In this document: one piece after another, positions 1-51,874 of the stretch | How the letters are laid out: every line of letters starts with the position of its first letter | How positions within the stretch are numbered: position 1 is the stretch's first letter | Sequence record: PZ386979.1 | DNA length: 51,874 nucleotides | Direction: 5' to 3' (one strand) | DNA from: a phage | Program-made: the position numbers and the translations under genes | Notes under the pieces: model-generated | What the model was told of the DNA's origin: nothing | The model's database searches: none | What the model saw: only the letters and a program-made list of their open reading frames with translations

Positions 1-1569
1 ATGCTGATGTGGGAAGACTTAACAGCGGCGCAGAAACGCGCCGTTAAGGAAATGAGCGAATATTCATTCGAAAAGATGATCCGCATTTGGTTTCAATTAT
101 TGCAAGGTCAGAAATTCTTAGGAAACTGGCATTTCAGTTACCTATGCAGCGAAGTTGAAAAAATCATCAAAGGCGAGTCACAGAATGTAATTTTCAACAT
201 AACGCCAGGCAGTGGTAAAACAGAGATATTCTCGATCCACATGTCACCTTATGCGTCATTGAAAAGTAAGAAGGTGAGAAATCTTAATTTGTCGTTTAGT
301 GATGGCCTTGTCCAGCAGAATAGCAACCGCATCAAAGAGATTATTGGTTCTCCAGAATGGCAGGAGCTATGGCCTGGAAAGTTGGCAAAGGCGAGCGCAA
401 AGGATTTGATTGTAACTGATGGCGGCAAGGTTAAATTACAAGTCAACTCGCGTTCTATTGGTGGTCAGGTTACTGGTCTGCGTGGCGGATACATGGACGA
501 TGGTTTTACTGGTATGCTGGTTCTTGATGATCCAGACAAGCCGGATGACATGCTTTCTAAGGTGAAGCGCGAAGCCGGACACATGCGCCTAAAGAACACG
601 GTGCGATCGCGTCGAATGAAGGACACCACGCCAATTGTGATGGTTCAGCAACGTCTACACGTCAATGATTCAACATGGTTCATGACAAACGGCGGCATGG
701 GCGGCATCCAGTTTAAGGTTGTTAGCATTCCGGCGCTCGTTACTAAGGAATATCGCGAAACTCTTCCTGATTGGTTAAAGCATGAGTTTGATCGCGATGT
801 TTTGTCCAGTAAGCCAGTGATGATTGATGGCGTTGCTCATTATTCATTCTGGCCTGCTAAGGAAAGCGCGGAGGAATTGCTTGCGCTTCGCAATGCCGAT
901 CCGTACACGTTCGCTAGTCAGTATCAGCAACAGCCTGTTGCGCTTGGCGGTAACGTGTTTAAAACAGAGTGGTTTCAGTATTACGGCAGCAGCGAGAAAT
1001 GCACGCTACCAAAACCGGATCGCTTTGAATATACATTTATCACGGTTGATACCGCACAGAAAACAGGGGAGCTTAACGACTACTCCGTGATCTGTTATTG
1101 GGGGATGTATAAAGATCGCGTTTACTTCATTGATGGTGTTCGCGGAAAATGGGAAGCACCAGACCTTGAGACTAATTTTGTTGCGTTCGTTAATCAGTGC
1201 TGGAAGCGCAATAAAGAATGCGGAACGTTGCGAAGGATTCATGTTGAAGATAAGTCATCTGGTACTGGCTTGATTCAGAGTGCAGCGAAAAAAATCATGA
1301 TCAAGATCAATCCAGTTCAGCGTGATAAAGACAAGGTTACTCGTGCAATGGACGCAGCACCAGTAATGCGCGCCGGACGCGTGGCACTTCCAGAATCGCA
1401 TCCTATGCTGGCTGAAATACTTGCGGAGGTTGCGGCTTTTGCTTATGATGATTCAGCGCCACACGATGATATTGTGGATACTATAATTGATGCTGTAAAC
1501 ATTGAGCTTAACCTTGCTGATGATGCCGTTGGTCGAATGAAGCGTCTCGCTGGATTGAGGAGTAAATAA
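1..1569 (+). CDS. terL: terminase large subunit
   Basis: 522-aa ORF starting at nt 1; P-loop-like segment NITPGSGKTE in N-terminal half, acidic nuclease-like C-terminal half; directly upstream of portal gene; terS-like ORF at window end ends with TAA only if joined to nt 1 (TAATG overlap). Confidence 0.75.
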   Translation: MLMWEDLTAAQKRAVKEMSEYSFEKMIRIWFQLLQGQKFLGNWHFSYLCSEVEKIIKGESQNVIFNITPGSGKTEIFSIHMSPYASLKSKKVRNLNLSFSDGLVQQNSNRIKEIIGSPEWQELWPGKLAKASAKDLIVTDGGKVKLQVNSRSIGGQVTGLRGGYMDDGFTGMLVLDDPDKPDDMLSKVKREAGHMRLKNTVRSRRMKDTTPIVMVQQRLHVNDSTWFMTNGGMGGIQFKVVSIPALVTKEYRETLPDWLKHEFDRDVLSSKPVMIDGVAHYSFWPAKESAEELLALRNADPYTFASQYQQQPVALGGNVFKTEWFQYYGSSEKCTLPKPDRFEYTFITVDTAQKTGELNDYSVICYWGMYKDRVYFIDGVRGKWEAPDLETNFVAFVNQCWKRNKECGTLRRIHVEDKSSGTGLIQSAAKKIMIKINPVQRDKDKVTRAMDAAPVMRAGRVALPESHPMLAEILAEVAAFAYDDSAPHDDIVDTIIDAVNIELNLADDAVGRMKRLAGLRSK

Positions 1570-2076
1570 ATGAGAAACGCGATCTATGATATAGCCAAAG
1601 ATTACCTTTACTACGATGGCGAGTTCGTCAGATGGAAGGTTCACATTAAGAAAAGCCGATTCCATCCTGGAGATATTGCTGGAACAGTGGACGGAGACGG
1701 ATATATCAGGATCGCGTTGTTCAGACAGTCGGTGTTAGCGCATCGGTTTGCTTGGGAATGGGACAATGGCCCAATACCGGAAGGAATGCAAATTGACCAC
1801 ATAGACCACGTAAGAACAAACAACAAGAGAGACAATTTAAGGATTGTAACGCATGAGCAGAACGGGCAAAACACGAAAAAATCAATCAGAAATACCAGCG
1901 GATGTGTTGGGGTTTATTGGTATGCGTCGCGAGAAAAATGGTGGTCGTTTATAGGTAACGTAGCAAAAGGAACTCGCAAATCACTTGGCTATTATTCTGA
2001 CTGGTTTGATGCCGTTTGCGCCAGAAAGCGAGCGGAGTTTGAACTTGGTTATCACGAAAACCACGGCAAGAAATAG
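1570..2076 (+). CDS. HNH homing endonuclease
   Basis: 168 aa; HNH motif DHIDHVRTNNKRDNLRIVTHEQN; GAGGAG RBS; start abuts terL stop; paralog of 35974..36447 (shared LAHRxxWE, IDHI, LGYHENHGK). Confidence 0.85.
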   Translation: MRNAIYDIAKDYLYYDGEFVRWKVHIKKSRFHPGDIAGTVDGDGYIRIALFRQSVLAHRFAWEWDNGPIPEGMQIDHIDHVRTNNKRDNLRIVTHEQNGQNTKKSIRNTSGCVGVYWYASREKWWSFIGNVAKGTRKSLGYYSDWFDAVCARKRAEFELGYHENHGKK

Positions 2077-2092
2077 CACGAATTGCTAAAAG
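2073..2092 (+). promoter_or_regulatory. conserved intergenic element, variant ATAGCACGAATTGCTAAAAG
   Basis: Contains HNH stop TAG; same variant recurs at 47922; followed by TATAAT (2097..2102) and terminator. Confidence 0.5.
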
Positions 2093-2105
2093 AAAGTATA
2101 ATCAA

Positions 2106-2130
2106 AGGCTGGCAAATCCAGCCTTTTTTA
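2106..2130 (+). terminator. rho-independent terminator
   Basis: AGGCTGG-caaat-CCAGCCT followed by TTTTTTATT. Confidence 0.6.
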
Positions 2131-2144
2131 TTGGAGGAAAGATA

Positions 2145-3425
2145 ATGAGTAAATCACGAATCGTTAAGGCTGACGGCTATAACGAGATCTTTAAAGGCGA
2201 GAATTGCAAATCGCGAGTAGAGCAACCATTCTACATGCAATCAATGCCATATAAGACACTTGCTGACTTTTACGAAAAAGACGGACTGGCAAAAAGGATT
2301 ATTGACGTGATACCAGAAGAAATGGTCTCCCCTGGCTTCACTGTTGACGGAGTGGCAGACGAGGCGGCATTCCGTTCTTTGTGGGATGAGAAGCGATTGA
2401 ATGCAAAAATTATTGATGCGCTTTGCTGGTCGCGTTTGTTTGGTGGATCTGCAATCATTGCTCTTGTTCAGGATGGGCGAGCGCTCAAATCACCTGTAAA
2501 GCCTGGTGCCATGTTGGAGGATGTGCGAGTTTACGATCGCTATCAGATTCGCGTTGAAGCGCGCGAAACTAATCCCCGCAAGGTTCGCTATGGTGAGCCA
2601 GTGCTTTACACTGTAACGCCAGGAGAAGACTTGCCGGAATACCAGGTACACTACACGCGCGTTTGCATTATCGACGGTGAGCGGATACCTAACGCAAAGC
2701 GACGCAGCAATGACGGCTGGGGTGAGTCAGTTCTTAACAAGCGGCTTGTTGAGGCTATTGTTGATTATAACTATTGTGAAACATTAGCTACGCAATTATT
2801 GCGAAGAAAACAACAGGCAGTATGGAAGGCCAAAGGTCTTGCTGACTTGTGCGATGATGAGGAGGGTGTTAGCGCGGCACGCTTGAGACTTGCGCAGGTT
2901 GACGACGAGGGCGGCGTTGGCAAGGCCATTGGTATTGATGCTGAGGATGAGGAATATGATGTTCTTAACTCTGACATTAGCGGCGTTGATTCTTTTCTGG
3001 AAAAGAAAATGGATCGCATCGTTTCCCTTTCAGGTATTCATGAAATCATCCTGAAAAATAAAAACGTTGGCGGAGTTAGCGCAAGCCAAAACACGGCGCT
3101 TGAAACATTCTATAAACTTATTGAGCGAAAACGCGTCGAGGATTACAAGCCTATCCTTGAATTTCTATTGCCGTTCATCATTAGTGAGCAGGAATGGAGC
3201 ATTGAGTTTTCACCTTTGAGCGTACCTAGCGATAAAGATCAGGCTGAAATTCTGAATAAGAATATCGACTCAATCAGCAAGGCTATTGATGGTCAGTTCC
3301 TTGATGTTGAAGAAGCGCGCGACACGTTGCGAGCAATCGCACCAAGCGTTAAACTAAAGGACACCAATAAAATCAAGCTGCCGGAGCCAACTGAGCCGGA
3401 GCCAGGCACACAGGGGAATGAGTAA
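2145..3425 (+). CDS. portal protein (putative)
   Basis: 426-aa ORF with GGAGGA RBS immediately after terminase and terminator; size and position typical of siphovirus portal. Confidence 0.6.
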   Translation: MSKSRIVKADGYNEIFKGENCKSRVEQPFYMQSMPYKTLADFYEKDGLAKRIIDVIPEEMVSPGFTVDGVADEAAFRSLWDEKRLNAKIIDALCWSRLFGGSAIIALVQDGRALKSPVKPGAMLEDVRVYDRYQIRVEARETNPRKVRYGEPVLYTVTPGEDLPEYQVHYTRVCIIDGERIPNAKRRSNDGWGESVLNKRLVEAIVDYNYCETLATQLLRRKQQAVWKAKGLADLCDDEEGVSAARLRLAQVDDEGGVGKAIGIDAEDEEYDVLNSDISGVDSFLEKKMDRIVSLSGIHEIILKNKNVGGVSASQNTALETFYKLIERKRVEDYKPILEFLLPFIISEQEWSIEFSPLSVPSDKDQAEILNKNIDSISKAIDGQFLDVEEARDTLRAIAPSVKLKDTNKIKLPEPTEPEPGTQGNE

Positions 3426-4189
3426 TGAAAGTGAAGGGCGTCGTTAAACAATGGCGCTTTCCTGAAGCAAGCGAGCGGCAATTTAGCCGCTCAATTCAGG
3501 AGGCAATTAGAGAACTTGTAGTTCTCATGCGCAAGCGAACAAAAGCGATGAAGTTTGATGCAACAGATAATGAGATCAACAGCGCAGAAGATGAAATTAA
3601 CAGCCTGGCAACTGACCTTATAGCTGGCATTGTTTCAACTCTTCCCGCAATCGCGTTGACAATTTATAAATTCAATGCGAAGCAGTTTATCAATGTTGCC
3701 AAGTCAACTGGCGGAAAGGATAATACGGCGGTAATTGTTTTGATCGCGGTTGGCGCTAACGCTAACGAGGACTGGTATCAGACGCTATACGGTCAATGGC
3801 ACGGGCTTACAGAATCATCGCTAAGGAAGTTATTCACAAACATTGTTTCTGATTGGTCAACAAACATTCGAAATGCAAACTTTCGCGGAAGCAATGATAA
3901 ACAGGTTAATGATCTTGCAGAAAAGAGATTTGCTGTTTATAGCTCTTGGGGTAAAACGAGATCAGAAAACATTATCGGCGCGTGGAATAGTCGCCTGATG
4001 CGCCAGCGCCTTTATGATGCTAAGGTGACTCATTATTTCTGGCATGGAATGTTAGATGATAGAGAGCGATTGCAGCATGTGTTATGGGAAGGTAAAAGAA
4101 TAGCGCTTGATGCAATTCATGATTTCCCTGGTGAGCCGTGGGGTTGCCGTTGCTGGGCGATTCCAGATTGGAATAATAAAGGAGAGTAA
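3425..4189 (+). CDS. minor head / head morphogenesis protein (putative)
   Basis: 254 aa, start overlaps portal stop (TAATG); position after portal as in SPP1 gp7 / Mu F-like genes; not confirmed by motif. Confidence 0.45.
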   Translation: MKVKGVVKQWRFPEASERQFSRSIQEAIRELVVLMRKRTKAMKFDATDNEINSAEDEINSLATDLIAGIVSTLPAIALTIYKFNAKQFINVAKSTGGKDNTAVIVLIAVGANANEDWYQTLYGQWHGLTESSLRKLFTNIVSDWSTNIRNANFRGSNDKQVNDLAEKRFAVYSSWGKTRSENIIGAWNSRLMRQRLYDAKVTHYFWHGMLDDRERLQHVLWEGKRIALDAIHDFPGEPWGCRCWAIPDWNNKGE

Positions 4190-4192
4190 TTA

Positions 4193-5305
4193 ATGAAGGC
4201 AAAACAAAGATTTGATAGCGTCCAGGTTAAGGCGCATTTTGATGATAATGGCTTTTTAGTGGATCGCCCAATTGTGGCGCGAATTGGTTTGCAGGAGTAC
4301 CGCACACCGTATGGAATCAGACGAGAGTTCCGACCAGCGTCAGAAGTGTTTAAGGCGGATTCGCTTGCTACGTTCGCAGGCAAGCCGATCACTATCGGTC
4401 ACGTCACAGTGACGCCAGATAATGCGGATCAGGTTGTTGTTGGTTCATGCGCTGGTGCTGGTGTTCCAAATGGTGTTGGCGTTGAAGTTCCGTTAAGTAT
4501 TTACTCAAAGCGAGCAATTGAGAGCGCAAAAAAGAAAGACACGGCGGAAATTTCAGTTGGTTACACATCAATTGATATTGATAAACCAGGTTGGGGTAAT
4601 AATAAAACTGGCGATTACTTGTTTGAGGAAGACATTAAGGAAGACTGGAAGCCTGATTCCCCTGATTGGGTTAAATTTGACGCCATTCAGACGAATATCC
4701 GTGTTAATCACATTGCACTTGTCTTTCGTGGTCGTGCTGGCATTGCCAAATTAAATCTTGATAGTGAACAAGATTTTCCGTATAGTGACGAGGTTCTAAA
4801 TGACAAAGGAGATGAGGAAATGACAGTAAAAATTAAACTTGATGGCGCGGTAGAATTTGATGTTCCAAAGGCCGTTGCTGATCATATTGAGGCGTTAAAG
4901 GCAGATGCAAAAGCTGCAACCGAAAAAGCTGATGGCCTTGAGGCCGAGCGCGACGCCCTGAAAACTAAAGTCGATGGCATTCCGGCGCAGATTGCAGAAG
5001 CTGTTAAGAAGGCAAAGACTGACGCAGAAGAACACGCCAAGCTGGTTGCAGATGCAACTGAAATTGGCATCAAGTGTGACGGCTTGGACGATAAAGAGAT
5101 TAAGGTTGCTTACGTCAAAGAAGTCACTGGCGCTGATATTTCAGAAAAAGCCGATGCATATATTGAAACAGCTTTTGACCTTGCGAAGCAGTCTGATAAA
5201 ATGGCGTCGCAGCGTAAATCTGTTAAGGGTGACTCTTTCGAATCTGGCAAGAGTGAAAAAACCGACTCCCTTGATCCGACTGCGCGTTTGAAAAAACTTA
5301 AATAA
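4193..5305 (+). CDS. capsid scaffolding-like protein (putative)
   Basis: 370 aa; charged alanine-rich C-terminal half (EAERDALKTKVDGIPAQIAEAVKKAKTDAEEHAKLVADA) consistent with coiled-coil scaffold; between portal and capsid genes. Confidence 0.45.
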   Translation: MKAKQRFDSVQVKAHFDDNGFLVDRPIVARIGLQEYRTPYGIRREFRPASEVFKADSLATFAGKPITIGHVTVTPDNADQVVVGSCAGAGVPNGVGVEVPLSIYSKRAIESAKKKDTAEISVGYTSIDIDKPGWGNNKTGDYLFEEDIKEDWKPDSPDWVKFDAIQTNIRVNHIALVFRGRAGIAKLNLDSEQDFPYSDEVLNDKGDEEMTVKIKLDGAVEFDVPKAVADHIEALKADAKAATEKADGLEAERDALKTKVDGIPAQIAEAVKKAKTDAEEHAKLVADATEIGIKCDGLDDKEIKVAYVKEVTGADISEKADAYIETAFDLAKQSDKMASQRKSVKGDSFESGKSEKTDSLDPTARLKKLK

Positions 5306-5317
5306 GGAGAAATAAAC

Positions 5318-5830
5318 ATGGCTACAATTGGAGCAAGTTATTTTGCTGTAATGTCTCGTGCGTTACCTGGTCAGGTTTCTGACACTTCAGCTTATAATAT
5401 TGATGGCGCTTGTGTTCTTGAGAATGCGGCAGGCAATCAGAATCAGTCTGTTTTTGTTGGTGTGGCGGTCCAGCATGGCGGCGTTGATGCGATGGGTAAT
5501 AAACTGATCAAGCCTATGGCGGCAAGCGGCAAGGCTTACGGTGTTGCAATTCGATCCCACTTCCAGACGACTTCGGCTGACGGTCGAATGATTTATGAGT
5601 CTGGCGGCGGAATCAACGTAATGACTGAGGGGCGTGTTTGGATGTTGGCTAAAGACGCTTCCGCGCCAGCGTTCGGCACTACAATCAAGCTGTCTAATGA
5701 TGGTCAGGTTGATACAGGGTCTGGCACTATCGAAACAAACTGGATCGCAACTGGTGACTTTACCGAGTTTCAAGACTTGAAGCTGGTAGAGGTTCAGGTG
5801 CAAAAAGTTCCGGCAGTTTCTGCTGGTTAA
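5318..5830 (+). CDS. head-associated protein, paralog A (putative decoration/cement)
   Basis: 170 aa; AAGGAG RBS; shares GRVW.L...AP..G....DG...G...GWI.TG block with 5876..6310. Confidence 0.4.
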   Translation: MATIGASYFAVMSRALPGQVSDTSAYNIDGACVLENAAGNQNQSVFVGVAVQHGGVDAMGNKLIKPMAASGKAYGVAIRSHFQTTSADGRMIYESGGGINVMTEGRVWMLAKDASAPAFGTTIKLSNDGQVDTGSGTIETNWIATGDFTEFQDLKLVEVQVQKVPAVSAG

Positions 5831-5875
5831 TAAATATGGCGCTCACTGAGCGCCTTTTTTATATTTGGAGTTATC

Positions 5876-6310
5876 ATGAGTGATTATTCAGTCATTGTTG
5901 GCGCTGAGTCGCCAGGGTGCATGGTCGATTCTTCAATAATGGTGATTAACGGATCTTTCGTGTGCGGAGATGAATTTATTGAGCCAGGTAAGATTGTGCG
6001 ACTATCACATATAACAAGTGGATACAAAATAGCAAGTGTTAATGGGGATCTTGTTATTGGCGTGGCGGTAAGGCCACCGGACTCGTGTATATATGAGGAA
6101 GGAGATCCAGTTAATGTAGCAAGTCTAGGCAGGGTGTGGTGCTTAACGCCTGAGAGAGATGCTCCAGAATACGGAGATAAGGTGTTTGTAACGCAAGATG
6201 GTGATGCGTCATACAGTGAAGGCGACTTACTGAGCGGTTGGATCTTTACTGGCGAACATGTAAAGGTTGATCATGATTCATATATTGTCGGGGTAAGCAT
6301 TAGCGCATAA
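5876..6310 (+). CDS. head-associated protein, paralog B
   Basis: 144 aa; paralog of 5318..5830 (GRVWCLTPERDAPEYG...GWIFTG). Confidence 0.4.
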   Translation: MSDYSVIVGAESPGCMVDSSIMVINGSFVCGDEFIEPGKIVRLSHITSGYKIASVNGDLVIGVAVRPPDSCIYEEGDPVNVASLGRVWCLTPERDAPEYGDKVFVTQDGDASYSEGDLLSGWIFTGEHVKVDHDSYIVGVSISA

Positions 6311-6315
6311 CACAA

Positions 6316-6347
6316 AATTATGTTGCACGTTTAACAAAAAATGCTAT
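6316..6347 (-). promoter_or_regulatory. conserved element in inverse orientation in capsid gene leader
   Basis: Plus strand reads GTTTAACAAAAAATGCTAT (6329..6347), 7 nt after -10-like AATTAT; upstream of 6394 gene. Confidence 0.4.
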
Positions 6348-6393
6348 CATTGGGGCGTTACATACTAACAGCCTTTATATATGGAGGAAGAAA

Positions 6394-7368
6394 ATGGAAA
6401 AAGAAAAATTTGATCAGCTAGATGCGGATATTGTTTCTAGCCATCTGGCTACTCGCGGCGTTAAGGGTGATGCTTCTGATATGGGTATCTGGACGGCGCA
6501 AGAGCTTCACAAGATCCGCTCAACTGCTTACGAGAAAGAGTATCCGGCAGGTTCAGCGCTTCGTGTGTTCCCTGTAACTAATGAGCTTTCTGATACTGAT
6601 AAGACTTTTGAATATCAGATGTTTGACAAGGTTGGTTACGCAAAAATTATCGCTGATTACACCGACGATCTGCCAACTGTTGACGCTTTAATGTCAAGCG
6701 AGTTTGGCAAGGTGTTCCGCCTGGGTAACGCGTTCTTGATCTCCATTGACGAAATCAAGGCTGGTCAGCGCACTGGTAAGAGCCTTTCCACTCGCAAGGC
6801 AAACGCAGCGCAAAACGCTCATGATCAGGAAGTTAACCGCCTGGTGTTTAAGGGTTCAAAGCCGCATAAGATTATTTCGGTGTTTGAACACCCTAACCTG
6901 ACAAAGATCGTGTCAACTGGATGGTTGAGCAACGATGAGAACACCAAGTTCCCCGAGACGGCTTCGGACGATCTTGAAAAGGCGATCGAAACCATCGAGA
7001 AGATCACGAATGGTCAGCACCGCGCAACCAATATCCTGATCCCGCCGTCAATGCGCAAGGTTCTTTCCGTTCGAATGGAAAACACCACTGAAAGTTATCT
7101 GGAATACTTCCAGAAACAAAACAGCGGAATCACCATCGACTCAATCGCAGAGCTTGAGGATATTGATGGCACTGGAACGAAAGGTTGCCTGGTATATGAG
7201 AAAGACCCGATGAACATGTCGATCGAAATTCCAGAAGCATTTAACATGCTTCCTGCGCAACCAAAAGATCTGCATTTCAAAGTTCCGTGTACTTCAAAAT
7301 GTACTGGCCTGACGATTTACCGTCCGTTTACGCTAGTTCTTATTACTGGCTTGAAAAAATCAGGTTAA
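6394..7368 (+). CDS. major capsid protein (putative)
   Basis: 324 aa; strong RBS GGAGGAAGAAA; followed by strong rho-independent terminator at 7381..7411; position in head module. Confidence 0.55.
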   Translation: MEKEKFDQLDADIVSSHLATRGVKGDASDMGIWTAQELHKIRSTAYEKEYPAGSALRVFPVTNELSDTDKTFEYQMFDKVGYAKIIADYTDDLPTVDALMSSEFGKVFRLGNAFLISIDEIKAGQRTGKSLSTRKANAAQNAHDQEVNRLVFKGSKPHKIISVFEHPNLTKIVSTGWLSNDENTKFPETASDDLEKAIETIEKITNGQHRATNILIPPSMRKVLSVRMENTTESYLEYFQKQNSGITIDSIAELEDIDGTGTKGCLVYEKDPMNMSIEIPEAFNMLPAQPKDLHFKVPCTSKCTGLTIYRPFTLVLITGLKKSG

Positions 7369-7380
7369 TCGTATAACATT

Positions 7381-7411
7381 GGGGAATCCTTAACTGGATT
7401 CCCTTTTTTTA
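7381..7411 (+). terminator. rho-independent terminator after capsid gene
   Basis: GGGGAATCC-ttaact-GGATTCCC followed by TTTTTTT. Confidence 0.7.
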
Positions 7412-7425
7412 TTGGAGGTTATGAA

Positions 7426-7698
7426 ATGGCTAAAGAAAAAACTGTAACGCTAAAGGTTTCCGGCGTGTGCCTTATCATTGTTGATGGTGAGCATTATCAT
7501 CCAGGCAAAGAGTTTGACGTAGAAGAATCAAAATTGAAAACAAGCGCGTTTGAATATCTAATTGCAAAAGGCGATCTGGAGGTTAAAGACAACTCCGCAT
7601 TGAACGAAGAAATCAAACAGAGCGCAGCAAGCAAACGTAAAAAAGATCCGCGAGAGGGCAAGAGCAAAGCCGAACTTGAAGACGGCGGCATCTATTAA
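7426..7698 (+). CDS. hypothetical protein (head module)
   Basis: 90 aa; RBS GGAGG; flanked by hairpins. Confidence 0.45.
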
Positions 7699-7745
7699 TA
7701 AAGAGGGCGCTTATAGCGCCCTTTGTCATATCTGGAGGAAACACA

Positions 7746-8162
7746 ATGGTTGATGAATTTTTCACTGACGCAGAAATCACGCAGCAAATCGTGAAATTAG
7801 CGCCACCGATGAAACAGATTGATCCAGATTTAATGGTGGCATGGATTGATCTGGCAAAGGAATTTGTTTGCAAGAAGCGGTTTAAAGAATCATATCCTAA
7901 AGCGGTTGCTCTTTATACGTTGCACCTTATGACGCTTGACGGAGCTATGAAGCAAGAGGGGGAAAGCGTAGAGAGTTACTCACGGCGCGTGGCGTCATTT
8001 TCCCTGACTGGTGAATTTAGCCAGACATTTGATCGCGTGTCCGGCGATTCAAGCGGAAAAGAGATCAGGCAAACCCCGTGGGGTAAAATGTATGAGACGT
8101 TAAATAGAAAAAAAGGCGGTGGATTTGGCCTTGTGACTGGATTTCGGAGGCGCTGCAAATGA
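7746..8162 (+). CDS. head-tail connector protein (putative)
   Basis: 138 aa; RBS GGAGGAAACACA; position between capsid and tail genes. Confidence 0.4.
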
Positions 8163-8530
8163 ACTATAACGAGATCGCAAGAATGGCAACCGAAGGAATT
8201 AACTTCTTTAGTGATAGCGACGGTGAGTTTAAGTGCATAACGCAGCGTGGAAGCGTTGAAATCATCGGAGGCGAAGAAGTAGAAAAGCCAGAGATTAGTG
8301 TAATGATTAAGGGTTTAATTAGATCACCCAAAGTCCGAGAGGTTGACGGCGAGACAATACGAGTAACCGATAAGTTGGGAGTTTTTAACAATAAAGTTGA
8401 AATTAAGAACGGGTATCATATTGATGTTGATGGTGAATTATATGTTGTAGTTGAAGCAAGACCAATCAGACAAACCAATGTCACAGTTGCTTATCGGCCT
8501 ATTTTGAGAAGGATTTCCGTGCATGGCTAA
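8159..8530 (+). CDS. head-tail joining protein (putative)
   Basis: 123 aa; start overlaps upstream stop (ATGA). Confidence 0.4.
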
Positions 8531-8966
8531 AAACTACACGATAAGGGAATTTCACGGCAACATTGATGCGTGGATAAACGCCGTTGATAGTGGACTAAAA
8601 GATTGCGTGGAATTGTTCGCCGAAAAAGTACACACAGATTTGGTTAAGCGTTCTCCGGTAGATACTGGTCGTTACCGTGGAAACTGGCAGGTAACAGCAA
8701 ATAAGCCGCCATTGTATGCGCTTAACCAGTACGATAAGCACGGAGACAAAACGATCGCGGAAGGCAAGCGCGCCATATACGCGATTTTACGAGGTGGCGG
8801 CGCAGTAAGAGCCATTTATTTTTCTAACATGCTTATTTATGCTAACGCGCTTGAGTACGGTCATTCAAAACAAGCGCCAGCGGGTGTTCTTGGGATTGTA
8901 GCGGTTAAGTTGAGATCTTATATGGCTGAAGCAATAAAAGAGTCGAGGGCTAAAAATGCACTATGA
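8523..8966 (+). CDS. HK97 gp10-like neck/tail-component protein (putative)
   Basis: 147 aa; segment RSPVDTGRYRGNWQV resembles the DTGRLR signature of the HK97 gp10 family. Confidence 0.5.
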   Translation: MAKNYTIREFHGNIDAWINAVDSGLKDCVELFAEKVHTDLVKRSPVDTGRYRGNWQVTANKPPLYALNQYDKHGDKTIAEGKRAIYAILRGGGAVRAIYFSNMLIYANALEYGHSKQAPAGVLGIVAVKLRSYMAEAIKESRAKNAL

Positions 8967-9354
8967 ATTAATGCTATCGGCGCGTAAGGCGCTGGCGACT
9001 GAATACGAAAGCAGATTCATGATCGCTTATGAAAACGTAGAGTTTACGCCACCTGGTGACGGTTCGCCGTGGTTGAAGTTTGACTATGCCGAAGTTGATA
9101 CAGAATACTTGTCATTGGATCGAAAATGCGTTTCTTATATCGGAATGATTCAGGTTGGCATTGTGTTTCCACCAGGTTACGGAACTGACAGGCCGCGCGT
9201 TCTCGCTAAAGAGATTGCGCAATTCTTTTACGATGGTAAAATGCTGGAGCATGGTTATATATATGAGGGTGCAAGAGTTCACAAGCCGCTCAAGAGTGAA
9301 AGCGGATGGCTTCTCCCTATAAGGTTTTATGTTCGAATTGAAACAAAGGAGTAA
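8956..9354 (+). CDS. tail completion/terminator protein (putative)
   Basis: 132 aa; overlaps upstream gene; directly upstream of major tail gene. Confidence 0.4.
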   Translation: MHYELMLSARKALATEYESRFMIAYENVEFTPPGDGSPWLKFDYAEVDTEYLSLDRKCVSYIGMIQVGIVFPPGYGTDRPRVLAKEIAQFFYDGKMLEHGYIYEGARVHKPLKSESGWLLPIRFYVRIETKE

Positions 9355-9359
9355 AAATT

Positions 9360-10022
9360 ATGCATTTACCAAATGGATCGCAAATTTTCGTTGAGAGCAA
9401 TCGCGGAAGCGAAATCCAAGCAACAGCAGTGTCAAACGCCAAAGATCCTGTTTTCACTGTTGCATCTGGCGGCACTGCGTACAAGAAAGGTGATTATGTG
9501 ATCATCACTGCGTCTTCTTGGGGTAAGCTGATTGATCGTGTTATGCGTGTAAAGGCTAACGGTGAAGAAACAAGCGTGACTCTTGAAGGTGTAGATACTA
9601 CTGATCAGAACGTTTTCCCGACTGGCGGTACTGCATCTTTTGCCAAAATTGATGCATGGACTGAGATCCCTTGCGTTCAGGATTTGTCGCAGGACGGCGG
9701 CGAACAGCAATACTACACTTATCAGTGTTTGGCAGACGATCAGGAACAGCAGTTACCTACCTATAAGAGCGCCGTTTCTCTTACCTACACTTTTGCGCAC
9801 GAATACGATAACGCGATCTATCCGCTATTGCGTTCAGCAGATGAATCAGGCGCTGTAACGGCGCTTCGCATGTATGTACCAAAAGCAAAAGAGATGCGTT
9901 GCTGGGCTGGTGTCCTTTCGTTTAACGAAATCCCGCAGACCACAGTTAACGAAATGGAAACCGTTTCCCTGTCTGTATCCCTGAAAGGTCGATTCACCTT
10001 CCTACCTTCTCAAGTAGCATAA
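9360..10022 (+). CDS. major tail protein (putative)
   Basis: 220 aa; followed by strong terminator GGGGCGTTGCGCCCC plus T-run; precedes tail chaperone genes. Confidence 0.55.
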   Translation: MHLPNGSQIFVESNRGSEIQATAVSNAKDPVFTVASGGTAYKKGDYVIITASSWGKLIDRVMRVKANGEETSVTLEGVDTTDQNVFPTGGTASFAKIDAWTEIPCVQDLSQDGGEQQYYTYQCLADDQEQQLPTYKSAVSLTYTFAHEYDNAIYPLLRSADESGAVTALRMYVPKAKEMRCWAGVLSFNEIPQTTVNEMETVSLSVSLKGRFTFLPSQVA

Positions 10023-10028
10023 TCACAA

Positions 10029-10051
10029 GGGGCGTTGCGCCCCTTTTTTTG
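10029..10051 (+). terminator. rho-independent terminator after major tail gene
   Basis: GGGGCG-ttg-CGCCCC followed by TTTTTTT. Confidence 0.7.
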
Positions 10052-10063
10052 TTACTGTACAAT
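10035..10063 (+). promoter_or_regulatory. sigma70-like promoter overlapping terminator (TTGCGC-17-TACAAT)
   Basis: -35-like TTGCGC 10035..10040 within terminator stem, -10 TACAAT 10058..10063; would drive tail chaperone genes. Confidence 0.35.
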
Positions 10064-10089
10064 CATGCTACACGATTCATAATCAATTC

Positions 10090-10108
10090 TTTTAACAAAA
10101 AGTGCTAT
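10090..10108 (-). promoter_or_regulatory. conserved element in inverse orientation in tail chaperone leader
   Basis: Plus strand TTTTAACAAAAAGTGCTAT directly upstream of RBS of 10122 gene; 6 nt after CATAAT (10078..10083). Confidence 0.4.
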
Positions 10109-10121
10109 CAAGGAGAAAGAA

Positions 10122-10439
10122 ATGTCAAAAATGAAATTGACGATTGGGCCGCTTCCTGACTTTAAATTACCAGTGAAATTTGCAATGCCTAACGGAGAAG
10201 ATCAAACAATTATCTTCACAGTTCGCCACCGCAAAACAAGTGAGATTCACGAGCGCTACACGTCAGATACTCCAATGAGCGATGTTGAAATGATCACCTT
10301 CCTTGCTTCAGGTTGGAATCTTGATGATGAATTTAACGAAGAAAATATTAAACAGCTTCTTGATTACTACCCAGCAACAGCAATCGGATTAACTAGCGCA
10401 TACATGAAAGCGCTTGCGGGGCAGCGAGTAAAAAACTAA
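10122..10439 (+). CDS. tail assembly chaperone (lambda G-like)
   Basis: 105 aa; AGGAG RBS; ends ...QRVKN with slippery heptamer A_AAA_AAC immediately before TAA; directly upstream of tape measure gene. Confidence 0.7.
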   Translation: MSKMKLTIGPLPDFKLPVKFAMPNGEDQTIIFTVRHRKTSEIHERYTSDTPMSDVEMITFLASGWNLDDEFNEENIKQLLDYYPATAIGLTSAYMKALAGQRVKN

Positions 10440-10750
10440 AAAGGGCGGTTTACCTGTTTTATCAGAAACCGCCGACAGATGCAGAGCTTGAGGCCGTTGG
10501 CCTTACAAGGGCAGACTATGAAGGAGAAGATCCGCCAGAGGTTATATTTGATGAAAGCATGATGCAATCATGGGATATATTTTGCGCAATGAAAACGCAA
10601 TGGAGATGTTCTGGCGGTGGCGCTTACGGATTTGATTATAATGTCTTGCCTATGCTTTTTGAGATTTACAAGGTTGAGGATCGCGAGATGGCGCTAAACG
10701 ACTTGCGAATCATGGAGCAAAAAGCACTTGAAATGATGCATTCAAAATAA
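10122..10750 (+). CDS. tail assembly chaperone frameshift fusion (lambda GT-like, -1 PRF at 10430..10436)
   Basis: -1 frame is open from 10397 to stop at 10748..10750 and overlaps the 0-frame end; slippery AAAAAAC at 10430..10436. Confidence 0.55.
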
Positions 10751-10773
10751 GCGCCTACGGGCGCTTTTTTATT
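10749..10773 (+). terminator. hairpin plus T-run between GT and tape measure
   Basis: GCGCC-tacg-GGCGC then TTTTTT; possibly attenuating. Confidence 0.45.
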
Positions 10774-10789
10774 ACCTGGAGGATTAATA

Positions 10790-13462
10790 ATGTCAGAACA
10801 ATACGCAGGTTTGACGCTTGGGGTTGACGTTTCTCAACTCAACAATGCTGTAAAGTCTTTGCAGCAATTCAAGAAGGCAAACGACGACGCAAAGGGGAGC
10901 GTTGAGAGTTTTGTTGATTCAGAGGTTGTTGCAAGACAAAGAGCCAAACAACTGGCTGAGGAATTGGCAAAGCAGAAGCAAGAATTTAAAGCAATTCAGT
11001 CGGCAATAGATCCGACAGCAAGCAAAATGGATAAGTTGCGCCAGGCTGCGACACAGCTTGATGCGCTTTGGAAAAAAGGAATTGTGCCGGATGATACATT
11101 CTTTGAGTTAGGATCAATTCTTGAGACGCAGCAAAACAAACTGATCGCAACTAAAAAGGCGCTAACTGAAGAAGGTCGCGCGGCGCTTGAGGAAGCAAAG
11201 AATAAAGCCAGGGCAGAGGCTGAGGCCAGAAAGTTCATTGCGGCATTGCAGGCGCAAGCTGAAGCAGCCGGAAAAAGCAAGTCTGAATTGCTGGAAATGA
11301 AAGCGGCACAGCTTGGAGTTAGCCAAGAGGCGGCGCCTTACATCGCAAGACTGAAAGAGCAGGAAAAGCAGATTCAAAAACTTGGGATTTCTATGGGGCA
11401 GTACAAGCAAGCAATGGCGCAATTGCCAATGCAGATCACTGACGTTGTTACTTCTCTTGCTTCAGGTATGCCAGTATGGTTGATCGCAATCCAGCAGGGC
11501 GGGCAAATCAAGGACTCATTTGGCGGTGTTGCTAACACGTTTAAAGCGCTAATGACATTTGTCACGCCTTTAAGTGTAGGAATGACGGCGCTGACTGGTG
11601 CGCTTGGTTATGCTGCATATAATGCATACAAAGCAAATGCGCAACTGAAGGAGATCACAAAAACCGTTCAGGAGGCAACTGGTCTTTCTGGTGATTTTGC
11701 GGAGCGGATTGCAACTGGAATCCAGGCGCTATCTGACAAGACAGGTGAGAGCGCCGACAATCTGGCAAAGGCATACATAAGCACTAAGGATGGAGCAACC
11801 GAGGCCATACAAAAACTAGTCGATGTTGGATTTACCTATGACGAAGCAAAGGCAAAAGTAAACGAATACAAAAACGCATCAAGTTTTGTAAGTCTTAACA
11901 ATGAAATTGCTGATCACAAAAACAAAGTTCTTGAGCTTGGCGATTCATGGTATGCGGTCTTAAAAGCAAAACGTGATTATGCTTCACCGTCCGGCGGGCT
12001 GTTGGGGAAAGAGCTTGGTTATGTGAATCCAATGCTGCAATTTGCGAAGAACACCTATGAGGATATAGGAAAGATTGTAAAAGATGCGAATAAGGATATG
12101 GCGGAACGAGCAGCACGCATCGACAGAGAAAACCTTTCCTTAAACAGAGTTCGAGCGGCGCAAGAGGCTTTAAACAAAGCCATAGAGGATCAGAAGAACG
12201 TAGCAAGGACAGCAGACGAAGAGTTGAAGAAGCGCGCGGCTGAGAACGTGGAGTTCAGGCGAAAAGAGCTTGAAGAGGCGAAGAAGGCGCAGCAGCAAAA
12301 GGAAAAAGTTGGTGGAGTTGTAAAAGCACCAACAGAGCAGCTTGATAAGGAGCTATATGTTCTCAAGGCGCAACTTGAAACGCTGAAAGAGCACAGAACT
12401 GTAAATGATGTTATTTCACGCCAGAGGAAATCTTTGTGGAGCATTGAAAAGCAGATCCAGATCCTTGAGGAAGCGCAAAGTAAACGAAAGCTGACAAAAG
12501 CGGAACAGGCGTTACTAAACGAGCAAAAAGCAGTTATTGCTATGGCAAAAGAAAAGGCAGAGATAGGCGATCAGATTGTTTTGCAACAGAGAAAGAACAA
12601 GCAATACCAGGAAGGGATTAAATTCATTCAGCAAACATCAGATGCTATTGACGCTATGAACTTGCGACAGTCTGGAGCTACAGATCTGCAAATCCAGCGA
12701 GAGCTTGAGTTGAAGAAGTTGCGAACTGATTATGTTGCTGGCGGCGGTAGTATCGACGATGAAATTTATCAGCAGATGGAAGCAAAGCTGAAGGAGTATT
12801 ACGCCACTGAGGATCAACTTAGAAATAACTGGATTGCAGGAGCAAAGAACGCATGGGAGGTTTACGGACAAGATGCAATGGATATGTACGGCAACGTGCA
12901 AGATATTGCAAGCGAGGCGCTCAACGGTCTAACCAACCAAATGGCTACATTCCTTGCAACAGGTAAGGCAAATTTTAAGAGCTTCGCAACGTCAATCATC
13001 CAAATGATTATTCAGATGATCACAAAGATGGTTATCTTTAATGCCATATCTGGTGCGATTGGCGGTGACACTTGGACGATTGGAAGCCTTCTTAAAAATG
13101 TTGGATTTGCAACTGGTGGATACACTGGAGACGGCGGCAAGTATGAGCCAGCAGGTGTTGTTCATAAAGGCGAGTTTGTCATGACTAAGGAGGCCACGAA
13201 GCGGATCGGAGTTGGAAATCTTTACAAAATGATGCGCGGTTATGCAAATGGCGGCGTTGTTGGTGGATCTTCATACACTGGCGGCGGCGTTTCATCTGGA
13301 GCCACAAATCTTAATATTGGCGGGATCAGCGTTGATATTAACAACGGAAGCGATCCGAAAGGGTTGGAGACTGGCGTAAAAATGATTTTCACTGATATGA
13401 TTAAGCGTTCCTGTACGCAGGGTGGGGAAGTTTACGAATTTGTTATGTCTAAGCGGGGGTGA
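10790..13462 (+). CDS. tail tape measure protein
   Basis: 890 aa; long charged alanine-rich helical N-terminal two-thirds, hydrophobic segment ([24 protein letters not shown]), glycine-rich C-terminus; follows G/GT. Confidence 0.85.
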
Positions 13463-13518
13463 TAGTGAAACTTGAGCAATTCAAATGGTGTACGCAAACG
13501 CAAGGAGGTGGCGGCACT

Positions 13519-13815
13519 ATGACCACATCAAATAACGACAGGGAAATCTCATTTGGTAATGGTTACACGCAGGTTGCGTCAGGAGGGTTTAACACTGTAC
13601 GCAGGGAGTTTTCCATTGTATATGTGGGTAATGATTACCGAGATGTTGTTGACTTCCTGAATGGTCACAGGTTGAAGCCGTTTTTATGGTTTATGCCTGA
13701 CGGTCAACCGGGTCTATTCAGGGTGAAATCTGGTAGTGTTGGATTAACTCCAATATCAGCAACCGTTCAGGAAGTGAAAGCAACATTTACTGAGCAATTT
13801 ACATCAATGCAATAA
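13519..13815 (+). CDS. minor tail protein M (lambda gpM-like)
   Basis: Start chosen at ATG 13519 behind AAGGAGG RBS; FGNGYTQ and KPFLWFMP match lambda gpM FGDGYSQ / KSFLWTPP. Confidence 0.8.
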   Translation: MTTSNNDREISFGNGYTQVASGGFNTVRREFSIVYVGNDYRDVVDFLNGHRLKPFLWFMPDGQPGLFRVKSGSVGLTPISATVQEVKATFTEQFTSMQ

Positions 13816-13818
13816 TTC

Positions 13819-13843
13819 AAGCCGCCTTTGTGCGGCTTTTTTA
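13819..13843 (+). terminator. rho-independent terminator after gpM
   Basis: GCCGC-ctttgt-GCGGC followed by TTTTTT. Confidence 0.55.
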
Positions 13844-13876
13844 TTGATGATACAATGTACGAAAGGAGGTGCAATT

Positions 13877-14638
13877 ATGGCTAATGAAACAACAGGTCGC
13901 GCGGATCTTGAAAATTGTCTGCAAAGCCTTTACCCTGGCGAGATTATCACGCTAATTGAAATTGACGGAACAAAGTTTGGCGCAAACATTTACCGCATAC
14001 ACAATGAGAACATCTCATACACTGCGGAAGAATTATTGCAGGCGCGAGAAACTGGAGTTCTTCCGCCGAAAGAGATTACATTCCGTGGCGAGGTTTACGG
14101 CGCGCGCCCATTCGGAATATCTGGAATCAACTTCACAAGCAACGGAAAGGCTGATAAGCCACAATTGATACTATCAAACCTTGATAGCCAGGTGAGCGCG
14201 ATGATTCGCAACTTTAACGGCATGATGCAAGCAAAGGTTACAATCTGGATCACGCCAGCGGAATTAATGGGGAAAGATGGCAGCATTAAAGATGGAGCCT
14301 CAAGAAAGCTGGTTTACTACATTGAGCGCCCAAGCCATTACAATAGAATGATGGCGAAATTTGACCTGACATCGCCTTATGATATGGATGGGATAATGAT
14401 TCCTCCGCGAATAACTCAAAGCGTTTGTTATTGGGCGCAGCGTGGATGGTATCGAAGCGGAAAAGGTTGCGGATACAATGGATCGCGAATGTTTGACAAA
14501 GACAACAATCCTGTAACCGATCCATCTCAAGACTTTTGCGCCGGAACTGTAACAGCGTGCAAACTTCGTTTTGGTGCAGATAAGCAGCTTGATTTTGGCG
14601 GCGCACCAGTAGCAAGCCTGTTAAGGAGAAATCAGTGA
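13877..14638 (+). CDS. minor tail protein L (lambda gpL-like)
   Basis: Start at ATG 13877 behind AGGAGG RBS; C-terminal Cys cluster CYWAQRGWYRSGKGCGYNG...DFCAGTVTAC like the gpL Fe-S region. Confidence 0.8.
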   Translation: MANETTGRADLENCLQSLYPGEIITLIEIDGTKFGANIYRIHNENISYTAEELLQARETGVLPPKEITFRGEVYGARPFGISGINFTSNGKADKPQLILSNLDSQVSAMIRNFNGMMQAKVTIWITPAELMGKDGSIKDGASRKLVYYIERPSHYNRMMAKFDLTSPYDMDGIMIPPRITQSVCYWAQRGWYRSGKGCGYNGSRMFDKDNNPVTDPSQDFCAGTVTACKLRFGADKQLDFGGAPVASLLRRNQ

Positions 14639-15369
14639 TGATTAGTGCAAAGATAAAACTTGAAATAATGCAGCACGTAAAAGATGAATACCCGCGCGAG
14701 GCGTGCGGGGTTATCACTCAAAAATCACGCGTGCAAAAATACCACCGCATAACCAACGTGCATGATGATCCTGAAAATAATTTTGAGATGAACGCAATTG
14801 AATACGTTGAGGCTTGTGAAAGTGGCGAGCTTATTGCTGTTGTGCATAGCCACACTGGAGACGGGGCAAGTACAATTCCAAGCGCCCATGATACATGCAT
14901 GTGTGATGAGATGGGTGTTTCATGGGTTATTGTGTCATGGCCCGAAGGTGATATGAGAATCATTGAGCCTGAATCTCGTCCTCTGATTGGTCGCCCGTGG
15001 TCGCTTGGGGCGTATGATTGCTGGGGGCTTATTATGGCATGGCATAAGCAACATGGCGTTATCCTGAATGATTTCAGGAAACCATATGAATGGTGGAAGC
15101 CTGAGCACGGCGAAAATCTTTACCAGGAGAATTATCTGAAAGAGGGTTTTGTTGAAACAGGAGAGCCGCCAAAACCTGGTGATATGGTTATCTTTCAGCT
15201 TTCCGCGCCAGTGTGGAATCATGCAGGCATTTATCTTGGAAACAATCAGTTGCTTCATCATGCCTTTGGCAAGTTGTCAAGGGTTGATTTGTATTCTGGA
15301 TGGTATCAGGAACATGCAAAAATGGTTTGTAGACATAAGGATCTGAAATATGACTTTGAAGGTAATTAA
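14638..15369 (+). CDS. tail assembly protein K (lambda gpK-like; JAMM/MPN plus NlpC/P60 domains)
   Basis: JAMM motif E...HSHTGDGASTIPSAHD; C-terminal Cys/His papain-like segment (YDCWGL ... H); ATGA overlap with L. Confidence 0.85.
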   Translation: MISAKIKLEIMQHVKDEYPREACGVITQKSRVQKYHRITNVHDDPENNFEMNAIEYVEACESGELIAVVHSHTGDGASTIPSAHDTCMCDEMGVSWVIVSWPEGDMRIIEPESRPLIGRPWSLGAYDCWGLIMAWHKQHGVILNDFRKPYEWWKPEHGENLYQENYLKEGFVETGEPPKPGDMVIFQLSAPVWNHAGIYLGNNQLLHHAFGKLSRVDLYSGWYQEHAKMVCRHKDLKYDFEGN

Positions 15370-15946
15370 ATTATCTGGATCTTTAGGCCGAAGATTTGGA
15401 GTATTTCATAAGCTGGCTGTTGATTCATACCCCGAAGCAATACGCGCATTATCTTCGCAGGTGGAAGGATTCAAGGACTACATGCAAAGCGAAGTAGGAT
15501 CGCGAATGCGTTACGCTGTATTTGTTGACGGTAATAATGTAGGGCAGCACGATGAAAAAGCGTGGCAATGTGCAAAGGAAGTGAGGATTATTCCAATCCC
15601 AACAGGTTCAAAGTCTGGCGGGTTGTTTCAGGTTGTTCTTGGCGCGGTTATTATGGCGACTGCATTTTTCACTGGCGGCGCTTCACTTGCGTTGATGGGT
15701 GCTTTTGCATCGTCTGCTTTCATGATGGGTGGAGCAATGGTACTTGGCGGAGTAATGCAAATGATTTCACCGCAGCAAGGCGGATCAAGATTGTCCTCGC
15801 AGTCAGCAGAAAACAAACCGTCTTATGCTTTCGGTGGCGCTGTTAACACAACGGCAGCAGGATACCCAATACCATTGCCATATGGTCAAAGGACAGTTGG
15901 GGGAGCTATCTGGTCGGCTGGCAGCTATGCAGAAGATAAGGCTTAA
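15350..15946 (+). CDS. tail assembly protein I (lambda gpI-like)
   Basis: 198 aa; overlaps K end; hydrophobic Gly/Ala-rich C-terminal half; position between K and J. Confidence 0.6.
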   Translation: MTLKVIKLSGSLGRRFGVFHKLAVDSYPEAIRALSSQVEGFKDYMQSEVGSRMRYAVFVDGNNVGQHDEKAWQCAKEVRIIPIPTGSKSGGLFQVVLGAVIMATAFFTGGASLALMGAFASSAFMMGGAMVLGGVMQMISPQQGGSRLSSQSAENKPSYAFGGAVNTTAAGYPIPLPYGQRTVGGAIWSAGSYAEDKA

Positions 15947-15954
15947 TATAAAAG

Positions 15955-15981
15955 AGTCGCGCGTTGCGCGGCTTTTTTTTT
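15955..15981 (+). terminator. rho-independent terminator after gpI
   Basis: CGCGC-gtt-GCGCG then TTTTTTTTT. Confidence 0.55.
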
Positions 15982-16026
15982 GCCCGTATAATTCAACAAA
16001 TCAAATAGCACAAAAGGTGAAAAAGC

Positions 16027-19000
16027 ATGGCTGAAAATATGATAACTGGCAGTAAGGGTGGATCATCAAAACCTTATGTGCCGAAAGAGATGGAAGATAA
16101 CCTGATCTCAATCAACAAAATCAAAATCCTTCTTGCCGTTTCCGATGGTGAGTGCGATCCAGATTTCACGCTTCGCGATCTGTATCTCGATGATGTTCCG
16201 GTAATTGCAGATGATGGAACTGTTAACTATCAGGGTGTGAAAGCTGAATTTCGACCTGGAACGCAGACGCAAGATTACATCCAGGGGTTTACTGACACAT
16301 CAAGCGAAGTGACGCTGGCGCGTGACATTACGACAACAAATCCTTATGTAATTTCCGTAACCAACAAAACATTATCGGCTATCAGAATCAAAATGCTAAT
16401 GCCAACAGGCATTAAGCAAGAGGATAACGGCGATCTTGTCGGCGTTAAGGTTACTTATGCTGTTGATATGGCTGTTGACGGAGACTCTTACAAAGAAGTA
16501 TTGCGAGACACTATCGAAGGTAAAACGCGATCAGGTTACGACAGAAGCAGAAGGATTGACCTTCCGGAATTTAATGATCGCGTATTACTTAGGGTTAGAA
16601 GGGTTACGGCAGACAGCACATCCTCTCGTGTTACTGATCTGATTAAACTACAAAGTTACGCTGAGGTTATTGATGCAAAATTCCGTTATCCTCTGACTGG
16701 TCTTGTATACGTTGAATTTGACAGTGAGTTGTTCCCTAACCAGATCCCTAACATTTCAATCAAGAAGAAATGGAAGTTGATTAATGTTCCTAGCAATTAC
16801 GATCCGGTAATGCGAGAGTATCACGGTTCATGGGATGGTACGTTCAAGAAAGCGTGGTCGAACAATCCGGCGTGGGTACTTTATGACATTATCACAAACC
16901 AGCGATACGGATTAGATCAGCGAGAGCTTGGTGTACAGGTTGATAAATGGAGTCTTTACGAAGCGGCGCAATACTGCGATCAGAAAGTTCCTGACGGGAA
17001 AGGCGGTACAGAGCCGCGTTATCTATGCGACGTTGTGATTCAAAGCCAGATTGAGGCTTATCAGCTTATTCGTGATATTTGCTCAATCTTCAGAGGCATG
17101 AGCTTTTGGAATGGAGAGAGCTTGTCAATCGTCATTGATAAGCCGCGCGATCCGTCGTACATCTTCACAAATGACAATGTTGTTGATGGTGATTTTCAGT
17201 ACACAACAGCAAGTGAAAAGAGCATGTACACGCAGTGCAACGTGACGTTCGATGACGAACAAAACATGTATCAACAGGACGTAGAGGGTGTATTCGACAC
17301 AGAGGCCGCATTGCGATTTGGATACAATCCTACAAGCATAACCGCGATCGGATGTACACGCAGGAGTGAGGCTAATCGGCGCGGTCGATGGATACTAAAA
17401 ACCAACTTGCGCAGCACTACGGTAAACTTTGCTACTGGACTGGAAGGCATGATCCCATCAATAGGTGATGTGATTGCTATTGCTGACAACTTTCACAGCA
17501 GCAACCTTAAGTTAAACCTATCAGGGCGAGTGATGGAAGTTTCCGGCTTGCAGGTATTCGTTCCGTTTAAGATTGATGCTAGACCAGGTGATTTCATTAT
17601 CATCAACAAGCCGGACGGAAAGCCAGTTAAGCGCACAATCTCAAAAGTAAGCGGTGACGGAAAAACCATTGAGCTAAACATAGGGTTTGGATTTAAAGTT
17701 AAACCGGACACGGTTTTTGCAATCGACCGCACCGATATTGCTTTGCAGCAATACGTTGTAACGAGTATCGGCAAAGGTGATGATGATGATGAATTTACAT
17801 ACTCCATCACGGCTGTTGAATATGACCCGAACAAATACGACGAGATTGATTATGGAGTAAACATTGACGACAGGCCAACCTCAATTGTCCAGCCTGACAC
17901 AATGGCAGCGCCTGAAAATGTGCAAATATCCTCATACTCGCGAATTGTCCAGGGTGCAAGCGTTGAAACAATGGTTGTGTCGTGGGATAAAGTACCTTAC
18001 GCATCGCTGTATGAAATGCAATGGCGAAAAGGTGATGGCAACTGGCTGAATACACCACAGACCGCAAACAAAGAAATTGAGGTTGAAGGTATTTATTCAG
18101 GAAACTACCAGGTAAGGGTTAGATCTGTTTCTGCTTCAGGTTCTACTTCTCCGTGGTCCAGAATTGTGACAGCATCACTGACTGGTAAGGTAGGAGAGCC
18201 AGGAGCGCCAGTTAACTTAACCGCATCCGACAATGAAGTGTTTGGCATTCGTGTTAAGTGGGGGATGCCAGAAGGGAGCGGAGACACGGCATACATTGAG
18301 CTTCATCAGTCGCCGGATGGAACGGCTGAAAACTCAAGCCTGCTAACGCTGATCCCGTATCCACAATATGAATACTGGCACGGTACGCTTCCGGCTGGTC
18401 ATGTTGTATGGTATCGGATCAGGAGCGTAGACAAGATCGGCAACGTTTCCGGTTGGACTGATTTTGTTAGAGGTATGGCTTCAGATGATGTTGAGGATGT
18501 TTTAGGAGATATTCTTGATAAGATTTTTGATACTGAAGCAGGTCAGGATCTGAAAGAGAACGCCATTGACAGTGCAAACAAGATAAAGGACCAGGCGCAA
18601 GCAATCATCCAGAATGCTCTTGCTAATGATGCTGATATTAAGTGGACGCGAGTACAAAACGGAAAGAGAAAGGCTGAATATGGTCACGCTCTTGAGCTTA
18701 TCGCCACAGAGACTGAGGCGCGAGTTACGCAGATTGAAGAATTGAGGGCGTCAATCGACGAGGATATTGTTTCAAGCATAAAGACAGTGCAGGAGGCTAT
18801 CGCCACAGAATCTGAAACGCGAGCAACTCAAATAAATGCTTTGGATTCAAAATTCACAACTGAAATTGACGGTGTAAAACGCGATACAGCCGCAAGCATT
18901 AATCAAGTGAATCAAACCATTGCCAATGAGTCAGAAGCGCGCGCGCAGGCCGTTAACGCGCTTGATGCGAAGTTCACAAAGGAGATCGAAGATTTAAACG

Positions 19001-19605
19001 GAGTCATTAAGACTGAGGTTGAGGCTAACATCTCTGAAGTGAAACAGGCTATCGCTAACGAGACAGAGGCAAGGGTACAGGCTGACCAGGCGTTAACAGC
19101 TAAGTTTGGAGACGTTGAATCTGCATTAGCTCAAAAACTTGATTCATGGGCTGGCGTATCGTCTGTTGGTGCTAAATACTCAATGAAACTTGGGTTAACT
19201 TACAACGGGCAGAAGTACAGCGCAGGAATGGTAATGCAGCTTTCGCAGAGTTCATCCGGCCTTATCTCGCAAATCTTGTTTGACGCGAACAGGTTCGCGA
19301 TTATGACTAGCTCGACTGGCGGAACGTTTACTTTGCCTTTTGTTGTTGAAAACAACCAGGTTTTCATTAATAGCCTGTTAGTTAAAAACGGTTCAATCAC
19401 AAATGCTATGATCGGTAATTATATTCAGTCGAATAACTTTGTTGTCAATCAGCAGGGTTGGAGGCTGGATAAAAGCGGAAGATTTGAGAACTACGGTTCT
19501 ACATCTGGAGAAGGGGCCATGAAGTTGACAAATGAAACGATAAGTGTACGAGACGCAAACGGGCGCTTGCGTGTTCAGATTGGTAGGCTTACTGGTACGT
19601 GGTAA
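16027..19605 (+). CDS. central tail fiber / host specificity protein J
   Basis: 1192 aa; position after I; C-terminal region with repeated ~25-aa units (ATESETRATQINALDSKFT / ANESEARAQAVNALDAKFT / ANETEARVQADQALTAKFG). Confidence 0.85.
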   Translation: MAENMITGSKGGSSKPYVPKEMEDNLISINKIKILLAVSDGECDPDFTLRDLYLDDVPVIADDGTVNYQGVKAEFRPGTQTQDYIQGFTDTSSEVTLARDITTTNPYVISVTNKTLSAIRIKMLMPTGIKQEDNGDLVGVKVTYAVDMAVDGDSYKEVLRDTIEGKTRSGYDRSRRIDLPEFNDRVLLRVRRVTADSTSSRVTDLIKLQSYAEVIDAKFRYPLTGLVYVEFDSELFPNQIPNISIKKKWKLINVPSNYDPVMREYHGSWDGTFKKAWSNNPAWVLYDIITNQRYGLDQRELGVQVDKWSLYEAAQYCDQKVPDGKGGTEPRYLCDVVIQSQIEAYQLIRDICSIFRGMSFWNGESLSIVIDKPRDPSYIFTNDNVVDGDFQYTTASEKSMYTQCNVTFDDEQNMYQQDVEGVFDTEAALRFGYNPTSITAIGCTRRSEANRRGRWILKTNLRSTTVNFATGLEGMIPSIGDVIAIADNFHSSNLKLNLSGRVMEVSGLQVFVPFKIDARPGDFIIINKPDGKPVKRTISKVSGDGKTIELNIGFGFKVKPDTVFAIDRTDIALQQYVVTSIGKGDDDDEFTYSITAVEYDPNKYDEIDYGVNIDDRPTSIVQPDTMAAPENVQISSYSRIVQGASVETMVVSWDKVPYASLYEMQWRKGDGNWLNTPQTANKEIEVEGIYSGNYQVRVRSVSASGSTSPWSRIVTASLTGKVGEPGAPVNLTASDNEVFGIRVKWGMPEGSGDTAYIELHQSPDGTAENSSLLTLIPYPQYEYWHGTLPAGHVVWYRIRSVDKIGNVSGWTDFVRGMASDDVEDVLGDILDKIFDTEAGQDLKENAIDSANKIKDQAQAIIQNALANDADIKWTRVQNGKRKAEYGHALELIATETEARVTQIEELRASIDEDIVSSIKTVQEAIATESETRATQINALDSKFTTEIDGVKRDTAASINQVNQTIANESEARAQAVNALDAKFTKEIEDLNGVIKTEVEANISEVKQAIANETEARVQADQALTAKFGDVESALAQKLDSWAGVSSVGAKYSMKLGLTYNGQKYSAGMVMQLSQSSSGLISQILFDANRFAIMTSSTGGTFTLPFVVENNQVFINSLLVKNGSITNAMIGNYIQSNNFVVNQQGWRLDKSGRFENYGSTSGEGAMKLTNETISVRDANGRLRVQIGRLTGTW

Positions 19606-19612
19606 AATCAAA

Positions 19613-19636
19613 GCGGGGCATTTGCCCCGCATTTAT
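19613..19636 (+). terminator. hairpin after J (weak T tract)
   Basis: GCGGGGCA/TGCCCCGC 8-bp stem followed by ATTTAT. Confidence 0.4.
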
Positions 19637-19648
19637 GGAGGTTTAATA

Positions 19649-19954
19649 ATGGCTGAATATGGTGTTTCAACGTGGGATGCTAACGGGAAGTATAACAACT
19701 ACGGAATCAAGCCAGTTTCCGTTGTTGGTGTCATTAGCCTTGCGGCTGGTCAGACAAGCGGATCGTGGAGCTTTAGCATTCCAAGTGGTTTTAAGGTTGG
19801 GTATGTTGTTTCGCTTGATGAGGGTGCTAGAGGGGTTGGAAGGGAAATAGTAGCATCTGGAAACACAATAAGAATCAGTCCTACATCTTCAGTTGGTGCA
19901 AATAGATATTCTTCTTCAAAGTGTGAGTTAGTTGTTTTTCTTGAGAGGGCTTAA
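19649..19954 (+). CDS. hypothetical protein (MAEYG family, tail-distal accessory?)
   Basis: 101 aa; GGAGG RBS; starts MAEYGVSTWDANGK; homologous to internal segment of 19956..20594. Confidence 0.5.
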   Translation: MAEYGVSTWDANGKYNNYGIKPVSVVGVISLAAGQTSGSWSFSIPSGFKVGYVVSLDEGARGVGREIVASGNTIRISPTSSVGANRYSSSKCELVVFLERA

Positions 19955-19955
19955 A

Positions 19956-20594
19956 ATGGCTGAATATGGAGCAATGTTATCTTTATCAAATGGGAATCCA
20001 TTTATCACACCAAAATCAACGCCATTTTGCTTATATGGCAAGTACACTTATTCATCTTCTGGAACTTCTGCCTATCATAGCGCAAGCGCAAATATACCAT
20101 TGAATCAATCTTATCCATGTATGGCATTTATAAAAACAACAAACACACAGCAGCCAACTGCATTAATAGCTTACAGGAATGGTGGCAACATTTATGTAAA
20201 CGGAGGAAATCCATATGGTCAATCATTTACAATGACTGTTTATATATTTGCCATATTCCCTCAAACTCTACCCAAATATGGTATGGCTATATGGGATGCA
20301 AGCGGCAAGTTGGTTTTAACTAATGAAAGCAGGGTGCTAACAGATCTTGTTACAATTGGTACTCCTGGTTCTTCAGGTGGAACGAATATAGATCAAACGT
20401 TATCTGGTTCTTATGCCGTTTGCCCTTCAAGGCTTGGTGCGGTTATAGGTATGGGCGCTTCTGATATATATACATCATGCAGGTATAATGGTTCAAGCAC
20501 AAGGATAGGTGCAGCAAGGACAACGCCAGGAACAGGTTCTATAACAAATAACGGAAATTCAATAATTGCAATAAAGACTGATATTTACGACTAA
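19956..20594 (+). CDS. hypothetical protein (MAEYG family, two-domain paralog)
   Basis: 212 aa; N-terminus MAEYGAMLSLSNG and internal KYGMAIWDASGK repeat the motif of 19649..19954; followed by bidirectional terminator. Confidence 0.5.
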   Translation: MAEYGAMLSLSNGNPFITPKSTPFCLYGKYTYSSSGTSAYHSASANIPLNQSYPCMAFIKTTNTQQPTALIAYRNGGNIYVNGGNPYGQSFTMTVYIFAIFPQTLPKYGMAIWDASGKLVLTNESRVLTDLVTIGTPGSSGGTNIDQTLSGSYAVCPSRLGAVIGMGASDIYTSCRYNGSSTRIGAARTTPGTGSITNNGNSIIAIKTDIYD

Positions 20595-20596
20595 TG

Positions 20597-20625
20597 AAAA
20601 GGGGCTTTCGCCCCTTTATTTTTAT
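20597..20625. terminator. bidirectional terminator between tail operon and cor
   Basis: AAAGGGGC-tttc-GCCCCTTT with T-run on plus strand and A-run upstream. Confidence 0.65.
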
Positions 20626-28785: not shown

Positions 28786-29259
28786 TTAGCAATTAGTGCT
28801 TTCAGGTTTATACAGGAATCCGCCAGGTTCATAATCTGACATTCTTACCACTCGCAACATTTCACGCTTATCACATCTCTTTGTGAGCGGTTTGCCATTG
28901 GAATCAAATCGCAGGTCTGGACGACAAAATGATGCGCGATAGCCTTGACATCCATATTTTTTGTAATCGTTATGCACCTTTTGAGCGCCAGATGCTGAAA
29001 TCATACCGCGAACACGCCACTGGTTTACAGTTTGCTGGCTAACGTTTAGACGTTTTGCCATTGCTGATACACTTCCGTAATACTCAATAAGGATGTCAAG
29101 TCGCGCTTTTAGTCCGGCGCGCACTTCATCTTTTAAAACATAGTATCCTGTAGGGCGTTTGCGTTTCTTCTTATCCTTGCCTCGTCTGGTTCCGTTATTG
29201 CCATTAATTGTGCGCTTGTCAATCTTGCCAGTTGATACTGCGATTCGCTGTTCTTTCAT
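28786..29259 (-). CDS. HTH DNA-binding regulator (Cro/YdaS-like)
   Basis: 157 aa; MAKRLNVSQQTVNQWRVRG helix-turn-helix; basic N-terminus; divergent from helicase gene. Confidence 0.55.
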   Translation of the reverse strand: MKEQRIAVSTGKIDKRTINGNNGTRRGKDKKKRKRPTGYYVLKDEVRAGLKARLDILIEYYGSVSAMAKRLNVSQQTVNQWRVRGMISASGAQKVHNDYKKYGCQGYRASFCRPDLRFDSNGKPLTKRCDKREMLRVVRMSDYEPGGFLYKPESTNC

Positions 29260-29272
29260 TATTCATTCTCCA

Positions 29273-29316
29273 ATAGCATTTTTTGTTAAACGATGATTTA
29301 ATGATTGTGTATTATA
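29273..29316 (+). promoter_or_regulatory. conserved element plus -10 (helicase promoter)
   Basis: ATAGCATTTTTTGTTAAAC, 19-nt spacer, ATTATA/TATTAT; sits between divergent HTH-regulator and helicase genes. Confidence 0.5.
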
Positions 29317-29348
29317 CACGCCAAATGGCATTACTCAAAGGTTTTAGA

Positions 29349-31394
29349 ATGATCCAAAACATTGAAAAGCAAATATCAGCACTTGGTGAAGCGGTAATTA
29401 AATCCATTCAGGAGCGATTCACTGTTGGAGAGATTGTGCCTTACCCTTACCAGTGCGTTGCATACGCTGAGATCGCAAAGCGTATGAAAAATTATGAGCA
29501 TCCATTCTTTGTTAAAGCGTCGGTATCGGCTGGCAAAACATTGATGTTTGCAATGGTTGCTCACCAGTGCCGTAAAATGGGCTTGAAAATGATGGTCCTT
29601 GCTCGCCAGGCTGAGATTGTGGATCAGGATTCTGAAGAGATAACAAATCTTGGCGTGCCGAACTCTATCTATTGTGCAGGACTAAAGACAAAAAGCGCAT
29701 ACTTTCCGATCGTTGTTGGTTCTGAGGGAACTGTAGTTAATGGACTGTTTAAAGCGCTTGGCGACTATGTTCCGCACGTTATCGGGATTGACGAGTGTCA
29801 CCAGGTGGATTGGGAAGACCTTGCCGACGCAATAGAGAAAGACGAATCATTTTTACAAATGACGACGAAGAAAGGCGAAAAAGTACCAAATCCAGATTAT
29901 GACATAACAAAGGGAAGCAGGAACAGAAATATAGAGTTCCTGATTGGTGAGGATGGCTTGCCAATGGAGGGAACAGGCCGCACACAATACACTGTCATTA
30001 TCATGGAAATGATGCGACGTTGCAGGAAAGCATATGGCCATGAACTGCGCATATTTGGCATGACTGGATCGGAGTTTCGCGGTGTAGTCCCAATACTGGT
30101 AGAAGATAAAAAGCAGAAAGGATTTTGGCGTGAACAGGTTACTAATATTGACACCAACTACCTGATCAAGTTCGGTTCTGTTGTTCCGACTAATTTTGGC
30201 GACGTTGGCGATCTCGGGTATGACCTTTCAGAGTTTGAGGCATCAAGCGAGGATGGCGTTGCAGACTTTGACGCTAAAACGCTTCGTAGGATGGAACAAA
30301 AAATTCATGAAGAAGCGACCATGACAAAGCGCATCATGGCGAAAGTGCACGAGATCTGTAAAAACCGTAACGGTGTACTTGTGACATGTGCAGGCGAAAG
30401 GCACTGTAAAGAGGCAGCGGCAGCATTGCCACCTGGAACGACTTACAGGATCATTACTGGTAAGACTGGAGATAACCAGCGAAAGGAGTGGTTGAAAGAA
30501 GCATACGAGGGGAAGGTTAAATACATCTTCCAGGTGCAGGCGCTAACTACTGGCGTTAACGTGCCGTTTTGGGATACGTCTGTTATTCTGCGTAAGATTG
30601 GATCTCTTACGTTGCTGATTCAGCTTTTAGGGCGCGGAATGCGACTACTTAAGAAGTGGCATAAGGAGCAAGGATTCCAGAAAGATGATCATCTCGTCAT
30701 GGATTTTTCAGGAACGATGGACGAGCTAGGGGAGCTTTATTTTGATCCGATACTGGAACAGGCGCAGCATCAGAAGCGATTCAGAAATGGTAAAGATCCG
30801 AAGCCTTGTCCTGTTTGCGGAACTCTTAACAGCTATTATGCTCGTCGTTGTATGCACGTAGACGAAAACGGCAACAGATGCGAGTGGTTCTTTAAATTCA
30901 GGACATGTGATGATCAGATTGACCCGCGCACTAAAAAGATTATTCATCGCGGTTGCGGAACGAAGAATGATATTGCGGCCAGGGTATGCAGACATTGCGA
31001 CATGTCATTGATTGACCCCAACGAGAAGTTAAGCGGAAAGCACTACACAAAAAACGACTGGTTCCAAGTGCAATCTTTCGCGGTTAACATGACGAAAAAC
31101 CAGAAAGGGATAATATTTAATTATGAGCTTTCCGATGGCATAGATACTTTCAAGGCGAGAGAGATATTTTTCCCTGAATCTGAAAGCCAAATTTGTCGCG
31201 CAAAATGGCGAAGCGTTGCTCTTAAGCACATACCAGATCGCCGTGTCGCTGGCATGGTCGCGAGCTATCGTAATGCACGAAAAATAATGCAGTATGTGAA
31301 TCACATTATGCCACCATCGCGCGTTACTCACCGCAAGACTAGCAAGGGCGAAGATAATTTGTACAAGAAGGAATTTAATTATGGCAATGACTGA
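29349..31394 (+). CDS. SF2 DEAD/DEAH-box DNA helicase with C-terminal zinc ribbons
   Basis: Walker A SVSAGKTL, motif II GIDECHQV; C-terminal CPVCG...CRHCD; start moved to ATG 29349 because predicted -10 (29311..29316) lies inside the longer ORF. Confidence 0.8.
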   Translation: MIQNIEKQISALGEAVIKSIQERFTVGEIVPYPYQCVAYAEIAKRMKNYEHPFFVKASVSAGKTLMFAMVAHQCRKMGLKMMVLARQAEIVDQDSEEITNLGVPNSIYCAGLKTKSAYFPIVVGSEGTVVNGLFKALGDYVPHVIGIDECHQVDWEDLADAIEKDESFLQMTTKKGEKVPNPDYDITKGSRNRNIEFLIGEDGLPMEGTGRTQYTVIIMEMMRRCRKAYGHELRIFGMTGSEFRGVVPILVEDKKQKGFWREQVTNIDTNYLIKFGSVVPTNFGDVGDLGYDLSEFEASSEDGVADFDAKTLRRMEQKIHEEATMTKRIMAKVHEICKNRNGVLVTCAGERHCKEAAAALPPGTTYRIITGKTGDNQRKEWLKEAYEGKVKYIFQVQALTTGVNVPFWDTSVILRKIGSLTLLIQLLGRGMRLLKKWHKEQGFQKDDHLVMDFSGTMDELGELYFDPILEQAQHQKRFRNGKDPKPCPVCGTLNSYYARRCMHVDENGNRCEWFFKFRTCDDQIDPRTKKIIHRGCGTKNDIAARVCRHCDMSLIDPNEKLSGKHYTKNDWFQVQSFAVNMTKNQKGIIFNYELSDGIDTFKAREIFFPESESQICRAKWRSVALKHIPDRRVAGMVASYRNARKIMQYVNHIMPPSRVTHRKTSKGEDNLYKKEFNYGND

Positions 31395-31800
31395 TAAAGG
31401 CGATTATCTGGAGTTTTACGAAAGAGATCCGACAGATACACTAAAAGAAGAATCGCACCAGATAGGCGCGTTTCAATGGGTAACTTATGCTCATCCTGAA
31501 TTACTGGCATGGCATACGAAAAACGAGGGCGACAAGGGGATCGCCACCGCAATGATGGATCAGCAAGCTGGGCTTGTTAAGGGCGTAAGTGATTTTATCA
31601 TCCTGATTGGATTAAAAGGTCGTTACCCGTTCGCGGCAATTGAGATGAAGCGCGTCAATAAGTCCGGCAAGGGTAAGGCTTCACCAGTCAGCAAGGACCA
31701 AAAAGCCTTCTTGCGTCGTGTGCGTGAGCTTGGCGGATTCGCTGCCGTAACATACGGATATAAGCAATTCATGATCGCGGTAGAATACATGATGAAATAG
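31381..31800 (+). CDS. VRR-NUC family nuclease
   Basis: 139 aa; PD-(D/E)XK-like D...E.K pattern (VSDFIILIG ... AIEMKRV); overlaps helicase 3' end. Confidence 0.65.
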   Translation: MAMTDKGDYLEFYERDPTDTLKEESHQIGAFQWVTYAHPELLAWHTKNEGDKGIATAMMDQQAGLVKGVSDFIILIGLKGRYPFAAIEMKRVNKSGKGKASPVSKDQKAFLRRVRELGGFAAVTYGYKQFMIAVEYMMK

Positions 31801-31840
31801 CACTTTTTGTTAAAACAGGCGCGAAGGATTGCGCCATAAT
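31797..31840 (+). promoter_or_regulatory. conserved element plus -10 (dam promoter)
   Basis: ATAGCACTTTTTGTTAAAAC containing VRR-NUC stop TAG; spacer holds inverted repeat GGCGC...GCGCC; -10 CATAAT. Confidence 0.55.
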
Positions 31841-31874
31841 AACACCAGTTCAACAAGCAACAGGTAATTAAGAA

Positions 31875-32576
31875 ATGAGCAAAGAAACTGAAGTGACATT
31901 TGAACAAATAGAACGCGAAACATTCATTGGCAATGCTCTTGCTACTGGTGGTCATTACCAGGCTGTTAAACCAAATCAATATTTCAAAGTGACTGGCAAC
32001 CGCTATAACGGCAGCAATACGCCGGACATTGTGCGCGATTTGTGGTCTACTCCGTATGAGCTTGTCGCATGGATGGAAAGCGAATACGGTGATTATGACA
32101 TCGACGCGGCGGCGAGCAAAGAAAATGCCGTATGTGAAAAATTCTACAGCAAGGAAACAAATTGCTTAAAGCGTTGGTGGGGTAGTAATAAGCATATCTG
32201 GCTTAATCCACCGTACAGCAATATTACGCCTTTTGTTAAGAAGGCGATTGAGCAAATGGAACACAACAACCAGATCGACATACTGTTACCTTGCGACACA
32301 TCAACAGGATGGTTTTATGAAGCGCAACAGCGCGCAGCGGAAATCATCTGGATCACTGGAGAAGTTTACCAGGAGGACGGAACAGAATATTCCCGCACAG
32401 GACGCCTTGCGTTTACCTCGGCTCTTACAGGTAAACCAGTGCAGGGCAACAACAAAGGAAGCGTTATTTTCATCATGCGCGAACTTAAAGAAGGTGAGCA
32501 GCAGAAAACGCGATACGTTAAAATCAGCGACATTTGCCCTTCGGTGGCAGACCGTCGCGCACGGAAACGGAGCTAA
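31875..32576 (+). CDS. dam: DNA N6-adenine methyltransferase (phage Dam-like)
   Basis: 233 aa; catalytic NPPY motif (HIWLNPPYS). Confidence 0.8.
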   Translation: MSKETEVTFEQIERETFIGNALATGGHYQAVKPNQYFKVTGNRYNGSNTPDIVRDLWSTPYELVAWMESEYGDYDIDAAASKENAVCEKFYSKETNCLKRWWGSNKHIWLNPPYSNITPFVKKAIEQMEHNNQIDILLPCDTSTGWFYEAQQRAAEIIWITGEVYQEDGTEYSRTGRLAFTSALTGKPVQGNNKGSVIFIMRELKEGEQQKTRYVKISDICPSVADRRARKRS

Positions 32577-32580
32577 AACC

Positions 32581-32838
32581 ATGCAGAAAGAAAGAAGAGT
32601 TTTACTTAATGAAGATGGCGAATTTCTTTTGTATCGCGCTATGGTATGCGATGCACTTGATAAAAACCCTAACGTGAAAAAGATGATTGATTGCGATCCG
32701 TGGGAATTTTCAAGCGCATTAGATATGAGCTTTGAGGAGACAAAAAAACTCCCGCTTGAAAAATGGAACGAGCAAATCAGAAATGACATGCAAGAATTTG
32801 TCGATTCGTGGAATTTTCAGCACGGAATGATCCACTAA
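32581..32838 (+). CDS. hypothetical protein
   Basis: 85 aa; start ATG 32581 with GGAGC RBS after dam stop; stop abuts conserved element. Confidence 0.45.
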   Translation: MQKERRVLLNEDGEFLLYRAMVCDALDKNPNVKKMIDCDPWEFSSALDMSFEETKKLPLEKWNEQIRNDMQEFVDSWNFQHGMIH

Positions 32839-32881
32839 TAGCACTTTTTGTTAAAACGCCCGACCTTGTGTCGGGCATAAT
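32838..32881 (+). promoter_or_regulatory. conserved element plus -10
   Basis: Element abuts TAA stop; spacer inverted repeat GCCCGAC...GTCGGGC; -10 CATAAT. Confidence 0.55.
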
Positions 32882-32913
32882 TATTTCATCAAAACGAACA
32901 AGAGGAAAATAAA

Positions 32914-33093
32914 ATGGTTGTTTACGATCCACGCGCTTTTAAAATTGCTCAAGAAGTTTCACGCGAATCTGTTGCTGGCGGTTCGGTTAACGGCTATCAG
33001 TTTGATTGGTCGGCAGCAATGACCCTGCTTAAGGTTGCATATGGTCACGCGCCAATTGAAACAGCGGAGGAATATTATAAGCATGAAGGTTGA
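32914..33093 (+). CDS. hypothetical small protein
   Basis: 59 aa, not in ORF track (below 60 aa); RBS AGAGGAAAAT; downstream of conserved element and -10. Confidence 0.4.
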   Translation: MVVYDPRAFKIAQEVSRESVAGGSVNGYQFDWSAAMTLLKVAYGHAPIETAEEYYKHEG

Positions 33094-33325
33094 ACAAGGT
33101 AGGCAGGCCGTATGGGATCACGCAAAGGAATGCGGTATCGCAGAAGACATAGCCAGGATAGCGAAATATTTTGATATTGCTGACATAAGCATTATCAGCG
33201 GCGACAAAATGACATTTCTCAATGAACGACCGCGCAAGATGCATCGCGTACCAGCAATACCAACAAAGATTGATTTCAAAGAGGCTATGGCGAAAATTCG
33301 CGAGCCGCGCAAATACTACAAATGA
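33083..33325 (+). CDS. hypothetical protein
   Basis: 80 aa; start ATG 33083 behind GGAGGAA RBS, overlaps upstream ORF end. Confidence 0.45.
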   Translation: MKVEQGRQAVWDHAKECGIAEDIARIAKYFDIADISIISGDKMTFLNERPRKMHRVPAIPTKIDFKEAMAKIREPRKYYK

Positions 33326-33336
33326 GGATTATTATC

Positions 33337-33411
33337 ATGTGGCGTTTGTTACTTTTGCCCTTACCTGTTATGATGGCGATCTCTATTGTATATGTTGTCA
33401 TAATGAGATAA
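33337..33411 (+). CDS. hydrophobic micro-ORF (possible leader peptide)
   Basis: 24 codons MWRLLLLPLPVMMAISIVYVVIMR; GAGGA RBS; its stop overlaps the AAGGAG RBS of the next gene. Confidence 0.25.
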   Translation: MWRLLLLPLPVMMAISIVYVVIMR

Positions 33412-33423
33412 GGAGAATTTTTG

Positions 33424-34554
33424 ATGAAGCAAATCAAAATCACAGATGAACAATTTATCAATGAGCGCAAGCAGGGAAAGACATATAAGCAGATCGCTAG
33501 TGAGTATGGCATGAACGTTCGCAGCATTGAGCGACGCGCGGCACGATTAGCAAAGCAAGGTAAAGTTACAACCATCGGATCACCTGGTTTTGGTGTTACT
33601 GGAGAATCAAAGCTAATTGATAAAGATGGCAATGTGGTTATGACATGGATTAAGACAAGCAAAGACCGCGAACAGTTAGAAGCATTAATGCAGGCCGCTA
33701 TGGATGCATTTAGCGAAGAAGTTCCTCGACTTGATCCACAGCCAGAATCACAAAAGGATTATAGCGAGACGCTATCACTGTATCCGATCTTTGACATGCA
33801 CTTGGGCGCAATGGCGCATAAGCATGAATGCGGCGAGAATTGGGATACAGCAACAGCAGAGCGCGTAATGAATAATTTCATTGATTATTCCATCCAGTGC
33901 GCACCTGATAGTGAGAATGCTGTTTTGCTGATTGGCGGTGATATGCTTCACAGTGACGGACTGGAAGCGGTAACACCTGCAAGCGGTCACGTATTGGATC
34001 AAGATAGTCGATACGCAAAACTTGTTTATGTTGCCATCCGGTCAGTGCGTCGAGCAATTACAAAGCTGTTATCAAAACACAAAAACGTCGAGATTCAGAT
34101 CATTGAAGGCAACCACGACCAAAGCGGCATGATCTGGTTGCGCGCAGCAATGGCGGCAGCATATGAGAATGAGCCACGAGTGCATGTTGATGTGTCTCCG
34201 CGAGTAGTTCATCACACACAATATGGCAAAACGTTCCTGGCATACCATCACGGGCATACTATCCGCAAACCTGAAACATTGCTAATGATGTGCGCGGCAG
34301 ACTGGCGCGAAGACTTCGGAAATTCAAAAATGATGTATGCTCACGTAGGGCACTGGCATCATCAAACAGTAACTGAAACAAGCCTGGGCATTGTTGAAGT
34401 GCATAGCACTATGGCGGCAAAAGATGCATATGCTGCGCGCGGTGGATGGCGTTCTCGTCGCCGTGCGGCTGTTATTGTTTATGATAAAGAATACGGAGAA
34501 GTAGGGCGATTTATGCATTATCCAGAAATGGCCGATCGAACTTTTAATTATTAA
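33424..34554 (+). CDS. metallophosphoesterase (calcineurin-like) with N-terminal HTH domain
   Basis: Phosphoesterase motifs DMH, GGDMLH, GNHD, HHGH, GHWH; N-terminal GKTYKQIASEYGMNVRSIERR helix-turn-helix; AAGGAG RBS; terminator follows. Confidence 0.65.
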   Translation: MKQIKITDEQFINERKQGKTYKQIASEYGMNVRSIERRAARLAKQGKVTTIGSPGFGVTGESKLIDKDGNVVMTWIKTSKDREQLEALMQAAMDAFSEEVPRLDPQPESQKDYSETLSLYPIFDMHLGAMAHKHECGENWDTATAERVMNNFIDYSIQCAPDSENAVLLIGGDMLHSDGLEAVTPASGHVLDQDSRYAKLVYVAIRSVRRAITKLLSKHKNVEIQIIEGNHDQSGMIWLRAAMAAAYENEPRVHVDVSPRVVHHTQYGKTFLAYHHGHTIRKPETLLMMCAADWREDFGNSKMMYAHVGHWHHQTVTETSLGIVEVHSTMAAKDAYAARGGWRSRRRAAVIVYDKEYGEVGRFMHYPEMADRTFNY

Positions 34555-34582
34555 AATATCAATATAAATCATCAATTTAATT

Positions 34583-34613
34583 GGGCGTGGCATTTTGCTT
34601 CGCCCTTTTTTTA
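34583..34613 (+). terminator. terminator upstream of lysis cassette
   Basis: GGGCG-(13-nt loop)-CGCCC followed by TTTTTTTT. Confidence 0.55.
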
Positions 34614-34685
34614 TTCCTTTTTGTGCGTTCAATGGTTAGGATACAATCAATTAATTGTTGACTTTTATCTACAGGAGATCTAATC

Positions 34686-34901
34686 ATGAAAGATTTTTTA
34701 AACGCTGCAACTTCCGGCACTTGCGGCGCGTCAATCACTGGCGCGGTAACTGGTCAAACAACTATTGCAATAGCCAGCTTCGTTTTGATGGCTGCATTTG
34801 GTATGTGGGGAGCTTATCTTCGCTGGCGTGATAGTAAGGCGCTACGTGACGCGCTTGAATGCGGTGATATTAAGAAAGCTATTGAGACCAGAGGTAAATA
34901 A
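34686..34901 (+). CDS. holin (small, single TMD; pinholin-like)
   Basis: 71 aa; one hydrophobic helix ([21 protein letters not shown]) then charged C-terminus; AGGAG RBS; directly upstream of endolysin (TAATG overlap). Confidence 0.6.
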
Positions 34902-35389
34902 TGAGTATAAAACAAAGAGTGACCGCTGCGGCTTTTGGCGTTGCTCTTGCCCTTACTTCTCCGCTACTGGAGGAAATAGAAGGAGTAAAACATAAGCCGT
35001 ACAAAGATATTGCTGGGATATGGACGGTTTGCGCCGGAATAACTGGACCTGACGTAATACCAGGTAAAACGTACACACAGAGAGAGTGCGATGCGCTACT
35101 GGCAAAGCATATCAAGATCGCAAAGGATGAAGTTGATAAACGTGTGAAGGTTGAGATTCCTGATACAATGCGCGCGGCAATGTATTCATTCACATACAAT
35201 GCTGGCACTGGTGCTTTCAGAAATTCAACCATGCTTAAGCTGATTAATAAAGGACGTTACATGGAAGCGTGCGATCAGTTATGGCGATGGACAAAATACA
35301 CCAATCCAAAAACAGGAAAGAAAGAAACGTCTAAAGGACTGCGCAACCGCCGCGCTGTGGAATTTAAATATTGCATTAAGGATCTGTAA
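34901..35389 (+). CDS. endolysin (GH24 lysozyme-like, possible SAR type)
   Basis: 162 aa; weakly hydrophobic Gly/Ala-rich N-terminus ([17 protein letters not shown]) then [13 protein letters not shown]...[10 protein letters not shown] lysozyme-like catalytic region. Confidence 0.75.
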
Positions 35390-35391
35390 TT

Positions 35392-35790
35392 ATGAGAAAG
35401 CTATCAGCAATCGCGATCGCTGTTATTTTGTCTGGATGTTCAAGCGTTATGCCACTGACCGGATTAATCGGCAGTAAGCCGGAAATCACAGCACAGGCAG
35501 GAGCAGAGAACGTAAAACAGACCGTCGGCCTTACAGCAAAGCAGGACGCCAGCAGTAAGCAGGATACAACCATTAAAGAGTCGAAAGTTGACACGGTTGA
35601 TACTTCCAACAAAAAAGAGATCAAAACGTCAACCATTCAGGCTAACACCATCAAGGCCGATAAAATCCAGGTCGTGCAGGGGGAGCAAAGGAAGTGGTAC
35701 GATCCTATAATCTATTGCGCTGCAATTTTCAGTGGTCTTTTGACTATGCTTTACTTTTCCTACCGCAAAGATAACAAAAAGGAGGCTTAA
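35392..35790 (+). CDS. unimolecular spanin (T1 gp11-like)
   Basis: 132 aa; N-terminal lipobox LSGC and C-terminal TMD (IIYCAAIFSGLLTMLYF); last gene of lysis cassette. Confidence 0.7.
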   Translation: MRKLSAIAIAVILSGCSSVMPLTGLIGSKPEITAQAGAENVKQTVGLTAKQDASSKQDTTIKESKVDTVDTSNKKEIKTSTIQANTIKADKIQVVQGEQRKWYDPIIYCAAIFSGLLTMLYFSYRKDNKKEA

Positions 35791-35801
35791 CGCCTCCTTT
35801 G

Positions 35802-35993
35802 TTATTCGATACGCTTTACAGTAACCAACAAAACGCCGTCCTCATCACACAAATTATGCTCTGATATGTTAAACGCTCGCATGTCAGAATGAATGAGCGT
35901 TAACATTGCGTGCATGAAGTCGCCATGTGAGATTTGAGAAGTAGCGCAAAACTTAAGAATTTCATCTATCAGTTTACTTTCCATGATTTTCAT
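35802..35993 (-). CDS. hypothetical protein
   Basis: Track ORF 35802..36044 overlaps HNH 3' end; shortened to internal Met; start uncertain. Confidence 0.3.
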   Translation of the reverse strand: MKIMESKLIDEILKFCATSQISHGDFMHAMLTLIHSDMRAFNISEHNLCDEDGVLLVTVKRIE

Positions 35994-36447
35994 GATAACC
36001 AAGTTTAGCCTCTGCTTGTTCTCTTGCCATAATTGCATCATCAATGCTTGAAAATAATCCTAAATGAATACTCTTACCTTTATCATATATGGTTGCATGC
36101 CATTTTTTTTCTTTCTTCCTCCAGCACACTCCAACCCTACCAGATTTATTTCTTTTTAGTAGAGATACGTTTTTGCTGTTCTCTAATCTTGATGCAAGCC
36201 TTAAATTTTCAATCCTGTTATCCAACCTATTGTGCCATATATGATCTATCTCCATTCCTTCTGGTATTTTTCCATTGTGCATTTCCCATATTATCCTATG
36301 CGCCAAAAGCAATACACCATTATACCTTATTCTTACATAGCCATTTTTATCTACACATCCAGCAACGCTTCCTGGCTTTGCTTTTCCCCTTCTGTTTCTC
36401 CATCTCAATATTCCATTGTCATATATAAATATTTTATTCCAATCCAT
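35974..36447 (-). CDS. HNH homing endonuclease (second copy)
   Basis: 157 aa; paralog of 1570..2076 (LAHRIIWEMHNGKIPEGMEIDHI ... LGYHENHGK); gene body visibly more AT-rich than flanks; overlaps both neighbours. Confidence 0.8.
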   Translation of the reverse strand: MDWNKIFIYDNGILRWRNRRGKAKPGSVAGCVDKNGYVRIRYNGVLLLAHRIIWEMHNGKIPEGMEIDHIWHNRLDNRIENLRLASRLENSKNVSLLKRNKSGRVGVCWRKKEKKWHATIYDKGKSIHLGLFSSIDDAIMAREQAEAKLGYHENHGK

Positions 36448-36826
36448 ATCTTTTCCTTAGAGCTTCTATTTGTTGTCTATTAGCATTTGACGTAAACAAT
36501 TCTTCATCGCTCATTTCTCCGATCCTTAAAACATCCCTTACCCATTCGTTTTGCATACCTTCCAGGCTGTAAAGTTCAAACGAGAAGGGGCGATTTGCTG
36601 ATCCTTTCTTACACCAGAACTTTCCACCAACTCCATCAAGATAACCAGCGGTCATCATTCTTGAGCAAAATTCTTTTGAAACGGCAGTTGCAAACATCCT
36701 CGGCGTAAATCCTGCGGCCCTTGCGAGCCGCTCACATTCTCTATGCTGAAATATAAATTTCGCTATATGTTGACGTGTAAACCATTCGAATGACTCACAC
36801 CAGCGATACAGATCCAGAAGAAACAT
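36434..36826 (-). CDS. hypothetical protein
   Basis: 130 aa; start 4 nt after upstream stop (coupled); no recognised motif. Confidence 0.45.
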   Translation of the reverse strand: MFLLDLYRWCESFEWFTRQHIAKFIFQHRECERLARAAGFTPRMFATAVSKEFCSRMMTAGYLDGVGGKFWCKKGSANRPFSFELYSLEGMQNEWVRDVLRIGEMSDEELFTSNANRQQIEALRKRYGLE

Positions 36827-36828
36827 AA

Positions 36829-38412
36829 TTACCCCAGCAATGTTGGATTTACAAAAACAACGCCATTAATCACACAAATATAATTTCTTTCTTCAAGCAT
36901 CGGCAGCAGTTGCGTTTCCATGCGCTTCATTACGCCAGCCTGACCAACAAAAGGCTTAACTTTTCGCGCAGCCTCATATATGGCTCGCACATTCAAAATT
37001 CCCTTGTTAGCCTTACCGTGTCGAGTGATAATCTCGATTAGTTTACCCATTTCAGCATCATCACCAGCATAGCCAGAAGCGTTGGCGGCGCTAATGTATG
37101 TTTTGCTCAACTCGCTAAACATCAGTAGTGCTTCCTGAACGGTTTCAACCTCAATCTCTTTCGACTTTTGAGGGTATCCGCCAGGATTAAACCAATTGCG
37201 GATAGTGTGCAAAACCGAAGCAATTCTGATCACCTGCTTATCCATTTTGCCAAGCGCGCCGCGCAGCATTGTATGAGAATACTTTCCGCCATCGGCAAGG
37301 TGCGGTTCCATCTCCTGACGAGCCATGTTAAGCACTCGCATTGCTGATTTGCTGATCTTAAGCTGGATGTTTGATTCGCTCATTATGTTATGGATCAGCT
37401 TAAAATATTGGCTTTTCAGTTCTCCATCAACAGGCTCATAAGTCGAATCACCGTTATCATCAACAAACTTTCGACGACCTAAAAATGATTCCTCACGCAC
37501 AAGCAAATAACGCTCACTTACACCGATACCGCGTGATCCTGCGTCCATGATGGCATTGATTGTTTCATCCTGGGCAATTACCGCCATGCAGCCAAGAGCT
37601 TTAAAACTCATATTGTTGTCAGCGTTTGCACGAGCTATAGAAACATGACCATGATCCCATGCTTTTAGCACAAGTTCGCTGTTTGTTTTGCGTTCGCTAT
37701 TGGCATATGTCAGGCCTAAAAGGCTGTTAATACTCGTTGCCTCGTCTGAAATTACAGCAAAGTTACCCTGGCGATTGTTGATTCTTGCAAGTCCTTCAGG
37801 CGTGGTGTCTGAAACAGGGAAAACAATGTCACACATCTTTTCCAGCTTTTCTTCAAGATCTTCTTTCTCCTGGTATAGCGATTCCATATCAGCGCCAGAT
37901 CGCTCGCTTTTCATCTCTTTTGCAAGACCTGCCAACTTTGCCTGAATCTTTTTCCGTTCCTTCTTTCGCTGATCATTAATTCTTTCCACTTCAGCAACCA
38001 TAGGAGCAAGAGCCAGGCTGTTAACGGCAGATTTACCAGTTGAAGGAGGCTGACTTGTGACAACATAAAGGGCGGTTGGCTGATCCGTTCCGTGATACTC
38101 AACCGTGAAGCGTCCAAGCATTGCAGCAGACACGCAGCCGATAAAATGCATATAGGCCGATGATTCAGGGAATTGAACAGAGCGAGCAATGTTTCGCGCC
38201 AACTTACCAACAACATCAACATCATTGCCAAGAGAAATTACAGGGTAGCGATCGTTTCCGTTATTAACATCATTAACCTCACCCCAAAAGCTGGACGATT
38301 GACGGTATCCGTTAGCCTGAATGGACACGCGCACCGGAGACAATCCTTGTGCATCAGCTAATTCGATAATTTGTTTTGGTGTTAGTTTATTTGTTTCAAA
38401 CGAAAAATTCAT
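36829..38412 (-). CDS. P-loop ATPase, putative replication protein (DUF3987-like)
   Basis: Start at ATG 38412 behind AAGGAG RBS; Walker A-like QPPSTGKSA and Walker B-like VISDEATS; adjacent to replication genes. Confidence 0.5.
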   Translation of the reverse strand: MNFSFETNKLTPKQIIELADAQGLSPVRVSIQANGYRQSSSFWGEVNDVNNGNDRYPVISLGNDVDVVGKLARNIARSVQFPESSAYMHFIGCVSAAMLGRFTVEYHGTDQPTALYVVTSQPPSTGKSAVNSLALAPMVAEVERINDQRKKERKKIQAKLAGLAKEMKSERSGADMESLYQEKEDLEEKLEKMCDIVFPVSDTTPEGLARINNRQGNFAVISDEATSINSLLGLTYANSERKTNSELVLKAWDHGHVSIARANADNNMSFKALGCMAVIAQDETINAIMDAGSRGIGVSERYLLVREESFLGRRKFVDDNGDSTYEPVDGELKSQYFKLIHNIMSESNIQLKISKSAMRVLNMARQEMEPHLADGGKYSHTMLRGALGKMDKQVIRIASVLHTIRNWFNPGGYPQKSKEIEVETVQEALLMFSELSKTYISAANASGYAGDDAEMGKLIEIITRHGKANKGILNVRAIYEAARKVKPFVGQAGVMKRMETQLLPMLEERNYICVINGVVFVNPTLLG

Positions 38413-38439
38413 TGATGATAACTCCTTTTTGATGCGGCA

Positions 38440-38483
38440 ATAATACCGCACCAATGCTACCCGCATTTAACAAAAAATGCTAT
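38440..38483 (-). promoter_or_regulatory. conserved element plus -10 (upstream of DUF3987-like gene)
   Basis: Minus-sense ATAGCATTTTTTGTTAAA containing upstream stop TAG; 20-nt spacer; TATTAT; then AAGGAG RBS. Confidence 0.5.
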
Positions 38484-38701
38484 TTGATCCGCTCTATGCT
38501 AACTAAGATTTTTTCTGGTTCCTTTGCGCTATGGCAATGCGCGGTTACGGAATCAACAAAATCAAAATAAAGTGATTTGTGGTAAGAAAGACCAATCATC
38601 CATCCAACCATCGTTTTCTTTATTGGCCTGACTATATCGCCAGGCTTGAAGGTTTTTGTTGCTGAATAAGTCACCTTATAGCGATATTCAGTCTTGATCA
38701 C
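38480..38701 (-). CDS. hypothetical protein
   Basis: 73 aa; GTG start per ORF track; stop TAG lies inside a conserved element copy. Confidence 0.4.
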   Translation of the reverse strand: MIKTEYRYKVTYSATKTFKPGDIVRPIKKTMVGWMIGLSYHKSLYFDFVDSVTAHCHSAKEPEKILVSIERIK

Positions 38702-39084
38702 TTATACATAGCCTCAAACAAATGACAGCCACCAGCGGAAAATCCTACTTCTTCGCGGTATAGCGTCCAGCGGTCGCCAGCTTCATCAAAAACATAACCA
38801 GCAACAGCGCCAAGCGCGCGGCCTTGCTCAATCTGGTAACGCTTTCCTTCTTTGAAATGCTTTTTACACGGGATTTTGTGATCTACAAAGGTGCATTTAA
38901 TTGTTTTTGTCTTGATATGACGATAGTCAGACTCAACAGCGTTTTGCCACTTGCTACCCTTTGTAATGCTCTTTACCTGGAATTGTTCCAACTCGATCAC
39001 ATCATCGCTACCAGAAATTTTTTCGTATACGGTTTTATAGCGCCCGTCCATCAAAACGTTGGTTTTATTGCAGATAACTTTCAT
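38698..39084 (-). CDS. hypothetical protein
   Basis: 128 aa; AAAGGAG RBS; downstream of conserved element and -10 (39116..39160). Confidence 0.5.
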   Translation of the reverse strand: MKVICNKTNVLMDGRYKTVYEKISGSDDVIELEQFQVKSITKGSKWQNAVESDYRHIKTKTIKCTFVDHKIPCKKHFKEGKRYQIEQGRALGAVAGYVFDEAGDRWTLYREEVGFSAGGCHLFEAMYK

Positions 39085-39115
39085 CTTTTATTTCTCCTTT
39101 CGTTTCGGTGAAGTG

Positions 39116-39159
39116 ATTATGCCAGGCTTTTACACCTGGCTTTTAACAAAAAGTGCTAT
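39116..39159 (-). promoter_or_regulatory. conserved element plus -10
   Basis: Minus-sense ATAGCACTTTTTGTTAAAA with stop TAG inside; spacer inverted repeat GCCAGG...CCTGGC; CATAAT. Confidence 0.55.
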
Positions 39160-39866
39160 TTTGCGTTAGCTTCAAAGACGGCGCGAGCAAATCCGCGCGG
39201 AGTGAGGGAGCGTAGTTGCTTTGTTCTGGCAGACTTACCGCCTAAAAACTTCCAACCCCAAAAGAACATTACGCCCTCATCATTGGATAACGGCTTGCGT
39301 TCCGGTTCGGTAAATCCGTTGCCGCACCAGATAGCCGTCCTTTTAGTGTAGCCATCCTTTAGCGGCATTTTGGGGTGAAATGACCCATCGGATTCGTCCA
39401 AGTAGTTACCAAAATCGCGCGGATTGAAATAAAAATCCGGCTTGCGCCATAGCGTTGATAGTCGGCCTACCGGATTCTCAGCCATCCAGGGAACACCGAA
39501 ATGATTTCCGACTTTTTCAACCATGATTGCATTTTGGAGCGCGATATGAATATCGTCTTCGCTGCGCACATGCTTACTTCCTGATTGGGCGAACATGGTG
39601 CAGTCTGGAAAGCCAAATACAATATCAGGTTTTGGAATATCCATCTTAATGATGTTTTCAATGAAATTTTCATCAATCCACATATTCACATAATGCAGAT
39701 TTTCATGCTTCATTTTGATGAAATATTCTCCGTGATTGCCTTCGTCAGCGTTAAAGCAATAGCATTGATAACCAGCCTTCGCATATTCAAGCAACATGAT
39801 TCCAGATCCATCAAACATTGAGTAAGCAACTTTATTTCCCATGATTTTTATGATACCCCAATTCAT
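39156..39866 (-). CDS. methyltransferase-like protein (divergent C5-cytosine MTase-like motifs)
   Basis: 236 aa; FDGSG (motif I-like), GFPDCTMFAQSG (PC-like), AENPVG (ENV-like); GAGGTGA RBS; assignment tentative. Confidence 0.35.
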   Translation of the reverse strand: MNWGIIKIMGNKVAYSMFDGSGIMLLEYAKAGYQCYCFNADEGNHGEYFIKMKHENLHYVNMWIDENFIENIIKMDIPKPDIVFGFPDCTMFAQSGSKHVRSEDDIHIALQNAIMVEKVGNHFGVPWMAENPVGRLSTLWRKPDFYFNPRDFGNYLDESDGSFHPKMPLKDGYTKRTAIWCGNGFTEPERKPLSNDEGVMFFWGWKFLGGKSARTKQLRSLTPRGFARAVFEANAK

Positions 39867-39874
39867 TCATCACC

Positions 39875-40099
39875 TCAAAACGGAAAGCATCGAGGGCAGT
39901 TAGGATCAAAATTGCAGCAGCAATCATTGACAATCATCGTTGGATCTGCAAATGCAGCGCCGCATTCTTGGTCCATATCCATTTCACCCAACGCATCATC
40001 AAGCGTCCTGATTTTATATGCGACCTCAAGCGCGGCCTCTTTATTCAGTCCGGCATCTTCTGCTTTTTGCAGTCGCTCAAAAAAACCGTCTTGACTCAT
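39875..40099 (-). CDS. hypothetical protein (Cys-rich C-terminus)
   Basis: 74 aa; acidic; ends DCCCNFDPNCPRCFPF. Confidence 0.45.
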   Translation of the reverse strand: MSQDGFFERLQKAEDAGLNKEAALEVAYKIRTLDDALGEMDMDQECGAAFADPTMIVNDCCCNFDPNCPRCFPF

Positions 40100-40209
40100 T
40101 TAATAAACTCCTTAACAACAGCAAGAATAATCACAAGCCCAGCAGTAAAAACAAGCAAACCGACAAGGCCAATCATAACACAAAATAAAATATCAAGCGC
40201 CTTAATCAT
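40096..40209 (-). CDS. small hydrophobic membrane peptide (putative)
   Basis: 37 aa MIKALDILFCVMIGLVGLLVFTAGLVIILAVVKEFIK; 4-nt overlap with downstream gene start; weak RBS. Confidence 0.3.
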   Translation of the reverse strand: MIKALDILFCVMIGLVGLLVFTAGLVIILAVVKEFIK

Positions 40210-40223
40210 TTATTCACCATTGA

Positions 40224-40248
40224 TAAAATGGGAGGCGAAAACCTCCCA
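40224..40248 (-). terminator. terminator-like hairpin in leftward early operon
   Basis: Minus sense TGGGAGG-ttttcg-CCTCCCA then ATTTTAT. Confidence 0.45.
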
Positions 40249-40256
40249 TTGGTTAA

Positions 40257-40484
40257 TCATACAGCTTTCCAGCTTTCAATAAACATGCTGTTTTCTTCCA
40301 GAAGTTTAATCAATTCTTCGCGCGTATATTTGCGGATTTTACTACCAGGATGCGAGCCAACAACAAACACACCTTTGCCGCTTGTGATTGTTAACTGGCT
40401 GATTCCACAAGATTTATCCATTTTTACGGCGACGCGGTGATGCGCATCAATAGTGTGCATGATGTTAGTGACTTTAGCTTTCAT
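40257..40484 (-). CDS. hypothetical protein
   Basis: Start at ATG 40484 (MKAKVTNIM) behind GAGGA RBS, downstream of conserved element and -10 (40515..40557); terminator 40224..40248 follows. Confidence 0.45.
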   Translation of the reverse strand: MKAKVTNIMHTIDAHHRVAVKMDKSCGISQLTITSGKGVFVVGSHPGSKIRKYTREELIKLLEENSMFIESWKAV

Positions 40485-40514
40485 TATGCAATCCTCATTA
40501 TATTTGGTGTGGTA

Positions 40515-40557
40515 ACTATACCAAGTTTGCGAAATATTGTTTAACAATTCGTGCTAT
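40515..40557 (-). promoter_or_regulatory. conserved element (variant ATAGCACGAATTGTTAAAC) plus -10 TATAGT
   Basis: Follows TGA of tiny ORF; 18-nt spacer; TATAGT; GAGGA RBS. Confidence 0.5.
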
Positions 40558-40658
40558 CAGTTGAAATAGCTATGGCGCTTTGCTCGCTTTCCATCTCCGC
40601 CATAATGATCATTTGCAACAGCTACCATCCAGGCATTATGGAATATTATTAGCTTCAT
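40557..40658 (-). CDS. tiny ORF (33 aa)
   Basis: MKLIIFHNAWMVAVANDHYGGDGKRAKRHSYFN; its TGA stop abuts a conserved element copy, as seen for larger genes. Confidence 0.25.
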   Translation of the reverse strand: MKLIIFHNAWMVAVANDHYGGDGKRAKRHSYFN

Positions 40659-40940
40659 CTAATTAATACCCACCACGTTAAAATTTACAGCTTTTGTTGC
40701 GCTAAACACATACGCTTCAACAGCGCCGCCAAATACACGAATTTTACCCTGGCCGTACTGCGCATTCATATTTCGCCAAACCGTTCTATTAGAGCAGAAT
40801 GCGCTACCAGTCTTAATAAGCGTATCCATCTCTTTTCTTAGATCGCGATAGTCCAGCCAGAATCTAAAGGCACGCTGTTTAATTCTCGCCGCCTTGATTT
40901 TTTCTCTTGCGCTATTGAAATCATTCTTTTCGTATGCCAT
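40659..40940 (-). CDS. hypothetical protein
   Basis: 93 aa; basic; in leftward early operon. Confidence 0.45.
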   Translation of the reverse strand: MAYEKNDFNSAREKIKAARIKQRAFRFWLDYRDLRKEMDTLIKTGSAFCSNRTVWRNMNAQYGQGKIRVFGGAVEAYVFSATKAVNFNVVGIN

Positions 40941-41137
40941 TAAATGATCTCCATGTATGTTTCAAAGCCATTTAACTTGAACAGGCCGTTTTCACATTTG
41001 CGCACGTTCCAAGTTAGCCCTGAGTGGTACGCCTCCATATCATCAAGGTCAATGGTGATTTCAGCACCTTTCTTAAACAAACCTTTTTCGTGAGACTTGT
41101 CGCGCTTAACAACTTTAACATCAACCTGATTTTCCAT
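40940..41137 (-). CDS. hypothetical protein
   Basis: 65 aa; GAGGA RBS; downstream of conserved element and -10 (41169..41212). Confidence 0.45.
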   Translation of the reverse strand: MENQVDVKVVKRDKSHEKGLFKKGAEITIDLDDMEAYHSGLTWNVRKCENGLFKLNGFETYMEII

Positions 41138-41168
41138 CTTTAAATCCTCGCTTGTTGTCGATGCGTGT

Positions 41169-41212
41169 AATATACCAATCAGAGGCGCATCGGTTTTAAC
41201 AAAAAGTGCTAT
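41169..41212 (-). promoter_or_regulatory. conserved element plus -10
   Basis: Minus-sense ATAGCACTTTTTGTTAAAAC abutting TAA stop; 18-nt spacer; TATATT. Confidence 0.5.
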
Positions 41213-41479
41213 TTAGTCCATGAATTCGATTTCGCGCTCGCCAGTTAACGGATCTACAAGCCAGAATCCGAGCGGCTCACCGTAAACACCGCCATAGAAT
41301 CCAAGCGCCGACAGATCTTCACCTTTAACAAATACCAGATCACCGCTACGGCTTACGTGAGACACGTTAACGATAACCGGAAATGTGCGGTTTTTAAATG
41401 CAGGCCGCAGGGCGTAACACCCGTTATTTAGCAAACGTGCTTTGCGCTTAACTGGAATAGGTGCATTGATTCGCGCCAT
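41213..41479 (-). CDS. hypothetical protein
   Basis: 88 aa; stop TAA abuts conserved element. Confidence 0.45.
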   Translation of the reverse strand: MARINAPIPVKRKARLLNNGCYALRPAFKNRTFPVIVNVSHVSRSGDLVFVKGEDLSALGFYGGVYGEPLGFWLVDPLTGEREIEFMD

Positions 41480-41492
41480 ATTTATTTCTCCT

Positions 41493-41738
41493 TCATTGTT
41501 TATCGCGTTTAACGGCCCTCAGAACATCACAGGACTCGTTAATAAATTTTGCCATGCGCTTATCATCACCAACAGGGATTAGCGCATTACACTCGCGTTT
41601 TCTACTGAAAACCGTTACTTTATGAAACGATGCGAACGGCATCGACGGAAACTCGACTGTTTGCGTCAAGATCCGCAATCCCATCTTTTTGGCCCTTACC
41701 TGGGCCTCAGCGAGTTCAAAATCCACTTCATTAATCAT
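41493..41738 (-). CDS. hypothetical protein
   Basis: 81 aa; leftward early operon. Confidence 0.45.
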   Translation of the reverse strand: MINEVDFELAEAQVRAKKMGLRILTQTVEFPSMPFASFHKVTVFSRKRECNALIPVGDDKRMAKFINESCDVLRAVKRDKQ

Positions 41739-42007
41739 TTCTTGATCTCCTCAGCAATAAACTTCAGGACTTTGCGCAAAAACACTTCATTATTGATGGT
41801 CGCTGGCAATTCCTCTTTCACTTCTTGCGGCAGGTAAACGTTGCCATGCCAGGTTAAGCAATCGTAGTTGATACGATAAGAGCAAAGCCACTCGCAATCG
41901 TTATCCGCTTCCCAAATGCAGAGTTGCAGAACATCACCTAAATCCTCAACAGTCAGATCCAGACCGTGACGCTTTGCAAAGTTGAAAGTGGTTTTGCTGA
42001 TGTTCAT
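41735..42007 (-). CDS. hypothetical protein (first leftward early gene)
   Basis: 90 aa; CAGGAG RBS; downstream of conserved element and -10 (42042..42085). Confidence 0.5.
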   Translation of the reverse strand: MNISKTTFNFAKRHGLDLTVEDLGDVLQLCIWEADNDCEWLCSYRINYDCLTWHGNVYLPQEVKEELPATINNEVFLRKVLKFIAEEIKK

Positions 42008-42041
42008 TGCTATCTCCTGAGCGGTTCGTTTCGATGTGTGT

Positions 42042-42085
42042 AATGTACCCGATCAGGCGGATTCAGTTTTAACAAAAAGTGCTAT
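42042..42085 (-). promoter_or_regulatory. conserved element plus -10 (leftward early promoter)
   Basis: Minus-sense ATAGCACTTTTTGTTAAAAC; 18-nt spacer; TACATT; CAGGAG RBS; first gene of leftward early block. Confidence 0.5.
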
Positions 42086-42381
42086 TTGCTGACTGGTCAT
42101 TATTCCTTCTATTCCATTAATCAGGAATAACAGGAATAATTCATTCGCGATCACCTGGATTGTGAGACTTTGAGTTTGATCAATTTTAATCAGTTGATTA
42201 ACTTTTTGTGTGGAGGGGATGGAGAAACGCGGCCCTCTTGCATCCTTTCCGGCAATCCTGGCGCGCGCATCTGTTATTTCTGTTCCCCATGTTATCTCAA
42301 ATAAGCCTCCGCACTTTTAGATAACAGAATCGGCGTTCATCAACAAAAAGAACAAAATAAAATTTATATATATACCAATAA

Positions 42382-42396
42382 AATCAATAAGTTAGT
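42382..42396 (+). repeat. AATCAATAAGTTAGT 15-mer (copy 2)
   Basis: Identical to 21041..21055. Confidence 0.6.
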
Positions 42397-42626
42397 TATA
42401 TATGTATTTATATTTGTTATTTACTGTTGAGCTTGTTCCATGGGTATATGGTGGGTGTTGATGATTCCTTCATTTAACATTTGTACTTTTTATGCGGTTA
42501 TATATATAGATTTTGCGGCATTATCGAGACAACCAGTGAACGAGATTGAACGAGCTTTAAAATCAATCACTTGCGCGCAATTTTGTTATCGCGTCAAAAA
42601 AAGATGTTATTAGAACGAAAAATCAG

Positions 42627-42655
42627 TTGACTACCTGGCTGTGAGTATTGATAAT
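42627..42655 (+). promoter_or_regulatory. sigma70-like early promoter (TTGACT-17-GATAAT) for rightward early operon
   Basis: -35 TTGACT 42627..42632, -10 GATAAT 42650..42655; upstream TTAGAACGAAAAA block shared with promoter at 21298. Confidence 0.6.
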
Positions 42656-42687
42656 GCACGCAGACAAAACGAAAAGGGAGACAGCAC

Positions 42688-42987
42688 ATGACAAAAATGC
42701 TTGCAATAAACCGAAAACTTGAAGTGAAAGAGATGTCACAAGATGATATTGATGATTTGGCGCGCGGCATGACAACAGGTTACATGCGGAGAATTGTCAA
42801 TCACTTGATTAACTCTGAACGAAATAAGGCCGTATACATCAGCATAAATCACGCTGGAGGGAATGCTGCATCAATGCGACAGATGATTAACAACGTGGCA
42901 AAAGAGTTAAATGTTGATGTTAAGACGTTTGTTGTTGATGGATTCCTGGGCCTGGTAATACTTGAAGTTAACGAAGCGTTTGCATAA
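42688..42987 (+). CDS. hypothetical protein (first rightward early gene)
   Basis: 99 aa; AAGGGAG RBS; 30 nt after sigma70-like promoter TTGACT-17-GATAAT. Confidence 0.5.
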   Translation: MTKMLAINRKLEVKEMSQDDIDDLARGMTTGYMRRIVNHLINSERNKAVYISINHAGGNAASMRQMINNVAKELNVDVKTFVVDGFLGLVILEVNEAFA

Positions 42988-42998
42988 GGAGTAAGAGA

Positions 42999-43460
42999 AT
43001 GGAGCAAGAATTTATTAACCGCGCGGCATTTTGCGACACGTTGCGAGATATTGGAAGGGCTATCGGTAGCGGTGAGCGAGAAACCGTATTTATGCCTGAA
43101 ATCTACCTGAGAAGTCGAGTTGAGGGGGGCGAAGCAATTACGGCATCGTACATGCGCCAGGTTGTCAACCGCGTACCTGAAGTAAAGCAAAAAGGCGTGA
43201 TCAGCATTAAGCGAAAGGTGACTGATGAGGGTGATGGCTTTGTGTTTACGCTCACTGAAGCCAAAAGCAAGCCTCGCGTGCTGACTGGAGACGATATAGC
43301 GAAACTTGAAATCAAGTGGCGAGCAAAGTTTATTGCTCAACTTCTGAAAACTCAGCCGAGAATCAGCGACCTGGAAGGCGAGCGCCTGGAGGGTGCGGCA
43401 ATCGCACTTGAGCGAATGAATGAAATGCTTAGCGAGATGGTAAAGATGGGGGATGAATAA
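42999..43460 (+). CDS. hypothetical protein
   Basis: 153 aa; AAGGAG RBS. Confidence 0.5.
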   Translation: MEQEFINRAAFCDTLRDIGRAIGSGERETVFMPEIYLRSRVEGGEAITASYMRQVVNRVPEVKQKGVISIKRKVTDEGDGFVFTLTEAKSKPRVLTGDDIAKLEIKWRAKFIAQLLKTQPRISDLEGERLEGAAIALERMNEMLSEMVKMGDE

Positions 43461-43726
43461 TGAATAAGGCATTAATTGGAGTTTTGATTGCAATCGCTAC
43501 CCTGACCGGATGCGAAAAGGCATCTGAATCAACAGTTGTCGTAGGAGTGGAGTCAGATTTTAAAGTCGGTCGCCTGTTTACTGTTGATGGATGCACTGCG
43601 TACCGATTCTATGATAACGGTCACGCGATCTATTACACCAACTGCAAGGGCACGACTAGCTGGGAAGTGTCGAAAAGCAACGGCAAGGTAACGACAACAG
43701 AACATATGACAGTGGAGACAAAATAG
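43460..43726 (+). CDS. early lipoprotein (putative)
   Basis: 88 aa; signal peptide with lipobox LTGC; stop TAG inside conserved element. Confidence 0.5.
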   Translation: MNKALIGVLIAIATLTGCEKASESTVVVGVESDFKVGRLFTVDGCTAYRFYDNGHAIYYTNCKGTTSWEVSKSNGKVTTTEHMTVETK

Positions 43727-43766
43727 CACTTTTTGTTAAAACTCAAAAACGATAACCAGGCATAAT
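43723..43766 (+). promoter_or_regulatory. conserved element plus -10
   Basis: ATAGCACTTTTTGTTAAAAC containing lipoprotein stop TAG; 18-19 nt spacer; CATAAT. Confidence 0.55.
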
Positions 43767-43821
43767 AAATCACATAGGGCGGCACGGCGTCGCCCAGTTA
43801 AACCAATCAGGAGAAAGCACC

Positions 43822-44715
43822 ATGTTAAAACTTGCTGACATTAAATTCCCGATCACCTTCGAATCTCGTGGTGTTGGTCATTACGTTTTTACAGATGAGA
43901 AAACATGCCATAACGTTTGGTTGCACAGCGATAAGTTAAGCCCATCAACAATGGAGATTCAGCACTTTATTGATGCGCATAATCAGCACTACAACTCAAT
44001 CCGGGACTACGGCTACGCAATGCCAGGCTACACATGCTTGCACTACAAGCCATATAAGGGCCAGGTGTTACCAGTGCGCTCACCGGAACGCGCAGAGATT
44101 CCAATGGTCCATATGAAAACATGCGACTACAAAAAGCTGTGGTGCTTAAGTGTGGACAATATCAAGTATCCGATCACGTTCCACACGACTGGCAAGTTAA
44201 CGATTCGCTACACATCGCGCGACAATGGCGTTTATAGCGATGGTACGAAATCAGAGTTGAAAGTTGATTTCTTTGTCAATGGTCACAACAAATTCAATCC
44301 GCACAACGAAGAGGATAAAGTGTATTACGTGGAAGACATTACAAAACACTTGTTTGGAGAAACTCCATTCGGCGGCGGGAAGACGGCAATTCAGAAAATC
44401 ATTGGCGAGGAGATCCATAAAGCGGCTGTCGAAATGAAAGCGCCTGGAGGCTGGCGTATTGACAAGAGCGCCTTTGCCTATCAAGAAATCGTAACGCAGG
44501 GCGCGATTGAAGATATGCCAGTTACAGCCACGCTAAAAGGAGTCCGGCTTGATGACGGCAGTTGGTATGAATTAACAGCTACACCAAAGACGATCGAAAT
44601 TCATGATGATGTTGTTATCCTTCTGCTTCACTACGGCGGCACTAAAAACCGGACTGTTGCAGGTGAGATCCGCATCAAGCGCGGAGCGATGGTTAAGTGG
44701 AAGGTGAAGATTTGA
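43822..44715 (+). CDS. hypothetical protein with internal duplication
   Basis: 297 aa; two related segments (LADIKFPITFESRG ... / VDNIKYPITFHTTG ...); CAGGAG RBS. Confidence 0.5.
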   Translation: MLKLADIKFPITFESRGVGHYVFTDEKTCHNVWLHSDKLSPSTMEIQHFIDAHNQHYNSIRDYGYAMPGYTCLHYKPYKGQVLPVRSPERAEIPMVHMKTCDYKKLWCLSVDNIKYPITFHTTGKLTIRYTSRDNGVYSDGTKSELKVDFFVNGHNKFNPHNEEDKVYYVEDITKHLFGETPFGGGKTAIQKIIGEEIHKAAVEMKAPGGWRIDKSAFAYQEIVTQGAIEDMPVTATLKGVRLDDGSWYELTATPKTIEIHDDVVILLLHYGGTKNRTVAGEIRIKRGAMVKWKVKI

Positions 44716-44791
44716 GTTTGCTCACTGCGGCGCACGTCGCCGCATGGATAGGATTGTTTGCCTACATGTTTAGCTTTTATTGAGGTGAGAG

Positions 44792-44944
44792 ATGGCTACA
44801 TGGATTTTGCTGATTCTTATGATTGATGGCGGCGTTGACCATATCGAAATGAATAGCCAGCAATCTTGCATTGAGGCACGAGAGCAGATCAAGAACAACA
44901 ACAGGTTTTATGCGTACACTCACACGCTATGTATTAAGAAATAG
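44792..44944 (+). CDS. small membrane peptide (putative)
   Basis: 50 aa MATWILLILMIDGG...; GAGGTGAGAG RBS; stop TAG is part of a conserved element copy. Confidence 0.35.
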   Translation: MATWILLILMIDGGVDHIEMNSQQSCIEAREQIKNNNRFYAYTHTLCIKK

Positions 44945-44983
44945 CACTTTTTGTTAAAACTCAAATGTGGGGCCAGGTATAAT
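44941..44983 (+). promoter_or_regulatory. conserved element plus -10
   Basis: Element contains TAG of 44792..44944; 17-nt spacer; TATAAT inside GGCC...GGCC inverted repeat. Confidence 0.55.
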
Positions 44984-45013
44984 GGCCTCACTTTCAACGA
45001 AGGAGATAAAACG

Positions 45014-45232
45014 ATGTACATTAAAAAGAAGATGAAATGCGTTTCCGTTAACTATGCTTGCTCTGGCATGTTCAAGCCTGGCGAAATCTATACGGCGCAA
45101 AAACTGAAATCATCAACCGGATCCTTTTACGTGAGCAATAGTAAGGGGCATCGCATGTTCCTGAACGGCGGCGAAGGCACTAAGGTTATGGCACACGCTA
45201 TGGTAATGGCTGAATTTGAGGAGGTGAAATAA
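45014..45232 (+). CDS. hypothetical protein (tandem paralog 1)
   Basis: 72 aa; start ATG 45014 behind AAGGAG RBS; paralog of 45232..45477 (F.LNG..GT...A...V.AEFE). Confidence 0.45.
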   Translation: MYIKKKMKCVSVNYACSGMFKPGEIYTAQKLKSSTGSFYVSNSKGHRMFLNGGEGTKVMAHAMVMAEFEEVK

Positions 45233-45477
45233 TGATCATTGAAAACAACTTTCTTTGCGTTAAGAGCAATCGACCATTCTTCACGCCTGGCAAGGTGTAC
45301 CAGGGCAAGAAGGACACAAGAGATGGTCACTCTTATCATGTTCACTGCAACAACGGATACAAGTTTTACCTTAACGGTAATAATGGAACTGAGATTGTTG
45401 CGTTTGAAAACGTAATTGCCGAGTTCGAGCAGATTACAGACGCGGAATTTGAGGAAGTGAAAGATGAAAACAAATAA
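45232..45477 (+). CDS. hypothetical protein (tandem paralog 2)
   Basis: 81 aa; shares PG..Y...K...G.S.Y/H... FYLNGNNGTEIVAFENVIAEFE with upstream gene. Confidence 0.45.
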   Translation: MIIENNFLCVKSNRPFFTPGKVYQGKKDTRDGHSYHVHCNNGYKFYLNGNNGTEIVAFENVIAEFEQITDAEFEEVKDENK

Positions 45478-45685
45478 GCGCGTCAAGCACAGGTTTACTG
45501 ATAACCACGGCGACGCGATTGATGTATACAAGTTCGGCGATCGCGTGTTTATTGATGGCACGTTTGAAGGTGGTCGTAGGCCGGATTTTAGGTCGATACT
45601 TACCGTTGACCAAGTGCGCAAGCTGGCAGATAAGTTAAATGATCTGGCAGATGAAATAGAATACAAGCAAATCCATTTTAATTGA
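45464..45685 (+). CDS. hypothetical protein
   Basis: 73 aa; overlaps upstream gene end. Confidence 0.4.
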   Translation: MKTNKRVKHRFTDNHGDAIDVYKFGDRVFIDGTFEGGRRPDFRSILTVDQVRKLADKLNDLADEIEYKQIHFN

Positions 45686-45696
45686 TAGGTTTGATA

Positions 45697-46410
45697 ATGA
45701 AAAAATACACTTTCGAACTGTGGGGCAAGAAGTACGAATTAATCACCAGCAAGCCGATTGTTATCGTTGACCTGGACGGCACGCTATCGGACGGATCGCA
45801 TCGTTTGCATTTGCTGCCAACTGAAAACTTGCACCTTACGGAATCGTGGCGCGAGTTTAACAGGGCCGCCTCCGGAGATTCACCGATTAAAAGCACTATC
45901 GCGGTTATTAACGGTTTATGGGTGTCGGGATTTGCCATCGTCATCCTGACCGGACGCAGCGACGAGGTTCGCTATGAAACCTGCAAATGGTTGAATGAGA
46001 ACGGCGTGAAGTTTGACGAAATCATCATGCGCCGCCAGGAGGACAACCGAAAGGATACTGTTATTAAAGAAGAAGCCTTGCGCGCTATTGGCCTGGACAA
46101 CATTGTTTGCGCCTTTGACGATTCGCCGAGCGTGGTTAAGCACTTCCGCAGCTTGGGGATCACAACCTATCAGGTCACGGAATACGACAAGCCACACGCT
46201 CACATACAATCTCACGGCGTGGAATCAATAAAGATCACGAAGCGCGCCCGATTCGTCGGCAGCAAAGACAGCCTGGTCAATGCCAGCTTTATCAAAGGCA
46301 AGGTTTATGATGTTCATAGCCATGATAAAAACCGATTCTTTTTGTGGGATGAAAAAGGTTTTGGCTGGTGCTTTGAACACGACGACGGCGATTTTGTTAA
46401 CGCGGAGTAA
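45697..46410 (+). CDS. HAD-superfamily phosphatase (polynucleotide 3'-phosphatase/nucleotidase-like)
   Basis: 237 aa; HAD motif I DLDGTLSDG near N-terminus. Confidence 0.55.
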   Translation: MKKYTFELWGKKYELITSKPIVIVDLDGTLSDGSHRLHLLPTENLHLTESWREFNRAASGDSPIKSTIAVINGLWVSGFAIVILTGRSDEVRYETCKWLNENGVKFDEIIMRRQEDNRKDTVIKEEALRAIGLDNIVCAFDDSPSVVKHFRSLGITTYQVTEYDKPHAHIQSHGVESIKITKRARFVGSKDSLVNASFIKGKVYDVHSHDKNRFFLWDEKGFGWCFEHDDGDFVNAE

Positions 46411-46416
46411 TTATAA

Positions 46417-46608
46417 ATGGCTGACTTTATGCATCAAATGATTGTTGTATTTAAGGGCAGTGAAGATGAAGAGGTTCGCGAATGCTTCACCATTGAGAAA
46501 TCATACAGCGCATCTTTAACCAGTTTTGGCAACATATCTATGATTGATGATAATGGCGATCCGTGGATTTTTGAAGATGATACGGATTGCTTTGAGATTA
46601 AAGAATAG
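46417..46608 (+). CDS. hypothetical small acidic protein
   Basis: 63 aa; highly acidic; stop TAG inside conserved element. Confidence 0.45.
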   Translation: MADFMHQMIVVFKGSEDEEVRECFTIEKSYSASLTSFGNISMIDDNGDPWIFEDDTDCFEIKE

Positions 46609-46648
46609 CACTTTTTGCAAAAACAGATTATCGGGCTTGCGGTATAGT
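46605..46648 (+). promoter_or_regulatory. conserved element (ATAGCACTTTTTGCAAAAAC) plus -10 TATAGT
   Basis: Contains stop TAG; spacer/-10 within inverted repeat GGGCTT...AAGCCC. Confidence 0.5.
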
Positions 46649-46679
46649 AAGCCCATCAACAACAAACGAGGATTAAATC

Positions 46680-46943
46680 ATGGCTAACAAGATCGAGTTT
46701 TTTAAAGCGGTAGACATTATCGACGGCGCGCCTAGCTTCTTTGCTATCCATTCTATTGACGGCAAGGATATTGGGTACAACGTTATCCGTCGAGATGGAA
46801 TATCAAAACTTAGTGACCTGGTAGGCCATATTGTGTCAATCGGGAAATGCGCATGGCCCGATTCGCCACGAGAGCCGCGCCGCCGCGACATGGTAGAGCC
46901 TGTTCTGCTTTACACTCTGGTAGTAGAAGGAGAAAATAAATGA
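46680..46943 (+). CDS. hypothetical protein
   Basis: 87 aa; GAGGA RBS; downstream of conserved element and -10. Confidence 0.45.
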   Translation: MANKIEFFKAVDIIDGAPSFFAIHSIDGKDIGYNVIRRDGISKLSDLVGHIVSIGKCAWPDSPREPRRRDMVEPVLLYTLVVEGENK

Positions 46944-47140
46944 TTTGGTTACTTGCTTTTTTGGTTGTTTTTCTTTACATTTCAGGATTATTCACGTTCC
47001 GCGCGTTGGTGAAAACATGCGATTGCACGGATAAAGATCAGCCTCTTGTTCTGATGTTCTGGTTTGTGTGGTTTTGGGTTGTGTGGTTTTGGGTTGCGCT
47101 TTATCAGATTGTACGGGATAAAAGCGGATTCAAGTGGTGA
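46940..47140 (+). CDS. small membrane protein (Trp/Phe-rich TMD)
   Basis: 66 aa; two hydrophobic helices; contains perfect 15-bp tandem duplication encoding VWFWVVWFWV. Confidence 0.45.
   Translation: MIWLLAFLVVFLYISGLFTFRALVKTCDCTDKDQPLVLMFWFVWFWVVWFWVALYQIVRDKSGFKW
47066..47095 (+). repeat. perfect 15-bp tandem duplication (GTGTGGTTTTGGGTT x2) inside membrane protein gene
   Basis: Two adjacent identical 15-mers, in frame, encoding VWFWV VWFWV. Confidence 0.8.
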
Positions 47141-47334
47141 TTCTTACTATAGCGCATTCACGCAGTGCGCTATGTTGAGATAACAACATGAGATCATGAA
47201 GATGCGAAACTTCGAAAAAATCGTATCCAAAAAGAAGCGATACAGCTACCACGAGCACCAAGAGATGAATCAACGCTATCGCAATAAGCGCCAGCGCAAA
47301 GGTAAACATTCCGGTAAACATGGAGAAAATCAAT

Positions 47335-47925
47335 ATGAAACGAGACATTATCATCCTTAACGGACCGCCAGGAGTTGGCAAAGATACGCTTGCCGCATAC
47401 TTAACGGGCCATCGTTACGCAGCGGTTAAAGCGTCGTTTAAACAGCCGATGTTTGATATTGCATTCTCCATGCTTGGCGTTTACAGATATGACGAGTTCA
47501 TTGATCTGTATAACGACCGCGAGCAGAAAGAAAAGCCTCAAGCAATCTTGCAAGGCAAGTCTCCGCGACAATTCATGATTTGGATTAGTGAAGAAGTCAT
47601 GAAGCCAGCTTTTGGCGAGCAATATTTTGGGAATCGCATGGTTGAGCAGGTACACGAGATGTACAGAGATTTAGCTGTTGTAATTAGTGATGGAGGATTC
47701 CCTGAAGAAATCAAGCCGCTCGTTAAGGCAGGCCATGAAGTTCACATTTGCCGACTGCATCGCGAAGGATTCACGTTTGATGGCGATTCGCGAAACTATA
47801 TTGACCTGAGCGGATACCATCACCGAGTCAAGCATTACGACTTCACAATGATTGATGGCGAGCCAGAAAAGACTGTTGACGAGATCATCAAAACGGTGCA
47901 GTGGAAACACATTAAGATCAAATAG
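47335..47925 (+). CDS. P-loop nucleotide kinase (dNMP kinase / polynucleotide kinase-like)
   Basis: Start ATG 47335 behind GGAGAAAA RBS; Walker A GPPGVGKDT resembles the GxxxSGKDT loop of phage dNMP kinases. Confidence 0.6.
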   Translation: MKRDIIILNGPPGVGKDTLAAYLTGHRYAAVKASFKQPMFDIAFSMLGVYRYDEFIDLYNDREQKEKPQAILQGKSPRQFMIWISEEVMKPAFGEQYFGNRMVEQVHEMYRDLAVVISDGGFPEEIKPLVKAGHEVHICRLHREGFTFDGDSRNYIDLSGYHHRVKHYDFTMIDGEPEKTVDEIIKTVQWKHIKIK

Positions 47926-47965
47926 CACGAATTGCTAAAAGCGTGGCGCAATGCCTCGCTATAAT
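47922..47965 (+). promoter_or_regulatory. conserved element variant (ATAGCACGAATTGCTAAAAG) plus -10 TATAAT
   Basis: Contains kinase stop TAG; 18-nt spacer; TATAAT. Confidence 0.55.
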
Positions 47966-47995
47966 GCAAACACCAATCAACGAGAGGAAATCATC

Positions 47996-48394
47996 ATGGT
48001 AGAGTTAAACGACATTCGCGTTGGAACAAAATTTCGCGTAACCTGGGCAGATAAATATTGCGGAGTTAGCAAGGGCCAGGTTGTTACTGTGGATAGCATT
48101 TATCGCGGATGCAGCAAAGACTTTCGCCGACCACGCATCAAGAATGGCTATATCATTACTCGACGACTTGGCTTTGATCATTATTGCGTAGTGGCAAAAG
48201 GCGTTTTGATTGAGCTTAAGCGAATCAGCGATCATCGCGGCTGCCATGTTAAGACAATGAAAACACCATTTCAGCGAGCGCGATACGATGCGCGCAGGAT
48301 GCGCCGTCTTGCACGAAACGCGATCAAGTTCAAAAAGCATGGTGGTAACTTTTACCTAATGTACAAAGGGATTGCGCGAAATGCTGGAAAATAA
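47996..48394 (+). CDS. hypothetical basic protein
   Basis: Start ATG 47996 behind GAGAGGAAA RBS (longer track ORF begins upstream of predicted -10 at 47960..47965); Arg/Lys-rich. Confidence 0.45.
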   Translation: MVELNDIRVGTKFRVTWADKYCGVSKGQVVTVDSIYRGCSKDFRRPRIKNGYIITRRLGFDHYCVVAKGVLIELKRISDHRGCHVKTMKTPFQRARYDARRMRRLARNAIKFKKHGGNFYLMYKGIARNAGK

Positions 48395-48512
48395 CAACAA
48401 CGCAACCAATCCAAAGCCGCCATTTGATTTTCATGAAATCATGATTGTGTTATTCTTGATTCTCTTAGTTGTTTATTCAGTGAGGGCCGCAATATGGTTT
48501 TTAATGCACTAA
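48381..48512 (+). CDS. small membrane peptide (putative)
   Basis: 43 aa with TMD IMIVLFLILLVVYSV; overlaps neighbouring genes; not in ORF track. Confidence 0.25.
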   Translation: MLENNNNATNPKPPFDFHEIMIVLFLILLVVYSVRAAIWFLMH

Positions 48513-48757
48513 AACGAATCTTTAAACCTGAATACCGGATCGTTGCTTGCACAGAATGCAAGATTTATTATCTGCAACGCCGCCGCGTTATTAGTGGGGA
48601 TTGGGAATATCTGACTGATGATGCTTTCGGCTTTTGGGCTATGGAGTTCAATAGCTACAGCGAAGCGCGTGAGTACGCTAAAAAGTTGCACAAGTTCAGA
48701 CCTTACAAGCTGCGTTTGCTGGTTGTCAAAAAATGCGATGTGTTGGATCACGAATGA
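48494..48757 (+). CDS. hypothetical protein
   Basis: 87 aa; CxxC pair (CTEC). Confidence 0.4.
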   Translation: MVFNALKRIFKPEYRIVACTECKIYYLQRRRVISGDWEYLTDDAFGFWAMEFNSYSEAREYAKKLHKFRPYKLRLLVVKKCDVLDHE

Positions 48758-49263
48758 AAAGAGTAATTATCATTTTTATTGCCATTATCGCTGGTTGCTA
48801 CCTGGCTTATAATTATAGCGGCATTGTTGAGTCAATCGGCAGGTTGATTATCTTCATGGCTGGCGGGTATGCTGGCTATTATGATGGATTCGAAAACGGA
48901 AAGCGTTACATGCTTACCGGAAAAAGAAGTAATGTTAACCGCGCCGCTTCGGTGGCGCTAAAAGGAGGAAACAAAATGGCTAAAAGCAATCGTAAAATGT
49001 TGATTAACGCATTCGAAAAGGCGGCGCTTGAGCGTGGTTGGAATGACTCATTTCACACAGCAAACTGTATCCGCCGTTACGGATTCAAGAATTGCCGATC
49101 CTGGGCGCGTCAAATGGCTTCATGGTATGATCTTGATGCGCATTACCTTGATATGGATTGCGCCCTGGTTGAAATGATTGAGCAGGCAGCATTAGAGGAT
49201 CGACCATTAACGCAATCTGATTTTGACGATTTTGTGCGCGATGAAATCTATTACATGAGCTAA
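48754..49263 (+). CDS. membrane/lipoprotein-like protein (putative)
   Basis: Start ATG 48754 (ATGA overlap); N-terminal hydrophobic segment with lipobox-like IIAGC; stop abuts conserved element. Confidence 0.45.
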   Translation: MKRVIIIFIAIIAGCYLAYNYSGIVESIGRLIIFMAGGYAGYYDGFENGKRYMLTGKRSNVNRAASVALKGGNKMAKSNRKMLINAFEKAALERGWNDSFHTANCIRRYGFKNCRSWARQMASWYDLDAHYLDMDCALVEMIEQAALEDRPLTQSDFDDFVRDEIYYMS

Positions 49264-49306
49264 TAGCACTTTTTGTTAAAACTTCCGCGAGGGCATTTGT
49301 TAAAGT
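49263..49306 (+). promoter_or_regulatory. conserved element with weak -10-like TAAAGT
   Basis: Element abuts TAA stop; 18 nt later TAAAGT; partial second core TTTGTTAAAG in spacer. Confidence 0.4.
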
Positions 49307-49338
49307 GTCCTCATTGAAGCGAAACAGAGGAAATAAAA

Positions 49339-49551
49339 ATGAAAATTCGAATCACCAGGGTTGACATTGACCGTAACGACGGAAGCATTACCCTTGAGCA
49401 ATGCGGATTCAAAGTTGGTGACATTGTAGAGGTTGACGGATTCTTTCGCGATGGTTCTTACTGCGTGTTAGCAATCCGAAACACAGAAGAAATTCGAATC
49501 GGTGATAACATCGGCGTAAACCATGACGAATGCGAGGTAGTAGAAGAATGA
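49339..49551 (+). CDS. hypothetical small acidic protein
   Basis: 70 aa; GAGGAAA RBS; acidic. Confidence 0.45.
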   Translation: MKIRITRVDIDRNDGSITLEQCGFKVGDIVEVDGFFRDGSYCVLAIRNTEEIRIGDNIGVNHDECEVVEE

Positions 49552-49781
49552 TCACGATTAACCTGTCAGAGCAGCAAGCAGCACAGATTATGCGTCATAT
49601 TTCCGTAATGGGTATTGATGGTGATTTCTCTGAAGTGGTGAAGCAGATTTATCGCCAACTTGCGCCAGCATCAACAATGGCGTCTGAGGTTGCAGTATGG
49701 CGTCACGAGGCAGGATACACGCAAAGGATGATTGAAGACTGGAAGCGCAAAAACGAGACTGCGGAGGATGCAGGATTATGA
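49548..49781 (+). CDS. hypothetical protein
   Basis: Start ATG 49548 overlapping upstream stop (ATGA). Confidence 0.4.
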   Translation: MITINLSEQQAAQIMRHISVMGIDGDFSEVVKQIYRQLAPASTMASEVAVWRHEAGYTQRMIEDWKRKNETAEDAGL

Positions 49782-50092
49782 TTTACATTCACTACTACCA
49801 GATCGGGACAAACGAAAACAAGCATGATCGCAGAGCAATTTGTGACACGCTCGAAGATGCGAAAGCACAGCAACGCGTTTTGGGTGGTGTAATTCAGGCT
49901 TTTGAGCCAGTGGAAGACATAGAGCACAGAGAGCATTTGAAAGAGATTGTTGTTGATGAAATTTCATCACTAATCGACGACATGACAAATCACGGTCCTG
50001 GTTCTCCGTGGGAAGAAGCTGGATCGACGGAGTGGGATTGCGCTAAAGTTGCAACTCTTAACAACTTTCGTGAGTTGCTCGACGATTTTTAA
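49778..50092 (+). CDS. hypothetical acidic protein
   Basis: 104 aa; ATGA overlap with upstream gene; acidic. Confidence 0.45.
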   Translation: MIYIHYYQIGTNENKHDRRAICDTLEDAKAQQRVLGGVIQAFEPVEDIEHREHLKEIVVDEISSLIDDMTNHGPGSPWEEAGSTEWDCAKVATLNNFRELLDDF

Positions 50093-50162
50093 TTAAAATT
50101 GAATGCCTTATACAGCGAACAGGACGCATTTTGACGAGGCATTTTTTAGGTAAGGTGATTCA

Positions 50163-50291
50163 ATGGATAACTACATAAAACCGTCGCAGTGGTGCGCACA
50201 GATGCAAGAGGAAGCATTAGAACGAGGCGACACTGAAACGGCAATGCACTATTTCGAAATGTACAACTTGTGGAAGGGTAGAGGTCTGTAA
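50163..50291 (+). CDS. small ORF (42 aa)
   Basis: MDNYIKPSQWCAQMQEEALERGDTETAMHYFEMYNLWKGRGL; AAGGTGA RBS; TAATG overlap with next gene. Confidence 0.3.
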   Translation: MDNYIKPSQWCAQMQEEALERGDTETAMHYFEMYNLWKGRGL

Positions 50292-50521
50292 TGTTTGGAA
50301 TGAACGAGGCACAATTCAACGCTGCAAAACGCCAGGCTAAGAAGTGCGGAGAGGCAATGAAGGCGGATGTTGAAAAGCGCGGAAAGTATGTTGATGAAGT
50401 TATGAAGGGCATTATTGCCGAACATTATCAGCCAGTTTCGCCAATGCTGACAATTACCCAATTCATCTGGTTGTGTGGTTATCTTCGTGGGCGATGGGGA
50501 AACGCATTTGACCGCGAATGA
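50291..50521 (+). CDS. hypothetical protein
   Basis: 76 aa. Confidence 0.4.
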   Translation: MFGMNEAQFNAAKRQAKKCGEAMKADVEKRGKYVDEVMKGIIAEHYQPVSPMLTITQFIWLCGYLRGRWGNAFDRE

Positions 50522-50667
50522 TTGACAACGATTTACTGATTGGTTAACATCTTCGGTGTTTACATAAGAGCGGCGTTAGTGCCGAACGGGTGGCGCGGTT
50601 GCCACGCAACAACGGCGATATGCAGGTTTTTACCGTAATACGTATCGCCTTTTTTATAGGTGAATAT

Positions 50668-50901
50668 ATGGAAAAGTACAAATTAACTTTCATGTTTAAT
50701 AGTATGGTGATGAATCCCTTAAATGGTTACGCTTGCAATAGCTTTTCTGTTACCGTGAATGAGGATGAAATTGATGATGATGGCAAATTCATTCGAATTG
50801 GTGAATACTTGTACCCAGTTCACAATATCAATTGCATCAAACGCGAGATCGTAAAAGATGAAGTACAAAGTAAAGCTGACGATCAGGCGAATGGGGCGTA
50901 A
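50668..50901 (+). CDS. hypothetical protein
   Basis: Start ATG 50668 behind AGGTGA RBS, after hairpin plus T-run at 50614..50655. Confidence 0.4.
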   Translation: MEKYKLTFMFNSMVMNPLNGYACNSFSVTVNEDEIDDDGKFIRIGEYLYPVHNINCIKREIVKDEVQSKADDQANGA

Positions 50902-51046
50902 TTGCCAGTCATGTAGGCAGGATTTTGAATGCGAGATTTCAGCGCAAAATCCTGTTGACGCGATTCAATGTGCTAAAGTTATATCAGGTGCAGATCCAGA
51001 GACGCATCAATTTTCAATAAATTTTGTAAGGGAAGTATCATGTTAA
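50858..51046 (+). CDS. hypothetical protein
   Basis: 62 aa; overlaps upstream ORF by 44 nt, weak RBS; several Cys. Confidence 0.3.
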   Translation: MKYKVKLTIRRMGRNCQSCRQDFECEISAQNPVDAIQCAKVISGADPETHQFSINFVREVSC

Positions 51047-51273
51047 ACTTAATTTCTGCTTTTGTTATTGGTTTTGTTTTTGCTGTGATTATTCTGCTTA
51101 TCGCGTCGGAAAAGATTTGCAAATTTCTTGCTAAGAACGGGAAGTTTGCAAGCGCGACATGGAATAACAAGATGCAGCGATGGGATGTGCGCGGTCACTA
51201 TCTGACGATTGGCAGCAAAATCCATCAGCATCTGAAGAATCAAGAAGATGAAAAAGTAAAATACAAGTATTGA
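51040..51273 (+). CDS. small membrane protein
   Basis: 77 aa; N-terminal TMD (LISAFVIGFVFAVIILLIA); AAGGGAAG RBS; terminator follows. Confidence 0.45.
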   Translation: MLNLISAFVIGFVFAVIILLIASEKICKFLAKNGKFASATWNNKMQRWDVRGHYLTIGSKIHQHLKNQEDEKVKYKY

Positions 51274-51280
51274 CCAACTA

Positions 51281-51304
51281 CCCGCCAAATGGCGGGTTTT
51301 TTAT
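51281..51304 (+). terminator. rho-independent terminator before terS
   Basis: CCCGCC-aaat-GGCGGG followed by TTTTTT. Confidence 0.7.
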
Positions 51305-51353
51305 TGCCTACAATTTGTCTATAATGATGCTTTGTTATAAAGGAGGGCGCATT

Positions 51354-51874
51354 ATGGCTAAAAACGTTGAGCCAGCAGTAAAGGCTTGCAATTTTAAAAA
51401 ACTATATAATAAGCAATATGGCGATATAGCAAAAATGACAAAGGCGCACAAGTACACGCCGGAACAGGTATTTGATCTGGCTGTGCGTTACTTTACGTGG
51501 GCAGAGGAAAATCATATACAGGCTGCGGAAACGGCATCCTTTCAGGGTGACGTATACGAAAGCAAGATTCACAAGCCGCGCGTTTTCACCTTAAATGGAT
51601 TCCGCTTATTCGCTGGCCTTTCTGCTTCCGTGCTTGAGAAATGGCGACGCGAGCCAGGATTCAGCGATGTTATGGACTTTATCGACGGAGTTGTTTACGA
51701 GCAAAAATTCCAGCTTGCTGCAAACAATATTGTTAACGCCGGATTCATTGGTAAAGAGATCGGCATTGAAAAGCCAGCTACCGTTACCATTGAGAATAAC
51801 ACAAGCGCAAGCGTTGACGCTGTAACGGCGGAGGAAGTCAAAGAGGCGGTAATTGACATTCTGGAGAAGATATA
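51354..51874 (+). CDS. terS: terminase small subunit (putative; 3' end runs off window, completed by nt 1)
   Basis: Open frame from ATG 51354 (AAGGAGGG RBS) to window end with no stop; last two nt TA plus nt 1 (A) give TAA overlapping terL ATG; position upstream of terL. Confidence 0.45.
   Translation, partial: MAKNVEPAVKACNFKKLYNKQYGDIAKMTKAHKYTPEQVFDLAVRYFTWAEENHIQAAETASFQGDVYESKIHKPRVFTLNGFRLFAGLSASVLEKWRREPGFSDVMDFIDGVVYEQKFQLAANNIVNAGFIGKEIGIEKPATVTIENNTSASVDAVTAEEVKEAVIDILEKI

What the first reader, a model, noticed from the sequence alone, without database searches (positions are those of the whole stretch)
2073..49306. A ~20-bp conserved element (ATAGCACTTTTTGTTAAAAC) in at least 17 copies, fused to upstream stop codons and set 17-20 bp before -10-like hexamers
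Copies read in the direction of downstream transcription at 29273, 31797, 32838, 43723, 44941, 46605, 47922, 49263 (plus) and 20911, 38466, 39141, 40539, 41193, 42066 (minus); variants CGAATTG at 2073, 47922, 40539. In 12 copies the TAG/TAA/TGA stop of the upstream ORF lies inside or abuts the element. In most forward copies a hexamer resembling TATAAT (CATAAT, TATAAT, TATAGT, TATATT) follows after 17-20 nt, then an RBS and start codon. No good -35 exists at canonical spacing, so the element itself may substitute for it (activator site or UP-like element). Two more copies (6329, 10090) sit inverted inside the leaders of the capsid and tail-chaperone genes. Stop-codon fusion and placement between small hypervariable early ORFs recall the promoter/stem-loop cassettes thought to mediate modular shuffling in T4-type phages.
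Basis: seen in the sequence. Interest (0 to 1): 0.8.

Follow-up and report, generated by a model that had tools for sequence, protein, structure and literature searches.

The report
Phage promoters built on host marboxes
The repeated 20-base element of this T1-like phage matches the binding site ("marbox") of the host stress and antibiotic-resistance regulators MarA/SoxS/Rob, placed as in known activator-dependent host promoters, so the phage probably runs most early and middle genes on a host stress regulator.

Summary
ATAGCACTTTTTGTTAAAAC occurs 14 times at 3 or fewer mismatches (0.02 expected), and about 20 times counting variants.

The window is a complete Hanrivervirus genome (Drexlerviridae, T1-like). 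The element matches the published E. coli marbox GCAHWWWWTGYYAAA 15/15. Sixteen copies lie forward, 17-18 bp before a sigma-70 -10 hexamer and with no -35. That is the 18-bp geometry I measured at micF, a structurally solved class II MarA/SoxS/Rob/RamA promoter.

The same architecture holds in T1, Rtp and TSK1 (59 of 71 consensus sites; gap 18 in 50). The marbox core is also enriched in TLS, AAS23 and Vc1. The columns that vary in the phage are the degenerate marbox columns.

No AraC-family protein is detectable in the phage. Its one recognisable regulator is Cro-like.

Four further copies sit in the late region in repression-type positions. One reversed copy forms the spacer of the conserved capsid promoter, which resembles the E. 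coli rob promoter.

Most cassettes also carry a hairpin, and a stop codon is usually fused to the element.

Binding and activator dependence are inferred, not shown. I found no prior report, but the open-access library I could search omits the T1, Rtp and TLS genome papers.

The parts
20885..20927 (-). Class II marbox promoter cassette: marbox 20908-20927 (ATAGCACTTTTTGCTAAACG, 14/14 consensus positions), 17-nt gap, -10 TATAGT 20885-20890. Drives the cor-like superinfection-exclusion gene 20626-20853.
   Evidence: gene name from the Fulano1 annotation
22417..22459 (+). Class II marbox promoter: marbox ACAGCACAAATAGCTAAACA (14/14), 17-nt gap, TATAAT 22454-22459, with a hairpin enclosing the -10. 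It abuts the recE stop and drives 22498-22776, then erf and ssb. The divergent marbox sequence is conserved in T1 (31443) and TSK1 (31296).
28759..28802 (-). Marbox variant AAAGCACTAATTGCTAAAAA (12/14), 18-nt gap, TATCAT 28759-28764. The -10 lies in the loop of a T-run terminator hairpin, so this is a promoter embedded in a terminator. Drives the primase gene.
   Evidence: orthologous sites in T1 (35995-) and TSK1 (33860-)
29273..29315 (+). Class II marbox promoter of the helicase gene: marbox 29273-29292, 17-nt gap, TATTAT 29310-29315. The marbox is conserved in six genera. Its -10 overlaps, face to face, the -10 of the divergent canonical promoter of the Cro-like regulator gene.
31797..31840 (+). 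Class II marbox promoter: exact 20-mer, 18-nt gap holding the hairpin ggcgcga/ttgcgcc, CATAAT 31835-31840. The TAG stop of the VRR-NUC gene lies inside the marbox. Drives the dam methylase gene.
32838..32881 (+). Class II marbox promoter: exact 20-mer, 18-nt gap holding the hairpin gcccgac/gtcgggc, CATAAT 32876-32881.
38440..38483 (-). Class II marbox promoter: marbox 38464-38483, 18-nt gap, TATTAT 38440-38445 enclosed by a hairpin. An upstream TAG stop lies inside the marbox. Drives the 545-aa helicase/ATPase gene.
39116..39159 (-). Class II marbox promoter: marbox 39140-39159, 18-nt gap holding the hairpin ccaggt/gcctgg, CATAAT 39116-39121. The TAG stop of the cytosine methylase gene lies inside the marbox.
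40515..40557 (-). Class II marbox promoter, GAATTG variant (14/14): marbox 40538-40557, 17-nt gap, TATAGT 40515-40520.
41169..41212 (-). Class II marbox promoter: exact 20-mer 41193-41212, 18-nt gap, TATATT 41169-41174. A TAA stop abuts the marbox.
42042..42085 (-). Class II marbox promoter: exact 20-mer 42066-42085, 18-nt gap, TACATT 42042-42047. This is the first promoter of the leftward arm of small early ORFs.
43723..43766 (+). Class II marbox promoter: exact 20-mer, 18-nt gap, CATAAT 43761-43766. A TAG stop lies inside the marbox.
44941..44983 (+). Class II marbox promoter: exact 20-mer, 17-nt gap, TATAAT 44978-44983, with a hairpin gaggcc/ggcctc-type stem enclosing the -10. A TAG stop lies inside the marbox.
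46605..46648 (+). Class II marbox promoter: ATAGCACTTTTTGCAAAAAC (12/14), 18-nt gap, TATAGT 46643-46648. A TAG stop lies inside the marbox.
47922..47965 (+). Class II marbox promoter, GAATTG variant: 18-nt gap, TATAAT 47960-47965. A TAG stop lies inside the marbox.
49263..49306 (+). Class II marbox promoter: exact 20-mer, 18-nt gap, TAAAGT 49301-49306 enclosed by a hairpin. A TAA stop ends on marbox position 1.
6323..6350 (+). Late capsid-gene promoter: -35 TTGCAC 6323-6328, 16-bp spacer, extended -10 TGcTATCAT (TATCAT 6345-6350). The reversed marbox 6328-6347 is the spacer. Marbox positions 1-3 supply the TAT of the -10 and positions 4-6 supply the TGC. This is a repression-type position, centred at about -20.
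   Evidence: similarity to the E. coli rob promoter; pbpG precedent (PMC12052159)
2073..2129 (+). Forward marbox 2073-2092 (the HNH-gene TAG stop lies inside it), then TATAAT 2097-2102 only 4 nt downstream, then terminator hairpin 2104-2126 before the portal gene. The marbox covers about -36 to -17 of that -10. This is not class II geometry; it is a repression-type position.
   Evidence: Webervirus KP36 has a canonical TTGAAA-N17-CATAAT promoter at the same place
10035..10108 (+). Late promoter TTGCGC 10035-10040 / N17 / TACAAT 10058-10063, with its -35 inside the terminator of the major-tail gene. It is followed by the reversed marbox 10089-10108 at about +20 to +39, just before the ribosome-binding site of the tail-chaperone gene (10122).
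   Evidence: the same arrangement is in T1; Rtp has a forward class II marbox promoter at this position
15964..16024 (+). Late promoter TTGCGC 15964-15969 / N17 / TATAAT 15987-15992, with its -35 in a terminator stem. It is followed by a degenerate marbox, ATAGCACAAAAGGTGAAAAA, at 16005-16024 (12/14), about +7 to +26, overlapping the ribosome-binding site of the J-like tail gene.
   Evidence: homologous elements in T1 (25021) and TLS (24911)
28786..29259 (-). Context: gene for the conserved Cro-like HTH regulator (T1 gp23 / Rtp52 homologue). Its own promoter is canonical: on the minus strand, TTGAGT at 29338-29333, 16-bp spacer, TATAAT at 29316-29311. It is not an AraC-family protein.

Best explanation
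The 20-bp element is a marbox. [quoted passage not shown]

In 16 cassettes the marbox lies forward, at about -50 to -31, 17-18 bp upstream of a sigma-70 -10 hexamer that has no -35. That is a class II marbox promoter. At such promoters the bound activator takes the place of the -35 contact and touches sigma region 4 and the alpha C-terminal domain.

These cassettes drive the two arms of small early ORFs and the DNA-metabolism genes. Rob is made constitutively and is the most likely factor in unstressed cells. MarA, SoxS or RamA would add input under antibiotic, oxidative or bile stress.

Four further marboxes lie in the late region, where a bound protein should hinder RNA polymerase rather than help it. 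One is the spacer of the capsid promoter. One covers the -35 and spacer region of the portal promoter. Two lie in the first 40 nt transcribed from the tail promoters.

Each cassette is compacted. The stop codon of the upstream gene is part of the marbox. The otherwise free 18-bp spacer usually holds, or is half of, a hairpin that would act on read-through RNA as a terminator or 3'-end stabiliser.

Shown here: the sequence match, geometry, family-wide conservation, absence of a detectable phage AraC homologue, and the statistical excess of hairpins. Inferred: which protein binds, activator dependence, transcription start sites, repression of late promoters, and the role of the hairpins.
For: 1. 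Match to a published consensus. The marbox given in PMC6900184, GCAHWWWWTGYYAAA, fits the phage core GCACTTTTTGTTAAA 15/15. It finds 20 sites at 1 or fewer mismatches in the window against 2.65 expected. TLS has 21 against 3.4, Pantoea phage AAS23 has 11 against 1.6, and Vc1 has 12 against 2.2. A 30-kb T4-like control has 2 against 0.96.

2. Match to the 20-bp consensus. AYNGCACNNWNNRYYAAAYN (recalled from Martin et al. 1999) gives 16-21 sites per genome at 13 or more of 14 specified positions, against 0.5-1 in shuffles.

3. Geometry. In window, T1, Rtp and TSK1, 59 of 71 such sites are followed by a TAnnnT-type hexamer. The gap is 18 nt in 50 cases, 17 in 8 and 19 in 1. G is at -14 in 47 of 59, and a C-A start-site dinucleotide lies 7 nt after the hexamer.

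4. Direct comparison with micF. I fetched the E. coli micF promoter: ACAGCACTGAATGTCAAAAC, an 18-nt gap, TAGAAT, 7 nt, then the +1 G. It is 15/20 identical to the phage element and has the same gap. micF is the class II promoter solved by cryo-EM with Rob, SoxS and RamA, with the site centred at about -41 (PMC9178005, PMC9638938, PMC8811837). ChIP-seq in Salmonella places forward-orientation sites at about -41 (PMC10268841).

5. Pattern of variation. The phage columns that vary (8, 9, 10, 14, 19, 20) are all N or two-fold degenerate columns of the marbox. The variation obeys W, Y and R at positions 2, 10, 13, 14 and 15. None of the eight fully specified columns varies.

6. A distinct promoter class. 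The genome also has canonical -35/-10 promoters without marboxes at 42627, 21298, the regulator gene and the late promoters.

7. No phage activator found. A MarA/SoxS/Rob HMM against the six-frame translation gave a best E of 0.33. A Pfam scan of about 50 small ORFs found no AraC-family domain, while the MarA control scored 3e-19. The only recognisable regulator is Cro-like by Pfam and by fold.

8. Cross-family copy. An intact cassette precedes a native gene of the T4-like Klebsiella phage KP15, which lacks the T1-family gene set.

9. Late promoters. The capsid promoter (-35, 16 bp, TGn-extended -10) is conserved in five genera, and a reversed marbox forms its spacer in four of them. Its AACAAAAAATGCTATCAT is 16/18 identical to AGCAAAAAATGCTATTAT at the E. 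coli rob promoter. A marbox overlapping a promoter spacer is documented to give repression by MarA/SoxS/Rob at pbpG (PMC12052159).
Against: Nothing here shows protein binding, and no transcription start has been mapped for any of these phages in the literature I could search.

Class II marbox promoters in E. coli often keep activator-independent activity (lpxC, lpxL and rfaY in PMC12052159). The phage promoters have good -10 hexamers with G at -14, so they may work adequately without an activator.

Rob is largely sequestered in unstressed cells (PMC9178005, PMC10268841), and MarA and SoxS are scarce, yet T1-like phages grow very well in ordinary broth.

Position 19 is mostly A in the phage, where the 1999 consensus gives Y. 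micF also has A there.

A small phage protein with no detectable similarity to AraC could bind the same site.

The repression reading rests on position alone. The reversed marbox also supplies the TGnTAT of an extended -10, so part of its conservation could be promoter sequence in its own right. Webervirus TSK1 keeps the capsid promoter with only a degenerate marbox.
Confidence: 0.7

Rival explanations
1. A phage-encoded DNA-binding protein recognises the element and activates these promoters, as a classical immediate-early to delayed-early cascade. The candidate is either the conserved Cro-like regulator, which is expressed from a canonical promoter next to a marbox, or an unrecognised small early protein. 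On this view the resemblance to the marbox is convergent or coincidental.
For: The regulator gene is conserved in all Drexlerviridae examined and has its own canonical promoter, TTGAGT-N16-TATAAT. A marbox lies at +12 to +31 of its leader. Most small early ORFs have no known function.
Against: The regulator has a single Cro/YdaS-type HTH (Pfam). Its AlphaFold model (pLDDT 86) matches all-alpha Cro proteins and nothing of the double-HTH AraC type. Such proteins bind palindromes as dimers. A 13-bp palindrome, GTGTATTATACAC (29307-29319), over its own -10 is a better candidate operator.

No AraC-family domain was found in any ORF.

A chance match of a 14-position motif to the marbox, in the right orientation and with the right 18-bp gap, is roughly a 1-in-10,000 event by my estimate. 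The degenerate columns match too.

The same cassette occurs in a T4-like phage that lacks the T1-family genes.
Confidence: 0.12
2. RNA polymerase holoenzyme reads the element directly, with no activator. The element would be an unusual upstream or -35-substitute sequence, comparable to the extended consensus of T4 early promoters, combined with a G(-14)-assisted -10.
For: The -10 hexamers are good and G is at -14 in 47 of 59 sites. The element contains T and A tracts and a TTGYTA hexamer. Known class II marbox promoters keep basal activity (PMC12052159). T1-like phages grow well without stress inducers (general knowledge).
Against: TTGYTA is 22 bp from the -10, outside the 16-18 bp range. The hexamer at the canonical distance is AAAACn.

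The invariant GCAC at about -47 to -44 is not a feature of UP elements, which are A/T-rich at -59 to -38.

The same genome uses ordinary TTGACT/TTGCGC -35 hexamers where it wants activator-independent promoters. This direct-recognition reading also gives no reason for reversed copies inside late promoters.
Confidence: 0.1
3. The element is mainly a recombination or RNA-level signal: a shared junction sequence for shuffling gene cassettes, as proposed for T4 promoter/stem-loop cassettes, or an RNA processing site together with the hairpin. Promoter activity would be secondary.
For: Homology blocks against Fulano1 and herni start or end within 0-2 nt of the marbox 5' edge at 38483, 41213, 43721, 44939 and 46604, and within 9 nt at 2064. 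A cassette has moved into a T4-like phage. Hairpins are strongly enriched next to the element, with a mean z of -2.5.
Against: Sixteen of 20 copies are co-oriented with the downstream gene at a fixed 17-18 bp from a -10 hexamer, with a fixed 55-62 nt to the start codon. A recombination site would not need this.

The replaced segments have only one end at a marbox. At least two carry HNH homing-endonuclease genes inserted at the stop-codon/marbox junction.

About a fifth of all gene junctions carry a marbox, so breakpoints at junctions will often coincide with one. No Rfam family matches.
Confidence: 0.05

Closest known systems
Class II MarA/SoxS/Rob/RamA-dependent promoters of Enterobacteria (type example micF; also lpxC, lpxL, rfaY)
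   Same: The 20-bp asymmetric marbox with GCAC and YYAAA recognition elements. Forward orientation. An 18-bp gap to the -10, measured at micF, giving a site centre of about -41. No usable -35. A sigma-70-type -10.
   Different: The phage sites are far closer to consensus, and far more uniform, than host sites. There are 16 of them in 52 kb. The marbox is fused to the upstream stop codon. The spacer carries a hairpin. The owner is a virulent phage, not a stress regulon. Binding and activation are untested.
Marbox-mediated repression: pbpG (marbox over the promoter spacer; PMC12052159) and the rob promoter (reversed marbox between -35 and -10; Schneiders & Levy 2006, from memory)
   Same: The capsid promoter has a reversed marbox as its spacer, and its spacer/-10 sequence is 16/18 identical to that of the rob promoter region. 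The portal and tail-gene marboxes lie between -36 and +39 of sigma-70-type promoters.
   Different: Repression here is inferred from position only. The tail-chaperone copy lies somewhat beyond the -35 to +25 window used for repressive sites in PMC12052159.
T4-type PeSL cassettes (promoter-early stem-loop; Arbiol et al. 2010, from memory)
   Same: A repeated compact unit of promoter plus stem-loop set between small, variable early ORFs. Mosaic boundaries lie at the unit, and the unit occurs in more than one phage lineage.
   Different: The promoter logic differs: a host-activator site instead of the T4 early consensus with its own -35. The hairpin lies inside or around the promoter rather than before it. 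Recombination at the element is not demonstrated.
T4 middle promoters (MotA box at -30 with AsiA sigma appropriation)
   Same: A phage promoter class in which a conserved box replaces the -35 and an activator contacts sigma region 4.
   Different: The box sequence and position differ: TGCTTtA at -30 against a marbox at -41. The T4 activator is phage-encoded, and no such protein is detectable here.

Membership tests
Class II marbox (MarA/SoxS/Rob/RamA) promoter | A 20-bp asymmetric site matching the marbox consensus (GCAHWWWWTGYYAAA; AYNGCACNNWNNRYYAAAYN) | tested here: met
   The core matches 15/15. The window has 20 sites at 1 or fewer mismatches against 2.65 expected. There are 16-21 sites per genome at 13 or more of 14 positions, against 0.5-1 in shuffles. 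Variable columns coincide with the degenerate columns.
Class II marbox (MarA/SoxS/Rob/RamA) promoter | Forward orientation, overlapping the -35 position, with the same distance to the -10 as a validated class II promoter | tested here: met
   The gap is 18 nt in 50 of 59 sites and 17 in 8. The micF gap measured here is 18 nt. The centre is about -40.5 from the inferred start, against -41 to -41.5 in PMC8811837, PMC9638938 and PMC10268841.
Class II marbox (MarA/SoxS/Rob/RamA) promoter | A sigma-70 -10 hexamer with a weak or absent -35 | tested here: met
   The -10 consensus is TAtaaT, with A2 and T6 required by my filter and G at -14 in 47 of 59 sites. The sequence at the -35 position is AAAACn.
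Class II marbox (MarA/SoxS/Rob/RamA) promoter | Transcription starts about 7 nt after the -10 | not testable with these tools
   Only a conserved C(-1)A(+1) dinucleotide at that position supports it. I found no 5'-end data.
Class II marbox (MarA/SoxS/Rob/RamA) promoter | Binding of, and activation by, MarA, SoxS, Rob or RamA | not testable with these tools
   This needs EMSA or footprinting, in-vitro transcription, and mutant hosts.
Marbox-repressed promoter (pbpG / rob type) | A marbox overlapping the core promoter (spacer, -35 or -10) or the early transcribed region | tested here: met
   Capsid promoter: the marbox covers about -29 to -10. Portal promoter: about -36 to -17. J-like tail gene: about +7 to +26. 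Tail-chaperone gene: about +20 to +39.
Marbox-repressed promoter (pbpG / rob type) | Repression on activator binding | not testable with these tools
   Inferred from position and from the pbpG precedent.
T4-type PeSL mobile promoter/stem-loop cassette | A repeated promoter plus stem-loop unit between small ORFs of variable regions | tested here: met
   Sixteen cassettes are present. Their hairpins have a mean z of -2.5, and 61% are below -1.5.
T4-type PeSL mobile promoter/stem-loop cassette | A T4 early-promoter consensus with its own -35 | tested here: not met
   There is no -35. A marbox takes its place.
T4-type PeSL mobile promoter/stem-loop cassette | Recombination between cassettes that shuffles genes | tested here: inconclusive
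   Breakpoints fall at the marbox edge and a cassette is present in KP15. Only one end of each replaced block is at a marbox, and HNH insertions explain some of them.
UP element | An A/T-rich alpha-CTD site at -59 to -38 upstream of a functional -35 | tested here: not met
   The element spans about -50 to -31, has an invariant GCAC, and has no -35 downstream of it.
Sigma-54 promoter (TGGCAC-N5-TTGC) | GG at -24 and GC at -12, with fixed spacing | tested here: not met
   The element reads TAGCAC-N3/4-TTG, so GG is absent and the spacing is 1-2 nt short. A sigma-70 -10 follows it.
Phage-encoded RNA polymerase promoter | A phage RNA polymerase gene, with a conserved block running through the start site | tested here: not met
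   No polymerase gene is annotated in any of the annotated relatives. The conserved block ends 31 nt before the start site, and the -10 varies like a sigma-70 hexamer. The large ORFs of the window itself were not scanned.

The most novel reading that the evidence does not exclude
T1-like phages (Drexlerviridae) run their whole temporal programme on the host's MarA/SoxS/Rob/RamA stress regulators.

The regulator switches on about 16 early and middle promoters through class II marboxes. The same protein holds down the capsid, portal and tail promoters through marboxes placed inside or just after their cores.

Late genes are released when the regulator runs out. This could happen by titration on hundreds of replicated genomes, each carrying about 20 near-consensus sites. 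It could also happen through decay of the unstable MarA and SoxS after host shut-off.

Phage growth would then be coupled to bile, oxidative and antibiotic stress and to clinical mar/ram resistance mutations. Infection would also drain the regulator away from the host's efflux regulon.
Probability: 0.3. Interest if true: 0.9.

Novelty: new variant of a known kind. Interest (0 to 1): 0.8.

Why it matters
If the host regulators do bind, a large and medically used phage family depends on the transcription factors that cause multidrug resistance in its hosts. That family includes the Klebsiella Webervirus phages and the notorious laboratory contaminant T1.

This makes several things directly testable:
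- whether mar/ram/sox-overexpressing clinical strains are better or worse hosts;
- whether bile salts, salicylate or redox drugs tune phage growth;
- whether about 20 strong marboxes per genome copy act as a decoy that lowers efflux-pump expression during infection;
- how a virulent phage with no RNA polymerase or sigma factor of its own separates early from late transcription.

It would also supply a set of near-consensus, fixed-geometry class II promoters for studying MarA, SoxS and Rob, and a compact promoter/terminator cassette design.

Tried and rejected
- **Internal TTGYTA as the -35.** It is 22 bp from the -10, and no -10-like hexamer lies 16-18 bp after it.
- **Sigma-54.** The resemblance of TAGCACGAATTGCT to TGGCAC-N5-TTGC fails on the GG and on the spacing.
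- **UP element, MotA box, IHF/Fis/CRP sites.** All were considered by eye and none fits the invariant columns.
- **Phage AraC-family protein.** A home-made MarA/SoxS/Rob HMM against the six-frame translation found nothing. A Pfam scan of concatenated small ORFs found none, while the MarA control was positive.
- **Cro-like regulator as the binder.** Pfam, PHROGs, an AlphaFold model and a PDB fold search all give a Cro-type single HTH.
- **Known RNA family.** Rfam gave no hit.
- **Literature.** Ten full-text searches, including exact motif strings and marbox/MarA/SoxS/Rob combined with T1-like/Drexlerviridae terms, found nothing linking them. The T1, Rtp and TLS genome papers and the rob-repression papers are not held. 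GenBank annotations of T1, KP36 and others mark the hairpins as terminators and do not mark these promoters. KP15 labels its copy 'putative middle promoter; discovered using MEME'.
- **Host test with a Vibrio-labelled relative (Vc1).** It keeps the marboxes, but I could not verify its host assignment or which marbox-binding regulators that host has, so the test is uninformative.
- **Formal covariation test of the hairpins.** Not attempted, because stem positions shift between cassettes. I used shuffle z-scores instead.
- **Technical limit.** Only one newly fetched locus per script call reached the Python sandbox. TLS, AAS23 and Vc1 could therefore be analysed only with the pattern and alignment tools.

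Full report
**What the window is.** The 51,874-bp window is a complete, circularly permuted genome of a T1-like phage. It is 97% identical to Escherichia phage vB_EcoD_Fulano1 (Drexlerviridae, Tempevirinae, Hanrivervirus). Gene order is typical of the family. Late structural genes lie on the plus strand from 1 to about 20.6 kb. DNA-metabolism genes occupy the middle. Two divergent arms of small ORFs start from an AT-rich non-coding region at 42.1-42.6 kb.

**The observation.** ATAGCACTTTTTGTTAAAAC has 14 matches at 3 or fewer mismatches against 0.02 expected. With looser matching the CGAATTG/CTAATTG variants appear.

Three copies were missed: 28783-28802(-), 22417-22436(+) and a degenerate copy at 16005-16024(+).

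The stop codon of the upstream ORF is part of the element, or abuts it, in 12 copies. Usually TAG occupies element positions 2-4.

In 16 copies a TAnnnT-type hexamer follows after 17 or 18 nt. A C-A dinucleotide lies 7 nt further on, then a CA-rich leader of about 25 nt, a Shine-Dalgarno sequence and the start codon. The distance from element to start codon is typically 55-62 nt. There is no -35 at the canonical distance, and the TTGYTA inside the element is 22 bp from the -10.

**The element is family-wide.** T1 (Tunavirinae), Rtp (Braunvirinae), TLS (Tlsvirus), Klebsiella phage TSK1 (Webervirus), Pantoea phage AAS23 and Vc1 (Jhansiroadvirus) all carry 11-21 copies. In window, T1, Rtp and TSK1, where flanks were examined, 59 of 71 consensus matches are followed by a -10 hexamer. 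The gap is 18 nt in 50 cases, 17 in 8 and 19 in 1. G is at -14 in 47 of 59.

**What the element is.** Its invariant columns are ATAGCAC, TTG and TAAA. These are the recognition elements of the marbox, the asymmetric site bound as a monomer by the AraC-family activators MarA, SoxS and Rob (and RamA).

- The marbox quoted in PMC6900184, 5'-GCAHWWWWTGYYAAA-3', fits the phage core 15/15. Used as a search pattern it finds 20 sites in the window against 2.65 expected. A 30-kb stretch of a T4-like phage is not enriched (2 against 0.96).
- The older 20-bp consensus, which I recalled from Martin et al. 1999, gives 16-21 sites per T1-like genome against 0.5-1 in shuffles.
- The phage columns that vary (8, 9, 10, 14, 19, 20) are all degenerate in the marbox. 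The variation respects W, Y and R at positions 2, 10, 13, 14 and 15. None of the eight fully specified columns varies.
- A divergent copy at the recE/erf junction, ACAGCACAAATAGCTAAACA, differs from the phage consensus yet still meets the marbox consensus 14/14. It is conserved in T1 and TSK1. The constraint is therefore 'be a marbox', not 'be this repeat'.

I fetched the E. coli micF promoter, the class II promoter solved by cryo-EM with Rob, SoxS and RamA. It reads ACAGCACTGAATGTCAAAAC, 18 nt, TAGAAT, 7 nt, then the +1 G. It is 15/20 identical to the phage element, has the same final AAAAC, and has the same 18-nt gap. In the Rob complex the activator occludes sigma region 4 from the -35 and contacts sigma region 4 and the alpha C-terminal domain (PMC9178005). 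That explains why the phage cassettes need no -35.

By my rough estimate, a chance match of a 14-position motif to one of a few hundred known site types, in the right orientation and at the right gap, has a probability of about 1 in 10,000.

**Whose protein binds?** No AraC-family protein is detectable in the phage. An HMM built from MarA, SoxS and Rob, searched against all six-frame segments, gave a best E of 0.33. A Pfam scan of about 50 small ORFs gave no HTH_18 or HTH_AraC hit, while the MarA control scored 3e-19.

The one recognisable regulator (28786-29259, minus strand; the T1 gp23 / Rtp52 homologue) has a single Cro/YdaS-type HTH. A confident model (pLDDT 86) matches all-alpha Cro proteins only. 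A 13-bp palindrome over its own -10 (29307-29319) is a more natural operator for it.

The genome also has ordinary promoters with good -35 hexamers and no marbox. These are at 42627-42655 for the rightward early arm, at 21298-21325 for recE, at the regulator gene, and at several late promoters. The marbox cassettes therefore form a separate regulatory class.

An exact-match scan of IMG/VR found the 20-mer on contigs of 27-52 kb (nearly all 42-52 kb), with one exception. That exception is the 174-kb T4-like Klebsiella phage KP15. There a complete cassette precedes a native T4-type small ORF. It has the marbox, an 18-nt gap, TATAGT, a ggggta/tacccc hairpin and a CATCGAAAC leader. It is nearly identical to a Webervirus cassette. 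If that copy works, it works without T1-family proteins.

All of this points to host factors. Rob is constitutive and abundant, though partly sequestered (PMC9178005, PMC10268841). MarA, SoxS and RamA are stress-induced.

**The late-region copies.** These are not class II promoters.

- *Capsid promoter.* It is conserved in five genera as -35, 16 bp, and a TGn-extended -10. In the window it reads TTGCAC 6323-6328 and TGcTATCAT, with the hexamer at 6345-6350. In four of the five genera the spacer is a reversed marbox. Marbox positions 1-3 supply the TAT of the -10, and positions 4-6 supply the TGC. The phage sequence AACAAAAAATGCTATCAT is 16/18 identical to AGCAAAAAATGCTATTAT just upstream of the E. 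coli rob gene. From memory (Schneiders & Levy 2006), MarA represses rob through a reversed marbox between -35 and -10.
- *Portal promoter.* A forward marbox covers about -36 to -17 of a TATAAT (2097-2102). Webervirus KP36 has a plain TTGAAA-N17-CATAAT promoter at this position.
- *Tail promoters.* The tail-chaperone and J-like tail genes have sigma-70 promoters whose -35 lies inside the preceding terminator: TTGCGC-N17-TACAAT at 10035-10063 and TTGCGC-N17-TATAAT at 15964-15992. Marboxes follow at about +20 to +39 and +7 to +26.

T1 shows the same four placements. The simplest reading is that the factor which activates early and middle promoters hinders the late ones. That is inference from position only.

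**Hairpins.** For each cassette I folded the spacer, the -10 and 10 further nt. The mean z-score against shuffles was -2.5 over 59 cassettes, and 61% fell below -1.5.

There are two layouts. In one, a stem-loop lies wholly in the 18-bp spacer, often with a GAAA or AGGA loop, and ends at the -10. In the other, the stem encloses the -10.

Orthologous promoters in different genera have unrelated stems, and even different layouts. Structure, not sequence, is therefore what is kept.

At the primase promoter (28759-28802) the -10 sits in the loop of a true T-run terminator. Read-through RNA would terminate there, while RNA started inside would not. T1's GenBank record marks several of these hairpins as terminators.

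I take them to be terminators or 3'-end stabilisers for the upstream unit, packed into a spacer that a class II promoter leaves free. This is not shown.

**Mosaicism.** Against Fulano1 and herni, homology blocks begin or end within 0-2 nt of the marbox 5' edge at 38483, 41213, 43721, 44939 and 46604, and within 9 nt at 2064. In every case the marbox stays with its downstream genes.

This fits modules bounded by the cassette, as does the KP15 copy. It does not show recombination at the element, for three reasons:
- only one end of each replaced block is at a marbox;
- about a fifth of all gene junctions carry one;
- two of the blocks are HNH homing-endonuclease genes inserted at the stop-codon/marbox junction (ORF 1570-2076 is HNH_3, E = 2.5e-18; Fulano1 gp53).

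**Novelty and limits.** The marbox and both its activating and repressing placements are well known in bacteria. Their systematic use by a phage family is what appears to be new.

Ten full-text searches found no paper linking T1-like phages with marboxes or MarA/SoxS/Rob, and none containing the motif strings. Database annotations do not mark these promoters.

The library omits the subscription-journal genome papers of T1, Rtp and TLS, so an earlier mention of a conserved promoter motif cannot be excluded.

No binding, start-site or host-mutant data exist in what I could read. Class II marbox promoters often retain basal activity, so dependence of the phage on the regulators is less certain than binding itself.

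My estimates are:
- about 0.7 that the element functions as a host-regulator-bound class II promoter element;
- about 0.3 for the full activate-early, repress-late programme.

Noticed in passing
window 10035-10063 and 15964-15992: Late promoters are built into terminators. The -35 hexamer TTGCGC lies in the loop or 3' arm of the preceding gene's terminator hairpin, the T-run serves as the 17-bp spacer, and TACAAT or TATAAT follows. The same design is seen in T1, TLS and AAS23 after the major-tail gene.
   Followed up: partly
window 20950-21300 and 42086-42626: Two AT-rich non-coding regions share the motif AAATCAATAAGTTAG (21040-21054 and 42381-42395) and short tandem repeats (GTGATTTTGTGTGTCT, three copies, at 21101-21162). 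Each is followed by a canonical TTGACT promoter, at 21298 and 42627. They are possible replication-origin or immediate-early control regions.
   Followed up: partly
window 29307-29338: The helicase marbox promoter (-10 TATTAT on the plus strand) and the canonical promoter of the Cro-like regulator gene (-10 TATAAT on the minus strand) share one palindromic -10 region, GTGTATTATACAC. RNA polymerase can occupy only one of them at a time. This is a possible switch and the likely operator of the regulator.
   Followed up: partly
window 1542-2076: A 520-bp insertion relative to Fulano1 and herni carries an HNH homing-endonuclease gene (1570-2076; Pfam HNH_3, E = 2.5e-18). It is placed between the large-terminase gene and its marbox/terminator. 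Its right junction is 9 nt before the marbox, and its TAG stop lies inside the marbox.
   Followed up: yes
L056 10020-10105 (= Klebsiella phage KP15, NC_014036.1, 10020-10105, minus strand): A complete T1-type marbox cassette sits in a T4-like Slopekvirus genome in front of a T4-family small ORF. It is annotated 'putative middle promoter; discovered using MEME'. A decayed copy with a 1-bp deletion in the marbox lies 350 bp upstream. Other KP15 'middle promoters' lack the marbox.
   Followed up: partly
window 40940-41137 (-): The small ORF driven by the 41193-41212 marbox promoter matches Pfam PF25180, 'Phage antiviral trigger protein Gp54' (E = 1e-36). Other early ORFs match DUF7174, DUF7180 and DUF7299.
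   Followed up: no
phage records MG065636 and about 19 others: About twenty GenBank records named 'Campylobacter phage' with host Campylobacter jejuni are 90-93% identical to this E. coli T1-like phage. The host labels look doubtful. Likewise, 'Vibrio phage Vc1' is a Drexlerviridae genome that keeps the marboxes.
   Followed up: no
window, 12-30 nt after each predicted -10 (for example 32888-32913 and 41137-41162): The leaders share a CA-rich consensus, roughly CAUCGAAACGAA before the Shine-Dalgarno sequence. It is also conserved in T1, Rtp and TSK1. Its function, whether in translation or in stability, is unexplained.
   Followed up: no
window 3336-3355 (+) and 9633-9647 (+): Two marbox-consensus matches lie inside the portal and major-tail genes with no -10 at the right distance. 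Their number is consistent with the one or so chance match per genome seen in shuffles.
   Followed up: partly

What the first reader, a model, noticed from the sequence alone, without database searches (positions are those of the whole stretch)
10397..10750. Programmed -1 ribosomal frameshift site (A_AAA_AAC) giving a G-T-like tail chaperone fusion
The 105-codon chaperone ORF ends ...GTA AAA AAC TAA; heptamer AAAAAAC at 10430..10436 fits X_XXY_YYZ, and the -1 frame is open from 10397 to 10750, ending just before the tape measure gene. This is the conserved lambda G/GT arrangement.
Basis: partly seen in the sequence, partly recalled or inferred. Interest (0 to 1): 0.5.

Follow-up and report, generated by a model that had tools for sequence, protein, structure and literature searches.

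The report
Tail chaperone frameshift in T1-like phage
This is the ordinary, already recognised programmed -1 ribosomal frameshift that lets a T1-like coliphage make a short and a long tail-assembly chaperone from one gene pair; the site is real and strongly conserved, but it is not new.

Summary
A 105-codon ORF (10122..10439, Pfam Phage_TAC_4) ends GTA AAA AAC TAA. The heptamer A_AAA_AAC lies at 10430..10436. The -1 frame is open from 10397 to 10750 and encodes a DUF1799 domain. The pair sits between the tail tube gene and the tape measure gene.

The window is a T1-like phage (Drexlerviridae, Hanrivervirus), nearly identical to Escherichia phage Fulano1. In every one of the 120 related loci where both parts could be placed and the A run is intact, the downstream part is in the -1 frame. 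Four more loci have only five A's, which I read as probable assembly errors. Of 70 distinct site contexts, 42 have A_AAA_AAC and 19 have G_GGA_AAC (distant prophages). A stop codon follows the site directly in all 70.

The fourfold-degenerate first base of the heptamer never varies in 45 distinct Drexlerviridae-like contexts. The downstream ORF has no ribosome-binding site, and its conserved domain begins 60 nt before its first ATG.

A hairpin 7 nt downstream is predicted, but only some clades have it and covariation is inconclusive.

The same frameshift is already annotated and published for the relatives Stevie and Solomon. The nearest GenBank record merely mis-annotates it as two genes. Low interest.

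The parts
10110..10115 (+). Shine-Dalgarno sequence AAGGAG, 6 nt before the ATG of the chaperone gene
   Evidence: Read directly from the sequence.
10122..10439 (+). G-like tail assembly chaperone ORF (105 aa, 12.0 kDa), the product of normal 0-frame translation
10430..10436 (+). Slippery heptamer A_AAA_AAC in X_XXY_YYZ register with the 0 frame
   Evidence: It is the only in-frame heptamer in the ORF. A_AAA_AAC or G_GGA_AAC occupies the same place in 61 of 70 distinct homologous contexts. The fourfold-degenerate base 10430 is invariant in 45 distinct Drexlerviridae-like contexts.
10437..10439 (+). 0-frame stop codon TAA directly abutting the heptamer
   Evidence: A stop (TAA, TGA, or TAG once) directly follows the site in all 70 distinct contexts. 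The -1-frame Leu third position inside it is only ever A or G.
10444..10473 (+). Predicted stem-loop 7 nt after the heptamer: GGCGGUUU/AAACCGCC plus CUG/CAG, -15.1 kcal/mol. Candidate stimulator, not proven.
   Evidence: z = -3.9 and -3.55 against synonymous recodings. Present in most of the Tempevirinae and Tunavirinae representatives examined and absent in other clades. Covariation is inconclusive.
10436..10750 (+). T-like segment read in the -1 frame (104 codons plus TAA). It has no start signal of its own and contains a DUF1799 domain.
   Evidence: Pfam PF08809, E 7e-13, matching from residue 22 of this segment (about 10499), which is 60 nt before the first ATG at 10559. No start codon lies in this frame before 10559 and no SD precedes it.
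10122..10750 (+). Predicted GT fusion: 209 aa, 24.1 kDa, made of G residues 1-105 followed by LKRAVYL...
   Evidence: PHROG 17368 (213 positions) matches residues 1-208, E 1.3e-101. The homologous joined CDS is annotated in phages Stevie and Solomon.
10559..10750 (+). 63-codon ATG-started ORF, annotated as a separate gene (gp16) in the nearest GenBank record. Judged an annotation artefact.
9360..10022 (+). Major tail (tube) protein gene, upstream neighbour
   Evidence: Pfam PF08813, E 2e-64.
10790..13462 (+). Tape measure protein gene, downstream neighbour
   Evidence: Pfam PF06791, E 5e-35, and PF09718, E 6.5e-22.
10027..10045 (+). Terminator-like hairpin plus T run between the tube gene and the chaperone gene (context)
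   Evidence: Terminators are annotated at the equivalent place in T1 and Stevie.
10749..10766 (+). Terminator-like hairpin plus T run between the end of the T frame and the tape measure gene (context)
   Evidence: Terminators are annotated at the equivalent place in T1, Stevie and Solomon.

Best explanation
Ribosomes start at ATG 10122. Most of them terminate at TAA 10437 and release the 105-aa tail assembly chaperone, the G analogue.

A minority slip back one nucleotide on A_AAA_AAC. The P-site tRNA-Lys re-pairs from AAA (10431-10433) to AAA (10430-10432). The A-site tRNA-Asn re-pairs from AAC (10434-10436) to AAA (10433-10435). Decoding resumes at CUA (10436) and runs to 10750. This yields a 209-aa fusion, the GT analogue, whose C-terminal half is a DUF1799 domain.

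By analogy with lambda, the shared N-terminal part would coat the tape measure protein and the extension would recruit tail tube subunits. The low slip rate would fix a high G:GT ratio.

What is shown here: the sequence anatomy, the family assignments and the comparative conservation. What is inferred: the slip itself, its rate, any role of the adjacent stop codon or the predicted hairpin, and the protein interactions.
For: 1. Anatomy: heptamer in register, -1 frame open for 104 codons, chance about 8e-5.
2. Domains and neighbours: Phage_TAC_4 followed by DUF1799, lying between the tube and tape measure genes, which are followed by lambda M/L/K/I-like genes. A single PHROG profile spans the fusion.
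3. No independent start. The first in-frame start codon is ATG 10559, and no SD precedes it. The real neighbouring genes have AAGGAG or GGAGG. The DUF1799 match and strongly conserved residues (LKRAVYL..QKPPTD..) lie upstream of that ATG.
4. Comparative data: both parts could be placed in 125 of 133 related loci, and the T part is in the -1 frame of G in 120 of them. Four of the other five (L017, L022, L053, L056) have five A's, which are probable assembly errors. In the fifth (L074) the heptamer and TAA are intact and only the G match was misplaced.
5. Site conservation across 70 distinct contexts: A_AAA_AAC 42, G_GGA_AAC 19. The three X positions change together (AAA to GGG).
6. Base 10430 is a fourfold-degenerate third position. 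Its entropy is 0 bits across 45 sequences, against 1.6-1.96 bits at the four preceding third positions.
7. C 10436 could change to T without altering either product (AAC/AAT, CTA/TTA), yet it is C in 66 of 70 contexts.
8. Third-position variability follows the -1 frame immediately after the site.
9. The homologous joined CDS is annotated in Stevie and Solomon and mentioned in their genome announcements.
10. A_AAA_AAC is a weak shift site in E. coli (PMC5009743, PMC4066793). This fits a need for a minor product, as with lambda's 30:1 ratio.
Against: - There is no experimental evidence for this phage or, in the papers I could search, for any T1-like phage.
- Bacterial ribosomes tolerate the AAC-to-AAA re-pairing poorly (PMC4066793), so efficiency may be very low without a stimulator.
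- The candidate hairpin is absent from several clades that keep the heptamer, and its covariation score is no better than a slid control.
- Nine of the 70 contexts lack a canonical heptamer while keeping the -1 arrangement. The heptamer is therefore not strictly indispensable in this family.
Confidence: 0.9

Rival explanations
1. The downstream ORF is a separate gene translated from its own ATG at 10559 (63 aa), as annotated in the Fulano1, Henu8 and many other records. The heptamer is incidental.
For: Most database records annotate two separate CDS. An ATG exists at 10559.
Against: - No SD-like sequence precedes 10559.
- The annotated start differs between relatives.
- The DUF1799 match begins 20 residues upstream of that ATG. 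The 41 residues before it are among the best conserved in the fusion.
- Third-position variability follows the -1 frame from the heptamer onward.
- The heptamer and the frame relation are kept down to about 25% identity.
Confidence: 0.04
2. The fusion arises by transcriptional slippage. RNA polymerase inserts an extra A in the A6 run, giving an mRNA in which G and T are in one frame.
For: The site contains a run of six A's. An extra A would give the same reading frame and almost the same protein (VKK-LKR).
Against: - From general knowledge, efficient slippage by bacterial RNA polymerase needs longer runs, typically 9 or more.
- The homologous site in 19 distant contexts is G_GGA_AAC, which is not a homopolymer but is a canonical ribosomal heptamer.
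- The register-specific conservation of X_XXY_YYZ relative to the 0 frame is not required for polymerase slippage.
Confidence: 0.04
3. The product is the same but the trigger differs. The slip is a single P-site event by tRNA-Asn on AAC while the slowly decoded stop codon waits in the A site (a 'shifty stop'), rather than a tandem slip of two tRNAs.
For: The stop codon directly follows the site in all 70 contexts. It is maintained at a -1-frame fourfold site that shows only A or G. Stop codons next to shift sites are known stimulators in other systems (PMC5009743).
Against: A single-tRNA slip would not require the first three bases of the heptamer. Yet these are invariant or change together (AAA to GGG), including a fourfold-degenerate base.
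Confidence: 0.12
4. The split is an assembly or sequencing error in a homopolymer, or a pseudogene. The real gene is a single uninterrupted ORF.
For: Four IMG/VR contigs show a different A-run length, five A's. This shows that errors do occur at this run.
Against: - The same two-frame arrangement with six A's, or with GGGAAAC, recurs in 120 independently sequenced loci from many genera.
- Called homologues of the short protein are 103-105 aa throughout.
- None of the 125 loci in which both parts could be placed encodes an uninterrupted in-frame fusion.
Confidence: 0.01

Closest known systems
Tape measure chaperone frameshift annotated in the T1-like phages Citrobacter phage Stevie (KM236241) and Klebsiella phage Solomon (MT701592)
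   Same: Homologous genes (48-73% protein identity over the fusion) in the same position. Identical A_AAA_AAC TAA site. A joined CDS is annotated and mentioned in the announcements (PMC4319613, PMC8407766).
   Different: Nothing of substance. The record nearest to this window (Fulano1) and most other Drexlerviridae records annotate two separate CDS instead.
Bacteriophage lambda G/GT
   Same: Two overlapping ORFs between the tube gene (V) and the tape measure gene (H). The second ORF is in the -1 frame, has no start of its own, and is reached from an X_XXY_YYZ heptamer near the end of the first ORF. Low-level shifting sets the ratio of the two products (PMC5009743).
   Different: - The heptamer is G_GGA_AAG rather than A_AAA_AAC.
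- The lambda stop lies 15 nt after the heptamer, not directly adjacent.
- The proteins belong to different Pfam families (PF06894 and PF06223, against PF08748 and PF08809). No profile similarity is detectable.
IS1 InsAB' frameshift (the A_AAA_AAC IS cluster in PMC4066793; its identification as IS1 is from my own knowledge)
   Same: The same heptamer works in E. coli at low efficiency to fuse two overlapping ORFs. No stimulator has been established.
   Different: It is a transposase, not a virion assembly factor, and the proteins are unrelated.
E. coli dnaX programmed -1 frameshift
   Same: The A-rich heptamer is decoded by tRNA-Lys. A downstream hairpin sits at a short spacing.
   Different: dnaX uses the much shiftier A_AAA_AAG, plus an upstream SD-like element, and shifts about half the ribosomes (PMC5009743). 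Here no conserved SD-like element is present and the hairpin is only predicted.

Membership tests
G/GT-type tail assembly chaperone pair expressed by programmed -1 frameshift | Two overlapping ORFs located between the major tail (tube) gene and the tape measure gene | tested here: met
   PF08813 tube gene at 9360..10022 and PF06791/PF09718 tape measure gene at 10790..13462 flank 10122..10750.
G/GT-type tail assembly chaperone pair expressed by programmed -1 frameshift | The second ORF is in the -1 frame and lacks its own start codon and ribosome-binding site near its beginning | tested here: met
   The -1 frame is open over 10397..10750. The first start codon is at 10559, with no SD.
G/GT-type tail assembly chaperone pair expressed by programmed -1 frameshift | An X_XXY_YYZ slippery heptamer in 0-frame register within the overlap | tested here: met
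   A_AAA_AAC at 10430..10436, the only one in the ORF.
G/GT-type tail assembly chaperone pair expressed by programmed -1 frameshift | Slippery site and frame relation conserved among relatives beyond what coding requires | tested here: met
   The -1 relation holds in 120 loci. A canonical heptamer is present in 61 of 70 distinct contexts. A synonymous site is invariant, and AAA changes together with GGG.
G/GT-type tail assembly chaperone pair expressed by programmed -1 frameshift | Both the short and the long product are made in a fixed ratio, both are needed for tail assembly, and neither is in the virion | not testable with these tools
   This needs protein analysis and genetics. No such data for T1-like phages turned up in the searches.
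Pfam PF08748 Phage_TAC_4 (T1 gp40-like) | Score above the Pfam gathering threshold over the full domain | tested here: met
   109.3 bits against a cut-off of 21.1; residues 1-105 match profile positions 1-124 of 124.
Pfam PF08809 DUF1799 (TLS TfmB-like) | Score above the Pfam gathering threshold over the full domain | tested here: met
   49 bits against a cut-off of 26; profile positions 2-80 of 80.
Lambda gpG (PF06894) and gpT (PF06223) sequence families | Detectable sequence or profile similarity to lambda G or T | tested here: not met
   No Pfam hit to these families. hhalign of the 12-sequence profile against lambda GT gives probability 0.4%.
Tail assembly chaperone fold (HK97 gp13, YqbN, Rbstp2171) | Structural similarity of the N-terminal domain to solved chaperones | tested here: inconclusive
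Transcriptional slippage sites | A long homopolymeric A or T run, conserved as a run | tested here: not met
   There are only six A's. The homologous site in 19 contexts is GGGAAAC.
Stimulated -1 frameshift cassettes (heptamer plus 3' structure at 5-9 nt) | A conserved downstream stem-loop or pseudoknot supported by covariation | tested here: inconclusive
   The hairpin at 10444..10473 has a 7-nt spacer and z of -3.6 to -3.9 against synonymous recodings. It is absent in several clades, and its covariation score (0.127) equals that of a slid control (0.130). Rfam gives no match.

The most novel reading that the evidence does not exclude
The PF08748/DUF1799 chaperone family may use a distinct 'stop-abutted' frameshift cassette. 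In this reading the 0-frame stop codon directly 3' of the heptamer is itself a functional part of the signal. It is kept in all 70 contexts, from coliphages to Burkholderiales prophages, at a site that is synonymous in the -1 frame. Clades would then tune efficiency in different ways: a hairpin 6-7 nt downstream in Tempevirinae and Tunavirinae, or heptamer-less A_AAG_G or A_AAA_G sites in some Rogunavirinae and Webervirus.
Probability: 0.25. Interest if true: 0.3.

Novelty: already known. Interest (0 to 1): 0.15.

Why it matters
- Annotation. The nearest record (Fulano1, gp15 and gp16) and most Drexlerviridae records list two unrelated small genes, often named 'hypothetical protein' or 'tail length tape measure protein'. 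They should list a chaperone and its frameshift product.
- Tail assembly. By analogy with lambda, the ratio of the two isoforms is probably critical for building tails of the correct length, so the site matters for engineering T1-like phages.
- Host defence. A recent preprint reports that a bacterial Avs17 sensor recognises the N-terminal core shared by both chaperone isoforms (10.64898/2026.01.04.697583).

None of this changes current understanding.

Tried and rejected
- A protein search with the 209-aa fusion returned only two hits, both -1-frame ORF calls. It said nothing about annotated fusions.
The T-part model built from three sequences had pLDDT 58 and was not used for fold search.
- A PDB sequence search with the family profile found nothing.
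- An Rfam scan of 10000..10900 gave only two sub-threshold chance hits at the terminators.
- Covariation counting on the hairpin gave no signal beyond controls.
- I looked for an upstream SD-like stimulator. The GGGG at 10418..10421 is only a Gly codon plus variable third positions in relatives, so I rejected it.
- My first z-scores for the GC-rich prophage hairpins were inflated by uniform codon weights. Redone with each gene's own codons, the mean z is only -1.5.
- The Xu, Hendrix and Duda 2004 paper is not in the held library, so I could not check whether T1 was in their original list.
- I first wrote the junction as VKK-LKR. Under tandem slippage the A-site tRNA is tRNA-Asn, so VKN-LKR is expected. 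This one residue does not affect any search result.

Full report
**What is in the sequence**

The ORF at 10122..10439 is preceded by AAGGAG (10110..10115). It encodes 105 residues and ends GTA AAA AAC TAA. AAAAAAC occupies 10430..10436 in X_XXY_YYZ register. The -1 frame is open from 10397 to the TAA at 10748..10750. The +1 frame closes after 19 codons.

In 13 neighbouring structural genes, 8.7% of -1-frame codons are stops. A 104-codon open run therefore has probability about 8e-5, and the longest such run inside those genes is 96 codons. Any in-frame slippery heptamer is rare (30 per 12,548 codons). This is the only one in the ORF.

**Identity of the region**

The window is a T1-like siphophage of Drexlerviridae, Tempevirinae, Hanrivervirus. 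It is nearly identical to Escherichia phage vB_EcoD_Fulano1. Within 10100..10790 there is a single difference, at 10280.

- The 0-frame product is Pfam Phage_TAC_4 (E 1.8e-31).
- The -1 extension is DUF1799 (E 7e-13).
- Upstream lies the tail tube gene (PF08813). Downstream lies the tape measure gene (PF06791/PF09718). Lambda M-, L-, K- and I-like genes follow.
- PHROG 17368, a 213-position profile, matches the 209-aa fusion from end to end (E 1.3e-101).

**No independent start for the downstream ORF**

The first start codon in the -1 frame is ATG 10559, and no Shine-Dalgarno sequence precedes it. The DUF1799 match begins about 60 nt upstream of that ATG. The stretch between the shift site and that ATG (LKRAVYL.YQKPPTD.EL...G..R.DYE) is among the most conserved parts of the fusion across Drexlerviridae. 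Database records place the start of the 'second gene' at different positions.

**Comparative test**

I collected 133 related loci from GenBank phages, IMG/VR and bacterial genomes. The collection scans were seeded by peptide patterns. The one that can match genomic DNA lies in the chaperone body, not at the shift site.

- Both parts could be placed in 125 loci, and in 120 of them the T part is in the -1 frame of G.
- Four of the other five (L017, L022, L053, L056) have five A's instead of six, which are probable homopolymer errors. In the fifth (L074) the heptamer and TAA are intact and only the G match was misplaced.
- Among 70 distinct site contexts, 42 have A_AAA_AAC. Another 19 have G_GGA_AAC; all 19 are prophages of Pseudomonas, Burkholderiales and relatives at 25-37% identity. 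Nine carry variants.
- The first three heptamer positions change together, AAA to GGG.
- Base 10430 is a fourfold-degenerate third position that is not translated in the -1 frame. It has zero entropy in 45 Drexlerviridae-like sequences. The four preceding third positions have 1.6-1.96 bits.
- C 10436 could become T without changing either protein, yet it is C in 66 of 70 contexts.
- Immediately after the site, variability peaks at -1-frame third positions.

This is the pattern expected if two tRNAs must re-pair in the -1 frame.

**Stop codon**

A stop codon directly follows the site in all 70 contexts: TAA, TGA, or TAG in one variant. Its middle base is the third position of the -1-frame Leu codon, which is fourfold degenerate, yet it is only ever A or G. 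In lambda the stop lies 15 nt downstream. It remains open whether the stop helps the slip or merely fixes the C-terminus of the short product.

**Downstream structure**

A hairpin is predicted at 10444..10473, 7 nt after the heptamer. It has eight plus three base pairs and a free energy of -15.1 kcal/mol.

- Against 200 synonymous recodings that keep the -1-frame protein, z is -3.9 with the phage's codon usage and -3.55 when the gene's own codons are permuted.
- Most of the Tempevirinae and Tunavirinae representatives examined, including T1, keep it. The Rogunavirinae, Braunvirinae and several other representatives do not.
- The covariation score (0.127) equals that of a slid control (0.130).
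- The G_GGA_AAC prophages often have a GC-rich hairpin at 6 nt, but their mean z is only -1.5.

I treat the hairpin as a plausible clade-specific stimulator that is not demonstrated.

**Mechanism**

The best-supported mechanism is tandem -1 slippage on A_AAA_AAC. It would give G(1-105) fused to LKRAVYL..., 209 aa and 24.1 kDa, alongside the 12.0-kDa short product.

A_AAA_AAC is a weak site in E. coli (PMC5009743). Bacterial ribosomes tolerate the AAC-to-AAA re-pairing poorly (PMC4066793). This fits a minor long product, as with lambda's roughly 30:1 ratio.

The rivals are disfavoured by the evidence above:
- independent initiation at 10559;
- transcriptional slippage on six A's;
- sequencing error.

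A P-site slip at the stop codon remains a minor mechanistic alternative.

**Relation to known systems**

The arrangement matches lambda G/GT, but the proteins are not detectably homologous to lambda G or T. They fall in different Pfam families, and hhalign gives a probability of 0.4%.

The same frameshift is annotated as a joined CDS in the T1-like phages Stevie and Solomon and is mentioned in their genome announcements. The finding is therefore already known for this phage family. The Fulano1 record and most relatives simply annotate two separate genes.

**Verdict**

This is a real, well-supported and ordinary tail chaperone frameshift. Interest is low. The only mildly new points are the family-wide stop codon abutting the heptamer, the AAA/GGG switch, the clade-specific hairpin, and the heptamer-less variants in some Webervirus and Rogunavirinae genomes.

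Noticed in passing
L016, L084-L096 (Webervirus); L076-L080 (phiKP26-like Rogunavirinae); L097: These relatives keep the -1 arrangement and the abutting stop but lack the heptamer. They read GCA AAA GTY TAA, GCA AAG GTC TAA or GCA AAG CCC TAA. Only a single-tRNA A_AAA or A_AAG slip is possible there. Solomon, also a Webervirus, keeps A_AAA_AAC.
   Followed up: partly
L104-L128 (prophages in Pseudomonas, Paraburkholderia, Ramlibacter, Neisseria and others): Distant homologues (25-37% identity) carry G_GGA_AAC TGA at exactly the same position. A GC-rich hairpin often starts 6 nt downstream.
   Followed up: partly
L017, L022, L053, L056 (IMG/VR contigs): The A run has five A's instead of six, which puts the two ORFs in a different frame relation. 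These are probably homopolymer assembly errors.
   Followed up: partly
window 10027..10045 and 10749..10766; promoter-like site 10056..10083: Terminator-like hairpins with T runs bracket the chaperone cassette. One follows the tube gene and one precedes the tape measure gene. T1, Stevie and Solomon annotate terminators at the same places. They may set the transcript ratios of tube, chaperone and tape measure.
   Followed up: partly
window 8108..8114: An in-frame A_AAA_AAA lies near the end of ORF 7746..8162, with the -1 frame running into the next gene (8159..8530). It is not conserved: tuinn has CGT AAG CAC and K50_evo18 has an unrelated sequence. It is most likely chance.
   Followed up: yes
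Hits H38, H39, H48, H92: Records named 'Campylobacter phage A119, A15b, A131, A14a' are 76-94% identical to this T1-like coliphage region. The host labels or the assemblies look doubtful.
   Followed up: no
window 10280: This is the only difference from the Fulano1 record within 10100..10790 (C here, A there). It changes one residue of the chaperone. The window (51,874 bases) is also longer than that record (51,759 bases).
   Followed up: partly
L135 467..841 (phage tuinn): The homologue of window gene 8159..8530, called 'head closure Hc1' in another record, is annotated there as 'ribonucleoside-triphosphate reductase'. This is almost certainly a propagated mis-annotation.
   Followed up: no

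Follow-up and report, generated by a model that had tools for sequence, protein, structure and literature searches.

Related promoter cassettes and repeats

Intergenic cassettes that combine a stem-loop with a promoter have been described in the T4-type phages RB49/phi1, PST and nt-1 as promoter-early stem-loops (PeSLs; Arbiol et al. 2010, PMC2839356; Comeau et al. 2014, PMC4122927). The PeSL stem-loop is mostly found between -35 and -10 or over the latter, and one such stem-loop lowered the expression of a downstream lacZ to about the same extent as rrnB T1 (PMC2839356). Weak terminators in bacteria become more efficient when they overlap a coupled promoter ("promoter-coupled terminators"; Fletcher et al., bioRxiv 10.64898/2026.08.19.745784). 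The 21-nt direct repeats of phages TLS, T1 and Rtp (aaATAGCACnnnTTGnTAAAA) are known from a study that did not decide whether they function as stoperators, enhancer sites or UP elements; a fixed 18-nt distance to the -10, a conserved +1 and UTR, and hairpins were not reported in that study, which found neither an RNA polymerase gene nor one for a sigma subunit in phage TLS, a relative of the phage analysed here (PMC11447400).

The window analysed here (the whole stretch of 51,874 nt) comes from a T1-like coliphage (Drexlerviridae, Hanrivervirus) with 98.9% identity to phage Fulano1, and contains 15 copies of a promoter unit with the consensus ATAGCACTTTTTGTTAAAAC, 18 nt, G at -14, a TATAAT-like -10 and CA at -1/+1. 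The unit opens with the upstream gene's stop codon, contained in ATAG. The 20-nt, AT-rich element (-50 to -31) is followed by an 18-nt free spacer, the -10, a 6-nt free discriminator, the CA, and a conserved 5' UTR with Shine-Dalgarno sequence and ATG. The first-pass annotation gave the spacer as 17-20 nt, which needs correction: the distance from element end to -10 is 18 nt in 329 copies and rarely 17 nt (6 copies) or 19 nt (11 copies). T1-type units have no consensus -35 at 16-18 bp. Our literature search found no 5'- or 3'-end map of any T1-like phage, and the promoters, transcription start sites and 3' ends given here are predicted.

The element is the same as the TLS/T1/Rtp repeat, which is oriented with transcription, ~76 nt ahead of start codons, and falls into T, A and G subgroups; in these terms, the copy at 22417 is the one A-type copy of the window, which also holds T-type copies. 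The likeness to PeSLs extends over most of the cassette: both are repeated between genes, open with the preceding gene's stop codon set in AT-rich sequence, contain a -10 of sigma-70 type and close with a Shine-Dalgarno sequence and ATG; in both, the GC-rich stem-loop varies, includes G.T pairs and is mostly found over the -10 or between it and the upstream promoter element; and both flank small genes and are shuffled among contexts. However, the T1-type units are found in siphoviruses (Drexlerviridae), where their activity is predicted, they have the 20-nt element and the G at -14 instead of a consensus -35, and their commonest geometry pairs spacer with discriminator. With the promoter-coupled terminators they share a hairpin that belongs to the upstream transcription unit and overlaps the next tandem gene's promoter, a shortened intergenic region, and weak hairpins the efficiency of which promoter-bound polymerase may boost. 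In the bacterial motif the stem extends over the -35 and is separated from the -10 by a T-tract, whereas most T1-type stems either adjoin the -10 or enclose it, with no enrichment of a T-tract; units like the bacterial motif (e.g., ccgcttcggcggGTTTTG-TATTAT) are a minority.

Hairpins in the copies of the unit

All six inverted repeats named in the first-pass annotation are present in the sequence, and all belong to copies of the unit. We distinguish class A hairpins, with both arms within the spacer (103 of ~360 copies), from class B hairpins, with arms in spacer and discriminator and the -10 in the loop, which form the majority in related phages. The placement of the repeats within the spacer held for those at 31818, 32858 and 39121 but not for those at 46633 and 44971, which straddle the -10; the TATAAT described in the loop of the 8-bp stem at 22445..22468 is indeed there, at 22454-22459. 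Three additional repeats that straddle the -10 were found (38454-38444/38439-38429, 41192-41186/41165-41159 and 49289-49298/49303-49312). The 15 copies are as follows (coordinates, strand, description).

31797..31847, +, class A unit upstream of the Dam methylase gene; element 31797-31816; hairpin GGCGC(G)/(T)GCGCC, 31818-31824 with 31829-31835; -10 CATAAT 31835-31840; predicted +1 ~31847; RNA fold -11.4 kcal/mol, z -2.8
32838..32888, +, class A unit; element 32838-32857; 7-bp hairpin GCCCGAC/GTCGGGC, 32858-32864 with 32870-32876, loop CTTGT; -10 CATAAT 32876-32881; predicted +1 ~32888; -13.8 kcal/mol, z -4.6; terminator-like in the scan, tail ATAATTATTT; relatives (family 19) have GCCAGGC/GTCTGGC and GCCCGGC/GTCGGGC
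39109..39159, -, class A unit; element 39159-39140; hairpin GCCAGG(T)/(G)CCTGGC, 39140-39134 with 39127-39121; -10 CATAAT 39121-39116; predicted +1 ~39109; -13.9 kcal/mol, z -3.8
22417..22468, +, degenerate "A-group" element copy ACAGCACAAATAGCTAAAC (22417-22435) with class B hairpin; 8-bp stem ATGCGGTG/CACCGCAT, 22445-22452 with 22461-22468; TATAAT 22454-22459 in loop; -13.2 kcal/mol, z -5.0
38429..38483, -, class B unit; element 38483-38464; arms 38454-38444/38439-38429; -10 TATTAT 38445-38440, partly inside the stem; -16.5 kcal/mol, z -3.7
41159..41212, -, class B unit with long loop; element 41212-41193; arms CGATGCG 41192-41186/CGCATCG 41165-41159; -10 TATATT 41174-41169 in loop; -9.9 kcal/mol, z -2.1, the weakest among the nine hairpins
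44941..44991, +, class B unit with 17-nt spacer; element 44941-44960; GGCC/GGCC, 44971-44974 with 44984-44987 (RNAfold: 9 pairs, 44967-44975 with 44983-44991); -10 TATAAT 44978-44983; -16.4 kcal/mol, z -3.9; UUUCAA after the hairpin
46605..46655, +, class B unit; element 46605-46624; arms 46633-46640/46647-46654, core GGGCTT/AAGCCC, 46633-46638 with 46649-46654; -10 TATAGT 46643-46648; -14.9 kcal/mol, z -4.5; relatives (family 0) have GGGGTT/AACCCC in the same position
49263..49313, +, class B unit of the "ATTGAAG" subtype; element 49263-49282; arms 49289-49298/49303-49312, core GAGGGC/GTCCTC with one G.U pair; -10 TAAAGT 49301-49306; -14.2 kcal/mol, z -4.3
42035..42085, -, unit without hairpin, first promoter in the block of leftward genes, no co-directional gene upstream; -4.7 kcal/mol, z 0.0
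43723..43795, +, unit without spacer hairpin; 0 kcal/mol over spacer and -10; GGGCG/CGCCC hairpin (43777-43781/43791-43795) 3' of the predicted +1
29273..29322, +, variant unit ATAGCATTTTTTGTTAAACG in a divergent region, opening the rightward helicase block; no significant hairpin (-3.5 kcal/mol, z 0.0)
20878..20927, -, variant unit without hairpin upstream of a superinfection-exclusion-like gene (minus strand); -2.8 kcal/mol, z 0.0
10058..10108, -, inverted unit copy without hairpin within the plus-strand structural module, facing the back of the canonical terminator 10026-10050; -5.1 kcal/mol, z -0.3
6298..6347, -, inverted degenerate copy in the structural module, poor -10 TTATGC; -6.1 kcal/mol, z -1.0

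RNA folding bore out the hairpins in 9/15 window copies (-9.9 to -16.5 kcal/mol; z -2.1 to -5.0 against dinucleotide shuffles), and by the same comparison a significant hairpin was absent in 6/15 (42066, 20908, 10089 and 6328, minus strand; 43726 and 29276, plus strand). A fold of -11.4 kcal/mol or lower was found in 8/15 copies vs. 2.1% of all 36-nt genome windows (binomial P ~2e-10). Stems were also strongly enriched over ~340 distinct copies from related phages: perfect stems of at least 6 bp occurred in 38% of 39 mutually dissimilar spacers, compared with 5.4 +/- 3.6% (maximum 18%) in 300 column shuffles. The nine window hairpins all differ in stem sequence, arm length, spacing and position. 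Loops in the family are 4-16 nt long. Within the unit, conservation is lowest in the hairpin, and hairpins occupy the sole freely variable positions of a compact promoter. Since the copies that lack a hairpin retain the full promoter consensus, the hairpin is dispensable for promoter recognition.

Pairing, strand bias and upstream genes

Compensatory changes are seen in three alignments, one of paralogous copies and two of orthologous promoters. Among the paralogues (subtype of the 49263 unit), double changes were found in 4/8 pairs, and 89.6% were paired vs. 33-53% when slid. Upstream of Dam, in orthologues out to phage T1, two GC<->CG double changes kept the helix (92.2% paired), and orthologues of the 22445 hairpin, including those of TLS-type phages, showed double changes in 5/8 pairs with 89.8% of cells paired. 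The first-pass annotation had held that a lack of conserved pairing in homologous spacers of related phages, along with a lack of 3' or 5' ends there, would speak against its proposal; pairing was found to be conserved, and by these alignments the hairpin is maintained through compensatory mutations.

The folding is biased toward the sense strand: of the non-redundant copies, 35/41 in class A and 60/77 in class B fold better on that strand, and stem interruptions comprise 35 G.T vs. 7 A.C. This bias is partly due to base composition, given that the sense strand was favoured in 62% of control coding windows (promoter bias vs. control, P = 1.6e-5, approximate for copies that share phylogeny). 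GNRA loops account for 20 of ~57 tetraloops. The hairpin probably folds in RNA that arrives from the upstream gene. Hairpins are also associated with such genes: in the window, a hairpin is present in 9/10 copies with a co-directional gene ending just upstream vs. 0/5 otherwise (Fisher P = 0.002), the exception being the 43723 copy, which has an upstream gene yet no spacer hairpin. Among related non-redundant copies, the figures were 63/93 with and 3/17 without an upstream co-directional gene (P = 2e-4, likewise approximate, as the copies are not independent).

Like canonical intrinsic (Rho-independent) terminators, the hairpins have a GC-rich stem of 5-9 bp and a short loop ~20 nt past the stop codon, and ARNold accepts at least one of them: the GenBank record of phage G29-2 lists a hairpin identical to 39121-39140 as a terminator called by ARNold. 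They differ in the tail. A U-rich tail follows 2/9 window hairpins and the U-tract is absent in 7/9; across the family there is no T enrichment after class A stems (1.95 at positions 25-32 vs. 2.24 in hairpin-less copies), and class B stems are followed by AUCGAAAC. Some family members do have a true T-run after the stem (e.g., ccgcttcggcggGTTTTGTATTAT, second KP15 unit). Because canonical terminators with T-runs are in use elsewhere in the phage (e.g., 10026-10050), the promoter hairpins are probably not full terminators.

Proposed role and competing explanations

We tentatively infer, with somewhat less than even confidence, that the sense-strand RNA hairpins serve as a 3' module of the upstream cistron that would attenuate or terminate read-through and act as a barrier to 3' exonucleases. 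The transcript from the unit's own promoter is predicted to start 3' of the hairpin or within its 3' arm, so only read-through RNA could fold it. The folded hairpin would then attenuate or terminate read-through, inefficiently by itself, although RNA polymerase at the overlapping promoter might help to stop it, and the hairpin would also block 3' exonucleases on the upstream mRNA. If this is true, the expression of each gene would be set mainly by its own promoter. Such a design matches those already described as PeSL cassettes in T4-type phages and as promoter-coupled terminators in bacteria. The first-pass annotation had offered operators, terminators of the upstream gene or aids to recombination; the terminator proposal is the best supported of the three in a general form, as a structure acting on the upstream gene's transcript (covariation, sense-strand fold, upstream gene), but not as a canonical intrinsic terminator, considering the missing T enrichment and the few U-rich tails.

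It is possible, though on balance unlikely, that the hairpins act only in RNA stability or processing, folding in read-through RNA and protecting the upstream cistron from 3' exonucleases or capping the downstream fragment after an RNase E cut of the AU-rich element, with no polymerase stop. Sense bias, covariation and the link with upstream genes would be shared by this explanation, the absent U-tract enrichment suits a stabiliser better than a terminator, and the single-stranded AU-rich element (AUAGCACUUUUUGUUAAAAC) directly 5' of the stem is a typical RNase E context. However, the members with T-runs suggest that termination is within the selected function, and the PeSL stem-loop strongly lowered downstream expression (PMC2839356). 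An effect on the promoter at the DNA level, with a non-template hairpin showing a single-stranded -10 to sigma-70 or a GC-rich spacer and discriminator tuning strength, appears improbable. These promoters lack a -35. Negative supercoils from upstream transcription might assist, and a supercoil relay could also yield the upstream-gene link; in class B the -10 lies in the loop with GC-rich arms directly adjoining, the favoured strand is the non-template DNA strand too, and DNA, like RNA, stably accommodates G.T mismatches and GAAA loops. Yet class A hairpins lie entirely upstream of the -10, which stays unexposed, loop size is variable, long-looped stems of 5-9 bp make poor candidates for extrusion, and hairpin-less copies keep the consensus. 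To our knowledge, the hairpin promoters of the coliphage N4 virion RNA polymerase are the only well-known case of a promoter element presented by a stem-loop. The T1-type units resemble them only in having a small DNA hairpin within a promoter signal: N4 promoter hairpins have conserved sequences and 3-nt loops and require the N4 polymerase plus SSB, whereas T1-type stems vary, with loops of 4-16 nt and a sigma-70-like -10.

Still less probable is a role as antisense terminators, in which the class A hairpin on the opposite strand, followed by GUUUUAACAAAAAGUGC, could stop antisense polymerase from convergent blocks. The element provides an antisense T-run at every copy, and 31835-31818 on the minus strand is terminator-like in the scan (tail TGTTTTAACA); however, the antisense fold is the less stable one in 95/118 non-redundant copies, the gap between class B stem and antisense T-run is 4-9 nt, and an antisense model does not predict the association with upstream co-directional genes. 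We rejected the operator proposal, and give a site for a dimeric regulatory protein the least credence of all: the palindromes overlap the core promoter, a classic operator position, but each copy's stem differs, homologous copies keep pairing rather than stem sequence, and G.U-compatible substitutions would be senseless for a double-stranded DNA site. As for hot spots or guides of recombination, which we regard as very unlikely, cassette shuffling itself is real. Whole units, some identical, lie between unrelated genes, two T1-type units occur in the T4-like Klebsiella phage KP15 (a myovirus), a homology breakpoint lies at the element start in KP15-like phages, chimeric units of family 0 combine spacer and discriminator from different units, and the crossover of an RB49 PeSL mini-circle was mapped to the loop (PMC2839356). 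The shuffling is carried by the conserved flanks; the hairpin, being the least conserved part, supplies no homology, and compensatory evolution and G.U asymmetry indicate selection on a folded single strand. Hairpins are not needed for cassette recombination, and the apparent recombinants have broken stems, which makes them a price of shuffling and not the means by which it occurs.

The conserved element and its predicted promoter

A 7-kb stretch of the window was 98.9% identical to Escherichia phage vB_EcoD_Fulano1 and 94–96% identical to phages damhaus, haarsle, pSf-1, and G29-2, all five of which belong to Hanrivervirus (Drexlerviridae, Tempevirinae). This near-identity indicates that the window represents an essentially complete T1-like genome. 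The conserved element behind its inverted repeats is GCACTTTTTGTTAAAAC, matched 14 times in the window with up to 3 mismatches (0.37 expected), and a further, degenerate "A-type" copy lies at 22417. The element matches the direct-repeat consensus of T1 and TLS (aaATAGCACnnnTTGnTAAAA), runs along the direction of transcription, and sits ~76 nt before start codons. It is the 21-nt direct repeat reported for TLS and noted also in T1, Rtp, and Rogue1 (PMC11447400). That study left open whether the repeat is a stoperator, an enhancer site, or an UP element, and mentions neither a -10 downstream of it nor hairpins. An exact-match search of IMG/VR with the 20-mer gave 120 loci on roughly 50-kb T1-like contigs, with the TLS and Rtp genomes themselves among them. 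Literature searches returned only unrelated papers with the element sequence, and only the TLS paper with ATAGCAC. As in TLS, element copies fall into subgroups T, A, and G (TTT, AAA, or GAA mid-element); those of the window are mainly T-type (31797–49282), with one A-type at 22417–22435, and G-type copies (GCACGAATTG) occur in related contigs.

About 310 distinct copies from related phages were aligned on the element. A -10 hexamer occupied positions 19–24 past it (A-11 in 90%, T-7 in 89%), together with a G at -14 (88%) and CA at -1/+1 (78% and 87%). Element and -10 were separated by 18 nt in most copies (329), by 17 nt in 6, and by 19 nt in 11, which places the element at -50 to -31. Within the element, TTGTTA stands 22 bp from the -10, and TTAAAA stands at 19 bp (18 bp in the 44941 copy, the only one accepted by a promoter scan). 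Given these distances, the unit (one copy of this repeated promoter, named by its start) appears to lack a canonical -35 while having a clear -10. The stop codon of the upstream gene is supplied by the AT-rich element, as TAG inside ATAGCAC at the ends of upstream ORFs, or by a TAA just ahead of it, and a Shine-Dalgarno (GGAG or GAGG) followed by ATG lies 25–45 nt past the -10 in the copies listed. The transcript start is also conserved after the predicted +1. Positions +1 to +12 in all copies (e.g., window 42035–42024, CATCGAAACGAA) read ATCGAAACGAA, with subtypes ATTGAAGCGAAAC and ACACCAAAC, a conservation that exceeds Shine-Dalgarno needs. Only ~16 nt of the spacer and ~6 nt of the discriminator vary freely, and the stems are located exactly there.

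Stem-loops in the variable positions

The first-pass annotation had placed GC-rich inverted repeats in the spacer between the element and the -10. All of those it named are present, at or beside their reported positions. Three do lie within the spacer, but the arms of two others flank the -10 hexamer; the one described as having the -10 in its loop (22445–22468) does so, and three more copies share that geometry. Most stems thus enclose the -10 rather than occupying the spacer.

Hairpins in the window
31818–31835, plus strand: both arms in the spacer
32858–32876, plus strand: both arms in the spacer
39140–39121, minus strand: both arms in the spacer
GGGCTT/AAGCCC: arms flank the -10 hexamer
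GGCC/GGCC: arms flank the -10 hexamer
22445–22468, plus strand: arms enclose the -10
38454–38429, minus strand: -10 in the loop
41192–41159, minus strand: -10 in the loop
49289–49312, plus strand: -10 in the loop
43767–43795: GGGCG/CGCCC of the 43723 unit, just past the predicted +1, with none in the spacer

The hairpin of the 43723 unit would belong to the 5' UTR of that promoter's own transcript. RNA folding gave -9.9 to -16.5 kcal/mol for 9/15 window copies (z -2.1 to -5.0), and the remaining 6/15 were indistinguishable from shuffles. A value of -11.4 kcal/mol was reached by 8/15 copies, compared with 2.1% of all 36-nt windows of the genome (P about 2e-10). Among 39 dissimilar copies, whose spacers differ at ≥9 of 18 positions, 38% held a perfect stem of at least 6 bp; shuffling columns among copies, with position-specific composition kept, gave 5.4 ± 3.6%. 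When about 360 distinct copies were sorted by minimum-free-energy structure, 103 were class A, with the whole stem inside the spacer and finishing at the first -10 base, and 174 were class B, which pairs a 5' arm from the spacer with a 3' arm from the discriminator (reaching as far as +2) and holds the -10 in the loop; 27 were of other kinds, and 56 had no structure. Complementarity by position, pooled over all copies, reached only a modest z (maximum 4.4, best at register i+j=37); since stems occur in several registers, best-stem and per-family tests were used instead. Rfam gave 0 matches across the whole window at gathering thresholds. A chance origin of the hairpins was considered and given low weight.

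Conservation of pairing was scored by pair counting in three alignments. Single-linkage "families" over-merged unrelated copies and were set aside as a source of orthologues. Orthologous promoters were identified through their neighbours, the Dam protein for A2 and the Erf-like gene for A3, and A3 extends to TLS-type phages, in which the element is of another subtype.

Pairing in homologous spacers
A1, "ATTGAAG" subtype including window unit 49263: 89.6% of cells paired (slid controls 33–53%); double changes at 4/8 pairs; score 0.41 against 0.14 shuffled (0/500)
A2, promoter upstream of Dam, from this phage to T1: 92.2% of cells paired (slid controls 29–42%); two GC<->CG swaps, in five sequences each
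A3, 22445 hairpin: 89.8% of cells paired; double changes at 5/8 pairs (18 cells); score 0.58 against 0.21 shuffled (0/500)

The first-pass annotation had named an absence of conserved pairing in homologous spacers as grounds for refutation; pairing is instead conserved there, with double changes in all three alignments, and every single change in A2 was G.U-compatible. Where a stem had a single interruption, it was G.T 35 times and A.C 7 times, compared with about 5 and 4.5 in shuffles. Among non-redundant copies, the promoter-sense strand folded more stably as RNA in 35/41 of class A and 60/77 of class B. Because the strand is G-rich, control coding-sense windows already favoured sense at 62:38, and a naive comparison of sense with antisense overstated the bias; tested against this baseline, sense still predominated significantly (95/118, P = 1.6e-5). 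GNRA accounted for 20 of about 57 four-base loops, and UUCG was also present. Our results point to a folded single strand of sense polarity, for which sense RNA is a better candidate than the non-template strand of the DNA.

Upstream genes, termination, and alternative readings

Class A stems end ahead of the predicted +1, and in class B the predicted +1 falls within the 3' arm, so the promoter's own transcript would be unable to form the hairpin, and only RNA reading through from upstream could. In the window, a hairpin was found in 9/10 copies with a co-directional gene upstream and in 0/5 without one (Fisher P = 0.002); of those five, two are promoters that open a gene block, one serves an isolated minus-strand gene, and two are inverted. 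Non-redundant copies from related phages gave 63/93 and 3/17, respectively (P = 2e-4). This placement between tandem co-directional genes resembles that of bacterial terminators, which commonly overlap the next promoter and whose termination efficiency is raised by the coupled promoter (Fletcher et al. 2026 preprint, bioRxiv 10.64898/2026.08.19.745784). However, the bacterial stem and T-tract lie just upstream of the -10, with the RNA 3' end about 10 bp ahead of the next TSS, whereas the phage stems end at -13 or enclose the -10 and show no T enrichment.

The first-pass annotation had offered three readings, one of them that the hairpins could act as terminators of the upstream gene. Some marks of termination were found. 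The ARNold terminator in the G29-2 GenBank record is the orthologue of 39140–39121, and a terminator scan flagged 32858–32876 and, on the opposite strand, 31835–31818. Yet T was not enriched after the stems, class B stems are followed by AUCGAAAC, and textbook T-run terminators occur elsewhere in the phage (e.g., 10026–10050), which argues that the promoter hairpins, acting alone, would be at most weak terminators. Among window hairpins a U-rich tail was seen only at 32858 (AUAAUUAUUU) and 44967 (UUUCAA), and GTTTTG ahead of the -10 was limited to a few subfamilies. An ordinary intrinsic terminator was dropped as a candidate, the GC-rich hairpin being present but T content after the stems not raised; an antisense terminator was considered and given low weight. 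Of the three readings, this one survives in a softened form, as a structure of the upstream cistron's RNA rather than a canonical terminator. We conclude that the hairpins are probably RNA structures that belong to the upstream cistron and occupy the positions that the promoter of the next gene leaves free to vary. Their joint effect would most likely be to attenuate read-through, weakly alone and possibly with help from polymerase at the overlapping promoter, and to protect the upstream message by shielding its 3' end.

A close rival is that the hairpins act purely post-transcriptionally. The data agree less well with effects on the promoter at the DNA level, with antisense termination, or with a role as operators or recombination guides; the operator suggestion of the first-pass annotation fails in that no palindrome is shared, all stems differ, and it is pairing rather than sequence that is conserved. 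We regard as very improbable a DNA-level supercoil relay, in which negative supercoils left behind by transcription of the upstream gene would extrude a stem-loop on the non-template strand and present the -10 single-stranded to sigma-70, so that a promoter without a -35 would be switched on only while its upstream neighbour is transcribed. A relay would be compatible with three observations: the strand that folds better is, in DNA, the non-template strand; the -10 is looped in the majority class; and the hairpins track co-directional upstream genes. If true, it would link promoters into a supercoil-coupled chain along the phage genome.

Stem-loop cassettes, possible transfer, and inverted copies

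This architecture has a counterpart in the promoter-early stem-loop (PeSL) cassettes of T4-type phages. Most PeSL stem-loops are placed either over the -10 or in the gap separating it from the -35, and they include G.T pairs; one PeSL matched a very strong terminator in its reduction of lacZ expression downstream, and modular shuffling proceeds through the cassettes (PMC2839356, PMC4122927). Like PeSLs, the T1-type unit is a repeated AT-rich intergenic segment that starts at the upstream stop codon and ends with a Shine-Dalgarno and start codon, carries a variable stem-loop in or over the promoter (9/15 window copies; 103 class A, 174 class B, and 56 without structure among relatives), and flanks small or hypothetical genes, marking points of modular exchange. 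A PeSL calls for a sigma-70 -35 and -10, whereas the T1-type unit offers a clear -10 with TTGTTA at 22 bp and TTAAAA at 19 bp. Our literature search found neither a paper connecting PeSLs with T1-like phages nor transcript-end maps for T1-like phages. By sequence, the hairpin-bearing unit of T1-like siphoviruses appears to belong to a known class, that of composite promoter/stem-loop cassettes, with predicted promoter and attenuator activity.

The published but unexplained direct repeats of T1-like phages thereby gain a function-level reading, in that they look like the upstream half of a full promoter, the variable gap of which appears to carry a structure belonging to the upstream gene. A space-saving design of this kind is already on record for T4-type phages and has only recently been reported for bacteria; that siphoviruses of an unrelated family also have it suggests that it is a general answer to dense genome packing. 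Since T1-like phages are small, easily engineered, and common in phage-therapy collections, they would be a convenient system for studying interference between overlapping promoters and terminators, and in practice the units may serve as ready-made insulated expression cassettes. Annotators should expect overlapping "terminator" and "promoter" calls at these units.

Most window copies lie among small hypothetical genes (38–50 kb), and an identical unit, hairpin included, can be found between unrelated upstream and downstream genes. Klebsiella phage KP15 (GU295964), a T4-like myovirus of Slopekvirus, carries two T1-type units at record positions about 10021–10438, annotated as "middle promoters" overlapping ARNold terminators. 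Only the 60–70-nt unit matches Drexlerviridae; the neighbouring genes do not. This suggests that the module was transferred between phage families and may be recognised by host rather than phage-specific factors. Of the two KP15 units, one combines a class B hairpin with a perfect match to the 20-mer; the other has an 11-bp longer spacer (29 instead of 18 nt), which contains a canonical terminator. Spacers one helical turn longer were sought among T1-like loci and none were found.

Some units at IMG/VR loci look recombinant, with the spacer cggatcgggataacctgg joined to discriminator/UTR/gene segments beginning either tatccc or aacccc. One spacer with two different downstream segments implies that crossover probably took place inside the -10 hexamer; in one of these combinations the stem is broken, with mismatched arms.

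Two units in the window are inverted. In 10026–10108, the element (10108–10089) and a -10 TAGCAT (10070–10065) point leftward, facing the back of a canonical terminator (CAAGGGGCGTTGCGCCCCTTTTTTT, 10026–10050) that follows a gene ending at 10022. This copy, which has orthologues in other T1-like contigs, could be the source of a very short antisense RNA. The second, degenerate copy (6298–6347) lies between two plus-strand structural genes, and its poor -10 (TTATGC) suggests that it may be decaying.

What the first reader, a model, noticed from the sequence alone, without database searches (positions are those of the whole stretch)
35974..36447. Second HNH endonuclease gene is visibly AT-richer than its flanks and overlaps both neighbours
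The gene is a paralog of the HNH gene at 1570..2076 but its DNA is markedly more AT-rich than surrounding sequence (by eye; long runs of A/T-rich codons). Its ends overlap 36434..36826 and 35802..35993, as expected for a recently inserted free-standing homing endonuclease. T1 is reported to carry several endonuclease genes.
Basis: partly seen in the sequence, partly recalled or inferred. Interest (0 to 1): 0.55.

Follow-up and report, generated by a model that had tools for sequence, protein, structure and literature searches.

The report
Mobile HNH homing endonuclease cassette
This is an ordinary selfish "homing endonuclease" gene that has inserted between two small genes of a T1-like (Hanrivervirus) coliphage; most sister phages lack it, one phage of another genus acquired it laterally, and another phage carries a decayed copy.

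Summary
ORF 35974..36447 (- strand, 157 aa) is an intact HNH_3 nuclease, 46% identical to the HNH at 1570..2076. At 34.6% GC (GC3 28%) it is the most AT-rich of 79 crude genes in a 44.0% GC window. It overlaps its upstream neighbour by 14 nt and its downstream neighbour by 20 nt.

The window is not T1. It is a Hanrivervirus (Drexlerviridae, Tempevirinae), 98% identical to phage Fulano1.

About 45 close relatives lack the gene. In them the two neighbours overlap each other by 74 nt in different frames. In the window, 538 nt (35935..36472) replace 27 nt of that overlap. The inserted segment carries the HNH gene plus recoded private copies of the upstream gene's tail and the downstream gene's head.

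Warwickvirus tonnikala is 97-98% identical to its congener tonn everywhere except this segment, where it matches the window at 89-97% (rest of the locus 74-82%). That is lateral transfer. Decayed copies exist: a frameshift in the BEK phages and a truncation in A136.

dN/dS is 0.22-0.30. The protein combines an I-HmuI-like catalytic domain with an AP2-like DNA-binding domain. It is a typical free-standing HNH-AP2 homing endonuclease gene. The case is well documented but ordinary. AT-richness is shared by all but one of the related HEGs measured, so it is not proof of recent insertion.

The parts
35974..36447 (-). HNH-AP2 homing endonuclease gene (157 aa). Residues 1-105 form an I-HmuI-like N-terminal and HNH catalytic region. 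Residues ~96-150 form an AP2-like DNA-binding domain.
   Evidence: ORF. Pfam HNH_3 76.5 bits against a cut-off of 24.8; AP2 21.2 bits, below its cut-off. PHROG 99, 2.4e-67. Profile against PDB: I-HmuI 1U3E 2e-7 and AP2/ERF protein WRI1 4e-5. AF2 model pLDDT 91.9. Foldseek top hits 1u3e and 1gcc. D68 and H69 are invariant in 45 homologues. dN/dS 0.22-0.30.
35935..36472 (-). The HEG-specific cassette. These 538 nt (GC 34.4%) stand in place of 27 nt (AATATTGAAGTTCTGCGCCGTAAGTTC) of the empty allele, a net gain of 511 nt.
   Evidence: Junction comparison of 5 HNH+ and 5 HNH- alleles. Coordinates read. GC.
36437..36472 (-). Recoded private copy of the last 12 codons of the upstream YdbL-like gene: QIEALRKRYGLE, against NIEVLRRKFNLT in empty alleles. 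It contains the HNH Shine-Dalgarno AAGGA (36454..36458) and overlaps the HNH start codon.
35935..35993 (-). Recoded private copy of the 5' end of the downstream small ORF: M(K I)MESKLIDEILKFCATSQ, against MKNCLRQMLIDKILKFCAVSS in empty alleles. Its ATGs (35993 and 35984) lie inside the last codons of the HNH gene, whose stop is at 35974..35976.
36466..36507 (-). Relic of the ancestral start of the small ORF (MKNCLRQMLIDNK*). It is cut off by the insertion after 11 conserved codons and lies inside the YdbL-like gene in another frame.
   Evidence: compared with the empty-allele ORF MKNCLRQMLIDKILKF....
36473..36484 (-). Left junction 12-mer GCTAATAGACAA. It is invariant in the window, tonn and tonnikala, and present in the Hanrivervirus empty alleles examined. 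The switch to cassette sequence happens immediately after it in Hanrivervirus and in Warwickvirus tonnikala.
36434..36826 (-). Upstream neighbour: YdbL-like protein of unknown function (130 aa, PHROG 2794). It is 50% identical to T1 ST10.
35802..35993 (-). Downstream neighbour: small ORF of unknown function (63 aa, PHROG 9539). It travelled with the HNH gene into tonnikala and is deleted together with most of the HNH gene in A136.
35778..35800 (.). Bidirectional intrinsic terminator shared with the spanin gene. It ends the leftward helicase-YdbL-HNH-small ORF unit. The right breakpoint of the transferred tract in tonnikala lies inside its stem.

Best explanation
The gene is a free-standing (intron-less, intein-less) HNH-AP2 homing endonuclease gene (HEG). 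It sits in the leftward helicase - YdbL-like - small-ORF transcription unit of a Hanrivervirus.

Shown:
- It occupies a site that is empty in most relatives.
- It replaces 27 nt of a 74-nt dual-coding overlap between its two neighbours.
- It carries recoded copies of both gene ends, so both neighbours stay intact.
- It has moved between phage genera together with the downstream small ORF.
- It is under purifying selection.
- It also exists in frameshifted and truncated forms.

Inferred:
- In a mixed infection the enzyme binds, through its N-terminal beta-sheet region and its AP2-like domain, a sequence present only in the HEG-less allele.
- That sequence most likely lies in or just downstream of the replaced overlap segment.
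- The enzyme nicks or cuts there with its HNH (beta-beta-alpha-metal) site.
- The break is repaired by the phage's RecE/Erf-type recombination functions using the HEG+ genome as template. This copies the cassette and the adjacent small ORF into the recipient.
- The HEG+ allele is immune because the 27-nt segment is gone and neither recoded copy matches it.
- Expression is probably by read-through from the upstream genes, with translational coupling. No promoter-like site was found, the AAGGA Shine-Dalgarno sits 6 nt before the ATG, and the start and stop codons overlap both neighbours.
For: Presence or absence at a collinear locus. Ten records cover 99-100% of a 3-kb query, and about 45 cover 82-83% in separate pieces and lack the gene. 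An empty-junction query is matched at 90% identity or more in 62 records, including the four HNH+ BEK records, where it is split in two pieces; the sampled >=95% rows are single uninterrupted matches.

Exact junctions. These are given.

Lateral transfer. Tonnikala is 97-98% identical to tonn in holin, endolysin, spanin, YdbL body and helicase. In the YdbL tail, the HNH gene and the small ORF it is instead 93%, 89% and 94-97% identical to the window, against 74-82% in the rest of the locus. The breakpoints lie right after GCTAATAGACAA and inside the terminator stem. The same pattern appears with BEK7: endolysin 76%, HNH 99.2%.

Functionality. dN/dS is 0.22-0.30. D68 and H69 are invariant, and N77, N81, N90 and N93 are invariant or nearly so.

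Fold. I-HmuI scores 2e-7 and AP2/ERF 4e-5 by profile search. By Foldseek the top hits are 1u3e (probability 1.00, 95 columns) and 1gcc (rmsd 1.3 A over 48 columns).

HEG life-cycle states. The BEK phages carry a 1-nt deletion in the A8 run. A136 keeps the recoded YdbL tail and 21 HNH codons, then is deleted through to the terminator.

Not an intron. There is no Rfam match, and the flanks are two separate ORFs in different frames.

Recombination functions. A RecE-like exonuclease is present, 63% identical to T1 exonuclease VIII.

Known category. HNH-AP2 is a recognised HEG category in T4-related phages (PMC2993671). Intronless homing with co-conversion is established (PMC2988022).
Against: No cleavage, nicking or super-Mendelian inheritance has been shown for this enzyme or for any close homologue that I could find.

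The target site is unknown. [quoted passage not shown] Placing the target in the replaced 27 nt is therefore only an inference, based on the narrow one-sided conversion tract in tonnikala.

I-HmuI-type enzymes nick rather than make double-strand breaks, so the initiating lesion is uncertain.

The cross-genus tract could in principle come from ordinary homologous recombination without endonuclease help.

Several of the comparison genomes ('Campylobacter phage' A15a and A136, and 2019SD1) are flagged UNVERIFIED.
Confidence: 0.8

Rival explanations
1. The gene is ancestral to Tempevirinae at this locus. It was lost by deletion in most lineages, and no homing is involved.
For: Deletions that remove the gene do occur, as in A136. 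A crossover between the two recoded LID-coding copies (CTAATAGAC and CTGATAGAT) could regenerate an in-frame small ORF (sequence).
Against: The empty allele is a precise 74-nt dual-coding overlap with both frames intact. It tracks genome phylogeny: Hanrivervirus and Warwickvirus empties are about 75% identical, like their flanks. The cassette, by contrast, is 89-97% identical across the same two genera. The observed loss in A136 is imprecise and takes the small ORF with it. A crossover between the two copies would truncate YdbL by 12 codons, which is seen in none of the empty alleles. T1 has the YdbL homologue without an HNH gene.
Confidence: 0.06
2. The nuclease has been domesticated. It mainly serves the phage, for example by excluding markers of competing phages, degrading foreign or host DNA, or amplifying neighbouring genes. 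Its own spread is secondary.
For: It is under purifying selection. It is embedded in, and translationally coupled within, an early replication operon. A phage HEG with a host-defence-evasion role has been described for T-even SegB (PMC13096335, listed).
Against: The gene is dispensable, being absent from most relatives, frameshifted in the BEK phages and truncated in A136. No defence or anti-defence gene is adjacent; the neighbours are of unknown function. This rival is not exclusive with homing, since marker exclusion is a by-product of homing.
Confidence: 0.1
3. It is an inactive, decaying relic whose AT-richness reflects mutational decay.
For: It is the lowest-GC gene in the window. Decayed copies exist in relatives.
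Against: The ORF is intact and the catalytic D-H...N...N residues are conserved. dN/dS is 0.22-0.30 over dS up to about 1. The structure prediction is confident. The AT-rich composition is stable across diverged functional-looking alleles.
Confidence: 0.03
4. It is encoded in a group I intron or an intein that interrupts a single gene.
For: Many phage HNH enzymes of the I-HmuI type are intron-encoded.
Against: There is no Rfam family match at E<=1 in 35500..37000. In empty alleles the flanks are two distinct overlapping ORFs in different frames, not one gene. The HNH ORF has its own Shine-Dalgarno, start and stop codons.
Confidence: 0.01

Closest known systems
I-HmuI (phage SPO1; PDB 1U3E), an HNH homing endonuclease
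   Same: The N-terminal DNA-binding beta-sheet region and the HNH catalytic core match. Profile E-value is 2e-7 over residues 1-105. Foldseek probability is 1.00 over 95 columns at rmsd 3.2 A.
   Different: I-HmuI is encoded in a group I intron, carries a C-terminal helix-turn-helix domain and is a nicking enzyme (established knowledge). Here the gene is free-standing and the C-terminal domain is AP2-like. Sequence identity is only 21%.
HNH-AP2 class of putative homing endonucleases, recognised in T4-related phages such as RB16, RB43, RB49 and JSE (PMC2993671, Table 5)
   Same: The two-domain architecture is the same: HNH_3 plus an AP2-like DNA-binding domain. So are the small size, the sporadic distribution and the multiple paralogues per genome.
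   Different: The phage family is different (Drexlerviridae). As far as I could find, no member of this class has a mapped target site, so the comparison rests on architecture only.
Free-standing seg and mob endonucleases of T4 ('intronless homing': SegF, SegG, MobE)
   Same: The gene is inserted between genes and is polymorphic among relatives. Flanking markers are co-converted: here the small ORF travels with the HEG. Degenerate copies occur (PMC2988022).
   Different: Seg enzymes are GIY-YIG, and mob enzymes are HNH with other DNA-binding domains. T4 HEGs lie in true intergenic gaps and often cut far from their own gene. Here the insertion lies inside a 74-nt gene overlap, and the cassette supplies recoded copies of both gene ends.
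The three annotated HNH endonuclease genes of phage T1 (ST63, ST15, ST8)
   Same: Same virus family and same general type of small HNH gene scattered in early regions.
   Different: None of them lies at the YdbL/small-ORF junction. T1 has ST10 (a YdbL homologue at 50% identity) followed directly by the terminator. T1 belongs to Tunavirinae, while the window is a Tempevirinae Hanrivervirus.

Membership tests
HNH (beta-beta-alpha-metal) nuclease, Pfam HNH_3 / PHROG 99 | Significant match to the family profile, above the curated threshold | tested here: met
   HNH_3 scores 76.5 bits against a cut-off of 24.8, E 1.2e-21. PHROG 99 scores 2.4e-67.
HNH (beta-beta-alpha-metal) nuclease, Pfam HNH_3 / PHROG 99 | Catalytic His (preceded by Asp) and the downstream Asn residues are conserved | tested here: met
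   D68, H69, N77 and N93 are invariant, and H72, N81 and N90 are >=90% conserved, in a 45-sequence alignment. The motif reads EIDHIWHNRLDNRIENLRLASRLEN.
HNH (beta-beta-alpha-metal) nuclease, Pfam HNH_3 / PHROG 99 | Fold like that of a solved HNH homing endonuclease | tested here: met
   The AF2 model has pLDDT 91.9. The best PDB fold match is I-HmuI 1u3e with probability 1.00. The profile E-value is 2e-7.
HNH-AP2 homing endonuclease class | C-terminal AP2/ERF-like DNA-binding domain | tested here: met
   Pfam AP2 scores only 21.2 bits, below its cut-off of 33.3. However, the family profile hits the AP2/ERF protein WRI1 at 4e-5 over residues 96-150. The model superposes on the AtERF1 GCC-box domain at rmsd 1.3 A over 48 columns with probability 1.00.
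Free-standing homing endonuclease gene (intronless homing) | Not embedded in an intron or intein; has its own translation signals | tested here: met
   No Rfam match. The flanks are two separate ORFs. AAGGA lies 6 nt before the ATG.
Free-standing homing endonuclease gene (intronless homing) | Sporadic presence or absence at the same site among close relatives | tested here: met
   About 10 records carry the gene and about 45 lack it among relatives covering at least 80% of the locus. Empty junctions are intact.
Free-standing homing endonuclease gene (intronless homing) | The gene and adjacent DNA are more similar between lineages than the rest of the genome (lateral transfer or co-conversion) | tested here: met
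   In tonnikala the cassette is 89-97% identical to the window, while the rest of the locus is 74-82% identical to the window and 97-98% identical to tonn. Breakpoints are mapped.
Free-standing homing endonuclease gene (intronless homing) | The HEG-containing allele lacks the enzyme's target | tested here: inconclusive
   The 27 nt of the empty allele are replaced, and neither recoded copy matches them well: 9 of 11 and 14 of 18 in the best local alignments. The real target is unknown.
Free-standing homing endonuclease gene (intronless homing) | Site-specific cleavage or nicking of the HEG-less allele, and super-Mendelian inheritance in mixed infection | not testable with these tools
   This needs purified enzyme and phage crosses.
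Group I intron-encoded HNH endonuclease | The ORF lies within a self-splicing intron that interrupts a host gene | tested here: not met
   No group I intron model matches 35500..37000 at E<=1. No single interrupted gene exists.
Terminase-associated HNH packaging factor (HK97 gp74 type) | Conserved position next to the terminase genes and presence in all relatives | tested here: not met
   The gene lies between the helicase/YdbL genes and the lysis genes. It is absent from most relatives.

The most novel reading that the evidence does not exclude
The cassette is more than a HEG in a gap. It has unpacked a 74-nt dual-coding gene overlap by carrying recoded private copies of both gene ends.

This preserves both neighbours and erases the presumed target. 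It also places the only start codons of the downstream small ORF inside the last codons of the HEG, so that translation of that ORF depends on HEG translation. Loss of the HEG would then tend to take the small ORF with it, as seen in A136. That amounts to a built-in linkage or 'addiction' that stabilises the selfish gene.
Probability: 0.2. Interest if true: 0.4.

Novelty: new member of a known kind. Interest (0 to 1): 0.25.

Why it matters
The locus is a clean natural example of the full homing-endonuclease life cycle in Drexlerviridae. One locus shows the empty site, two diverged intact alleles, a cross-genus transfer with mapped breakpoints, a frameshifted copy and a truncated copy.

It gives a precisely defined pair of alleles for testing the specificity of an HNH-AP2 enzyme. 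As far as I could find, this class has no mapped target.

For practical work it flags a region that should be masked in phylogenies of these phages. It also shows that local AT-richness marks HEGs in this group. It does not change what is known about how such elements work.

Tried and rejected
- Group I intron or other structured RNA. The Rfam scan of 35500..37000 at E<=1 gave nothing.
- Own promoter. No sigma-70-like site was found in 35600..37000, against 4.7 expected by chance. Only the shared terminator was found.
- Transposon-like ends or target-site duplication. The repeat search found only short chance matches. The two copies of the overlap are too diverged to count as repeats.
- Direct sequence search of PDB with the single protein. 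It gave only a spurious CDK1 hit. The family profile was needed.
- Third paralogue. A weak tblastn hit at 39835..40014 is only a 21-codon C-terminal relic, not a gene.
- Phage 2019SD1 as an informative variant. It was rejected because the record is rearranged and flagged UNVERIFIED_ASMBLY.
- AT-richness as a clock for recent arrival. It was rejected because alleles diverged by 11-28% keep the same composition.
- T1 identity. It was rejected.

Full report
**What is there**

The window is a Hanrivervirus-like genome (Drexlerviridae, Tempevirinae). A 3-kb query around the finding matches phage Fulano1 at 98% and many Hanriverviruses at 92-96%. It is not T1. T1 (NC_005833) has three annotated HNH genes, none at this junction, and its YdbL homologue ST10 (50% identical) is followed directly by the terminator.

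On the - strand the order is:

| Feature | Coordinates |
|---|---|
| Helicase | 36829..38466 |
| YdbL-like ORF | 36434..36826 |
| HNH ORF | 35974..36447 |
| Small ORF | 35802..35993 |
| Bidirectional terminator, shared with the rightward spanin gene | 35778..35800 |

No sigma-70-like promoter is predicted in 35600..37000.

**Observation check**

- The HNH ORF has 34.6% GC against 44.0% for the window. Only 0.7% of 474-nt windows are as low (z = -3.3).
- It is the lowest-GC gene of 79 crude genes, with GC3 of 28% against a mean of 43.7%.
- Encoding the same protein with the window's codon usage would give 44.0% GC, so the bias is synonymous.
- It overlaps its upstream neighbour by 14 nt and its downstream neighbour by 20 nt.
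- It is 46% identical to the HNH protein of 1570..2076.

All three stated observations are confirmed.

**The protein**

- Pfam HNH_3 scores 76.5 bits (cut-off 24.8). There is a sub-threshold AP2 hit. PHROG 99 matches.
- More than 1000 homologue clusters exist, mostly on roughly 45-60 kb phage-sized contigs.
- In a 45-sequence alignment D68, H69, N77 and N93 are invariant, and H72, N81 and N90 nearly so.
- The family profile hits I-HmuI (1U3E) at 2e-7 over residues 1-105, and the AP2/ERF protein WRI1 at 4e-5 over residues 96-150.
- The AlphaFold2 model is confident, with pLDDT 91.9.
- Its best PDB fold matches are I-HmuI and the AtERF1 GCC-box AP2 domain, the latter at rmsd 1.3 A over 48 columns.

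This is the HNH-AP2 architecture already listed as a HEG category in T4-related phages (PMC2993671).

**Insertion site**

In the HNH-less relatives aalborv, pSf-1, aaroes, vojen and Henu8:
- the YdbL-like gene ends ...NANRQNIEVLRRKFNLT*;
- the 64-aa small ORF starts MKNCLRQMLIDKILKFCAVSS...;
- the two overlap by 74 nt in different frames.

Between fixed anchors the empty allele measures 111 nt and the filled allele 622 nt.

Sequence identity to the empty allele ends right after GCTAATAGACAA (window 36473..36484). It resumes at AATCTCACATG (window <=35934). So window 35935..36472 (538 nt, 34.4% GC) replaces 27 nt, AATATTGAAGTTCTGCGCCGTAAGTTC.

The cassette contains three parts:
- A recoded YdbL tail, QIEALRKRYGLE*.
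- The HNH gene, with AAGGA 6 nt before its ATG.
- A recoded small-ORF head, M(KI)MESKLIDEILKFCATSQ, whose ATGs lie within the last HNH codons.

The ancestral small-ORF start survives upstream as a 13-codon relic, MKNCLRQMLIDNK* (36466..36507). Neither recoded copy resembles the 27-mer closely. No intron model matches and no terminal repeats flank the segment.

**Mobility**

Among records covering at least 80% of the 3-kb locus, about 10 carry the gene: Fulano1, four BEK phages, A15a, A16a, tonnikala (two records) and brachmannus. About 45 lack it. Among the sampled rows of the empty-junction search, those at 95% identity or more are single uninterrupted matches; 62 records match at 90% or more, four of them the HNH+ BEK phages, where the match is split in two.

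Identity of the window to other phages is higher in the cassette than in the flanks:

| Phage | Cassette / HNH | Flanks |
|---|---|---|
| Fulano1 | 100% | 92-99.8% |
| BEK7 | 99.2% | 76-97% |

The decisive case is Warwickvirus tonnikala.
- It is 97-98% identical to its congener tonn (HNH-less) in holin, endolysin, spanin, YdbL body and helicase.
- In the last 43 nt of YdbL, the HNH gene and the small ORF it matches the window at 93%, 89% and 94-97%.
- The rest of the tonnikala locus is only 74-82% identical to the window.
- The left breakpoint is immediately after GCTAATAGACAA. The right breakpoint is inside the terminator stem.

The tract is therefore one-sided. It includes the whole small ORF, and in tonnikala it displaced the different downstream gene that tonn has.

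**Second allele, selection and decay**

- A15a and A16a carry a second, diverged allele at the same site: 72% nucleotide and 64% amino-acid identity, with a different YdbL tail.
- dN/dS among the three alleles is 0.22-0.30, with dS up to about 1. The protein is therefore maintained.
- The BEK phages have a 1-nt deletion in the A8 run, which splits the ORF.
- A136 keeps the recoded YdbL tail and the first 21 HNH codons, 100% identical to the window. It is then deleted through to the terminator, losing the small ORF as well.

The locus thus shows empty, occupied, frameshifted and truncated states.

**Composition**

The other HNH alleles and paralogues in relatives are also AT-rich, at 33-38% GC with GC3 of 27-33%. 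These are tonnikala, A15a, the HNH between YdbL and helicase in Fulano1 and pSf-1, and the GS71 HNH next to the methyltransferase. The window's HNH1 is 44.6%.

AT-richness is therefore shared by all but one of the HEGs measured in this group, and it is retained over substantial divergence. It is not a reliable sign of recent arrival.

**Mechanism**

The following is inferred, not shown. In mixed infections the enzyme recognises and nicks or cuts the HEG-less allele. Repair then copies the cassette from the HEG+ genome, using the phage RecE-like and Erf-type functions (RecE homologue 63% identical to T1 exonuclease VIII).

The narrow, downstream-only conversion tract in tonnikala suggests that the lesion lies at or downstream of the junction, in the overlap segment or the small ORF. 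However, free-standing endonucleases can cut far from their own gene (PMC2988022), and I-HmuI-type enzymes nick. Both the site and the chemistry remain open.

**Verdict**

Its interpretation is supported, with three corrections: the phage is not T1, AT-richness is not a clock, and the overlaps are part of the cassette design and not scars.

The element is a new, well-delineated member of a known kind. Presence/absence of putative homing endonucleases, and the gene conversion they cause, has been noted for other E. coli phage groups (PMC8594841). The gene is already annotated as an HNH or homing endonuclease in GenBank relatives. Interest is low to moderate.

Noticed in passing
window 1570..2076 (+): The first HNH gene lies between the terminase large subunit and portal genes. 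It too is absent from most relatives, including the closest one, Fulano1 (79% query coverage in two pieces). It is present in BEK12A, BEK26, A120 and A121. It therefore looks like another free-standing HEG, but with genome-like GC (44.6%).
   Followed up: partly
window 39832..39900 (-): A relic of the C-terminus of an HNH-AP2 gene (...ALDAFRFEVMNELGYHKNHGK*) sits directly upstream of, and overlaps the start of, the DNA methyltransferase-like ORF 39156..39866. Tlsvirus vB_GS71 has an intact HNH gene at exactly this position, overlapping the methyltransferase start.
   Followed up: partly
window 36826/36829 junction; L002 2431..2904; L005 2216..2728: Fulano1 and pSf-1 carry yet another HNH gene between the YdbL-like gene and the helicase. 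The Fulano1 copy is 52% identical to the one studied. The window has an empty site there.
   Followed up: no
L014 (phage A136) 950..1189; also A119: A truncated copy of the same HEG. It keeps the recoded YdbL tail and 21 HNH codons, then a roughly 580-nt deletion with GAA microhomology runs to the terminator and removes the small ORF. This suggests that the small ORF is dispensable.
   Followed up: yes
window 36103..36110 (T8 on + strand, A8 in the gene); L003 (BEK7): The four BEK phages share a 1-nt deletion and an A>G change in this homopolymer, which frameshifts the HNH gene. This could be real pseudogenisation or a homopolymer sequencing error.
   Followed up: partly
window 20613..21499, 42011..42860, 50604..51442: These are other AT-rich islands (minimum 32.5-36% GC). 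The first spans a Cor-like lipoprotein ORF (20626..20853) and a gap before the RecE-like gene. The second is largely free of long ORFs.
   Followed up: no
L006 (Shigella phage 2019SD1); MG0656xx 'Campylobacter phage' records: 2019SD1 has a scrambled version of this locus, with a chimeric HNH and an inverted helicase, and NCBI flags it UNVERIFIED_ASMBLY. About 20 records named 'Campylobacter phage' are UNVERIFIED Hanriverviruses that are nearly identical to coliphages, so their host labels are doubtful.
   Followed up: no

What the first reader, a model, noticed from the sequence alone, without database searches (positions are those of the whole stretch)
36829..38412. Large P-loop ATPase (DUF3987-like) near the replication genes
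528-aa protein with degenerate Walker A (PPSTGKS) and Walker B (VISDEATS), preceded by an element-type promoter. With the SF2 helicase and primase elsewhere it may be a replicative helicase or loader; its long N- and C-terminal extensions are uncharacterised.
Basis: inference. Interest (0 to 1): 0.45.

Follow-up and report, generated by a model that had tools for sequence, protein, structure and literature searches.

The report
MCM-like replicative helicase of T1-like phage
The gene is real and encodes the DUF3987-family, MCM-like ring-helicase ATPase that T1-like phages carry next to (or near) their primase; this family and its predicted replication role are already described, so the finding is correct but ordinary.

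Summary
The window is a complete ~51.9-kb Hanrivervirus (Drexlerviridae, T1-like) genome. The ORF exists on the minus strand, 36829-38412 (527 aa plus stop). It has an AAGGAG ribosome-binding site and a copy of the phage's repeated promoter-like element upstream. It matches Pfam DUF3987 (E 1.8e-43) and PHROG 2373 'DNA helicase'. It is 99% identical to proteins already annotated 'DNA helicase' in sequenced relatives.

In 57 unrelated phage contigs the gene lies within 1.5 kb of a DnaG-type primase in 31, and within 3.5 kb of the SF2 helicase in 44. Fusions to DnaG zinc-ribbon, PriCT and DnaB-N domains exist.

Best reading: a hexameric replicative helicase, not a loader, working with the phage primase and host Pol III. 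The family's MCM relationship was published in 2016 and helicase activity of one member in 2025. Low novelty.

The parts
36829..38412 (-). DUF3987-family gene (527 aa plus stop): MCM-like AAA+ putative replicative helicase
38466..38480 (-). Copy of the phage's repeated promoter-like element GCAYTTTTTGTTAAA
   Evidence: 12 exact copies in the window. No shuffle out of 100 reaches the observed count. Aligned copies with flanks. The same element is described as a 21-nt direct repeat in phage TLS (PMC11447400).
38440..38445 (-). -10-like hexamer TATTAT, 20 nt downstream of the element
   Evidence: The equivalent hexamers at other copies are CATAAT, TATAAT, TATATT and TACATT. Function is inferred, not tested.
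38422..38427 (-). Ribosome-binding site AAGGAG, 9 nt before the ATG at 38412
38287..38379 (-). N-terminal three-helix unit (residues 12-42), followed by a low-confidence linker (residues 43-66, containing the conserved W43)
   Evidence: AF2 secondary structure and pLDDT. W43 conservation. No function assigned.
38029..38049 (-). Walker A / P-loop, PPSTGKS (residues 122-128); K127 is invariant
37828..37998 (-). Family-specific helical hairpin (residues ~139-195) inserted between the Walker A helix and strand beta2
   Evidence: AF2 helices 127-167 and 173-192. The Pfam DUF3987 model covers it without a large gap. It is the only part that draws (spurious) coiled-coil hits in PDB sequence searches.
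37732..37755 (-). Walker B, VISDEATS (residues 220-227); E224 is invariant
37591..37656 (-). Beta-hairpin before sensor 1 (residues 253-274) with invariant R261 in the loop between the strands (codon 37630-37632)
   Evidence: AF2 strands 253-259 and 268-280. R261 is invariant in 91 sequences. Assignment as a DNA-contacting pre-sensor-1 hairpin is an inference by analogy with MCM.
37564..37578 (-). IAQDE (residues 279-283), end of strand beta4: sensor-1 position
   Evidence: Invariant in A1, and A280/Q281 are at least 90% conserved in A2. Strand position.
37507..37518 (-). SERY (residues 299-302): arginine-finger candidate R301, just before strand beta5, resembling the MCM 'SRF' motif
   Evidence: R301 and G297 are invariant in 91 sequences. 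Strand 303-306. The MCM motif is recalled from established knowledge.
37237..37269 (-). MLRGALGKMDK (residues 382-392) in the lid helices: sensor-2 candidates R384 and K389 (K389 invariant)
   Evidence: Helices 381-388 and 390-406.
36832..37149 (-). C-terminal module: two long helices (residues 422-468) and a winged helix (residues 470-527)
36434..36826 (-). 130-aa winged-helix protein gene, 2 nt after the helicase stop codon; a Drexlerviridae-specific companion
27798..28832 (-). Phage primase: T7 gp4-type zinc ribbon with the primase half only, no helicase half. Presumed partner.
   Evidence: Pfam Zn_Ribbon_Prim E 7e-13. PHROG 510 'DNA primase' matches positions 3-316 of a 667-position profile. 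Homologous primases abut DUF3987 genes in other phages.
28786..29259 (-). YdaS/Cro-like HTH protein gene immediately upstream of the primase
   Evidence: The same HTH type precedes the primase-DUF3987 pair in L003 and the DUF3987 gene in L121 and L140.
29283..31394 (+). SF2 (ResIII/Helicase_C) helicase, a regular neighbour of DUF3987 genes elsewhere. Its true start is probably the ATG at 29349.

Best explanation
The gene encodes the phage's replicative DNA helicase, a DUF3987-family AAA+ ATPase whose motor domain is built like MCM (helicase superfamily 6).

Proposed mechanism:
- The protein assembles into a ring, probably a hexamer.
- ATP binds at subunit interfaces. The P-loop (K127) and Walker B (E224) come from one subunit, and the arginine finger (R301) from its neighbour.
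- Hydrolysis moves a beta-hairpin carrying the invariant R261 in the central channel. This pulls single-stranded DNA through the ring and unwinds the fork.
- The helicase works with the phage's DnaG/T7-gp4-type primase. The phage has no polymerase gene, so it must also work with the host DNA polymerase III.
- The C-terminal winged helix, and possibly the co-translated 130-aa winged-helix protein, would serve for DNA or partner binding during loading.

Shown here: family membership, the AAA+/MCM-like fold in a predicted model, motif invariance, and genomic linkage to primases.

Inferred: oligomeric state, DNA contacts, polarity, partners, and essentiality in this phage.
For: - Family: Pfam DUF3987 E 1.8e-43; PHROG 2373 'DNA helicase'.
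- Motifs: K127, T204, E224, R261, G297, R301 and K389 are invariant in 91 homologues at 25-40% identity. The hairpin 253-280 directly precedes the sensor-1 strand.
- Context: in phages with 38-39% identical homologues the gene overlaps or abuts a primase gene. In 57 non-Drexlerviridae viral contigs, 31 have a DnaG-like primase within 1.5 kb and 44 have the SF2 helicase within 3.5 kb.
- Fusions: DnaG zinc ribbon, PriCT_2 and DnaB N-terminal domain are each found fused to DUF3987.
- No other candidate: no ring helicase, loader or polymerase was found among the window genes scanned.
- Distribution: present in all 80 best Drexlerviridae loci.
- Literature: DUF3987 was predicted as a divergent SF6/MCM-like replicative helicase with a C-terminal wHTH, and the N4 dns protein of this family is essential for replication (PMC4889955). 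The PriCT-DUF3987 protein AgaPH unwinds DNA 5'->3', needs Walker A and B, and binds its primase-polymerase (PMC11724360).
Against: - No experiment exists on any Drexlerviridae member.
- In this phage the gene is ~8 kb from the primase, in a different gene block, so the linkage argument rests on other phages.
- The fold evidence is a predicted monomer. Ring formation and channel geometry were not modelled.
- No sequence-level link to MCM was obtained here: HMMER against Pfam and PDB finds only DUF3987 or coiled-coil noise.
- The one biochemical study reports 5'->3' polarity, opposite to MCM. The mechanism therefore cannot simply be copied from MCM.
- An old T1 study (Bourque & Christensen 1980, recalled from memory, not checked here) reported dependence on host elongation dna genes. 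If dnaB is among them, this protein might not be the fork helicase.
- A second helicase (SF2) is always nearby and could carry part of the role.
Confidence: 0.75

Rival explanations
1. It is a combined initiator-helicase or a helicase loader. It would recognise the phage origin through its winged helix and either melt the origin itself or load the host DnaB, as lambda P/DnaC or ORC/Cdc6-type AAA+ proteins do, rather than act as the fork helicase.
For: - No separate initiator or loader was recognised among the window genes scanned.
- A winged-helix protein is encoded immediately downstream.
- The phage relies on the host polymerase.
Against: - A beta-hairpin with an invariant arginine precedes sensor 1, which is typical of translocases and not of the initiator/loader clade (clade features from established AAA+ classification).
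- The domain replaces known helicase domains in primase fusions and is fused to the DnaB N-terminal domain (PMC5862659).
- A family member unwinds DNA (PMC11724360).
- Origin recognition combined with helicase activity is compatible with the main explanation. Only the pure-loader version is a true rival.
Confidence: 0.1
2. It is a recombination or repair motor, such as a branch-migration or fork-restart helicase like ComM, RadA or MCM8/9. It would serve the phage's recombination-dependent replication and concatemer formation together with Erf, exonuclease VIII, SSB, the SF2 helicase and the VRR-NUC nuclease.
For: - The commonest neighbour in other phages is the SF2 helicase, followed by recombination genes: DUF3799 exonuclease, ERF and SSB.
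- The window carries a full recombination set.
Against: - Primase adjacency and primase or DnaB-N fusions point to fork priming rather than branch migration.
- The N4 family member is essential for replication (PMC4889955).
- Replicative MCM2-7 and archaeal MCM score at least as high as MCM8/9.
Confidence: 0.1
3. It is a non-helicase AAA+ remodelling ATPase of the MoxR/RavA/Mg-chelatase type, or another P-loop enzyme, with no direct role on DNA.
Against: - These matches score lower than all 13 MCM hits.
- The gene sits in a phage replication-gene context and has primase fusions.
- It carries a C-terminal winged helix.
- A family member has demonstrated helicase activity (PMC11724360).
Confidence: 0.03

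Closest known systems
DUF3987 family (Pfam PF13148), including AgaPH (the PriCT-DUF3987 helicase of a Seonamhaeicola mobile element) and the phage N4 dns protein
   Same: Full-length match to the family model. Walker A in the family-typical variant form, Walker B DE, a C-terminal small or winged-helix domain, and association with a primase. AgaPH is an oligomeric, ATP/dATP-dependent 5'->3' helicase that binds its primase-polymerase (PMC11724360). The family was predicted to provide phage replicative helicases (PMC4889955).
   Different: It is a stand-alone protein with no PriCT or AEP domain. Its partner would be a DnaG/T7-gp4-type primase encoded ~8 kb away, not an adjacent AEP PrimPol. It has a Drexlerviridae-specific N-terminal ~60 residues. 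A lineage-specific winged-helix protein is encoded directly downstream. No biochemistry exists for this subgroup.
MCM helicases (superfamily 6; archaeal MCM, eukaryotic MCM2-7, MCM8/9)
   Different: About 12-14% sequence identity, and no HMMER-level similarity. It lacks the N-terminal OB-fold/zinc-finger tier. It has a ~55-residue helical hairpin inserted after the Walker A helix that MCM lacks. No beta-hairpin is seen in helix 2 of the model. A family member was reported to have 5'->3' polarity, whereas MCM moves 3'->5'.
Cch (DUF927) of staphylococcal SCCmec and the SaPI5 primase-helicase
   Different: They are weaker structural matches than MCM and belong to different Pfam families.
DnaB / T7 gp4 helicase domain (superfamily 4, RecA fold)
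   Same: The expected job is the same: a ring helicase paired with a DnaG-type primase. The window's primase is the primase half of a gp4-type protein. A DnaB N-terminal domain is fused to DUF3987 in one relative (P0198).
   Different: The fold is different (AAA+, not RecA). There is no Pfam DnaB_C match.

Membership tests
DUF3987 (Pfam PF13148) | Score above the curated Pfam gathering threshold over most of the model | tested here: met
   149.6 bits against a cut-off of 27; residues 82-431 cover model positions 3-350 of 364. All 91 aligned homologues also match.
DUF3987 (Pfam PF13148) | Conserved Walker A (variant GxxxxGK[ST]) and Walker B (DE), which are required for helicase activity in AgaPH | tested here: met
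   QPPSTGKS at 121-128 and ISDE at 221-224; K127 and E224 are invariant. The requirement was shown only for AgaPH (PMC11724360).
DUF3987 (Pfam PF13148) | [quoted passage not shown] | tested here: met
DUF3987 (Pfam PF13148) | Association with a primase, either fused or encoded alongside | tested here: inconclusive
   In the window the primase is ~8 kb away. In relatives it is adjacent (31 of 57 loci) or fused.
DUF3987 (Pfam PF13148) | ATP-dependent DNA unwinding | not testable with these tools
   Needs purified protein.
MCM-like AAA+ / helicase superfamily 6 | AAA+ core with Walker A, Walker B, sensor 1, a trans-acting arginine finger before beta5, and sensor 2 in the lid | tested here: met
   Motif positions on the AF2 secondary structure together with invariance. 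Action in trans is not shown.
MCM-like AAA+ / helicase superfamily 6 | Pre-sensor-1 beta-hairpin with a basic residue that contacts DNA | tested here: met
   Strands 253-259 and 268-280, with invariant R261 in the connecting loop. DNA contact is inferred.
MCM-like AAA+ / helicase superfamily 6 | Helix-2 insert hairpin and pre-sensor-2 insert helix | tested here: inconclusive
MCM-like AAA+ / helicase superfamily 6 | N-terminal OB-fold/zinc-finger DNA-binding tier | tested here: not met
   The N-terminus is three short helices and a linker, with no strands before residue 102.
MCM-like AAA+ / helicase superfamily 6 | Sequence-detectable homology to Pfam MCM (PF00493) | tested here: not met
   No MCM hit with HMMER even at E<=10 for 91 members or with a family profile against PDB. 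A profile-profile link of 98% is reported by PMC4889955 for another member; that comparison was not run here.
DnaB-type helicase (superfamily 4) | RecA-fold C-terminal domain (Pfam DnaB_C) and DnaB N-terminal domain | tested here: not met
   No such Pfam match. The structural matches are AAA+ proteins.
Helicase loaders / initiators (DnaC, ORC/Cdc6 clade) | AAA+ core closest to the initiator clade, without a pre-sensor-1 hairpin | tested here: not met
   Initiator hits are limited to ~80-125 aligned residues, mostly the winged helix. The hairpin is present.

The most novel reading that the evidence does not exclude
Drexlerviridae replace DnaB at the fork with an MCM-fold ring helicase that runs with DnaB-like 5'->3' polarity. 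Its family-specific helical hairpin (residues ~139-195) or its N-terminal unit would dock the phage primase and the host Pol III clamp-loader/tau. The co-translated 130-aa winged-helix protein would be its origin-binding loader. Together this would be a hybrid archaeal-type helicase and bacterial polymerase replisome.
Probability: 0.15. Interest if true: 0.6.

Novelty: already known. Interest (0 to 1): 0.2.

Why it matters
The result assigns the ring-helicase role in a polymerase-less T1-like phage to a specific gene, and it distinguishes that gene from a loader. It also points to a question that can be tested by experiment: how an MCM-fold helicase couples to a DnaG-type primase and to the host Pol III holoenzyme, and with which polarity. 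The identification itself repeats existing annotation and published family analyses. Its main value is a cleaner annotation (start codon, motifs, domain map, companion gene), not a discovery.

Tried and rejected
- Sequence search of the protein, and of a 91-sequence family profile, against all PDB chains. Only coiled-coil noise on the helical hairpin came back, so no DUF3987 structure has been solved.
- NCBIfam scan: nothing meaningful.
- Pfam scan of all 91 homologues at E<=10, looking for a weak MCM or Mg-chelatase signal. Only DUF3987 and coiled-coil noise appeared.
- PDB sequence search with the primase: no hit.
- Plain sigma-70 promoter scan. It found fewer sites than in shuffles and did not call the site upstream of the gene. 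The repeated element was found only by reading two neighbouring upstream regions side by side.
- Search for iterons or an origin in or around the gene. There are only short two-copy repeats, nothing within the gene, and an AT-rich repeat-bearing region at ~42.1-42.7 kb. GATC density in the gene (10 against ~6 expected) is unremarkable.
- The 545-aa reading from the ATG at 38466 was rejected, because that ATG lies inside the promoter-like element and has no RBS.
- 'Split' helicase homologues (P0090, P0117) were first suspected to be interrupted by homing endonucleases. They are in fact segment-scrambled ORFs, most likely assembly artefacts.
- Literature searches for T1 host-gene dependence and for defence-escape mutations in this gene found nothing usable.
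- The first related-loci scan returned only close Drexlerviridae. A second scan seeded with distant homologues was needed.

Full report
**What the window is.** Over 24 kb the window is 97% identical to Escherichia phage vB_EcoD_Fulano1 (Drexlerviridae, Tempevirinae, Hanrivervirus). It has the size and layout of a complete T1-like genome.

**Checking the observation.**
- The ORF lies on the minus strand at 36829-38412 and encodes 527 residues plus a stop codon.
- The longest mechanical ORF begins at an ATG at 38466. That codon sits inside a repeated promoter-like element and has no ribosome-binding site.
- The ATG at 38412 is preceded by AAGGAG at 38422-38427, and all homologues begin there.
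- The protein matches Pfam DUF3987 at E 1.8e-43 over residues 82-431, and PHROG 2373 'DNA helicase' at about 1e-245.
- It is 99% identical to a protein annotated 'DNA helicase' in phage herni. The gene is present, usually labelled helicase, in 175 phage records.

**The upstream element.**
- The sequence before this gene and the one before its upstream neighbour share a common block.
- GCAYTTTTTGTTAAA occurs 12 times exactly in the window. Allowing up to 3 mismatches gives 22 matches against 8.8 expected, and no shuffle out of 100 reaches that count.
- Each exact copy is preceded by 'ATA' and followed about 20 nt later by a -10-like hexamer, then by a ribosome-binding site and a start codon.
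- The copy serving this gene is at 38466-38480, with TATTAT at 38440-38445.
- The same element has been described in phage TLS as a 21-nt direct repeat, aaATAGCACnnnTTGnTAAAA, of unknown role. Suggested roles there were promoter-associated, UP-like or operator-like (PMC11447400).
- The spacing from TTGTTA to the -10 hexamer is 22 nt, which is not a canonical sigma-70 arrangement, and a standard scan misses it.
- Promoter function is therefore plausible but untested.

**Structure.**
- An AlphaFold2 model built on 33 homologues is confident (pLDDT 87.3, pTM 0.85).
- Read from its secondary structure, the protein has these parts:
  - a small three-helix unit (residues 12-42);
  - a flexible linker (43-66);
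  - two helices (67-98);
  - an alpha/beta ATPase core (strands from residue 102 to 306);
  - a helical lid (330-406);
  - two long helices (422-468);
  - a winged helix (470-527).
- ORC/Cdc6, cullin, Stn1, Scc1 and histone H1 hits cover only the winged helix.
- In Foldseek, all 25 hits with E<=1e-3 are chains of MCM complexes.
- No PDB chain is detectable by sequence, even with a 91-sequence profile. No member of this family has a solved structure.

**Conserved residues.**
- Across 91 homologues that are 25-40% identical to the query, the invariant residues are K127, T204, E224, R261, G297, R301 and K389.
- Placed on the model:
  - K127 is the P-loop lysine after strand 116-120.
  - E224 is the Walker B glutamate at the end of strand 218-222.
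  - R261 is in the loop between the two strands of the hairpin (253-259 and 268-280). That hairpin runs directly into the sensor-1 strand ending in IAQDE.
  - R301 lies in G-x-S-E-R-[F/Y] immediately before strand 303-306. This is the position and context of the MCM 'SRF' arginine finger (the MCM motif is recalled from established knowledge).
  - K389, with R384 in the closer set, lies in the lid where sensor 2 is expected.
- The so-called degenerate Walker A departs from the consensus only in its first glycine, and the lysine (K127) is invariant across the family.
- One feature absent from MCM is a helical hairpin of about 55 residues (139-195). It extends the Walker A helix before strand beta2. 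The Pfam family model covers it without a large gap, and it is the source of all spurious coiled-coil hits.
- The invariant T204 and the conserved E206, just after beta2, have no assigned role.

**Genomic context.**
- The window carries the following replication and recombination genes:
  - a primase with a T7-gp4-type zinc ribbon that matches only the primase half of a primase-helicase profile (27798-28832);
  - a YdaS/Cro-like HTH gene just upstream of the primase;
  - an SF2 helicase followed by a VRR-NUC nuclease;
  - exonuclease VIII, Erf and SSB-like genes.
- None of the window genes scanned is a polymerase, a DnaB-type helicase or a loader.
- In this phage the DUF3987 gene is about 8 kb from the primase. 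In phages with homologues only 38-39% identical, the two genes overlap or abut. One contig has HTH, primase, DUF3987 in that order; another has DUF3987, primase, SF2 helicase.
- I fetched 57 viral contigs outside Drexlerviridae and searched their ORFs with profiles built from the primase and the SF2 helicase. A DnaG-like primase lies within 1.5 kb in 31 of them, and the SF2 helicase within 3.5 kb in 44. The commonest order is DUF3987, primase, SF2 helicase on one strand.
- Where no primase was detected, the upstream gene is an unassigned protein of ~190-250 aa or a YdaS-like HTH protein.
- Among 2,374 family representatives (E<=1e-3), longer proteins carry fused domains: a DnaG zinc ribbon, PriCT_2 or a DnaB N-terminal domain.

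**Comparison with what is known.**
- Kazlauskas et al. (PMC4889955) identified phage DUF3987 proteins as divergent superfamily-6 (MCM-like) helicases with a C-terminal wHTH. They noted association with AEP or DnaG primases, predicted a replicative role, and pointed out that the N4 dns protein of this family is essential for replication.
- Kazlauskas et al. 2018 (PMC5862659) list DUF3987 among the ATPase domains that replace known helicase domains in primase fusions.
- A 2025 study (PMC11724360) showed that a PriCT-DUF3987 protein, AgaPH, is an oligomeric ATP/dATP-dependent helicase with 5'->3' polarity. Its activity is abolished by Walker A and Walker B mutations, and it binds its primase-polymerase.
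- The protein in the window passes the family test. It shares the MCM motor architecture but lacks the MCM N-terminal OB/zinc tier and has an extra helical hairpin. It should be filed as a DUF3987-family helicase with an MCM-like fold, not as an MCM.

**Mechanism and rivals.**
- The best-supported reading (about 0.75) is a ring-shaped replicative helicase that works with the phage primase and host Pol III.
- A pure loader or initiator role is unlikely, for three reasons: the ATPase core matches a translocase; the hairpin before sensor 1 is present with an invariant arginine; and the domain substitutes for helicase domains in fusions. Origin recognition by the winged helix in addition to helicase activity remains possible.
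- A recombination or fork-restart motor cannot be excluded. Recombination genes are regular neighbours, and MCM8/9 and ComM are among the structural matches.
- Polarity is open. The fold suggests 3'->5', but the only biochemical report for the family says 5'->3'.
- Ring formation, DNA contacts, partners and essentiality are inferences.

**The downstream companion gene.**
- The gene 2 nt downstream (36434-36826, 130 aa) abuts the DUF3987 gene (gap <=20 nt) in 72 of 79 Drexlerviridae loci.
- It has homologues only in this phage group.
- It is a candidate DNA-binding accessory of the helicase. Nothing here shows that role.

**Verdict.** The gene is already annotated as a helicase in close relatives, and the family's nature is in the literature. 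Novelty is low and interest modest.

Noticed in passing
window 6330-6344, 10091-10105, 20910-20924 (minus strand); other copies at 29276, 31800, 32841, 38466, 39142, 41195, 42068, 43726, 44944, 49266: The repeated element GCAYTTTTTGTTAAA, each copy with a downstream -10-like hexamer, has 12 exact copies plus 2 copies with one mismatch (20910-20924 and 46608). Most point the same way as the local genes. Three lie on the minus strand inside the plus-strand structural gene block. The one at 20924 is followed by an RBS and an ATG; the other two would give antisense transcripts.
   Followed up: partly
window 36434-36826 (minus strand): A 130-aa gene lies 2 nt after the helicase stop codon. It is Drexlerviridae-specific, abuts the DUF3987 gene in 72 of 79 related loci, and is predicted to be a winged-helix protein. 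Some records label it 'YdbL', which looks like a carried-over name.
   Followed up: yes
window 38480-38701 and 36826-36829, compared with L001 8487-8987 and 10644-11117: The close relative Fulano1 has HNH endonuclease genes on both sides of the helicase gene. The window has a 73-aa ORF in place of the upstream one and nothing in place of the downstream one. The window's own HNH-AP2 gene (35974-36447) sits one gene further down. The helicase gene therefore lies in a region where homing endonucleases come and go.
   Followed up: partly
P0090 (Shigella phage 2019SD1) and P0117 (Citrobacter phage HCF1): The 'helicase' proteins of these two records contain the same segments as the window protein, but in scrambled and partly duplicated order. 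This is most likely an assembly artefact and not a real rearrangement.
   Followed up: partly
window ~42100-42700: An AT-rich region lies where the minus-strand and plus-strand early gene blocks diverge. It has three copies of AATCAGTTGATTAAC-like repeats, TATATATA inverted repeats and a good sigma-70 match (TTGACT/GATAAT at 42627-42655). It could be a divergent control region or an origin candidate.
   Followed up: no
P0198, P0148, P0229 (family representatives): Some DUF3987 domains are fused to a DnaB N-terminal domain, a DnaG CHC2 zinc ribbon or PriCT_2. The DnaB-N fusion suggests that the AAA+ motor can take the place of DnaB's RecA-type motor.
   Followed up: partly
window 29283-29349: The mechanical start of the SF2 helicase ORF (TTG at 29283) overlaps a promoter-like element at 29276-29290. 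The real start is probably the ATG at 29349, which follows the -10-like hexamer.
   Followed up: partly
phage records MG065670, MG065671 and 18 others: Twenty records named 'Campylobacter phage' with host Campylobacter jejuni match this coliphage gene; the two listed, A120 and A121, are ~96% identical to it. This is an odd host attribution for T1-like enterobacterial phages.
   Followed up: no
L110, L113, L127, L105, L117 (gene overlapping the start of the DUF3987 gene): In many marine or environmental phage contigs without a detectable primase, a protein of ~190-230 aa with no Pfam match overlaps the start of the DUF3987 gene. It could be a very divergent primase or an unknown partner.
   Followed up: partly
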